Positions 1 through 64,000 of a stretch of 64,000 nucleotides of DNA are shown one piece after another (position 1 is the stretch's first letter; every line of letters starts with the position of its first letter). Location: NCBI GenBank assembly GCA_964035545.1, contig OZ037765.1, positions 32,053,504-32,117,503 on the forward strand, given 5' to 3'. The translations under genes and the position numbers were made by a program. Origin of the DNA: Bugula neritina (lineage: Eukaryota > Animalia > Bryozoa). The notes below the pieces were generated by a model. It saw only the letters and a program-made list of their open reading frames with translations. It was not told where the DNA came from and did no database searches.

Positions 1-3000
1 TAGAAAACTTTGTTGATGATTTCTGTCAAAGCTCTGCCATCTTTGACGAAACTAAGCAGGATTGCCTGATTCCCATTTGGGTTGATCACGATCCTTTAAC
101 TGAGAATGGCCAACTTTCTACTTTACACATTTACACTGGCTGGAGATATTATAAGGTGATCAAAGTTGTCAGTCATCACCTGTCTTGTAATCACCCATCA
201 TATAGATGATTTTCTAGTAACTTGCAGGTGTACAATTGTGGTTTTGATTAACTCAAATAGACAATGCAATTTAATTAGCTAGCAGATGAAACCTAAGAAA
301 CCAGGCATTGTTGATCACAGTCATTATTATTTAGATGCATGTTTAAGGATGATTGATTTAATTTATTTTCGGTAATGTTTAAATACATGTAGCAATAACT
401 TGAGAAATTGTCTTCTACACCTCCACTTTTGGTCTAGTGGCATAGGTTATGTAGATAAGTTCTCGGTTTCTATTGGTAAATGAATTGCTCAAAGGTTTAA
501 CTCCACTGAAACTAGAGAAGTTAAGGAACACTCTAAAGTTTAAAAAATTTAATAATTTCTTGTTAGATGTCGTTGAGTTATTAAAATATAATATATATCC
601 CTCAATGTCAACACTGACTATTATAGCATAGTGAAAATTCATGGTATGGATTAACGAAAAAACTTCGCCGATGTGTTAAATATCGACTTGAAAAAGAAAA
701 GGAAAAGCAGGAGCTGGATAAAATTCGCTCACGAAAAAAGAGACTTAAGTAAGATCTTATTTCACGCTTTATAGGGAAATGAATAAAGCTATTTATTTTG
801 TGGTCCTAAATAAAGTCTGACATTGAAATACTTGGCAAGTTTTAACACATAGATAAGACCAGGTACTCTTAAAGTATCTTGAAGTGTCTTGAATGGGCAA
901 GTTTTTCAGATATACATAGGCAAACCATAGTTTGAATGATATTATATGCACATTATTGTATGAGTAGGTGCTGTAAGAAGGCTAACCTCTTTGGTAGTGG
1001 ATTCAATTTAAAAAGTAATGTGCCATCAGTGAAGTTTGAACCCTCAACATCACTCTTATAGTGGTGTGGTAAAAGCCCTTTTCCACTACACCACCCAGGT
1101 CAATCCTGGAAATGGAAAGCTAACCAATGAACTTGCTTTATTTCCTATATCTTGCTATAGCAATTAGCTTATGCAAGTTTATATTGTTCAGAAAAGAAAT
1201 ACAACTAGAAGTAGAGAAAAAAGAAAAGTTAGATGAGATAGCAGAACTAGAAAGGAAGTTGGCAAAGGCTAAAGCTGCAGCCAATGAGATGTCGCCACAT
1301 AGTGCAAGGACACCTGGTGACAGTCTGTCTGAACAGGTGGCTGTCTCTCCCACAGGTGTTACTGTAAACATCAACATTGCCTCAGCAACTTTAAATGAAT
1401 CTGTGAGTGGTGCTTTTAAACAGTTTAATAGCGTTTCCATTTTCATGTTTTCTGTATGATTATGTGATATTCAAAAAGAGTGAAATAGAGTTTTGTCATT
1501 CTATAACTGAGTGCTGTTGCTATAGTGATAGTTGAGTGTGCTGCTTGTAGCAAAATAGGCTAAGTAATGTAGATGGTAAGCACCGCCCTCCATTTCCTTC
1601 ATCCTCTACTTTGTCAGACTGCCAAGCATCTAGTTCAGAGTTTACTGGGTCAAGGTAAGTAATTTCTATTATCACAGAATAAAGTTTTACCATTAGGAAA
1701 TAAATTCGGTGTTAAAATAATATACAGAAGTTGGTGTAAAGTGCCAGCCTATGTCTTGTACTAATAGATGTCTTTTGATAATATTTAAATATTTTAATCC
1801 GGTGATAAAAATAAGATTATTTCATATTTATCTAAACTCAACAACTTGGGTAGAGATTCACTGTGACATTCAGTCGCAAAGTGTGGTGGAAGCAATAAGC
1901 TAATAAACCAGTGAGTTGGGTGTTGACTAGCAGCCTGAGAAAAAACAGTTTTTTTACAATGTTGATATATAAACGCATGGCTAATCAATAATTACAATTA
2001 AATTAGTTTATTGAAACAAATTTGCAAATTTAATCTGAGTTTTAAAGAGCTGCTGGAAACTTCCGGAAGCCTGGCATAGGCATGATTTTGAATGGTTTGT
2101 TGTCTGATTTATTCTAAAAGAAGTTAGATGTGTTTTTAGACTGACTGACTATGAATCTCCGGAGAATATAACATCAAGCAGTGGATTGGCATCTGCAGGA
2201 TGTGAACGTGTGAACACAGAAACTGTGGGGGAATTAACATTAACCGGCGTAGAAAGGTTGCATCTTGAGAACATCAAGAGTGAGCCTACGGTCTGCGAGA
2301 GTTCGAAATCAAAGGATGATTTGCGATTTGCTCTTAAATCTATTCATTTGGAAAATGTGGATGTGAATGCTAGAAATGGTAACAGTGGTGACATCCTCAG
2401 TTCGCCAGGAAGTAGTCGGTCAGCGCTTGTAAAAAGAGGAAGTGACAAAAGTTCGGCTTCGAAAGATGGAGTCTTGGTTGCCTATTCAACAGAAAACAAT
2501 GACAGACCTGCGCAAGCTAGGTTTGGTTAATCGCCTTGTTGTGAGATCTCTAAGAAAGCATTTTTTAGTTTAGTTTCTCTTCCCACTTCAGACTTCGAAA
2601 TATCATGTTTGCAGGTCAGCAGCAGATGACCACGCTGCCAGGCAGCACCAGCGTGATCTTTCCTTGTCTCTCGGCACAATTGAGTTTCAGCAGTCTCACC
2701 GTAGTGGTAAGTGCACTTCTCAACTACTGTTACTACTGTTGCTGATACTGTTGTTACTACTGTTGTTGGCAATGTTGTTACTACTGTTACTTCTGTTGTT
2801 GATACTGTTGTTGGTAATGTTGATACTACTGTTACTACTGTTGTTGGTAATGTTGTTACTACTGTTACTTCTGTTGTTGGTAATGTTGTTACTACTGTTA
2901 CTAATGTTGTTAACACTACTTCTAATAGTGCTGTTTATGCACCTATCACAGCACTGATACCATTACCCTTGCAACAAATGGGAGACAGTGTTACAAGTGA

Positions 3001-3929
3001 ATATGTGCCACCTTCCCCTTCTGATTTCTGTGGATTGTCTAAACAAGAAGTCAGTTCAGCAGAGAATGGAACTTTGGTTGGTATATTATACTGTGTAGTG
3101 TAATCCTATACTGAATAGTACATTATCTTACTCACTTACTGTATAGTACAATCTACTATATAGTATAATATTACACCTAACACTCACTAGTAATAATATC
3201 TTGTATATTATTACTTTTCTTTTTGTAGTCTTTTTATCTTTTTACCAGACCAAAAAACCTCATGCAAGTTTATAGTCACCATCGCTGTGAGAAACCCCCT
3301 GATTGAAAGGGTTTTTGTTAAATTGGGCTAAGGACTTATTCAGATGGGGCGGAGGAGCAATTATGACTGGATGCTCTTTCTAGCATCACCTATAGCTTTT
3401 GTCGGGGCTCAAACCCATGGCTTCATGCTTACTAGGCAAACGCTCTAACCCCTAGACCACGGCTGCTCCTATCTTTTTACCAGACATATATTTTAACATA
3501 GTTTATTGATTTCTGATCTTCTGCACTTTTCTTTCGTTTAGAAAGCTTAAGATTTCCTTCTTGAAACCCATTGAATACTTAGTGCACTGCAAAAGTATCT
3601 TCTGTATAACAGAGAGATAAATCTGACTAAAATTAGAGCATTATTTAAATCTAAAAATTCAAAAGTTTCATGGTGTGTGACACACAGCGTTATATTATAT
3701 AACCCTGGTCTTGATATGCAGAAGAACTTCAGTTTTTGTCAAATCTCGGCATTTTTAACCTTTTAATTCCGATTTTATTCATTTTTCATCTCAATGCACA
3801 CTAGCCCTAGTATTTATACACAACAGTGATTGTAAACTACTTTCTGTTATAGTATGCTTCAGACTGCAACCTTCCCAGTGGCAGTTCATCACACTCTCCC
3901 CTTTCTCTGACGGAGCTTCCACCTTATTG
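1..3929 (+). CDS. 3' portion of a multi-exon gene (5' end outside the window): possible TIR-domain adaptor followed by a coiled coil and a Ser-rich disordered tail
   Basis: Phase-consistent GT/AG exon chain: ~1-156, 627-748, 1191-1402, 1618-1654, ~2121-2520, 2616-2706, 2952-3080, 3863-3929 (TGA). It reads ...DETKQDCLIPIWVD...WRYYK|HSENSWYGLTKKLRRCVKYRLEKEKEK..., which loosely resembles the end of TICAM/TRIF-type TIR domains. The family assignment is weak. Confidence 0.5.
2720..2925. repeat. Intronic ACT/GTT-rich minisatellite
   Basis: Repeating units such as GTTACTACTGTT and GTTGTTGGTAAT start just after the GTAAG donor at 2707. They create the spurious T/V- and poly-L ORFs. Confidence 0.9.
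3251..3469 (-). mobile_element. tRNA-derived SINE with a 16-bp target-site duplication
   Basis: TATCTTTTTACCAGAC is repeated directly at 3235-3250 and 3470-3485. The minus strand begins GGAGCAGCCGTGGTCTAGGGGTTAGAGC (A-box-like) and carries GGTTTGAGCCCC (B-box-like). Confidence 0.8.
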
Positions 3930-5547
3930 ATGACGCTGTGCTGTTTGAACTTGTGGCAGTTTTGGTGTAGTGTGAATTCAGAGAAGGTATAGGCAGATGG
4001 GTGTTACGAGTCAAGTATAATGTTCCCATCCTCCACCTTCAAAGAGTTTGGCCAATAGGATATCAAATGTGTCGCTTGTATTTGTGGCTATCTTGCTGCT
4101 TTTGTTTAATTTATGCAGAGTTTTCTGCAATGAGTTTCATAGTACCTACATTATATTAGAATTTTAATTTAATCTTTTTTAGCCTTTCTTTGCCAGTTTT
4201 ATAAACTTGATTTTGTAGGTGCGGCATGTTTTACTTTGTTCATCAAACTAGTCTATGTAATAGATCAGCTACTAACTCATTTTTAAGTAGCCAAAGTTGC
4301 TGTTCTCAATTAATTGAATCTATTTCCTTGTGCTGTGTATTTCACCATTTTGCCACTGGAATGGAAGTTTAACTCTTGGTCATATGGCATTGTTTATTTA
4401 CACTGAGCATTAGTGTAGATACTAAAAGCTTAGTTGTTATTAATCTCTTCATTAGTCAATTGTTGCTGCAGTTTATAAGCATTGAACAGTTCTGCATCGA
4501 TCAATTGGTAGCTGACACCAGATCTTTCTAGTAGCAAAATTTAGGTTCTGAGTGTCACAGTATAGATTTTGTTGAACTGCCCAATAAAGCATAGCGGGAT
4601 ATTTAACATTTAGATTAATTAATAAATGCATGTTTATTAAGTGGTAAAATAATTATTGTGAAATATGTCATGCAGGGCTGATGGTTCAAATTCTCCACCT
4701 GTCATAAGCATTTTTTTTTATAAATATTAGGTTGTGAAATAATTCACATTTCAATTTGTTGAAAAAATTCCAGCTGGTCTTCTCCAACATAAAGGTTTTT
4801 GCCTCTTTACTACTTGAGACATGTTCAACCTCCTAGTTGGGAACACAACTCCAGTAATCTATATAGTCTGCATTAGTAAAAATAGAATATTTTAAGCATA
4901 CAGCATGTTTACAGGAATGCTGCAGTAAAATTGTATCTAAATACATTGAGAGAATATTTTCTTATTTTATACATGCGAGATACAGGTGAAAACTTGTGCA
5001 GCTCACCAGTGTTTCTTTTATAAACCGGTTTTTTTAATCTCAACTTCAGCTTTTGTGCCATGTCTTTTACCTAAATTCCATGTTTATTGTGATTTGGTAA
5101 ACTTGAGTTTTCTAAATATAGGTGTGTTGATATGCCTTTTATTGTTTTTGGTTTTACTAAATATATAATGTATTTTTCTTCAAGCCTAGTATTGTTGCTC
5201 TTTATAGTTTCAATTTTGCTATAAAAAACTGTAACAGTATTGAAGAAAGCTTAGCAATGTACTGCCTTACAATTTAAAGAACTACAATTTGATTGTAATT
5301 TAAATATATGTCAGAATATTATTTCGTTACAGCTATAAAAATGTATTGTGGCAACATACCCAATGTTAAATGGCCACTGTTCACAGCTGGATGATCATTA
5401 TAATTATAAAGTAAGGAAAAAGTGCTTTACAGGTTCACACATGGTATATGGACCACAAATGTAATATAGGTGAAAGGTATAATATACAGTAGATTGAGTA
5501 GAATATACAGCATATGGTACATGAAGTTAGCAATGAGCTAAAATAGT

Positions 5548-7947
5548 CTATCTAGATCTGGACCTAGGAGATCTTGAGCGGGATTTTCGTGGTGAACCTT
5601 GCGGAGACCTTTTAGGAGAGGGCGACCTTCTTGGTGATTTGGAACCCGACCTTCTTGGGGATACAGAACTCTTTCTGTGAGACTTTGATCTAGACCTGCG
5701 GGGTGTCCTTGACCTTCTAGGTGACCGAGATCTGCGTCGAGATCCTGCATAAAAACAAAGAATGTTCATTACTGCTACAAACTTGCATGTTGAAATTCAA
5801 GAAATCTTCATATGACTATAGACAACGTAGGTTAGTAAATAGCAGTACAGGTAAACTTACGAGATCTTCGTGAGCTTCGGCTGCGAGACCTTGACCTTGA
5901 GCGACTGTATCGTGAAGAGCGCCTACCAACTGGAGACCTGCCTCTTCCATAACTTCTAAACCCTGACATCCGACAGTCTCTGCCAAAGTGACCTCTCATA
6001 CCACACCTATAGCACTCATCTGAGGGTCGGCCCTACACATTACATTATATATTACTAGACGCTCACTTCTTATACAAGTAGCAGCACATAATGTTCTTTG
6101 AACTCATAATCCTTATATCAAAGTGATAACAATGCTTACAATAGGCAGGGATTTGCTGTGTCCTTTAGACCACTCCACCACCATAGTTGCTCCCAACAGC
6201 TTTCGTCCATTCTCACTAGCTATAGCATCCTGCAATGATCAATGCAACATGAATTACTGTTTTTCATCATTTGACCCAAATCTTACAAAATTCAACTGGG
6301 TTCAAGTTTGAAAGTAACATATTGTATGGTCAAAGTTTAGTGTCAATTTTAAATCTCAGAATCAAAAGTTGGAAAGGATTATTTGATAGCTTACTTAAGT
6401 CACTTCGACAATGTGAACCTCCAAGGAGAGAGCATATTATGTGACCAAGTGCAATATTATTCTCAATTCTGCTATTCATTTGAATTACTCTCCAACAGGC
6501 CTAAATACTTCCAGTTCTAAAGTGCAATAACTACTCGTAGATCTAACATAGCTGCTAGACTACAAACCTTCACCCAACCAATAAGTTGAATACTATGGGG
6601 AGATTAAACCCACTGCTTCATCTAATACCACGAGAAGCTTGCCGCCATGTGGCTAATTATTAAATTTTCACATGTATAACCTGATTGCAGCTGACAATAA
6701 GATGGAAACTCCTGCAAGGAGGATTGGAGCAGAAGGGAGGGAGGGATGTGGGAACATGGCTCCTAGGGAGAGAACACTGGAGCTATAAGTGTCTCAACAA
6801 GCTATCAATCTAGTCGTGGGAAGCACAGGCTATTAAAGGGAATCGCTGGCTCCAAATAGTTGATGCTTGATTAATCGAACGTCTCCATAATCAAAATGGC
6901 TCCAAAACATGGAGAGGCAATTATTCTAAGACATAGAGTCATGGTGGCTCCAGTCGGTGGAGGGTTCTCCATGAGATTTACTGGAGTACGACTGAGATAT
7001 ATAAGCATAAACAATCAGCACCAGTGCTTCACACCTTCTTATTGTTCAAATGAAAATAATATTAAATATACAAAATTCTTAAGACCAACATCTAAATATT
7101 AGCTTCAAAACAATTTATCTACATTTCAAAGTAGTTATAGCTATACAGGGCAAACATTTCAATATGAAAACAACAACAAGGCAGTTCTCAACTGACCACA
7201 GACAATGGTCAAGTAATAATTGTGAAATCAAGTAAAACGTACCTCAGCATCTTGATCATTTTCATAATCAACAAACGCATAGGCTGTATCTTGACCTAAA
7301 ACATAAGAAATAAAACTTTATAGCATCAAGTATAACCTTACAGTTAACTTATCGGTTATACTCAAGTTATTCTTATAGTCACTGTGATTAGCCGCAGGCA
7401 TATACTAATACAGTGATAGTGATACTGGTATAGGCTTAAGATAAGTATAGGACTGGGAGTCCACTAATTCTAAATCGTATACAATAGACTAAGAGTAATA
7501 CTATAGCATTACTGATACTACCACTAATGCTAATAGTAATAGTGACTCCTTGTGTTAATAATTATAATCATACTGATACTTATAGTTATTCTTATACTAA
7601 TTCTAAAACTATAACTAGTATAAGTAAAAGCAGACTGAAACCGAGTCATACTTCAACAATAACTTAGAGTTAGTAAGGCCTTACAGTTACTGTTGCTGAA
7701 TTACATTTACTGTTCTGTGTTAATTTTTGAGTTCAGGTCTTACAGTTACTGTTAGTCTTAGTCAAACTCAAAGTCATTGCGATACTGAGTGAGAGTCTGA
7801 TTCAGTGAATGTGATGGTCAAACTGAAACTCAAAGTCATACCATATTTCACATCACATCGAGTCAACCGTCCATATCTGTCAAAGACATCTTCTACGTCA
7901 GCCACTCGAGTTCGTCGACTTAATCTTCCCACGAATAATTTACGCAT
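5548..7947 (-). CDS. SRSF7: SR splicing factor, SRSF7/9G8-like (RRM + CCHC zinc knuckle + RS domain)
   Basis: Exons 7947-7842 (MRKLFVGRLS...), 7295-7243 (AYAFVDY, RNP1), 6229-6140, 6032-5861 (CYRCGMRGHFGRDC knuckle) and 5744-5548 (RS repeats). All phases are compatible. Confidence 0.85.
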
Positions 7948-7949
7948 GG

Positions 7950-8300
7950 TGCTTAAAATAAATACTCTTGGATTTTAAGTTTTCCTTTTCAACACGACAC
8001 AAACAATTTTTGAAGCTCCTGCAATACCCAACCACTTGAACAATCTCAACGGTATGCGCGACACGCAGAATAGCCCTAGGTCTTCAGGCATTTGCGTTGC
8101 TGTAAACAAATAATATTTCTCGCATGCAATGTTGTTGGAGCACAGGATCCTGATCAAACAGCCTCGGTTTGGTGTGCACTAATCTCACATGCAGCTGTTA
8201 TTTCTGTCGGAGTAACACTAGTACAGCATAATAATTACGATGATAAAATAGCTTTAAATTTTGTACTATCACAATAACGGAAAGACGCCATTCTTAATCT
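7950..8300. promoter_or_regulatory. Putative bidirectional promoter, SRSF7-like/fzr1
   Basis: Short CpG-containing patch (TGCGCGACACGC at ~8054) between two divergently transcribed genes, flanked on both sides by hexamer tracts. Confidence 0.45.
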
Positions 8301-9914
8301 GTTTATTCATCCTAGAAATATAGTTATACCCCAGATACAAACCCCATTACATCAATTATTGCAAATGTAAACCATGATCATTGAAAATCATAAATTCATG
8401 TTGAACAATTATCTGTATAAATATGTATCATATTAAAACACTTTTAATATAAGCATTAGTAATAGTCTGATACTTAGGAAGTTAGAGTTAGTGTTACACT
8501 TACTGTTACTAACAGTAACAGTAACACTAAGACTAAGAGTAAGACTAACAGTAACAGTATGAGTATGACTATCACTATGAGTAAGTCAAAGTGTAACACT
8601 AACAGTATGAGTAAGTGTAACTCTAACAAATTAGTAATACTATAGTATTGGTATTACATTTTGATTTAGTTTTACTGATATAGATTAAGATTGCCCATTA
8701 CTCATAGTCATTATATTATTATTTAATCATTTTGTTTTATTTTTACGAATACTAATACTAATAGTAATACTAATAGACATAGTGATAGTAGTTATTCTGA
8801 TATTTTCAAATTTATCATTATCATTATGACTATAAAAATAATGTGCGTGTAACTAAGTTAAGTATCAGTATGATACATATTTTATAATATTAATTGAATA
8901 TTACAGTAGTACTAGGTCTAGTAGCTATAAATGAAAGTAATTTTATTTTAAATTGATTTGTATTTTATTTCGGACTACAAATATAATTTTTTGTTTGACT
9001 TGCAGTTGCTTAAGTTTTCTGTTTCATAAATATGGTTTAGATTATTGATAGAAAACAAGCGTTGTTGTTATCTGAATATTCAAAATTTCACACTGCACAT
9101 CAGAAAAAAATTAATCTAAATGCTTTTATTTAGTGTGTGACTGCAACCAAGCAAAATAAAATGACATTGACATTTTTTTTGTTTTATTGATTCTCTCCAT
9201 GTGACCCAGTTTTTAATAGATATACTTTAATTTATAAATTAGAATATTTGTTAATTATTAAATAAAATAAAAGTTATATTGTAATTGTTGTCAGTCGTAT
9301 GAGATTAACAGTAAAAGAATAAAATTAAATGCATTCATTATACAATAATAAGGTTTCTATAAATGAAATTTTGTTCGGAGTTATTTGTGCTCCTAGCAGT
9401 TTTATTCCTTATGAGATAATCGTATCTACTTTTTACTAATGTAGCCCAATGGCCCCTTGATAGCGTAGCTGAGAGTGTTGAATGTAGAAATTTCAGACAG
9501 TAATCAGTAATTAGTTGATTTTGTTTTTGTTTTTAACGCTTTATCAATCATAGTTTCACACTACCAGATGTAAAAATTCTCTTGGGGCAGGTGCATTGTT
9601 GCAGATTCTACTGATAGCTGTAGTTCTAGCAGTAATTTATTGGGTTAGAAGCTGTCTATATTCAGCATCAGTCAAGCTTTATGAAAGATCTAAGCTGAAC
9701 AACGGCACATCTCTACACTCAATAGGTTTTAGTGATGGAGCTATGTAATAACCTTGAGGTCATGTATGAAAAATGTCTAAGGTATATTTATTATGTTTAG
9801 AGTATTATTTGACCGTGGCGTTGCTGTGGTGTGCATTGAGTAGCAGAGTGTCCATCTCTGTGGATACAGGCAGAGGGAGTGACGAGGTATCCCCCTCACT
9901 TTCAGCTATGAGCT

Positions 9915-12900
9915 ATGGATCCTGTCTATGAGAAACGTCTTGCTGGCTCTCCTTTGTCATCAGTAAGTACCTCTGTATTATTTTACATACAATAAAGTAA
10001 TACTTTATCTTGAGAAACTTAATATACGGCTATACTGTAGTAAGAACCTTACCCCAGCTCTGTGAGGTGTTGGTTATTGCCTAGTGGATCAGAACCCTGA
10101 TCTACTGGCCCACAAGTGTTAGATGTGTGAGGCAAACTCTACCAGAGCATTGATAATTTCATCCAATCAAAAAATATGCTGTTATGTCACCTGGAAGCGG
10201 TCAAGCCTTGTTGCTAGTGCAGTTTAAGGCTCATTTAAAACTGTTACCATCGGTGTTTCTAATAGTAATGGTGGCTTTAGGCAAAATCAGTTTTTGTGAC
10301 AAGTACCGTAATATAATGTTGGTTGTTAAATATTCTACGTAGCCTGTGAAACCACAAAACTCTAGCCCGATTACTTCACCCACGAAGCTCAGCTACGGTG
10401 ACAGATTTATACCGACCAGGAGTGGAGCTCGCTGGCACATCAACTTTGACTCACCCAACGTGGAGAAGGAGGCTGCTATCCGATGCTCTCCACAAACCCA
10501 GTCGAGGAAATCAAAGGAAGTCCCTTCTGTTGAAGGTAAATAGCTGGAGTTTTCTCTCCTGATGAACAGATATTTCTTTATTGTTATCAGTGGGTAATAA
10601 TAGCCTTGACTTCTTTATAAGCAATGCTAGTACAAAGTAGTGATTAGGTTTTTCCTATTCTCTTCATGCCTTGAAGTGTCACTTATTTTATGTACGTATG
10701 TGTGTATATCAGGGTTGGAGTAATTGTAATTTGTAAAATTGTAATTGGTTGTAATTAATTACATTTTGTCAAGTAATTGAATGTAATTTTTAATTGATGT
10801 ATAAAATTGTAATTGTGATTAATTGCATATCTAATGTAATTGAGTTTTACAATTATATTGTAATTACGTATCAATTACTCCAAAGTTTTAAATCTTAAAA
10901 ATTTCACACTTTTCTTACCATGCCAACTATTTAATAAAAAATTAAGTGTATTATTAATCACTATTGAGATTCTCCACTTTCAAAATTTCCAGGGTAGTTG
11001 GACTTATATTTACCCCTTGTGAGAACAAAAGTAATTATAACTGCAACTAATTATATTCATATGTAATTGACCCCAACCCTGAATTGTATATATGTTGTAT
11101 ATTGAGGGAATTACAAAACTTGAGTATAATTATTCAGGAAACCTTGACTCGATAGCCTACCAATGCTTGCTGAAGAATGAGTTGCTCGGAGCTGGTATAG
11201 TAGATCTAAAGCACTCCTCCAATCTCCTGTCAGATGGTGTTGCTGACCCTAGCGGCAGCGCAGCTAATACGGTTGGCTCTGTCAGCTCCATCAACAACGC
11301 TAGTAGCTCTCACAGTTCTCCTACGAATGGCTCTTGTGGCGGTATGAGACGCAGAGTGCTGTATCCTAAAGAAAACACCAGCCTCTTTCAGGTACTCAGT
11401 CTAACAGATATGCTTTATGTCAAGTATTTGCAGCCCAAATTTGACTTATAATCTTATCCTGAGGGCAAGGAACTTGGCAGCGGTTCTCTGTGTAATGTTG
11501 GTAAATTTCTTTCTCAGATTTTCTTTAATGGGATTTTTTATTATATAATCTCTTTCTAACTTTGTGTTTCGTCACTTGTTATGGCATTGCGTTAAACTAA
11601 CCTAACAGAATGCTGTGTTATAGTATCGAGTGCACGGTAAGAATATAAAAGACGACACATCACCCTATTCTCTGTCTCCAGTCGGTGAAAACAGCCAGAA
11701 ACTACTTCGATCTCCTCGTAAGGTGAGCCTATACTTGATATTCTCTGCCTACGTCAGCCAATCAGGTGATAGCATACAGCAAAATCTTTATCTGTAACTA
11801 TATACCAATACCTTGGATTCATAGTGCATCAGTACGAGAGAACATAATTCCTATTCTGACCAGTGGAAGTAACTCTTCATAATCATTCACCAAAGTTACC
11901 ACCTACTGTGGCTATTCACTCAGTATGTATATGTTTACAGGCTCAAAGGAAGATTCCGCGTGTACCGTTTAAGGTGCTGGACGCTCCGGAACTGCAGGAT
12001 GATTTCTACTTGAACCTGGTGGACTGGTCCGCCCAAAATGTGCTCAGCGTGGGCCTTGGTTCCTGCGTGTATCTGTGGAGTGCCAACAACAGCCAGGTGG
12101 TGCGGCTCTGTGATCTGTCAGTTGAGTCTGACACCGTGACCTCAGTCTCCTGGGCAGACAGGGTCAGTATGTTCTCTTCTGCACTCTAGTTTTCTTCTCT
12201 CTTCTGCACTCTAGTTCTCTTCTCTCTTCTGCACTCTAGTTCTCTTCTCTCTTCTGCACTCTAGTTCTCTTTTGCACTCTAGTTTTCTTCTCTCTTCTGC
12301 ACTCTAGTTCTCTTCTGCACTCTAGTTTTCTTCTCTCTTCTGCACTCTAGTTCTCTTCTCTCTTCTGCACTCTAGTTCTCTTCTGCACTCCAGTTCTCTT
12401 CTGCACTCTAGTTCTCTTCTCTATTCTGCACTCTAGTACTCTTCTTTCTTCTGCACTCTAGTTCTCTTCTGCACTCTAGTTCTCTTCTCTCTTCTGCACT
12501 CCAGTTCTCTTCTGCACTCTAGTTCTCTTCTCTCTTCTGCACTCTAGTTCTCTTCTCTCTTCTGCACTCTACTTCTCTTCTCTCTTCTGCACTCCAGTTC
12601 TCTTCTCTATTCTGCACTCTAGTTCTCTTCTCTCTTCTGGACTCTAGTTCTCTTCTGCACTCCAGTTCTCTTCTCTCTTCTGCACTCTAGTTCTCTTCTC
12701 TATTCTGCACTCTAGTACTCTTCTGCACTCTAGTTTTCTTCTCTCTTCTGCACTCTAGTTCTCTTCTTTATCCTGCACTCTAGTTTTCTTCTCTCTTCTG
12801 CACTCTAGTTCTCTTCTCTCTTCTGCACTCTAGTTCTCTTCTGCACTCTAGTTTTCTTCTCTCTTCTGCACTCCAGTTCTCTTCTCTCTTCTGCACTCTA

Positions 12901-15496
12901 GTTCTCTTCTGCACTCCAGTTCTCTTCTGCACTCTAGTTCTCTTCTCTATTCTGCACTCTAGTACTCTTCTTTCTTCTGCACTCTAGTTCTCTTCTGCAC
13001 TCTAGTTCTCTTCTCTCTTCTGCACTCTAGTTCTCTTCTCTCTTCTGCACTCTAGTTCTCTTCTCTCTTCTGCACTGTGTGCATGATGTTACAACTAGTC
13101 ACTGTATGATAGTGCATCTAGTCACTGTATGTATTGACAGTGTCTTGTATATTCCCAGGGGAATTATGTGGCCGTGGGCACTAACAAAGGTTACGTACAG
13201 ATCTGGGACGTGGCGGCCACCAAACGAGTCAGTCACTTCTCTGGGCATACGGCGCGTGTCGGTGCTCTGGCCTGGAACGCTGACCTTTTGTCGTCTGGCA
13301 GCCGCGACAGAAACATCTTACAGAGAGACATACGGTCGTCTGAAGGGGTGAAGAAGCTGACGGGTCATCGGCAGGAAGTGTGCGGTCTCAAGTGGTCACC
13401 TGATCACCAGCACCTCGCCTCCGGCGGGAATGATAACAAGCTGCTTGTGTGGAACGCCTCGTCCAGTAATACTCCTTTGCAGACCTATTCAGATCACGTG
13501 GCAGCCGTAAGTGTATATTGAATATATATGTCAGTGTACGTATGTCAGTGTATGTATGTCAGTGTATGTATGTCAGTGTATGTAATGTATGTCAGTGTAT
13601 GTAATGTATGTCAGTGTATATATTTATTTGCATATCAACGAGTAACATATAAAGACTGCACCTTATAGCACACCTTATAGCTCTAAACATTATAGTCATA
13701 TGACCTGTTACCTTCATCAAACTCTTGCTTAGAAATAAGTTGCCTGCAATGGGATTCAAACCTGCCCATCACCATGTTCAGCCCAGGAATTCCTGTGCCT
13801 TGTTTTGACTCCATTGTTTCTGTAATGTCTCAGGTAAAGGCCATAGCCTGGTCTCCCCACCAGCACGGTCTGCTGGCTTCAGGAGGGGGCACGGCCGACC
13901 GATGCATTAGATTCTGGAATACTCTAACTGGACAACCGCTACAGTCTGTTGATACCGGCTCTCAAGTTTGTAATCTTGCGTGGAGTAAACACTCCAATGA
14001 GTTGGTTAGTTTTTACTCTTTACTACTCTGTACTCTGCTACTCTACTACTCTGTACTCTACTACTCTATACTCTACTACTCTCTACTCTACTACTCTCTA
14101 CTCTACTACTCTCTACTCTACTACTCTACTACTCTCTATCTACTACTCTATACTCTACTACTCTACTACTCTGTACTCTACTACTCTATACTCTACTACT
14201 CTATACTCTACTACTCTATACTCTACTACTCTATACTCTACTACTCTGTACTCTACTACTCTCTACTCTACTACTCTCTACTCTACTACTCTCTATCTAC
14301 TACTCTATACTCTACTACTCTACTACTCTATACTCTACTACTATCTACTCTATACTCTACTACTATCTACTCTGTACTCTACTACTCTTCACTCTACTAC
14401 TCTCTACTCTATACTCTTTTACTCTGTACTATACACTATGAACTCTGTTGTTTAGGTAAGCACTCACGGCTATTCTCAGAACCAGATTCTTGTATGGAAA
14501 TACCCATCTCTGCTGCAAATGGCCAAGTTGACTGGTCACTCCTTTAGAGTATTATATTTAGTACGTATACATCTTTCATCATACAACTTGAATTTAAATA
14601 ATGTTTTCTAATTTAATATTCTTGTTTTTGATACCACAATCATGACATTGACCTTTCTTGCCACATTCCTTGTTTCCATAGTAAAATTATATGTTGGGCT
14701 CTTACTACAGGCAATGTCTCCCGACGGTGAAGCCATAGTAACTGGTGCTGGGGACGAGACACTCAGATTCTGGAATGTTTTCAGCAAAACTCATTCAAAC
14801 AGGGTAAGTTTGGCGAGTGTTGTCATGCCAACACATGCTTCCTGTCTACTATTCTACTAAGAGCTCACTTGATTGGGAAAGCACAAGTTTATTTTTGAAG
14901 ACCAAACATCTGTTCATGTTTTAGTCTCTACCACAATGTCATTTAGCCGAGTTGTTTTACCAAGTGAAACTGTTGGATTTCACATTTGCTTACTGCTATA
15001 TTGCCTCTTCATTTCTATAAAATTTGAACGTGAAATACGCAGAATGAAAGTATTTTTATGAATATGTGCTGTAAAAACACTAGAAAATATTTCTATTTTT
15101 GTGACGCAAAGCTTGTTGCTGGTAAACTTGCTTCTTTCTAAATTTCAAGCTAAATTATCTAATTAAGTTTATGAGGCTGGAGCAATAGGCTGATACTATA
15201 AACTGCAATTGTAAGACTGAAAAATAACTTAATGTTTGCATTTTGTTCCGAAAATGTAAGGATGCATCTTTGCTTGAGTCACAAGTGAACTATGACCTCA
15301 GCGATTGGCCCGATATAAGTTATTTTTTCTTGAGTTCTATTTGAGAAGGCACTACGGCCAGTAAGCCAGAATGTTTTACCTCAACTAGTTGTTGAAACTT
15401 TCATTGATATGTTTTGCTTTGTTATAGGCTTCACAATATTTATGCCTTTTGTAGGACTCAAAGTCCGTTCTTAACTTATTCAACAGAATACGATAA
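9915..15496 (+). CDS. FZR1: Fizzy-related protein (APC/C co-activator Cdh1)
   Basis: N-terminus [10 protein letters not shown]-box [29 protein letters not shown]40 repeats ([26 protein letters not shown]) and C-terminal IR tail (LNLFNRIR*). About 10 coding exons. Confidence 0.97.
10710..11081. mobile_element. Non-autonomous DNA transposon (MITE, hAT-like ends) in an fzr1 intron
   Basis: Terminal inverted repeats CAGGGTTGGAGT...ACCCCAACCCTG and many internal GTAATT/AATTAC motifs. No clear TSD. Confidence 0.65.
12172..13076. repeat. ~900-bp pyrimidine-rich minisatellite (CTGCACTCTAGTTCTCTT plus optional CTCTCTT)
   Basis: Visible tandem units begin ~10 nt after the donor at 12163. Confidence 0.97.
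14010..14432. repeat. Intronic CTACT-based minisatellite
   Basis: Tandem TACTCTACTACTCT(G/A/C) units fill most of the fzr1 intron. They are the source of the YS/LYSTT pseudo-ORFs. Confidence 0.95.
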
Positions 15497-16333
15497 TAAA
15501 TTGCCAAATGTAGTTAACCCTCAGTAACTAGCCCCTTGGTCAGGCCTCAGCTCAACCTACTGTTCTATACCACCATCTGTTGACATCTCTGTTGTGATCA
15601 CTACTCCTGCTGTAATGACATGCTACAGCAGGTGCTAGTCTATGGGTATAGTGCTGTGTTAGTTTAGTTATTTATTGATATAGTTTAGATTATTTGTTAG
15701 TGAGATAGTCGCTGCAATTACCAATGTTGTGAATCAGTCAAAGAGATAATATAAAGTATTCTTAATTATTTATGTCAGATTTATACAACAGCCTATTAAT
15801 ATATACGTAGGAAGAATATAGTAGCAATATATATATTTTTTGTTGATAATTTATTCAATTTTAGCTGCCTGTAAACCATTCTATTGTTTTTATGTGTTAT
15901 TTACTCGCTTTCATATATATTTTTGTGTAATTTTATTTCAAGTCGAAACCATGCTTGTTTTACTATCACGATTCATTGGTAATTTCGTGTAAATATCTAA
16001 AATTAACTTACTTGACTGTGATGGTGTAATTAACGCTATATTTTTATGATAATATATAATTATTTTTGTTTATTGTGTTTTCTTTGAAACTTGACAAAAG
16101 TTTCAAGTTCTACATGCATGTGGCTACAGAAGTTTAAATAAAATGTTTGAATCATGACAGCAGCATTTATGAGAGACTTTGCAATAGAATTAGATGGTTT
16201 ATTTTCACGACACTGTACACATATCTGATGGGATAATAAATATCAAACTGTTAGCATATAGTTGAAAGTTAACGTTTTAGCTGGACATTTCTAGAGTTAT
16301 ATGTCTTCATCTTAGTCTTACACAACTTCTCTT

Positions 16334-18177
16334 TCACTTCAAGTGTTTGAACAGAGAAACAGCAACCTGCAACACACATAGCAAGCTTATAGGATAATAT
16401 AACTCTATTCTACAGGCATGTAACAATTAACGCCATGTTTTGATACGGTACTCTCAATTGAATTTTGCATTGATGCAATCACCATAAGCTACAAAATATA
16501 GATTTTCCTAATTTAGTATCAAAATACTTGCTTTCATATTAAATTCATTTAGAAAATAATAATCTCGTCAGTAAGAACCTAGTTTGTAGTGCTGTGCATT
16601 TTGATATCAGGATAATTGAAACCCAAAATGTTAGTAGATATCAACATGGTGACATGAGTAATTACACAGAATAGACAGGTATACCAATATTCTATTGATC
16701 TATTGAAAGAGTTTTGTATCTTAAGTTATACCTTAGCATCCCTGCAGTGGAGAAAGTCATAAAGCTCCTGCTCACAAGTTTCGCTAGTGTTAGAGCGAGA
16801 GCTAACTCTCTCAGTGCATGTATCCAACTCCCTTTGATATTTGGAGCATGAACTAGCACATTCCTCTTTCAAGTTTAGTTGCGGGTCCTAGATGTAGTAT
16901 GAAGTAAACAGTGAAGCGTCACACTATACTCTATAGCATATAAATTGAAATACTACATCTTTATACTATTTTGTGTAGAACAGTATGCTTAGCCAATAAA
17001 TGCATCCACCAGGTTCACTTATGTCAAGAACAAATACTAGTTGAAAATATAACAAGTTTAAAGAAAAATTCCATAGCCGTGAGAAAGGTTTAACAACAGC
17101 ATTCTTACAATGATTGTGCCAAATGCAAATAACACGCATTGGTAGCTATTAGGCATGCAATGTAAAGTAAAGCAGCATACTGATCAAAATTAAAATGTAG
17201 GTGAAAATATAGGAAACATGCTGTAACTCAGAAAATTCGTCATCCTACAGACCTCTACATCAACCTCCTCCTCGTCTTCGTCAGAATTCTCTGGTTCACC
17301 ATCATCTGCTTCCTGTCAACATACACCATGATGTATATTGTTATTATTACTACACGTGTAGACTTTGATGTTTAAACTTTATCTAGCTATCCAATATAAA
17401 AAAAGTAAAACGAATAATTCAATTTAAAAACTATGCCAACACCCGTCCTATTACTGGGGTACTGGTAATCAAACAACAACACTTACAAGTTACAATACCA
17501 ACACAGTCATAACGATTGTCATTGTGATATTTGAGTGCGATACTGAGCACTATTATTACTAGTGTGGGTGTAGAATTAGACACATCACTCCGAGTCTACA
17601 ATCACACCGACTCTCAATCTTAAAACTGATGTTCACACTTATAATAATTATCATTGGCATAATAGTAATAACTGAAAGTTTGTCATGATGATTATGATTA
17701 TCATAAGCATAGTGATATTCACTATGACTATAATATTAATATGATATTCATAGTCATTCAAAATTACTCTAAGTCGAAGAATAAATGTTACATTTACTTT
17801 AATACTAATACAGTATTACTATTACGAATACAGTAATAGTATTACTAATAGTAATACTAATACTAATAGTAATACTAAGTCAAAGTGTAAGTGACAAAAA
17901 TGATTCAAATACTAATAATTATACTTATTCTTAAACTAATATTTATAGTTATACTGTTATAGTAGCTTATCCCGGCTTATATTTATACATTAACTTATAG
18001 TTATTAAACATTCTGACTTCTATTTTTGGCTTTACGTCTGAGTTCTGAACGTACAGTTTCATTTGTTTCAGTTTCTTCAACTTCTACTTCATCTTCTTGC
18101 CCTTCGCATTGTTCTTCAACTTCTGATTCATTTTCGGCAGCGCAAATTTTGAAATAACTATTAAAAATCGATGCCAT
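16334..18177 (-). CDS. UQCRH: Cytochrome b-c1 complex subunit 6 (hinge protein)
   Basis: Four short exons, all below the ORF-track cutoff: MASIFNSYFK...acidic N-terminus | EADDGEPENSDEDEEEVDVE | DPQLNLKEEC...CTERVSSRSNTSETCEQELYDFLHCRDAK | VAVSLFKHLK*. This matches the UQCRH motifs CxERVSSRS and EELFDFLH...LFxxLK. Confidence 0.92.
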
Positions 18178-18449
18178 AGTGTTTTTAAATTTGTTACTAA
18201 TTTAATACTTTAATCTTAAGTCTTAGAGTTACTCTAGGCTGTAGCCCTCAACTTTACTGTGATCACTTTAATTGAATTAGTTGTCTTAGTTAGACATCAA
18301 CCAGTCACTTTTCTTGGGCAGAGTCTTTGCTTTGTGAGCGATATTATACTCACTCAAGCTGTAAAAGTATATAGAACAGTTTGAAACCGAATATCATACA
18401 ATTAATCAAAATGTAACTTATGTTTATGTTAATTTTGCAACCAAGACGT

Positions 18450-18485
18450 TATAAGGTTCCGGATGCCGGCCTTGCGCGCATACTC
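18450..18485. promoter_or_regulatory. Candidate promoter elements upstream of UQCRH (ETS-like TTCCGG, NRF1-like TGCGCGCA)
   Basis: GGTTCCGGATGCCGGCCTTGCGCGCA lies in otherwise AT-rich DNA upstream of a respiratory-chain gene. Confidence 0.4.
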
Positions 18486-20165
18486 GATATAGAAACTAGC
18501 GGTGCGTCCTAAAAAGACTTACATTGATCTCTGTCAAAAATGTTGTAGGACATAATTGTACTGCGAGAAATTTTTTAACACTGCGATTGCGAGTTAGGCT
18601 AGAAACAAAGTCGCTTGAAGTAGCACCGAGTTGGTAGTCACGGACACTGAACTCAAGATATCTTTTCCAGTCCAATAGTCACGGAAAGCATTGGTTAAAG
18701 AATTTCAAGTTTAGAGTTAGAGGTTTCAGAGTTAGGCCAGTGCATTAAAGTACTGCACTTAGTTACCTTCAACTCAGTGCTCTTTTGAGCAATGTTCGTT
18801 AAAAACAGCTCCGAGTTGGTAAACACTAAAAGTGAATGCAGCAGTTTAAGGGTGTCGACTAATGAACTGGAAAAGGTGTTTCTCGTCCAGTGATATCGAG
18901 TTAGATAAAAAGAACTGAGGTAAAATTCTGAACCCCCCTAAACGCGAGATCTTAAACTGATGCACTCAGTGACCATCCTCTCATATCACCAAATAGCAAA
19001 AGTAGTGGACTTTAAACTGAAACTGAGACTGTAGGCGTTACAATTTAAATTACATTAAATTAAATACATAAATAAACTATTTTCTCTATATTTTCGACGT
19101 TATGAAGTGTAAAATATTCTGAAGCCCGGTTCGCATTGTGGTGTAAACGGACAGTGCTGCTTTGGTATATTTTTTCAACAATAGAATAACTCAATAAGCA
19201 AAATGAAAATTGAAATAAAATCAGCATAGCCAATGCCATAGCATTGGCATGACTTATAAATATAACTATAAGTATAAGCCTAAGAGCTAATTCTAAAAGT
19301 AAGAGGAAGAGTAAGGTTAAGCATTTAGCATTGCTAATACTGAGTGATAGTGATGGTCATGGACTCACAGTGGTGGTGATAGTGATACTCATAACTCGTA
19401 AGCCGTAAGGCTTATCACTTTCACTTTATCATTATGATTATCATTATGTCTATGATTATCATTATGATAACTATAAGCTATACTAATTACTGATACTCGT
19501 ACTCATATACATATTCATACTGTTTGCACTGTGACTGTCAGTATGACTATCAGAATGAGAATGGCATTAAACTTTTGAATTTGATAGTCATTGTGATTGT
19601 ATTAGTGTACTCATAGTCATAGCCATGCTCAACTGGTACTGATAGTGATACTCATATTATTATTAGTATTACTAATAGTTTAAGTTATAATAACTGTAAG
19701 TTCAAATAAGTAAAACTAATAGTAATACTCATACTCATACAGTCATAATAATGCTGTATAACTGTTAGACTTAGTAATTACTAGTCACTAGAAGTAGACT
19801 AGTACTAGTAGTAGTTTCAGTTTATAACTTTACTGTAAGTATAACTATGAGTGTAAGTCTATAACTGTAAGTATTCTATTAGATTTAGTATTTAATTTTA
19901 CATTTTAGTTTTACTCTGACTTGCAATTTTGCACGTGGCTGGTGACAGCAAGTGTAGCACTAACCATAGGATTAAGTGTAACAGCTACCCATAGTCATAC
20001 TGATACACGTACAGTGCTGCTTATAGTAGGAACCAATGAGTTTGACATTTTAATCAGAATCAGCGCTGAATGTTAACATCCTAATGCTGCCATTGGACCT
20101 TTTTCGTAGTCAAAACTCATAGAATTGGAAATGGCAAAAATTTGGTTTTCACTTTTTAGACAGCA

Positions 20166-24896
<4,731 letters not shown>

Positions 24897-25746
24897 TCAG
24901 CAATAACATTTGTGAACAACATTTATAGTATTGCTTAACAAATTTTTATGACTTTTAAAGCAGAGGATCAAATTATTTTTCTAATTTTTCTACAAATTAT
25001 ATAATTATTTTCCTGAAGGGATTGTGATTTTGTCATATAAACTCAAACTTTTTTAGCAGCTCAAATGCAGTTTAAACTGATATTTTCACAAAGAAATAAA
25101 TTTTTTTTTTCAAAGATTTCAACTAGTTTTTTCTTGAAAGGCACTTTTTAATTCAGAATATGAAAGTTAATAGTTTCTTCATTATAGAGTGATAGACAGT
25201 TACGTGGAATGAATGGCAGTTAAAATGCTAGTTAGTGCTCTCAGGTATTAAAATAAGTTATTCAGTTACTATTAGCTTATGTCATTCAATGGAGAGTTTT
25301 AGGGAGTTGCCTTCACCAGCTGTTTTTGTTTTTGAACTATCAGCAACAAAACAGCTTTATATAAAACCCACTTGATGTTTCTATTTGATTTATTGTGATT
25401 GATCAGAGTTATTAGATTGTTAAAGTGAAGTCAATCACAAAATGCTCTAATTCTAAACCATTTCCACGCTTTGAACTGTCGTATTATATACTTGTATATT
25501 TTTATATAATGACATACATTGGGTCTGGATATTGGTAAAATACGTATAAAAGGTTTAGCCATCTGACTACATAATATGGCAGAATAAGACAAAATAAAAT
25601 TTATATTTTTACATTTAACCTTGTGATGGTCGAATTTAAATATTCACAGGTATATGTATATACTACATAGCTATATAGCTGGCACAATGTCACAGTCTAC
25701 ATGACATCACAGCCTTCCTGACGTCACAGTTTACATAGTGACTCAA

Positions 25747-31786
<6,040 letters not shown>

Positions 31787-33749
31787 CTTTAATAACTATT
31801 TGTATGGCTTTTTACCACCAGTTGATGTTGTGTTATTCAATTTCCTTTTCTGTTTTCACATCAACAATGAGAACCTAAAATAGCAACAATGACAATTGGT
31901 AGACTGTATCATAATCTAAATCATAACAAAATTGCAGCCTTATGATTGTCATTACGATTAGGCATTAGCATAATAAATTATATCATAATCATAATGAAAT
32001 TGAATATCCTTATCAATATGAATATGATGATCATGATGATCGTCAATCACCATGATTATCACCATCACTGAATCTGATAGTCATACAGTTACACGCATAG
32101 TGATACTGATGTCAGTGTGATAGTGATACTCATATTGATAGTGATACTGATAGACGATAGTGAAGACTGAAGTGATACTAATACTTCAAACTTCGAGTTC
32201 AGTCAGAGTGATCATGAGTTCATCATAATATTAATCATGATAATTAACTGGTAACCATAATAAGAATAATATTCATATAGATTATTGTGTGACATTGGTG
32301 TGATTATGACAGACAGCTTGCGCTAATAGACATGTCAACTTCCAGTGGTAGTTAAAAATTTATTATTTACAGCCATGGTGATGGACATAGGACGTGGTTT
32401 CAACTCTGAGAGGATATTAAACAAACTACTTACAGTTGACACGCTAATAAATTACCCCTTAGATTTCTAGAAATTATCAAAATAAAAGATCTTGCGTTTT
32501 GAAAAGTTATAAAGATATTGCGGATGCAAAAACAAAACAAGATTCAGCGCTAATTTTAAAACGAGTCAATTTATTTGTTTTCTTTTTTAAATCAATATCT
32601 CGGTGCCAATTATTTAAATTGCGCTAATTTTCATCATTATGATTATCGTATATTCATATACTTTAACTTATTCATATTGTAATTGTATTTGTTATACTTA
32701 TACTTATAGACATAGTTGATAGTGACACTCTGATAGTTATGCAGTAAACACTAAATCAGTAAATGTAATAGTAATAGTATTGCTATTAGACTTAGTATTA
32801 CTATTAGTATTACTATTACAGTATTAGTATTACTATTAGTATTACTATTACTAATGCTATTACTATTAGTATTAGTATTACTAATAGTAATACTAATACT
32901 ATTAGTATTACTATTAGTATTAGTAATACTAATACTAATATAATACTAATACTAATAGTAATAGTATTACTATTACTAATACTAATACTAATAGTAATAC
33001 TGTATAATCATAATGATAATGTACTAGTATTACTAATAGTATTAGTAATACTAGTACATTATCATTATGATTATACACTTTGACTTAGTCTTACAGTTAC
33101 CGTAATACTTGTTACTTGTTTAGTTGTACTAAAACTTAAAAGTAAAAGTAAATCTTATTACTATTACATATTACTATTAGTATTAGCATTAGTATTAGTG
33201 TTACATAAGTTATTTAGTTCTTCAACTTGCTCTTAGTCTAAGTCATATAGAAATTATATTATTATTTATAGTTAATAACTATAAGCATAATGATAATCTC
33301 TAGTACTATAAGTATATAACTATGTCTACTAATACTAATAGACCCTTCCCACTTAGGTCATCACTTACCGCCCCTTCGCCACATTGGGACTGGCACTGCT
33401 AGTATAATTAGTATCAGTATACTGAGTATACTGATACTAATAATACTAATAATACTGTAGATTGAGGTGTAAATATTGTAAACATAGTAAATTATCATTA
33501 TGGCATTTAAATATGCACTGTAAATTTTATTATAATCATAACTATAGTGCTTTTGAGTAGAACAAGACTATTGAATTCATTTTTCCTTTTTTGCTACCCT
33601 TTTGTTTATAACAGGTTAACGGTTCTATTACTGAAATGACCAAATTCTTTTTTTCCTGTAGCATTTTTATAAGTTTTTCAAGTCTAAGTTATTGCACTCA
33701 TAGCTGTAATTATACTCAATGATCTGTCAATCTCTGATTTATGTTGTAG

Positions 33750-36700
33750 ATGTCTGAAGTGGAAGGCTCAACCCTATTTTCTTCACTACAATATTACATC
33801 GCTGGGAAGATTACTCCTGAGGTATGTTCAAATAAACACATTGCCTGATGTTTTATATTTATTTGTCATATATTTAAATTGTTTCACGATTATTATAAAA
33901 TTGTAGGCTCAAGGAATTCTCGACAAAGGTGCAGCAAAATCCAACTCGTACTTAAGTGAGTTGGTGAAGATAAGCATTACAGACACTACAGACAACGAGG
34001 ATGAATACTCGGAAATAACAGATATTTATGATATTCCTGTCGTGTCCTGTGATTGGGTCATCTTGTCTCACAAGTGCGGTAAACTTTTGCCCACTAAACC
34101 CTTCCCTCCTAAGCAAACGTCTGACCAATTGTTTGCCAACAAAGTCTTTGCTGCGAGTCACGTGGAGAAGAGTGATTTAGACTCGCTCTGGGCTATGATC
34201 ACGTTTCATGGAGGATCTACGCAAAGATCAATGACTGAAAATGTTACTCACTTGCTGTGTACCGATACCAAAGGCAAGAAGTACGGTTTGAGCGAAAATA
34301 GATTTAAAGTCAAGGTGGTGACTCCGGATTGGGTGGTGGACTGTATTCGGGCAAAAAAATTAATTAGTGAAATGGAGTATCACCCAAAGTTGCTCGCTAA
34401 TTCTTCAAATATGCTTCAAAGGATTGTGTCTCCAGCTATTCCTCTAGCTACGGCCAAAGTGACAGTACCAATATCTTCCACAACTGCGCCTCAACCAACC
34501 ACCCCGTCATCAGCCACTTTCCCAACCATATCTGACTATCCACTACCTCCACCTGCTAAGACCACCAGCAAGTCTCCAGTTCACCGTAAGAAGGCAACTC
34601 CAAAGGCCTCTCAGCCCAGTCCTTCACCAATGATTTCTCCGCCACCCGTAGATTTCCAATCGGGATTGTCGCATGTAGCTCCTGGATATCTGCAGCAGCC
34701 GAGGTTCACACCGCCACCCACCACAATGCCACCGCTAAGCAACCCTCAACAGCCTCTACGCTCCCGCCAAGTATCTCCACAGTTTTCAAGTCACATGGGT
34801 CAAGGAACGTACAGTCCTACTCCACCTCACCCGGAGCAGCAATCTACACAGGTAAAGGAAATAGAGGTTAAGAGTCTGATTGTAAGGCCATTCATATGAA
34901 ATACACCGTAATAAATCTATACATATATATCAACTCTTGTCTGTTACAGCCGGAAAGACATGTGAATAGAGGATTACAGAAAGCTCCAGTGATGTCTCAC
35001 CATGCTACCTTACCCTCTCACCCCAATATGCCCCCTCACCCTCACTCTCACTATCCTAACCTACCCTCACACATGCTCCATCCCTCCGCTGACTCTGCTG
35101 CCTACCCTCCTATCCATTACACGGGTGCGGCAGCGCGTCAGTCTCCTGTGTCTCCCGGTATGGCCAGACACCCTCTCAACTCACACAGTCAGCGCAGCTC
35201 TCCTGGCAGCAGCAGGACTCCTCCCATGCTTAACTTAGGTCACATGACTGAGGTACCATATCCATCACAGGCATCGCTGCCAGAGGAAACTCCTATTATC
35301 AGAATGAGTAGGTGTCAGAATGAGTGAGTGTCAACATGAGTGAGTGTCAACATGAGTAGGTGTCAGCATGTATATGTGACGTGAGGCTTTCTTCAAATAT
35401 TAACTAAGAAATATAACAGTATTTATTTATTTTTCTATTGCTTAGCCAAAATTGTTATGTTGTTACAGTCTTAGGGTGGACACTAGTTTTTGGGTCTTAA
35501 GCTAACTTACTTTTGTACATTCACTAATAGAAAAAACTTCCATGCTCAAAATTTCATCCCGGCATATTATCTATGATTGCTTCTTAGCTTTTCTTTGAAT
35601 AGTCTGATGTTACCTTACACCTTACCTTTCTACTAGCAAATATGGCAGCCTTTCCAATGGGCAGTGAAGTTTCCACCGTACCTCAAAGGAAGTCTCCTAT
35701 AGCCTCAGGGAATTCCTCCTCTAGGAGTCATTCTCAGTCTAAGAGTCCAGTTAATGCTCAGCCGTTCAACGTGTCAGTTATTAAGGTGAGAATTGCCGTT
35801 TATCCTGTTTATTAGCTAATTTACTTTTACACTCATATCAGCATATCATGAAAGTGTATCTCCAGATTTACGATTACCTGTGCATTCTTTTTTTCTGCAA
35901 TTCCACAAGTTTTATAGTTGATAACTGGCCAATTGCTCTATGCAGGCTTTTTACTCATACAACTGTTGATAAAAAGCTTAGTTTTGTAGGAATTGGTCTT
36001 TTTGTTTCAGAAATCATTGCTTCAAAAGCTTTTTTGATAAAGCTATATGTGCACACTTTGTACACTTACATTTATGTGTATTTGTGTTGCATTTGCATTT
36101 GCCACTGGCACATTCATTAGTTTACTTCTAGTTATAAAGTTTTTTACTGTTTGAATAGCTTTAGGAGCTCAACTTTGAAATCATGTTAATTTTTCATTTC
36201 TACCCATGATTGTATATTGCATGTGAAATTATATTCTAATTATCTTTTAAATGTTCCATTGCAGATTTAAACAAATATTTCAGGCTCTCAACTGCCTCAT
36301 TTAAGTTGTGTTGTGTTATTGTTACAGCCAACCAAATCAGCAGGCTCTGTTGGTGAGGCTGGCTCTCGAACTCCTACCTCAGCTGACAGATCACCTGCAT
36401 CAAGTGTCACCAGGCTGACACCACCTGTGACTAACATGGTGACTGCTCATGCAGGTGGCAGTGAGGCTAATGACACTCCAGTGTTATATTATGGCTACGA
36501 TAGTACTGAGTCATTGCCAACTGACATGTGCCTAGCAGGTTGTATATTTTATATGGGAGAATATCTCAAGACAGATCCCTGCGAACAGTGGATCATGGTC
36601 AGTTTATTATCATGATGATTGACTTAATTAAATAATGCAATTTAATTAGTTGATAATGTAATTGAATAAATCAAATAATTTATTTGAATTTAAACAATAA

Positions 36701-39700
36701 TAATTACAGCAAGTAAAGTTTTCAAAAAATGTTCATTTGGATGTATTAAGTAGAATTTCAATAATTTATTTTTAAATAAAACTGATTGAATAGTTGAGAT
36801 GTCTATTTCCAAGCTGCATAGATCAATTATTTTACTCTTTCTACATAATGAGTCCTAACATTATTTGCCCGTGTTTTTGTTTTACAGGCCATAGAAGAGA
36901 ATGGGGGTACAGTAGACCCTTCCTACTCCAATAGAGTGACACATGTTCTGGCAGAGACTCAGGCTAGCGATGCCTGTCAGCTGGTAACTCATCTTATATT
37001 ATGTAATGTATATGTAATACGTGTGCATCATTCACGTGATTAAATATAGATTTTTACTGAGTAATAGACGCTTTGCAAAGGTTCCCTGATATCCCCTTTA
37101 CAATTAAGAGTTGTGTCCTCCCAAAGTGAATAGGTTGAACCTTTGTATAAAGAGCAAACTCATTAAAAATTCAAAGTTTGGCTGCTACCTAAACTTCTAA
37201 TTATGCTATATTTTGGTATAAGCACACATATTAGCAGCTTAAAAACAATTTTAAAAATATTTCTTCATGAAAAATTTTGAAGAAAATAAACTTGAAAGCA
37301 TTTGTGTGGTTTTGGCTACTGAGCAATGCTGAAGTAGTTCATTTTGGGAGGACACAATTTTTTAATTGTATGGGGGATATTGGGGACCTCTGAAAAGGGT
37401 CTATACTATGAATGAGTGCTATAACTTTTTCAACTACTTTTAGTGTGGCAAAAGCTACAGCAAATGCATTTTTATGTTTTTCCAATAGTGCATACATATT
37501 GTTGTGTCTGTTTCTTAGATTATAATTGGGTCATTTTACTTAATTTAGTACACACTGTGTACTAAATTAAGTAAAATGACCCAATTCTAAACTTTATAAC
37601 CTTCGACTTCTGAATGGCTATAAAAGTACTCTGTGCACCTAATAATCATAGTATTTTACACACATCAATCTGTTTTACTGTAATATAAGATCTTGTGCAG
37701 GCCCTGAATGACCACAAGAGAGTGGTGACTGCTCATTGGCTCAATGATGTCATAGGAAAGCACAGAATGGAACCTCCGTGGAGGGCTCACCACCTCCCCC
37801 ACCCGCATTCTTCTGGCCACCAGCTCTGCGCTAATCAAGTAGGCTATTTCTCTTTATGCATTCTGATTTTTATTTGTGTACAAATTTAGTTTTTTGTTGT
37901 TAGCAGTTTTAATGTTTCTTTTAGTAATGAAGCCCATTTGATGATATTTAGTGAATTAGTATAATGTTGCACCGGTTGTACACCTGGAAGTTATTTAATT
38001 ATCATAATTATATGATCTTGCAGGAATTTTTTCTCGCCTTTCTTCGGGTAGAAAAATGAAAGTTCAGTAAAAAGGATTTTATTCTCATTAAAGAAACATT
38101 TTCAATATTTTTATGTTGCACACCATTTCATCATTCATATATCCATATATCATCAACAACTGACCACTTGGCATTACCTGCTATTACTCACTCATATACA
38201 TCAATATATATTCAGAGAGCACTTGCTGTGACTCATCCATTTTAACAACTCAGAATAGAGCACCTGTTATGCTTGTCACTCAGGTTGTCGGAGTCACTGG
38301 TTTTTGTCTAGAAGAAAGATGGATTCTGCATGCCTTCGTACGCATGATTGGAGCTTCCTTCACCAACTATTTAGCTCGAAGTAACACAGTTCTCATATGT
38401 AAAAAGTAAGAAAATCTTTCTTTACTAATGCCAAATTTTCTTTTATTTAACTCAATCAGTTGTCTAAGGATGATGCATTATTAGAACCTTGAATTACCAA
38501 TCAACAAACTTTGTTAGCTTAGCTTATGTACTATCAGTGAAAATATGTTAACCAACCTTTTTATTGTATAAATTAGTACACTTTGCTTTCTTGACATATT
38601 TGTACGTAGAAGTTAGTGACATAGCTTTGCTATGATTTATATATAAATTCTTTAGACTAGAAGGTGAGAAAGTGACGAAAGCCCAAGAGTGGGGCATAGA
38701 GTGTGTTAATGTACAGTGGCTATCAGAACTGGTACTGGGTAATCTAAGAGCTCTCAAGCTGCCTATAGATAGGAAGTACAGAGTGTTCAATAAGCCCGAT
38801 GACTTTGCTATAGACCAGAGTATGGCTGCCAGTGTCATGTGTGAGTCTACACCTGCATCTCGTCACTCTCTTGTTTGTTCTACTGTACTAGTTGAATTTA
38901 GATATCATTGCTTAGCTGATGATATTTGGTCGTACTCAAAGTTGGTTTAAGTTGAAAACCTGACTTAGTGATTCCGTTTACATGACTTGTTTTGGGATTT
39001 CATTGGCTGAATTACAAGTTTAGGAATCAATTAGGAAACTCTGTTTAGCCAATCGTAGTGCGCCATTTTTGAAAATGTCCTACATTTTTCAGTAAGCAAG
39101 GCTTACTCTATTTTGAATGCCACTAGTTTTCTAAAGACGGAAATGTGCCCTTGGAACTGTATTTTTCAGCATATTTTTTGACAAAGTACCGAGTGAGTAG
39201 AACTATGACTAGGCCTGGTACTGTTTGTTCACAGCTGGATGGAGGGTACCGTTGAAGATACCGAAGGACAACTGCAGGAAGTTCAAGCCGAGTAGCAAGT
39301 CGGCCGAGGCTGGGTGGGACAACAAGAGGAAGGCAGACGGCGACACTTTTACTCACCCCAACAAGAGGATAAAGTTACAGGAAATACAGAACACGTCGAG
39401 TAATCTGCCGAAAGGACACCGCCCCCACGTCCTACTCACTGGCTACACGGTTAGGGAGAAGGAGAAATACTCTGATGTAAGCTCATGTGAAATCCTGTCA
39501 ATATCGAATATATTACAACATTTCCTAGTTTTTCAACTGTACCATTTCGTTATTACATAACACCAAGGTTTTATATTGTAGAACTTACTTACTCAATATT
39601 TTGTTTGTTGTTTTTAAAACATAAAATGTCCAGTTCAAAGTTTGCTTTTTTAAAGTAAGTTGAAGTTGACTCGCTACGCTGGACTATAGATCAGTAACAC

Positions 39701-41724
39701 TGTGAGTGTTTTTTCGTTTCAGCTTAGTCAGGTAGACACTTTTTGAAAATTAAAATAAATTAAGTAAGAAAGTATTTTTGAACAGTAATGAGATGTTAAA
39801 AGTCAAACTGTTTGAGTATGCAATGCTGTAAATGTTGGCCTGTGTTTCCAACAGATTGTGCGGTCTCTGGGTGGGGTTGTGTGCGAAGATGTTAGGAAGT
39901 GCACCCACCTCATTGCCGAAAAAGTTCTGAGGACCCCCAACTTCCTGCTAGCCATGAACTACTGCTCATACATCTCATCGTCTGATTGGGTCACTGAAAG
40001 CATGAAGTCAGGCCACTTTGTAGGTAAGAATGTACAATAGAATCACCATAATATGTTTACCTGCGGTGTCTTTTCTCCCTTTTTATTGTATGTGGACACA
40101 AATAAAGCTGAAACATTATTTTTGGCCATGAAAAAGTCGTAACAGAGTTTACTAGTTTAACAAAGTGAATTTTCCACATTGGGGAAGCAGCTCTCTTTTC
40201 AACATTTGATTTAGCATTATCTATTACCGTTTCTTTGAAAATTTTTGAGTTTTGCTGAATTCTCTTTTTCACTTGAGTGTATCATTTTCCTTCCCAATAA
40301 CCTGCTGTCAATTGTTAAAAGCTCTAGTGATTTAAGATAATTGGCAACTTTCCAAGTCTCCAACTGATCTAATAGGTGACAGTTGGACTACTCATATAAT
40401 TGCGGAATAAGTGATTTTACATATGATAGAGAGAACTCATAATGTCTTTCTTCTACAGATGAGAGAGTGTTCACTCTGCAAAACAGCGATGCCGGAAGCA
40501 TGTGGAATATTCTAGAAGCTCTGGAGAGACGCAATAACCAAGGAAAGCCATTTGCAGTGTGTATTCTATATTCTTACCTCTTTCTTTTATTAATTGTTTA
40601 AATTCTCTGTTGCAAAGCAAACAATATAGTAAACTACATTTTATTCAGAGGAAACAAAAAGAATTATGGGTAAACAAAAAACAGACTCTCCCCCCATTAC
40701 AAATAATAGTATATAAGAGTTGTCTACTGTAAATACATGTATGACAACTCCCACAGTAGTGTGTAATATTGTGTACTGTGTACAAATGAAAGTTCTAGTG
40801 TTTATTACATTCAATAACAGTGAGTCAATTTTATCTCACATTTACTTTTAGGATCTGCAGTTTCATCTGACTCCCGGTGTGTCGTTGTCCACTTCCTTGT
40901 CTCGTAACTTCCTGTCGGAGTTGATAACTGCTGCCGGAGGCAGCATCCAGTCACCTGATGAGAAGCGATGGCCTGTCCGGAAGATACTAGAAAACGTCAA
41001 AAACAGCCAAGTTTGTACCCACTGCTTTTGATCTGAATGTAGTTGTCTTGGTAACGTTTTAGTTTATTGTATTATGTTATATTGTTGTATAAATTGTTTG
41101 TTATATATTTAACCTGCAGAATGGCAAGCCAACGTATATAGTTATATCTTGTAAGGATGATGTACATATCTGCATGGATATTCTTCGAGCCAATCAGGGT
41201 ATGCGTATAGTACTTCTGCTTCATTTGCTAGTACAGTACACGTTCACTGCTCGTTGTCAACCAGTAAAATTTGCTAAATAATATGTTCTCAAAAGCAGAA
41301 GAAAAAAATTTTTAAATAATTTTTGGCACTATTGGTATTTTTGTTTGTATCAGTATTTTGGAACCTATAGGTGTGTTTGTGTCTGCTTGAGGGTGTGTTC
41401 ACGTGTATTACCTACAACTTAATATTTCTTTTAATATTTATGGTCATTGTTAGTGTTATTATAATTTGTATGAGTGTTTTAAAACCTACAGATCTTTGCG
41501 AGCTTGCATGTGTTTGTGCGTGCATGCATGCTTACTGTAATATTATATTTTATGCAATTGAAAGATAGTAGAAAGATAAGTTTAGCAGATGAAGTTGTCT
41601 TCATTTGTTAACCTCACTGCTTGCAGACGTGTATTCCGTTGAATTCATCTTATCGGGAGTCATGAATCAAGTAGCGCCGTACGACGCTGTGCTTTGTGTC
41701 AAGGAAACTAAGCAGGCAAATTAG
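33750..41724 (+). CDS. PAXIP1: PAX-interacting protein 1 (PTIP), multi-BRCT protein
   Basis: N-terminal BRCT pair (LFSSLQYYIAG, DIPVVSCDWV, LWAMITFHGG, VVTPDWVVDC), P/Q/S-rich linker, central BRCTs (KRVVTAHWLNDV, KAQEWGIECVNVQWL) and a C-terminal BRCT pair (CTHLIAEKVLRTPNFLLA, VYSVEFILSGV). Confidence 0.9.
37064..37404. mobile_element. MITE with ~65-bp imperfect terminal inverted repeats in a PAXIP1 intron
   Basis: ATAGACGCTTTGCA...TTGTGTCCTCCCAAAGTGAA pairs with TTCATTTTGGGAGGACACAA...TGAAAAGGGTCTAT. Confidence 0.75.
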
Positions 41725-43050
41725 TCTGACGTCAGATGAGAAAAAGAAACCAGCATTTCAGCAGCTTCAGATCAGAGAGCAAAGGTTATCTGTAGGACTC
41801 TTTGTTGTTAGAGTCACATTCTGTAGCTCTGTACTATGATGTACATAATTATTCTGCTAACTTCCCTGTTATATATTGTAATTACTTGTAAATTATACTC
41901 ATGTTTTATTATTATTATTTACTAATCTGTGCAGTTTTGTAATGCGTATAATTTTTAGTATAATTATATGAATATACAAGTCTATAGACACTCTACTCAG
42001 CTAATACAATAAACTCATATAATTATGTATTATTTTGTGGTGGATATTATGTGGTTGAATAAATATTTTAACATTGCCTTATTTGGTTAATTATAGCAAA
42101 TTTCAAACTGGTAAATTTATATAGAAAATCTATTGCACGATTGAAATGTTGCTAAAGATTTGCTATGCAGCATGTCTATTGGGTTTGGCAACTTGGCGAT
42201 TCATACAATTTTATCTTAAGAAATAGCTGCAGCTATTTTCTTGCTCAAAATAATATTGATTCATTATTTCTCAATAGCTGTATCTATTGAAAAGAGTAAT
42301 TTCTTTTAAATATGAACAAATTGTCAGGTGCAAAATGATGCCCTTCGCAATGAAAAGCTGTCTATTTTCTAAAGTAGCTTCTTAACTCGCAACCATTATA
42401 GTGAAAAAAACCGTATAAAAAGTTTATGAAGCAACTACGTTCTATTTTGTGGTTTTAGTTATTCACACTAAATACTTTATAATGTAGTTAGCTCCATATA
42501 ATAAAACTAATACTCGACAAACTATGGCCTTTCCAAGCATAATATATATATTATATACATAATATATACATATACAGTTAACAAAGTATTTGACATTAAT
42601 ACCTAAATTTAGGACAAATTTAAGGCTTCGAATTTGCTGTTCATAGCTCATATAAATGCAGCGTGAATATATTTCTAAAAAAGAGTAATATAAAAAGACA
42701 GAATACATTCATTATTGCTATCTTTGAGGTTATACACTACACAATCAATTATTGCTATCTTTAGGGTTATCTATTCCAATGGTAATTCCTCGCGTTTGTT
42801 TATTAGACTGTTTGTAGGCATGTAGTTATTCGTGCAAACAAGATTTATTCCGCATCAAATCACAAGTATGATATCATTATAAATTTTCTAAGCTTCCGTT
42901 AATCTGAATAGTATTTTCATCAATTCGAGTCCAAGCTAGTGACAGCAATTTAGATCAATACTATTACTAAATAGCTTGTGTTGGCTTCCCTGTCAAACTA
43001 AGTTATCTACAGTAATATTCATATAGTTAAGCAAAGAGCTAAAATTTGAA

Positions 43051-45241
43051 ATGAGTCTCTTTGAGAAAATATTTGGTTCTAAAAAGAAGGGAGAGGCTCC
43101 TTCTCCCCAAGAAGCAATTCAACGACTCAGAGAAGTGCAGGAAATGCTTACGAAAAAGTCTGACTTTTTAGAGAAAAAAGTTGAACACGAACTAGCAACA
43201 GCCAAAAAAGCTGGTACAAAAAATAAAAGAGGTGAATATATCATTCCCGCATCTTTTACTTTTATTGATTGGTAATTTTATAATATAATTAAATATCATT
43301 TTCATTTTGAAATTGATTGTGATGATTTATCATAGTATCAGTATGAGTCATTATCATTCTCATTTTCTTAGTCACACTGATGCTCATGGTGATAGAGTTA
43401 TGTTGTTTCATTTTTAATGTTTTATATTAACTTTAAGTTTAATTATAATATACATGTAAAACTGATGATTTATATAATAACATTAACTTACAGCTCATGT
43501 ATTTAATTTTATGTAAGCTTACAGTTATAAATAGGTTGGTACTAAATTTGATATTTCAGGTAACATATTAAAAAGTATTAATGGGCTAATTTTATTTGAT
43601 TTGTCACTTAGAATATGCTCAGTATTTGTGGTTTTGTAAACGAAAACATCTCGTTTCTCATTGTCTTTTCTTATTTAAGCTGTTTCACTATTTCCCCTCT
43701 TGTGTATTTTGTGTTGCTGTCTTTCTGACAGCTTTCCTATTTGACCTTGGCAGATATTGGGCATGTTTGTTGGTAAACAACTGTTTTTTTTCCAACTTTT
43801 AGTTGCCCTAGCAGCACTAAAAAGAAAGAAGAGATATGAGAAGCAACTTCAACAGATTGACGGTACCCTTTCTACTATTGAGTTTCAAACAGAAGCATTG
43901 GAAAATGCTAATACTAATACAGAGGTCCTCAAAGTCATGAGAACTGCTGGGCAGGCACTGAAAGGAGCCCATCAAAACTTGTATGTTATTAAGTCCTGTT
44001 CACCTTCTAAAGTTGCAAAAGCTGTTTCTCTAACCTATTTATTTATGGTGTTCTCGACACAAATATATATACAATAAAAAAGTTGTGGAGCTATATATTT
44101 GTCAACTCCGCTCATGTTATGTTATTTTTTCATATGTAACTCAGATTATTTCCGTACCCTACATAGACGTGTAAACGGAGCACACCACCATGCATCATAT
44201 GTTTCACATAGACACATGTATTATATAATCATAGATATTTATACAAAGTTTATTATATTTTACATAGGGATGTAGACCAAGTACACGATATTATGGATGA
44301 CTTAGCCGAACAGCATGAGATAGCCAACGAAGTGTCAGAAGCAATCAGTGCTCCTGTCGGATTTGGACACGACTATGATGAGGTCAGTAGTCTCCTTGAA
44401 CTGCATGATTTCAAAATATATTCTGCAGATGAATTTTGTTGTATGTAACTCTCCTAATTTAAAATTAACCAGACAAAACAAGGCTGGTTTGTTTAATGGG
44501 CAAACAGGCTTTGAGATACCGTCATAGTTCAAAAAGTGTGAGTTTTAAAGCATATAGTATATAGTGAAGTATGCATAAGACTAGCAAGAAGTGATGGTTG
44601 AGTATCTTCAATCTTACACCCAGAGAGTCCTGCTTAAACATGGCCTGGTGAAAACTTTCAGTAACTATTTAATGACCGTTAATTGCTTTCTGTTTACAGG
44701 ATGAGTTGAACGAAGAGTTGGAGGCACTGGAAGAGGAAGAACTCGTTAGCCAAATTGTGGGTATAGATGAGCCAACCGGCCTACCCAGCGTACCTACCTC
44801 CAGCCTTCCCGCTGCCAGAACTACCAGTGAGTGTACAAGTACTGTCTGGTTATGTGTTGCTGTGTTGTTAGTCAGCATTATTGATTAGTTGATTTATTAT
44901 ATATATTACACAGGCATGAAAACAGGTTGGGGAAATTTAGTCTAAATACTGGCTATAATAAGTAGACATGAACAAAGTTGGAAAATAAGTCAGAACTCTG
45001 TTGGATTATTTAAAGTAAAAGGTCATTTAAAGTATTTACAATGTGTCGTAAAAAGCTGCTTTTCCTTTGAAAGTTGTTGGAAGCAAAAATATGTTTAATT
45101 TGCTTTCTAATCATAGTTGAGCTTAGAGTATGTTTATGACAGCCAGAAGTATTAATATGATTTCCTGGTGATGTTACAGCAACAGCGGCAGCGGAAGAGG
45201 ATGATGAGATGGCTGAGTTGAACGCATGGGCTGCTGCGTAA
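43051..45241 (+). CDS. CHMP4: ESCRT-III subunit CHMP4/Snf7/Shrub, copy A
   Basis: Five exons: MSLFEKIFG...PQEAIQRLRE..EMLTKKSDFLEKK, ALAALKRKKRYEKQLQQIDGTLSTIE, acidic C-terminus ending EEDDEMAELNAWAAA*. Confidence 0.95.
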
Positions 45242-46805
45242 GGCTTTGGTTGACTTGTTTCAAAAAAGGTAAAATTGCAGTTTCTTCTTAAAATTTCGGA
45301 TGTAAAATTACTTTGGCAATTAAAATGTGACTACCACCTGTGTGTGGTGCAATAATGTCATGTCTATTCTATCATTCAAAGGGTTTTTTTAGATTTTAAG
45401 CTGCTTCTGTTACTCAACTATCTAGCTGAAGCTGAACTGAGATAATTGTGAAAATATAACCTACAATAAAGGAAAAAATATTTCCCATAAAGATGTTTTT
45501 CATTCTTACATAATATTGTCTCCCTCTACCATGAAGTTCATTTTTTTCTGAAGTATATATTTCTATACTGTATAACCACATGATGAATTATATTATGTGA
45601 TAGCGGAAGAAGTTAGATATATGAATATATATTTTAATGAGTGTTCGTATTTTAGGTCTAGTTGTATTTGTGTAAAGCCCTATTACTCATCATCCTAACG
45701 AGATTTTTCAGTACAGCTATCACACCTGACTAGTACCTTGAGAGATGAACAGCTCAACTGCAAACTCTAACCAAAACTGCAAACTTAAAGTACTATTCAA
45801 TAGACATCTAACTGTGTAGTATTGTATTTCATCAACCCAGCTGTATTATATCATAGTGTATGCCATATTTTTATATTGACAACATATTATATGCTCTTAA
45901 TGTTACAATAATAATCGTTTGTACTGCTATTAACTATAAAATAAAGACCTAAATTATTATACAAATTAAAATAGTTGTCACTCACCCAAAAAGTGCTCAT
46001 TAAGTTATTTATAAAGCGTTTACACTACACTATACACAGGAGTGACATAAATATCAACAGAACATATAAAAATACAGAGAAAATTCAAGTCAGATCATCT
46101 GAAGTACTGCGGGTTGAATGACACCCACCCTGTTTCTTAGCTTCGTCGCTGCTAGTGAACAGTGACTTGTACACTTCACTCGACTTGGGGTCATCTTGAA
46201 CAGACAGAGATTTGCTTTTTACAGTCTTTGCTGCCGAACTGGCAGCAGTAGCAGACTTTGACTTGCTTTTGTCCAACGACGTCTCACCTTTGTCTGCGAG
46301 CTTTGCTGCCTTTGAAGAAGGCTCCCCCTCGCTGTCGGTCTTAGCTTTCTTCTTGCCTTTCTTGGACTGTTTGGCAACGAGTCTTCTCTCCTCCATTCGA
46401 CTCTTCATCAGCTCAAAGTCAGCGTCATCTCCGTTTAGAACTATTACATCATCGGCAGCATAGGGCTTGGCACACTGACAACAACATACTATGTATACAA
46501 CTCATATTCATGACACTCAACACTCTGTAGAGTATAACAGAGTTACCATGGTTCAGTTTGCAATGTAAGATGTGACAAGCTGACAAAAAATGTATCACCA
46601 GCTGACACTTCAAGGTTAACTAAGCAGAAATAATTTATGCTCAAGCCGAAAGTGATACTTTACGGGCAGGGCAGTGGACGTCCCTCACTGACCTTATGAC
46701 AAAGAGATGAAGGAACCTCCTTGAGTGCTCTTTCAGAAATTACACACCCACAGGTCCATATGAAGCAGAATCTGCAAAAAGCGTTGAAAATATAAAAAAT
46801 ATTTC

Positions 46806-47174
46806 TGTATAGCGCGCAGTAGCTGTATAGCACACGCAGTAGCTGTATAGCGCGCAGTAGCTGTATAGCGCGCAGTAGCTGTATAGCGCGCAGTAGCTGT
46901 ATAGCGCGCAGTAGCTGTATAGCGCGCAGTAGCTGTATAGCGCGCAGTAGCTGTATAGCGCGCAGTAGCTGTATAGCGCGCAGTAGCTGTATAGCGCGCA
47001 GTAGCTGTATAGCGCGCAGTAGCTGTATAGCGCGCAGTAGCTGTATAGCGCGCAGTAGCTGTATAGCGCGCAGTAGCTGTATAGCGCGCAGTAGCTGTAT
47101 AGCGCGCAGTAGCTGTATAGCGCGCAGTAGCTGTATAGCGTGCAGTAGCTGTATAGCGCGCAGTAGCTGTATAG
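46806..47174. repeat. 18-bp tandem repeat (CGCGCAGTAGCTGTATAG), ~20 copies
   Basis: Expanded only in RTF2 copy A. Copy B has a single CACGCAGTAGCTGTATAG at ~56223. Confidence 0.97.
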
Positions 47175-48252
47175 CATGTGTATGGAAAGAGAATGAATAT
47201 GTGGAGGTGAAGTATGAGTGAACCTGTGTTTTCCATTCATTTCAAGGCCAGTGACGGGGCAAATGTAGGGGGCGCAGTTTGAGATGTCCATTTCATTATC
47301 AGTTCTGGGCAAGGCAGGGTTATCTGTTAGCTGCAACGCTTTCACATTCTTCAGTCCTCTGATGTGGGCCAACTTGGCAACACCCTCGTACTTTTGCTTG
47401 TCAAGTAGGCACTCCAACACTGATTCCTTGTTGTACAGACTGTGAGCAAACAAAATAACCTGTTTACTATATAAAAGAACAATCTAGTTCATTAAAATGC
47501 ATTCCAATATTGAAATGAAATATGAAAACAATACTGCCCAATTTATAAAAGATATAACTTTAGTTATTACGAAATGCTAAAGAACAAAATCATAAGAGTT
47601 TAAGGCCTTCAGCATGGCATTACAAAACCTTCTTAACAGGCAGTGCTGAAGCTTCATTTCATATACTTGAGTCATAACCAAATTTCAGTTTGTATGTGTA
47701 CATTACTTTCCTACAATCAAGCTCTGTTGTGATTTGAATGTAACAGTTGGACTTTGGAAATAATCTTATTTGTCTTATTCAAGCATACACATTCTATTCA
47801 TCACAGCGAGTCAAGTATGAACTGAGTTATTAAAATCACAAGCAGAGTGGTATATATTAGGAGTGTTGACTTTAGGAAACCTTACGGAACCATATGGGCG
47901 CCATTATGCCGAGATTGGTACCGCGAGTTTATATAAGTTATAAAGGAAAAATTTTGCCACTTTTGTTATTTTATTTTTTTTCTATTTTATGTGTACATTT
48001 TTTTTAGTTTTGTTTATTGGTAAAGTTTTTAAACACATTTTTAATGCACATAAAATTAAAAAAAATTAAAACTCACTCATGCACGTAAATACAAAGCTAT
48101 AAATTTTAAGCTTCGCTGTGATTACAATGTGAATATGAATTGAATAATGCTTGCAATAACCATTTTACACAAAATACGTTACAGTTGCTATAAATATGAG
48201 ACTAGTAAATTGGATGCAAATAGGCACGGTAATACTACTTAAGTTATGCTAT

Positions 48253-48656
48253 TGTTGTAATTTTGTGGATTATAAGAATAGACTAGTAGTCTGCATGCCA
48301 ATTATTGTGATAAAAATAAAGAGTCTTGATTATGATAAATCTATGAGTATTTATTGCTTCTTACTTCTTTGAGCTCCTGTACAAGAATGAATTAACTTTG
48401 AAAAGCTTCGCACTTATATAGGGGGGAATTCCCGCCACTAATGAGGGGCCGAAACTCGTGCGAACGTCGGGGTTCCGCCGACCGACATGGGGGGGGGAGT
48501 ACTGCCCGATCTCGGGCAGGTCCCTCCGACATCGTGTCTTCGGTCTCCGACTTCGCACGGGTCTCGGCTTACATATAATAAAAGAAAAACGAGTGCGAGG
48601 GAACATAACTCTATAAAAAAAAGAAGAACATAGTATATTTGAGCGAATCCATTACA
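48253..48656 (+). mobile_element. Solo LTR inserted in the left arm of the fold-back element
   Basis: TG...CA ends (TGTTGTAAT...ATTACA), 4-bp TSD CTAT, absent from the right arm, TATATA at 48415 and AATAAA at ~48577. Confidence 0.75.
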
Positions 48657-48694
48657 CTATTTTTGAAATTTGTAGTAAATATTTGGCATGTATA

Positions 48695-48746
<52 letters not shown>

Positions 48747-48908
48747 CATGCTAAATATATATATATATTTGGCATATATATATATATATATATATTATAC
48801 ATGCTAAATATATATATATATTTGGCATATATATATATATATATATATATTATACATGCCAAATATATATATATATATTTATATATTTAGCATGTATAAT
48901 ATATATAC

Positions 48909-48942
<34 letters not shown>

Positions 48943-48979
48943 TATACATGCCACATATATATATATATATATATATATA

Positions 48980-50803
48980 CAGGGATGTAGTGGCAAAAAT
49001 ATTCTAGGCCATACTCTCAGGCTGAGGGTCCAGGGGGCCGCCTAGGCCCCCGGCGGGGTCCGGGGCAGCGCCCCGGCCGCCGAAGCCCTCAGAGCGCTTC
49101 TGATGCAAATTTATGCAATTTAAAGCCATTGTGAATTATAATTCTTCTGAAAAAAATCTGTGTTGAAATGTGCACTTCGCTATTATTTTCATACCATACC
49201 ATGCAGCTATACATGACGACTGGGCATTGCTGCAAACTATATAAATATTCAGTCTGGTCCCATACTTGTTGACTGTAATGTAATGTAATGTAGTCTTACT
49301 CAACTGCAGTTAGGTTTGTTCTGACACTAAGTCCAACCTGTACAAAAAAATTGCTGAATATCTCAAAAAGATGGAAGGATAGAGGCAGGTAACAAGTGCT
49401 CTCCAAATGCAACCTGATTACTTTAAATAACTAATACACTGCCGTGCACAGAAGAAGAATAATAGATCAGAACAGAGAAAGATTGCTAATCAGAAAATGT
49501 GTGTTGGTTATTTATAAAGAGAAATTTGAATTGATAACTCATTGGCAAGCAGAAATTGGTTGAAAACCTATTTGGAGTTTATTAGAGTACTATAATATGT
49601 CTAATCCATAAGGTGATACCGCCACACCTCCTTACACACAATAAAGCACACCCAAGAAGAGTATGTTAACTTGGTTTTAAAATAAAACCCCTGAGCTTCC
49701 ACTAAATACATCAAGGAAATATACCCCAAAAGAACAAATTTGACAGGTTTAATATGTGTTAACCTAGAAGATGATTAAATATAAAGCCAGATGTTAGTTA
49801 GTACAATCAAACATAAAAGGTTACTTATGGTGGTGTACAGTTTGCAAAACCTTATTGCATTAATAATTAACATGCAATAACGCTAGGTTTTTGACCAAAA
49901 TGTGGATATAGTACCTGTAGACCTCAGTGATAAACTTTCATTAGACTCTCCTACACACCTGGTACTGTTTCTTGAAGACATTTTGATTTTATTTCTGGAT
50001 TTCATGTTGGTTTTTTCCAAATTCCATTGCTTATTGACAAAATGCAAGCCTACACAAGATAGATAAGGGCAACCTTCTAGTTGTCACAGCCTTGCTGAGG
50101 CCACATTATTAGTATATTATAAGAATTCAGTCCCCTAAAATAAAACCTCACTTAATTGTGCTAGAATTAAAATTTAAAAACCATGTTTTAGATCTTCCTG
50201 TTCCTCAGAGCACCTGCTTTTTTGAGTTTTCAATATTTTTTTGCAAAGTTAGACAAAAATCTACCCATTTTTGGTCAATTTTACCTGAAAAATTTATTTT
50301 TCAATCCCTGCCAAATATCTCAGCAGGAAAGCATGGTATTTGAATAGAACAAACACTGTTGGAAACCTGAGAAATTTATGCATGACATATTTTTTGATCT
50401 TTTCAATAGCCTTCATAGATTTTCTACAAGTTAGTGATTTATACACTGAAAATGAAATATTGTTTCCTTAGTAATCACCAATGCACAGCACTTCGCGCTT
50501 CAATGAACACGTAGAGATGAGAAGATGTAATGTTGATAGCTGCATAATATTATTCATAGTGTAATCTCAGGCTAAACAATCACAAGTAGGCAACACGCAT
50601 GCCACCCACATAGCATTAACATAACAAGAACTTGAATTAGATTGTGAGCGAAATTTATGATATTCTCAGTGAGGATGCCCAAACTATCCTGTGCACTAAT
50701 CATCTTTCAAAAATATTTATGCCCATACGGGCGTATGGCCTAGAACAGTCTAATTTCTTCTAGGCCATACGGCGTATGGGACCGTATGGGTACCACTACA
50801 TCC

Positions 50804-50806
<3 letters not shown>
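48980..50806. mobile_element. Nested non-autonomous TIR element sitting in (TA)n
   Basis: 14-bp perfect TIR CAGGGATGTAGTGG/CCACTACATCCCTG, subterminal TTCTAGGCCATAC and CCATACG..CGTATGG repeats, GC-rich subterminal block at 49020-49095. No transposase ORF seen. Confidence 0.8.
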
Positions 50807-50869
<63 letters not shown>

Positions 50870-50919
50870 CATGCCAAATATATATTTATATATTTGGCAT
50901 GAATAATATATATATATAC

Positions 50920-51043
<124 letters not shown>

Positions 51044-51789
51044 CATGCCAAATATTTACTACAAATTTCAAAACTAGCATAAATTAAGTAGTATTACCGT
51101 GCCTATTTGCATCCAATTTACTAGTCTTACATTTATAGCAACTGTAATGTATTTTGTCTAAAATGGTTCTTGCAAGTATTATTCAATTCATGTTCACATT
51201 GTAATCACAGCGAAGCTTAAACTTTATAGCTTTGTATTTACGCGCATGATTGAGTTTTAATTTTCTTTTTAATTTCATGTGCATTGAAAATATGTTTGAA
51301 AACTTTACCAATAAACAAAACTAAAAAAAATAAACACATAAAATAAAAAATAATAAAATCACAAAAGTGGCAAAATTTTTCCTTTATAACTTATATAAAC
51401 TCGCGGTACCAATCGCGGCATAATGATTTTTCATGCTTTAAAGTCAACACTCCTAAATATACCACACTGATCACAAGACTATTATCATTGCAACATAGTA
51501 TGCTTGTGCGTAATGGTATCGATTGGAAATTCCCCACGACACGGCGGGCGACATGATGTCATGAATTAGTGCATGTATAAATACGGAATCACCTTCCATA
51601 TTCACAGGCCATTACTGGTTTCTGCAGAGGTAGTTGACTAATAGAGCAATCATTCCACTTGTCTTGTAGCTCATCTCTCTTTCTTACAAAGAGTTATGTT
51701 CTCTGCCTGATTACATTCAGTAACCCACAAGCTACTACACCTGTCAAACTAAGTTATTCATATAATTAAGCAAAAAGCTAAAATTTAAA

Positions 51790-54591
51790 ATGAGTCTCTT
51801 TGAAAAAATATTTGGTTCTAAAAAGAAAGGAGAGACTCCTTCTCCCCAAGAAGCAATTCAACGACTCAGGGAAGTGCAGGATATGCTTACGAAAAAGTCT
51901 GATTTCTTAGAGAAAAAAGTTGAACACGAACTACAAACAGCCAAAAAAGCTGGTACTAAAAATAAAAGAGGTAACTATCTCATACCTGCATCTTTCACCT
52001 TTATATATTGGTAATTTTATAAAACTAAATATCATTTTCATTTTGAAACTGATTGTGACGGTGTCTCATAGTATCACTATGAGTATGACTCTGAGTATTG
52101 TAATGGATTTTAACGCTCTAGTAATTATATCGCGTCACTATTATAATTGACTTGGCGTAACTTTCTAAATACCGGTCTTGATCTTGATCTTGATTGGGTT
52201 AAGTCCCAAGACCTCTCGAATTGTGGGACCCTCGGATCTATCCAGGCTCAGAAATCCGCTACTATCTCCCCCGTACGGAGCTCCCGGACAGTGCGCAACA
52301 GGAACCCCTGCAGGTACAGGCTCGAATCGCAGGCTATAGCATTGAAAGTGTTAATACGGGTATTCATGTTATGGTACTGTTAAATGTTGTAATTATAGCT
52401 ATGTTGTTGTGTTGTATAGATAATTACTGCAACAAATTACTACCAACTTTCTTACTGTCACTATACTTTATTCTATCAAATCTCAAAGCTAACTGACTCG
52501 CTTGATAAACAAACAGTATGTCGCAACAGTAAGCCTAGGGCTACACGGTGCGTATTTTCGCATGCGAAAATTGAAATCACGGGTAGCAAAGGTATCCACT
52601 GTGCGCGTTGAGAAAACATTCGCACTTGTCGCTCAGCATTTTCAACGCAAGTGCGAATCGTCTCTGTCATCGTCACCTAATTGGCTGGTAGTTATTCAGC
52701 TGTAATCTGTGTCAACCAATCAGGATCAACCCCATCTATATAAGTAACGCCTTCCGGCGCCCACTGCCAGTCTTGGACAGTATTAGTAGCTACTAGGATA
52801 ACTGTATGTAACTGCTCTATTATTTCTATATTTTTCTCTCTTTATGTATCATACTTTTACTCAAATATAATTAACTAAATACAGTTCTCTCATTCCATGA
52901 TCAACTTGTTAGGTTCTTCACATAACCTCAAAGTGGATATGCAGTAATTACTAGCACACAATAACACCCAATCTAGTAGTGCACAAAACTACAAAAATAT
53001 GCTACGTATTTCTGGTTTTGTAAATGAAAACTTGCTTTTCTCATTGTCTCTTCTTATTTAAGCTGTTGCACCATTTCCCTTCTTTTGTATTTTGTGTTGC
53101 TGCCTTTCCAACAGCTTTCCCATTTTACCTTGGCAGATATTGGGCATTTTTGTTGGTAAACAACTGTTTTTTTTTCAATTCTTAGTTGCCCTAGCAGCAC
53201 TAAAAAGAAAGAAGAGATATGAGAAGCAACTTCAACAGATTGACGGTACTCTCTCAACTATTGAGTTTCAAACAGAAGCATTGGAAAATGCTAATACTAA
53301 TACAGAGGTCCTCAAAGTCATGAGAACTGCTGGGCAGGCACTGAAAGGAGCCCATCAAAACTTGTATGTTATTAAGTCCTGTTTACCTTCTAAAGTTGCA
53401 AAAGCTGTTTTTCTAGCCTATTTATTTATAGTGTTCTCGACACAAATATATATACAATAAAAAAGTTGTAGAGCTATATTTTTGTCAACTCCGCTCATGT
53501 TATGTTATTGTGTTATATGTAACTGAGATTATTTCCGTACCCTACGTAGACATGTAGATCATGCACATCACCATGCATCATATTTTTCACATAGACACAT
53601 GTATTATATAATATGTTACACAAAGATGTATACAAAGTATATTATATTTCACATAGGGATGTAGATCAAGTACACAATATTATGGATGACATAGCCGAAC
53701 AGCAGGAGATAGCCAATGAAATGTCAGAAATAATCAGTGCTCCTGTAGGATTTGGACACGACTACGATGAGGTCAGCAATCTCCTTGAACTACGTAATTT
53801 CAAAATATATTCTTCGGATGAATTTTGTTGTATGTAACTCTCCTAATTTAAAAGTAACCAGACAAAACAAGGCTGGGTTTGTTTAATGGGCAAACAGGCT
53901 TTGAGATACCGTCATAGTTCAAATAATGTGAGTTTTAAAGCCTATACTATATAATGAAGTATGCATAAGACTAGCAAGAGTCCTGCTTAAACATGGCCTG
54001 GTGAAAACTTTCAGTAACTATTTTATGACCGTTAATTGCTTTCTGTTTACAGGATGAGTTGAACGAAGAGTTGGAGGCACTGGAAGAGGAAGAACTCGTT
54101 AGCCAAATTGTGGGTATAGATGAGCCAACCAGCCTACCCAGCGTACCTACCTCCAGCCTTCCCGCTGCCAGAACTACTAGTGAGTGTACAAGTACTGTCT
54201 AATTATGTGTTGTGTTGTTAGTCAGCATTATTGATTAATTGATTTATTATATATATTACACAGGCATGAAAACAGGTTGGGGAAATTTAGTCTAAATACT
54301 GGCTATAATAAGTAGACATGAACAAAGTTGGAAAAAAAGTCAGAACTCTGTTGGATTATTTAAAATAAAAGATCATTTAAAGTATTTACAATGTGTCGTA
54401 AAAAGCTACTTTTCGTTTGAAAGTTGTTGGAAGCAAAAATATGTTTAATTTGCTTTCTAATCATAGTTAAGCTTAGAGTATGTTTATGACAGCCAGAAGT
54501 ATTAATATGATTTCCTGGTGATGTTACAGCAACAGCGGCAGCGGAAGAGGATGATGAGATGGCTGAGTTGAACGCATGGGCTGCTGCGTAA
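51790..54591 (+). CDS. CHMP4: ESCRT-III subunit CHMP4/Snf7/Shrub, copy B
   Basis: Intact five-exon ORF with about 9 amino-acid differences from copy A and canonical splice sites. Confidence 0.88.
52099..52930. mobile_element. LTR-like fragment(s) in CHMP4 copy B intron 1
   Basis: Starts TGTAATGGATT...CGCTC, similar to the reverse complement of the solo-LTR end at 48656. GTAT occurs before 52099 and after 52515. A second block has CCAATCAG and CTATATAAG (52716-52745). Absent from copy A. Confidence 0.45.
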
Positions 54592-55437
54592 GGCTCTTGT
54601 TGACTTGTTTCAAAAAAGGTAAAATTGCAGTTTCTTCTTGAAATTTTGGATGCAAAATTATTTTGGCAATTAAAATGTGACGACCACCTGTGTGTGGTGC
54701 AATAATGTCTATTCTATCATTCAAAGGGTTTTTTTACATCTTAAGCTGCTTCTGTTACTCAACTATCTAATTAAAGCTGAACTGAGATAATTGTGAAAAT
54801 ATAACCTACATTGAAGGAAAAATATTTCCCATAAAGATGTTTTTCATTCTTGCATAATATTGTCTGCCTCTACCATGAAGTTCATTTTTTTTCTGAAGTA
54901 TATATTTCTATACTGTATAACCAAATGATTAGTTATATAATGTGATAGAGGAAGAAGTTAGATATATGAATATATATTTTAATGAGTGTTCGTATTTTAG
55001 GTCTAGTTGTATTTGTGTAAAGCCCTGTTACTCACCATCCTAACGAGATGTTACACTACAGCTATCACACCTAACTAGTACCTTAAGAGATGAACAGCTC
55101 AACTGCAAACTCTAACCAAAACTGCAAACTTAAAGTACTATTCAATAGACATCTAACTGTGTAGTATTGTATTTTATCAACCCAGCTGTATTATATCATA
55201 GTGTATGCCATATTTTTATATTGACAACATATTATATGCTCTTAATGTTACAATAATAATCGTTTGTACTGCTATTAACTATAAAATAAAGACCTAAATT
55301 ATTATACAAATTAAAATAGTTGTTACTCATCCAAAGTGCTCATTAAGTTATTTATAAAACGTTTACACTATACTATACACAGGAGTGACATAAATATCAA
55401 CAGAACATATAAAAATACAGAGAAAATTCAAGTCAGA

Positions 55438-57930
55438 TCATCTGAAGTACTGCGGGTTGAATGACACCCACCCCGAATGTTGAGCACCCTGTTTCTTAGC
55501 TTCGTCGCTGCTAGTGAACAGTGACTTGTACACTTCACTCGACTTGGGGTCATTTTGAACAGACAGAGATTTGCTTTTTACAGTCTTTGCTGCCGAACTG
55601 GCAGCAGTAGCAGACTTTGACTTGCTTTTGTCCAACGACGTCTCGCCTTTGTCCGTGAGCTTTGCTGCCTTTGAAGAAGGCTCCCCCTCGCTGTCGGTCT
55701 TAGCTTTCTTCTTGCCTTTCTTGGACTGTTTGGCAGCGAGTCTTCTCTCCTCCATTCGACTCTTCATCAGCTCAAAGTCAGCGTCATCTCCGTTTAGAAC
55801 TATTACATCGTCGGCAGCATAGGGCTTGGCACACTGACAACAATATACTATGTATACAACTCATATTTATGATACTCGACACTCTGTAGAGTATAACAGA
55901 GCTACCGTGGTTCAGCTTGCAATGTAAGTTGTGACAAGCTGACAGAAAATGTATCACCAGCTGACACTTCAAGGTTAACTAAGCAGAAATAATTTATGCT
56001 CAAGCCGAAAGTGATACTTTACGGGCAGGGCAGTGGACGTCCCTCACTGACCTTATGACAAAGAGATGAAGGAACCTCCTTGAGTGCTCTTTCAGAAATT
56101 ACACATCCACAGGTCCATATGAAGCAGAATCTGCAAAAAGCGTTGAAAATATAAAAAATATTTCCATATAGCACGTGTATAGCACGTGTAATCTCCGTAG
56201 CTCTAAGAATATATTTAATTTTCACGCAGTAGCTGTATAGCATGTGTATGGAAAGAGAATGAATATGTGGAGGTAAAGTATGAGTGAACCTGTGTTTTCC
56301 ATTCATTTCAAGGCCAGTGACGGGGCAAATGTAGGGGGCGCAGTTTGAGATGTCCATTTTATTGTCAGTTCTGGACAAGGCAGGGTTATCTGTTAGCTGC
56401 AACTCTTTCACATCCTTCAGTCCTCTGATGTGGGCCAACTTGGCAACACCCTCGTACTTCTGCTTGTCAAGTAGGCACTCCAACACTGATTCCTTGTTGT
56501 ACAGACTGTGAGCAAACAGGCAGTGCTGAAGCTTTCATTTCATATACATGAGTCGATAACCAAATTTCAGTTTGTATGTGTACATTAGTTCTCTACAATC
56601 CAGCTCTGTTGTGATTTGAATGAAACAGTTGGATTTGTAGAAATAATCTTATTTGTCCTATTCAAGCATACACATTCTATTTATCACGGCGAGTCAAGTA
56701 TGAACTGAGTTATTCCAGTCACAAGGCTATTATCATTGCAACATAGTACGCTTGTGCGTAATGGTATAGATTGGAAATTCCCCATGACGTCATGAATTAG
56801 TGCACGTATAAATACGGAATTACCTTCCATATTCACAGGCCATTACTGGTTTCTGTAGAGGTAGTTGACTGATAGAGCAATCATTCCACTTGTGTTGTAG
56901 CTCAGAAGTCTTGTCTTTCTATAACATAATCATATAATACTAAGAGGTGCATGAATACAGTTTGTCTCAAGTATAGTCATGCATGATAATGCAAGGGAAG
57001 TTTGTGTGAGCATGAATCATCAAGGCTGAATATTCCACTCTGTAAAAGCAATGATGCAACATAGCACTAGTAACTAGTAGTACACGCTAGAGATGAAAAC
57101 ACTGCCTCTGTGGAAAATACACTCCCCCCTTAATAAGAAGCTATTGTTATGTCATATACATGCCCAAACATGTCATTAGAAAAAAGAGGATAACCCTGAA
57201 ATTATATAAATTTATAGAATTTATATAATTTCAGTGACAAACAGGTCACTGGAGTGACTATGGCCTAATGTGTTATTTAGCTATTAGACTAGGGTTCAAG
57301 GTCAACAGAAGGCACAGCTAATAACAATATGGTTACAAAAATTTAAGAAGGTAAACTTGTTGATCAATTTTTATATAGAAGCCAGAAAAGAGGCAAGTCT
57401 GTTATCAACACAAGACATTTTGAAAATTCAAATTCACTAGCAAATAAATTTTATATCTGAATATAGATAATTTAACTGACAATGCAAACAGTAGAGGTAT
57501 GAATAAATCCACCAGATGCAGCCTAATTATGTAAATGTGTAACAGCTGATGTTTCCGTAGTAATCAGTCGACATATATTATTTGTTGGGTCGAATTGATC
57601 TCTCACCAAAAAGAGCTTTTCAACTTAACAATTCTATTAGAAAATCTGTCGGCAATAAGGCTCACAATCAATGATCACTTCAGTTTGAATCTACACACTA
57701 CTCATTAAACCATTGAAAGAGAACGCCATGGCAACAGAGTACATAGGAGAGCCTTTGTTTTACATGCAAAGCCAATACGATTCACAACACTACGTATTTT
57801 AACAAAGCAAGAGCAAAATTAACAACTTCTGATTATAGTGAACTCTAGGTATAAGATTAACCTTTTCTGGTTTCTTTTTCTCTTTCACCAACTCATCTCT
57901 CCTAGGAATAGTTCCACCATCTGCTCCCAT
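55438..57930 (-). CDS. RTF2: Replication termination factor 2 (RTF2/RTFDC1), intact copy B
   Basis: MGADGGTIPRRDELVK start, CSISQLPLQKPVMACEYG, LYNKESVLECLL, HIRGLKDVKEL, YICPVTGLEMNGKHRFCFIWTCGCVISERALKE and SEVYKSLFTS...WVSFNPQYF. Confidence 0.95.
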
Positions 57931-58341
57931 CTTGTGTGGCCAAACAACAGCTACATAAGTAAAATTTATGGATAGATTAAAAAAGAGTTACTAAACTAAA
58001 ATCTTTAATAAAACAAACTTGTAACACTGGACAGTAATAGCTGAGATACTTGAAAGAATAAGAAAAAAAAGGAGATTAATTATAATCAGACAATCATGCA
58101 CATAGAATAATTTACAAGTTCTAGAAAAGTGTAGCAGTACAAGTGTTGTCTGACTAAAGAAATGATGCCTCACAAAAAACTGAGCTTTTACAAGAACTTG
58201 ATGTTCAACACAGAAAAGAATGATTTTAAAGTTTTAAATACTGTAAGTTGCCACCATTGAAAAAATAACTAAACTATTGTAAACAGAACCAAGTTGATGC
58301 AACCTAGACAGTATGAGGTAGGGAGGCTAACAAATAATCAA

Positions 58342-58401
58342 TTGTGTGTGCGTGTGTGTGTGTGTATGTGTGCGTGCGTACGTGTGCGCGCGTGTGTGTG
58401 T
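58342..58401. repeat. (TG/CG)n microsatellite
   Basis: Alternating purine-pyrimidine tract. Confidence 0.9.
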
Positions 58402-60400
58402 GGTTTTACTTTTTTTAATACACACCAACAAATTAGGATAAACTTAAAAATTGGTTGTCATAAAAACATGATAGTTGGTACTTTTATGAGCATTTCAAAT
58501 ATGTACAAAAAAGGCGTAAAGAGAACTCTACAACAATAAAGTTCTACATTTGATCATCACAGTAAAGTTGTTAACGTGAAGCTAACACAATTATGCTATA
58601 AAATTGATTACAATATCAGTAACCAGGCATAGCAATCACAATCGATCACAAAGTTCATCCCGGTTGATATGATAAATTATTATTTAGGGAAGATTTGGCG
58701 AGTCTTGACTTCCACTTACAGTCAGTCGGACTCAGTCAGTGAGTATCAACATTATAGATTCAGGAACTTGCTTTCAGTTAAAGACCAAAAGCAGTTTAAT
58801 TTATATAAAAATTTATATGACATTACTCATACTATTAGTACTATTGATAATTGAGTTTTAAAATAGTCACAATAGAGTTTCACGAACTGAAAACTAAATT
58901 TGATCAACATAATTAAAAACAAGTGATAACCAAAATGATAAAGAACTATAAGTTCAACTGTAAAGGTAAACTATCAGCTAAAGTATAACTAACTGTATAA
59001 CTGTAAGACTAACAGTAACAATAAATCTAAGAGTAACACTAACTCTAACTGAGTATTACTATGAGTATGACTGCAACACTAATTATAACTATAAGTTTGA
59101 ACATCAGCATGAGTATGATTGTAACTATGAGTGTAACAGTAATACTAGCGACTAACACCAACAGTAACACTGTCAGTAATTGTGTAAGTCAAAGTGTACC
59201 TTACACTTAAAATTACACTGTGAGTCATAACATGGGAGTTATCATAAGACTAACTTTAAGTCAGTAACAGCAAGTGTGTCAGTGTGACTGTGAGTGTGAC
59301 TGTGAGTTTGACTATCATACACACAGCCATACTTACTAACTAACTTACAGTCACAGTGATACAGTCCATCAGTATGACTATGAGCATCACATCCAGTTTC
59401 ACTATCACTAAGATTATGAGTATGACATTGACTATCAGTATCTAGATCACTATCAGTAACAATATCAATATGAATATCAATATGGTATAAATCTATGACA
59501 TTGAGTTTGACTTTGAGTGACTATCACCATGACTCATGAGCATGAATATTAAGTTTAACTATTAAACTTATAGTATAAGAGTTATAGTATGAGCATTGTC
59601 ATTATCGGGCTTATGATTGTCATTATGATTATCAAATTAAATTAAATAAATTTAAAATTATCATAATCATAATGATAATGATAATCATAATGATTAATGA
59701 TTAAATCATTAATCATCATTATGATTATGATTATCATTAAAATATTAGTGGCCATCATTGTCAATAATGTAATTTATGATATAGATAATATCATTATTAT
59801 GCTATCAAATAATGACCATTAGTATTACTACATTGCCAAAATAAAAATGATTATAAATTAGAATGTAATTTAGATATCGAAAACCCAAGAAACTTCAAAA
59901 CAAAAAAGGACGGATTTAACTTTTAAACATTTAAAAATCTACTCGCTCATTTTCGGAAAATCAACGCTCACCAAATATATTTATTGTTGATTCATGTAGA
60001 ACAATAAATAGAGATCAATGCTTGCCAAGACCTAGAACTTTAGGTTTTATCAAATAGGTATCGTAGGCCCGTCAGCTTTTATTAGTTAATGTTGGTTCTC
60101 TACTACGTTTTGGAGGAGTAAAAATTGAGTGAGCTCAAGTTCTGGTTTTATTCTGCACCATGTCAAGTGTGAAATGATAATCATAATGATAGTCATAAGC
60201 CTAAGGGCTCAAAGTTATCATTATGGCAGTGAAAATCAGTGCTACTGCGTTTACGTTTAGTTTCACTACTACTTTAACTTTATGTTAGGCTTAGAGTAAG
60301 TTGATAAGCCAATAAAACTAAATCTAAAGGCGTAAATGTAATGCCATTTTGATTTTTATTAAATTTGATAATAATATTATTATTATGTAATGCCATTTTT

Positions 60401-63189
60401 TGTAATATAACGTCCGACTTACTTGACAGTCAGTTTAAGAGTCCTTGTGCAGTCTTTACTTTCACTCTCAATATAGCCAATATCCAAGCCGTACAAGCTG
60501 GTAGGAAATCCGAATGCTTGTAAGGCAGTTAGCCAATCACCTCAGGTTAGCTTGTAGCTTATCTGCTAAAGACTATAAACCACATTATATTCCATGCCCT
60601 CCCTTTTATAGAGATGAACCACTTAATATTCCATGCTCTCCTTTTGGGGATTTAATAGAAAGCAAAACATGGAGTTGAGTACATAATATTCCATGCTCCC
60701 CTTTGAGGAATTTAGTAGTATAAAGTAATGCATGGAACTGAGTGGTTTGTCGGGCTGAGCAGCAACACCAAAATACCAATTAGCCTGATAACACAAAATA
60801 CCAACCTCTATGTACAGTACACAGTTTGGTTTACCACCAAAGTGGTTCCCAAAATTGCCACCAAAGTGGACTTTAGCCTGACCACCGGAGTGGACAATAA
60901 CCTGACCACCAGAGTGGTCGTGAACTTGATCACCGAAGTGATCATCTTTAGCACCACCAGGGTGGGCTAATACTGTGCCACCAAGGTGGACTTCCTGCGC
61001 ATCCGCTTTACCAGGTGTTTGACCTAGGTCGCCCACTGGTAATTTCCCTAGCTATAACTAAGTGCTAGAAATCACTACTGCTACTTCAATGTATTTCTCC
61101 AAGAAACCAACTGAGCCTCAGTGCTAACTACAGTTAACAGACAATGGTTCTTCAATTCCCTCAAACCTAGTATATTAGACTTAGAACCTTTAATAACATA
61201 CAGGTTAGTTACTGTTTTCTTAAACTTGCTTCCTAAAACAACTTCAGCTTTGCCTAACACTGAGAGCTGGGAGTTGTCGGCACTCTTTAAAACTCTATCA
61301 CTTTCGTGAAGCTTAAGTGCTAATGTTTTACTTGTGTCTTCAGTAATTGTAGACACATCTGCACCAGTATCTAAAACAAACTCAATATTTCTATCATTAA
61401 CACTAAGATTCTGTTTCCATGTTTCAGCTCCATCATATGGTTCACTATCAATAAACCTAACCTTACTAGAGCTGACAGCTCTAGTTCTAGGTGATCTCCA
61501 AGAAGAACTATCTTTACTATCCACTGACCATTCTCTATCTGAGCTGCTACTCCTTTGACTTCTATAGTTACTTCTACTAGAGTAATCTTTGTCCTTGTAA
61601 GACCTACGCATTCTACAGTCTCTTGCTATGTGGGCATGTTTTCCACACGCATAGCATCTTATTTTTGGACAATTCCTAGCAACATGCTCAGGTTTATGAC
61701 AAACATAACATAAACTGTCTGAACTGCTACTACTACTATTACTGTTAGCTCTATGTCTACTCCTATAGTCTGGAGACTTGTGGCGAGAATAATCTCGACT
61801 ACTATCTCTAGAACTATATCTACCTTTATGTCTATTATTATCATAGTAAGATGACCTTCTGTCCGTTACTCTATCAGACTTAGTTCTAACTTCAGCTATG
61901 TTAGCAAAGTTATTATTCAAATTAGAACTACTAGATCTAACCTCAGAAACCATTGCAGCAGATTCTCTAGCAATATTCCTAGTCTTCAAAATATCAGACA
62001 ACGCTTTCCAAGTGATATTTTCATTAAGCATAAGTTGTCTCCTCAGATATTCATCTCTTAAACCAACTACTGCCATACTAATAGCAAACCTTTGTCTAAG
62101 GTCTTCCACACTAGCCCCTTCAACAAATCCTAAATTTCTACTATGTTTCTCAACACGTAGCAAATACTCTAGCTCATCTTCGCCACATGTTTGAGACAAA
62201 GTTGCTGCTTTAACCCAAGCCACGTGGACATTTTCTGTTTTCTCATAGTGACCTTTCAACAAATTTAAAGCATCATTATGAGCATTATCATCATTCCTTT
62301 CAAGATCAAATCCTAAAGATTGTAACACATCAATACCCTCATCTCCAATAGCATTGAGCAGAGCTAGAAACTTAGCTTCACCTCTAAATCTATTTACTGC
62401 AATATTGGACAGCATTTCGGTACCCATTTCAAGGGTTGCTAATCGAACTGACAGGTTGTATTTTACCAACCATTTCTTAAAACAATCACTCTGATTATCG
62501 GAGCTCAAAACTAACTTAGGAAACCGATTGAGGTCGGTAAACCTAGTGTTAGTTGCCATTATGATCTGAATGTGAGCGGGATATAAAATTTAAAATTTTA
62601 ATTATCACTACCAGAAAGCTTGATTATTTTAATAATTAATAACCCTGTTAATCTTTAAACCTAATATTAAATTTGAATTTATCAAATCTAATACTCTAAC
62701 CGAATTATAAATAATAATATTAATGTTTCACTGTTGCTCCACTAACTCCTACTCTTACTCTACTGATAACACTAAATAAACTCCACAAATGTATCTCGAA
62801 TAAACTTTTAGTTTTATAGTTACTCTCCACTGTTTGTCTCCCCTCTATTATTTAATTCTGCTCCACTATTCACTTTTCTCCACTATTTGATTCTTCTCCA
62901 AACTCCACTATTTGATTCTGCTCCACTCTTTATTTCTTCTCCACTATTCACTCCTTCTCCACTGTTGACTGTCTACAATCCTGCTGACTGCGCCATGAAA
63001 TATAACGTTCGACTTACTTGACAGTCAGTTTAAGAGTCCTTGTGCAGTCTTTACTTTCACTCTCAATATAGCCAATATCCAAGCCGTACAAGCTGGTAGG
63101 AAATCCGAATGCTTGTAAGGCAGTTAGCCAATCACCTCAGGTTAGCTTGTAGCTTATCTGCTAAAGACTATAAACCACATTATATTCCA
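60401..63189 (-). mobile_element. Young non-autonomous LTR retrotransposon (Ty3/Gypsy-like, gag + protease only)
   Basis: 194-bp LTRs at 60401-60594 and 62996-63189 with 2 visible mismatches and TG..CA ends. T-run TSD. PBS TGGCGCAGTCAGCAGGATT (complementary to a tRNA-Ser-like 3' end) next to the 5' LTR. PPT AAAAGGGAGGGCA before the 3' LTR. Confidence 0.93.
61081..62559 (-). CDS. Gag (two CCHC zinc knuckles) + retropepsin aspartic protease
   Basis: CYVCHKPEHVARNC, CYACGKHAHIARDC, catalytic FVLDTGADVS and NILG motif. The ORF ends right after the protease. Confidence 0.9.
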   Translation of the reverse strand: MATNTRFTDLNRFPKLVLSSDNQSDCFKKWLVKYNLSVRLATLEMGTEMLSNIAVNRFRGEAKFLALLNAIGDEGIDVLQSLGFDLERNDDNAHNDALNLLKGHYEKTENVHVAWVKAATLSQTCGEDELEYLLRVEKHSRNLGFVEGASVEDLRQRFAISMAVVGLRDEYLRRQLMLNENITWKALSDILKTRNIARESAAMVSEVRSSSSNLNNNFANIAEVRTKSDRVTDRRSSYYDNNRHKGRYSSRDSSRDYSRHKSPDYRSRHRANSNSSSSSSDSLCYVCHKPEHVARNCPKIRCYACGKHAHIARDCRMRRSYKDKDYSSRSNYRSQRSSSSDREWSVDSKDSSSWRSPRTRAVSSSKVRFIDSEPYDGAETWKQNLSVNDRNIEFVLDTGADVSTITEDTSKTLALKLHESDRVLKSADNSQLSVLGKAEVVLGSKFKKTVTNLYVIKGSKSNILGLRELKNHCLLTVVSTEAQLVSWRNTLK

Positions 63190-63229
63190 TTTTTATTAAT
63201 AATAATATTATGAACAAGAAAATGAAATT

Positions 63230-64000
63230 AAGATTAACTTTAAGATTTCAATATTCTCATCTCATCTAATTAATCTCACTAGGAGCGCTTTGGCTCCTTT
63301 ATCGAGATGCAGTGGTGTATGAACAATTGGTTAGATTATCAGTAGTAAGGAAGAAAACCATTTTGTCTACGAGATAAGAATATAGTTAATTATGCTTTGA
63401 TTCAAAGCTCAATAGCTAGGTACTGCCAGGAAAGAAAAAAAGAAAAAAGAGAAAAAAAAAACAAAAGTAAATAAATATACACCGCACAGCTTCAGATGAT
63501 ATAAAGCAGAGTCGGTGTTAAGTGCTTATAATCAGTTAGGCAAAGCAGCTAGAATCATTAGAAAAGTTTATGGATGCGATGTTTATATGAATGTTTGGCA
63601 CTTTTGGAATTGATATTGCCCTTAATAGCACCATGTCTGGTATTGTGAGACTCTGCAAAATGAAGGGAGAACCGGTCTTGGTCTATAGCGGCACTACCAG
63701 AAAGCATACGAAAGTACATTTTTTGGTCTGCATTGTCACGTCTTTGTGCAAGGCTATCCCAATTAAAATTTGTCATGAGCTCAGTTATATGATCTCGTTT
63801 TCTCTTACAGAATGTCCACCTGAAGGCTTTTCTATTTATACCTTCTATGATGTTGATGTTTTTCAATTTAAATGGAGACCAGGTGTGGGTCGCAAATTCT
63901 AGTATAGGGCGACAGACTGTTTTATAAGCTATGGCTCTGGTTTTACTTTTAGCCTTTTTTAGACAGCGCATCAGCATGTGTAATAATTTATTAGCTTTTG
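63230..64000 (-). mobile_element. 3' end of a non-LTR retrotransposon (LINE ORF2 C-terminus + 3' UTR); continues beyond the window
   Basis: ORF 63558-63977 contains AYKTVCRPILEFATHTWSP...IEGINRKAFRW...NWDSLAQRR, typical of the post-RT region of CR1/L2-group elements. The exact 3' end is uncertain. Confidence 0.8.

Follow-up and report, generated by a model that had tools for sequence, protein, structure and literature searches.

A favoured 14-nucleotide word in the hexamer tracts beside Bugula neritina promoters

The 14-mer W1 (TAAGTCAAAGTGTA) is a real favoured word of the Bugula neritina genome, one of several in the six-base repeat pattern found beside promoters. In the window (the whole 64,000-nucleotide stretch analysed here) it occurs four times, each copy in its own hexamer tract. 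With a probability of about one half, we read W1 as a preferred two-unit word of the promoter-proximal WWWSWS pattern, intrinsic to the tracts, rather than as a docking site read base by base. By itself W1 is a minor feature, and its value lies in the handle it gives on the still unexplained hexamer tracts that adjoin bryozoan promoters. These tracts are not a free-running random pattern: their vocabulary is sharply non-uniform, specific non-canonical words outnumber their canonical parents, and the preferences survive letter reversal. The tract word preferences and their reversal symmetry are new in this analysis, and any model of the tracts, be it mutational scar or regulatory code, must reproduce the numbers given below for W1, its sister word W2 and the reversed words.

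W1 in the window

The preliminary description reported four exact copies of W1, judged their recurrence unlikely by chance, and placed them in register with the hexamer code between flanks that do not align. All four copies were found (Table 1), against 0.01 expected from dinucleotide shuffles, and all lie in W/S-periodic (WWWSWS) tracts and in register with them. In an alignment of the four copies over ±50 bp, the positions outside the 14-mer are conserved only where they belong to the tract pattern, and sequence identity ends exactly at the edges of the 14-mer in each copy, the flanks diverging at once. Simple TAATAC/TAATAG repeat words aside, W1 is the sole 14-mer of the window present at four or more loci separated by over 1 kb. 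Finding four copies within 64 kb is a genuine local excess, with P = 1.7 × 10−4 after correction for tract richness: the density of W1 in the window is ~100 times the genome mean, and ~15 times after scaling to tract content.

All four copies lie within ~1–2 kb of a gene 5′ end or in a first intron, gene context being taken from Pfam scans and distances being to start codons or exon 1. The gene contexts are broadly those first proposed. Copy 1, which had been assigned to the 5′ region of fzr1, lies 635 bp from the start codon of an RRM/SR-like gene (7947, minus strand), and the first coding ORF of a fizzy/cdh1-like gene follows 1.75 kb downstream of it. The intron-1 tract of the RRM/SR-like gene starts at the splice donor. 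Copy 2 lies in the first intron of a UQCRH-like gene (minus strand), ~165 bp past the start of the intron; a Pfam scan of the short exon-1 piece of this gene gave no match, and an exact look-up of the exon-1 ORF among other individuals and assemblies gave no record. Copy 3 precedes the PAXIP1-like (BRCT) ATG at 33750 by 663 bp. Copy 4 is ~1.25 kb upstream of the Rtf2 ATG (~57930, minus strand), and after it comes a short inverted repeat, AAGTGTA cc TTACACTT. As had been noted, the copies differ in their orientation to the gene, with copy 2 antisense to its gene and copy 1 probably sense to the nearest one. Within the tracts, four of the six reading frames are open in places.

Table 1. Positions of the W1 copies, their host tracts and the neighbouring gene features in the window
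Feature	Position	Strand	Remarks
W1 copy 1	8582–8595	+	within (TAASWS)n run; 12 pattern-fitting units upstream, ~6 downstream
Host tract, copy 1	8460–8646		(TTASWS)n left arm, flipping to (TAASWS)n
RRM/SR-like gene, exon 1	7840–7947	−	RRM_1, E = 0.0045, partial match
W1 copy 2	17876–17889	+	terminates TAATAC/TAATAG run
Host tract, copy 2	17764–17901		
UQCRH-like gene, exon 1	18055–18177	−	acidic N-terminus; putative donor GTACGT, placed by eye
W1 copy 3	33074–33087	−	mixed TAASWS run on one side, TAATCA/TAATAS runs on the other
Host tract mosaic, copy 3	32774–33210		
PAXIP1-like (BRCT) gene, 5′ coding exons	33750–34899	+	
W1 copy 4	59185–59198	+	closes mixed run
Host tract mosaic, copy 4	58976–59537		
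Stop-free stretch with Rtf2 exon 1	57802–57987	−	profile positions 1–25

Word preferences across the genome

Across the 216-Mb genome, W1 is present 134 times, where base composition predicts 5.2. Its pattern-conforming parent, TAAGTCTAAGTGTA, which has T at position 7, has 32 copies, W1 being ~4 times commoner. W1 makes up 14.7% of its own 64-word AAA class (913 members in all), and it stands ~43 times above the expectation obtained by scaling the parent count by the ratio of the AAA to the TAA class (913/9,538 = 0.096). A sister word, W2 (TAACTCAAACTGTA), carries AACTCA where W1 carries AAGTCA; with 141 copies, against 40 of its own parent, it matches W1 in abundance, register and flanks. 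Together, W1 and W2 account for 42 of the first 100 AAA-class members listed. Among the matches listed, the central two C/G positions co-vary (G..G or C..C) and mixed G/C forms of the AAA-class word are ~10 times rarer, the pattern expected if one unit copies the other. In those first 100 listed members, GTC-AAA continues into GTG in 22 cases and into CTG in two, and into no other triplet.

W1 resembles the rest of the hexamer-tract system of this genome in its WWWSWS register, in having AGT at both triplet positions and in its place beside gene starts. It differs from ordinary tract words, which vary freely at their C/G positions: in W1 and W2 these positions are fixed, and inside W1 they are much less variable than in ordinary words. 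Furthermore, W1 and W2 have a non-canonical AAA unit, an adjacent two-base co-flip and identical, unflipped AGT or ACT centres. W1 is almost never found outside the repeat pattern, and a coherent in-register fit over 48 bp (at least 0.75, on at least one side) holds for 21 of 33 W1 contexts, versus 12% of random positions when each is given its best-scoring phase out of six. In the logos of the sequence around W1 and W2, nothing but the periodicity of the pattern appears. The core GTC-AAA-GTG is found with AAA flanks too, and other AAA-type cores are ~10-fold enriched at the same loci as W1.

The preferences are retained when the words are read backwards, a symmetry based on five word pairs. 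Letter-reversed W1 has 85 copies and its reversed parent 12, while letter-reversed W2 has 73 and its reversed parent 3. The within-class share, forward versus reversed, is 14.7% versus 12.5% for W1 and 15.4% versus 10.7% for W2, compared with 8.8% versus 8.2% for the commonest canonical word and with 0.34% versus 0.66% and 0.42% versus 0.16% for the parents of W1 and W2, respectively. The reversed words are dispersed, have flanks that do not align and are not transposon copies. Reversed W1 is thus itself a dispersed, favoured tract word and gives no neutral control for W1 (134 versus 85 copies, 1.6-fold). Such reversal symmetry of the vocabulary speaks for a tract-intrinsic rule and against base-specific readout by a protein. 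More tentatively, the word preferences and the symmetry might be the signature of an undescribed promoter-linked process or reader that senses the relation between neighbouring units (same or complementary) rather than base identity. Letter reversal is equivalent to an in-place flip of every base pair, and one candidate process is a repair or copying pathway that complements one or two adjacent base pairs during unit duplication; an array of minor-groove-reading proteins is another candidate. W1, W2 and their mirror words would then be the most stable end-states of such a process or reader.

Tract-intrinsic preference and protein binding

The pattern is built on A-C/G-T triplets and fills non-coding DNA beside gene starts. 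W1 can be parsed as TAA-GTC, AAA-GTG and TA, with a TAA-type unit followed by its own copy, except that the junction dinucleotide is complemented (..AAGT-CA-AAGT-GT-A..), which leaves a single AAA unit within a TAA-type run. Presumably, the building and reshuffling of tracts by unit copying and in-place complement flips, or else a flip-invariant constraint, favours this arrangement, so that W1 would arise and persist independently in many tracts, as would W2 and both reversed forms. The four copies in the window may then reflect an unusually tract-rich, gene-dense stretch together with the local excess. We infer both the copy-and-flip origin of W1 and the lack of a protein reader.

Several features of W1 sit less easily with this tract-intrinsic reading. 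The 4:1 preference for W1 over its parent depends on the sequence to the left and to the right of the changed base, which is sharper than an ordinary mutational hotspot. The low variability of the C/G positions inside W1 could equally mean selection, and the four copies in 64 kb stay improbable after scaling to the tract content of the window, at the P value given above.

Of known repeats, the tracts recall cryptic simple sequence and degenerate microsatellites generated by slippage, in their short tandem units, changes in unit number, mosaic runs and favoured combinations of neighbouring units. However, variation here consists of complement swaps alone (A/T and G/C), the vocabulary is reversal-symmetric, and a one-base variant is four times as common as its parent. 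None of the three is predicted by slippage with random point mutation.

Another explanation, which we regard as doubtful, is that a protein binds W1 in a sequence-specific manner. Candidates are a multi-zinc-finger architectural factor, an HMG/TCF protein recognising TCAAAG and an NR2E-type receptor recognising AAGTCA; W1 would evolve easily from a tract by one substitution, and selection would keep it at some promoters. W1 is indeed sharply defined, at 15% of a 64-word class and with 4 times the copies of its parent, its C/G positions vary far less than those of canonical tract words, and four promoter-proximal copies fall in one 64-kb window. Furthermore, pairs of W1 copies 1–64 kb apart mildly exceed expectation genome-wide (15 versus 5.6; label-shuffle P = 0.0065). 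Against such a site, W2 contains neither AAGTCA nor TCAAAG, yet equals W1 in abundance, register and flanks; the reversed words are similarly favoured, which base-specific recognition does not predict; the central C/G positions co-vary instead of being degenerate; and W1 is nearly confined to the repeat pattern and has no constant orientation to the gene. Architectural zinc-finger motifs (CTCF, ZNF143, insect insulator proteins) are likewise at least 14 bp long, present in hundreds of copies, promoter-proximal and found in either orientation. Those motifs, however, occur as single sites in unique sequence, with degenerate positions, whereas W1 has co-varying positions, a sister and mirror words.

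TCAAAG is the core of TCF/LEF-type HMG sites. The enrichment of W1 is not tied to this core, as the equally enriched W2 has TCAAAC in its place. Cores of NK2, Myb, IRF, AP-1 and 5′ splice sites can presumably be found, several at a time, in any 14-mer of the repeat pattern. Caution is warranted in general, as transcription factor cores, including the NR2E AAGTCA and the TCF TCAAAG, are easily read into words to which the repeat pattern alone gives rise.

The preliminary description rightly recognised in W1 (positions 2–7) the sequence AAGTCA, a published half-site of the NR2E receptors (Tailless/TLX/PNR/FAX-1; PMC2225407), and W1 shares with NR2E response elements one such half-site with A/T-rich sequence before it. 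The PNR/FAX-1 subclass requires a second half-site in DR1 register, and FAX-1 binding to monomer sites is negligible (PMC2225407). In W1 no second half-site is present in DR1 register: AGTGTA, which follows after a one-base spacer, matches AAGTCA at 2 of 6 positions. AAGTCA covers only 6 of the 14 fixed positions, and since W2, with AACTCA, is as abundant as W1 (141 versus 134) in the same contexts, the enrichment does not depend on AAGTCA. The proposal that W1 is a high-affinity nuclear-receptor anchor therefore finds no support, given the single half-site, the sister word and the favoured reversed forms. The companion proposal, that W1 nucleates the tracts, fails on numbers: for 9,538 canonical unit pairs and ~20,000 genes (PMC11480708) there are 134 copies of W1, which marks a small minority of tracts and, at ~1 per 70 of these pairs, is too rare to be their general seed.

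Local homogenisation, chance and other origins

Short-patch gene conversion or ectopic copying could have spread one unit-pair variant among neighbouring tracts. We consider such local homogenisation unlikely, and it would cover the cluster but not the genome-wide abundance of W1. It is in agreement with the ~100-fold (tract-scaled, ~15-fold) local density and with the pairs found within 64 kb, 15 for W1-W1 versus 6 for W1-W2. The number of 12-mers that the four host tracts have in common with one another (mean 19) is also higher than the number they share with W1-bearing tracts elsewhere in the genome (mean 8.8), although simple TAATAC/TAATAG runs supply most of this sharing. However, without this window the excess of W1-W1 pairs is small (9 versus ~5), identity in each of the four copies ends precisely at the borders of the 14-mer, and W2 does not cluster with itself (5 pairs versus 4.2 expected).

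Still less probable, in our view, is that W1 is not special at all, and that tract-rich windows with a restricted vocabulary repeat some in-register 14-mer by chance, which is then picked post hoc. Indeed, the 134 copies of W1 are no more than the mean for a canonical tract 14-mer (9,538/64 = 149), the commonest ordinary word has 840, and with ~3,400 windows and a large number of words, a four-copy coincidence should turn up somewhere. Yet W1 has a non-canonical unit and stands ~43-fold above its parent-scaled expectation, it is the only non-trivial 14-mer of the window at four loci, and the four AAA-class matches in the window are all W1. For the genome-wide abundance of W1, the chance reading is largely refuted.

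An origin of W1 from a dispersed transposon or MITE, or through segmental duplication, is highly improbable and is refuted at the sensitivity of blastn: one remote copy (L009) is centred in a long perfect inverted repeat, but an all-against-all blastn of 64 loci gave tract-to-tract similarity only and nothing at a fixed offset from W1, the flanks of W1 diverge immediately, and the one duplicated block that self-megablast finds in the window, a 4.8-kb tandem (43.0–47.8 kb and 51.8–56.7 kb), contains no W1 copy.

Two further ideas were set aside. On inspection, the tracts do not look coding, as stops reappear in adjacent units and the invariant positions do not behave like those of codons. A role of W1 as a marker of the 3′ ends of runs was hinted at by the logo, but the run-length counts are weak (18 versus 9 for W1, 13 versus 13 for W2); by the same counts, ordinary tract words likewise sit in short runs.

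A recurrent 14-mer in hexameric tracts

The 14-mer TAAGTCAAAGTGTA (W1) is present in the window as four exact copies, where dinucleotide shuffles predict 0.01 matches, and allowing up to two mismatches adds just two further matches, adjoining copies 1 and 3. Plain TAATAC/TAATAG repeat words aside, it is the only one of all window 14-mers to occur at four loci with over 1 kb between them. All four copies lie within strict six-base weak/strong tracts (WWWSWS), of which there are ~10 regions in the window versus 0 in shuffled sequence, and each copy keeps the register TAA GTC AAA GTG TA among units that are mostly TAA-SWS, TAT-SAS or TAA-TAS. When the copies are aligned with their 50-bp flanks, identity stops exactly at the edge of the 14-mer, and the periodic A/T positions alone are common to the four beyond it. 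These results bear out the preliminary description of non-random copies, in register with the hexamer pattern, whose flanks are otherwise unalignable. The gene landmarks (start codons and exon 1) also make its label "promoter-flanking" fair for all four: the UQCRH-like exon 1 places copy 2 ~165 bp into intron 1, antisense, and copies 3 and 4 sit 663 bp upstream of the PAXIP1-like start and ~1.25 kb upstream of the Rtf2 start codon, respectively. In the tract hosting copy 1, the polarity switches around a palindromic centre (..CTGTTAC/TAACAG..), with a left arm of (TTASWS)n and a right arm of (TAASWS)n that could form a hairpin.

Copies of W1, gene landmarks and other features of the window
Feature	Position	Strand	Remark
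W1 copy 1	8582-8595	+	exact match
W1 copy 2	17876-17889	+	exact match
W1 copy 3	33074-33087	-	exact match
W1 copy 4	59185-59198	+	exact match
Copy-1 host tract, flip region	8460-8560		polarity flip
RRM/SR-like gene, start	7947	-	
RRM/SR-like gene, donor end of first intron	7718-7854	-	tract begins right at splice donor (..TATG/GTATGACTTTGAG..)
Fizzy/cdh1-like gene, first coding ORF	10346	+	
Fizzy/cdh1-like gene, WD40 start	11863	+	
25-bp tandem array	12173-13076		~39 copies
15-bp tandem array	14023-14434		~28 copies
UQCRH-like exon 1	18177 to ~18055	-	
PAXIP1-like BRCT gene, start	33750	+	
Tandem segmental duplication	43016-47842 and 51755-56725		~4.8 kb
18-bp array	46805-47175		20 copies of CTGTATAGCGCGCAGTAG
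Rtf2 start codon	near 57930	-	
492-aa ORF	61081-62559	-	

We inspected 34 contexts of W1 and 30 of a sister word without AAGTCA (W2), and found them alike: an in-register TAASWS periodicity fades within ~30 bp on each side, a G usually stands directly before the word, and the only other flank conservation is TAA-C after W1 and TAA-G after W2. In its own register, W1 fits a coherent 48-bp pattern stretch in 21/33 contexts, compared with 12% of random positions, for which the best of six registers was allowed. W2 directly abuts or shortly precedes W1 at four places; the composite TAACTCAAACTGTAAGTCAAAGTGTA (W2 and W1 with a two-base overlap) is found at C3:696936-696961 and C3:27437791-27437816, and looser W2-then-W1 pairs at C3:9314868/9314886 and C2:3589070/3589034. 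The remaining AAA-type 9-mer cores are ~10x enriched in the same loci. An apparent preference of W1 for the 3' end of runs was lost on counting. All-against-all blastn of the 64 loci revealed no element common to them at a fixed offset, which rules out W1 as a dispersed transposon fragment. One remote copy (L009, C1:8814420-8817433) differs from all others in lying precisely at the midpoint of a perfect inverted repeat, hairpin- or MITE-like, of ~50 bp per arm.

Word preferences across the genome

Words were counted over the whole assembly (216,009,554 bases, at least nine large contigs), and each pattern read backwards (letter-reversed) served as its control; the published Bugula neritina assembly has 216.00 Mb, 9 chromosomes and 20,264 genes (PMC11480708). 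From base composition, each single 14-mer counted here would have 5.2 copies, and W1, with 134, is non-random in the genome as well as in the window. The parent of W1 or W2 is the pattern-conforming word that differs from it at position 7 (T to A). If this change were context-independent, ~3 copies of W1 would be expected (32 x 913/9,538), ~43x fewer than are seen.

Genome-wide counts of tract words, read forward and reversed, and their shares of the respective class
Word or class	Forward	Reversed	Share of forward class	Share of reversed class
W1 TAAGTCAAAGTGTA	134	85	14.7%	12.5%
Parent of W1 TAAGTCTAAGTGTA	32	12	0.34%	0.66%
W2 TAACTCAAACTGTA	141	73	15.4%	10.7%
Parent of W2 TAACTCTAACTGTA	40	3	0.42%	0.16%
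AAA class (AAA second unit) TAASWSAAASWSTA, 64 words	913	682		
Canonical class (TAA-type unit pairs) TAASWSTAASWSTA, 64 words	9,538	1,826		
Top canonical word TAACACTAACAGTA	840	149	8.8%	8.2%

For the within-class distributions, each search contributed its first 100 listed matches, all on contig C1. Among these, W1 and W2 make up 22 and 20 of the AAA class and every other word at most 4, the mixed forms GTC..CTG and CTC..GTG reaching 2 and 3. With GTC and GTG fixed and the A/T positions free, the first 100 matches listed include 34 with the AAA centre and 7 with the canonical TAA centre, and W1 is the commonest single word (12). Therefore W1 is a genuinely favoured tract word, not a small-alphabet accident, and a simple one-sided mutational context does not account for its abundance. 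The non-uniform tract vocabulary and the excess of AAA-unit words over their parents are new here, as is the reversal symmetry of word preferences.

Reversal symmetry and the readings of W1

The letter-reversed controls of W1 and W2 are themselves high, and the reversed parents lie near chance. Reversed W1 is a dispersed word in AAT-type tracts, with unalignable flanks and no transposon at the 20 loci inspected, and the top two members of the reversed class among the first 100 matches listed are reversed W2 (15) and reversed W1 (11). Indeed, within-class shares agree between forward and reversed words in the five word pairs on which the symmetry argument is based. A reversed word is what the opposite strand reads once each base pair has been flipped in place; preferences stable under this operation are unlike the product of base-specific protein recognition, and would be expected from a rule on how neighbouring units relate to each other (same or complementary). 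W1 and W2 have the form AAST-CA-AAST-GT-A, in which the junction CA is the complement of GT, and the reversed words the form AA-TG-TS-AA-AC-TS, in which TG is the complement of AC; in unit-relation terms, W1, W2 and both reversals are one arrangement. Throughout the tract vocabulary, word preferences seem to persist on backward reading, a general property beyond the 14-mer. Tracts of TSA pattern, such as (AATGTS)n, are ~five-fold rarer than those of AST pattern.

In the best-supported reading, with a probability of about 0.5, W1 is a word favoured within the tract pattern, which a flip-invariant rule inherent in the tracts would generate or preserve. A putative protein-binding site is an unlikely explanation, retained because the sharpness of W1 is otherwise unaccounted for. 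Tailless/TLX/PNR-type receptors prefer AAGTCA as their half-site (PMC2225407), in agreement with the earlier designation of this sequence as NR2E-type; the nuclear-receptor anchor proposed on this basis is unsupported, since the half-site stands alone (the DR1 partner position reads AGTGTA), accounts for just 6 of the 14 fixed positions, is replaced by AACTCA in the equally enriched W2, and the reversed words are favoured as well. By the same argument, the TCF-like core TCAAAG is dismissed as the cause, because W2 lacks it. The suggestion that W1 nucleates tracts fails on rarity, with 134 copies versus 9,538 canonical unit pairs and ~20,000 genes.

The local cluster and its surroundings

The genome mean of one W1 per 1.6 Mb gives 0.04 copies expected in 64 kb (P(>=4) = 1e-7). 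Canonical unit pairs number 19 in the window versus 2.8 expected, 6.7x the genome average, and scaling to this tract richness raises the expectation to 0.27 copies (P = 1.7e-4), so four copies remain improbable, as had been claimed. Among the first 100 matches listed of each word, at spacings of 1-64 kb, there are 15 W1-W1 pairs versus 5.6 expected (6 of the 15 from the window; label-shuffle P = 0.0065), 5 W2-W2 pairs versus 4.2 and 6 W1-W2 pairs versus ~10. Given the low P after scaling and the W1-W1 excess, the local excess of copies is real. Luck may explain it, from looking over thousands of windows and many words, as may short-range homogenisation between adjoining tracts or local selection; 12-mers are shared somewhat more among the four host tracts than between these and remote W1 tracts, and most of this sharing stems from simple runs.

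None of the four copies lies inside the single large tandem segmental duplication of the window (90-97% identity, offset ~9.4 kb), which overlaps Rtf2 in its 3' part and holds the 18-bp array in its upstream copy. The 492-aa ORF encodes a zinc knuckle together with an aspartyl protease of retroviral type and constitutes the gag-protease portion of an LTR retroelement adjoining the copy-4 tract region. The 25-bp and 15-bp arrays, downstream of the fizzy-like WD40 exon, are both CT-rich with strong strand skew. Many tract units (GTAAGT, GTATGA, GTAAGA) resemble 5' splice-site cores, so that sense-oriented tracts are dense arrays of U1-like sites.
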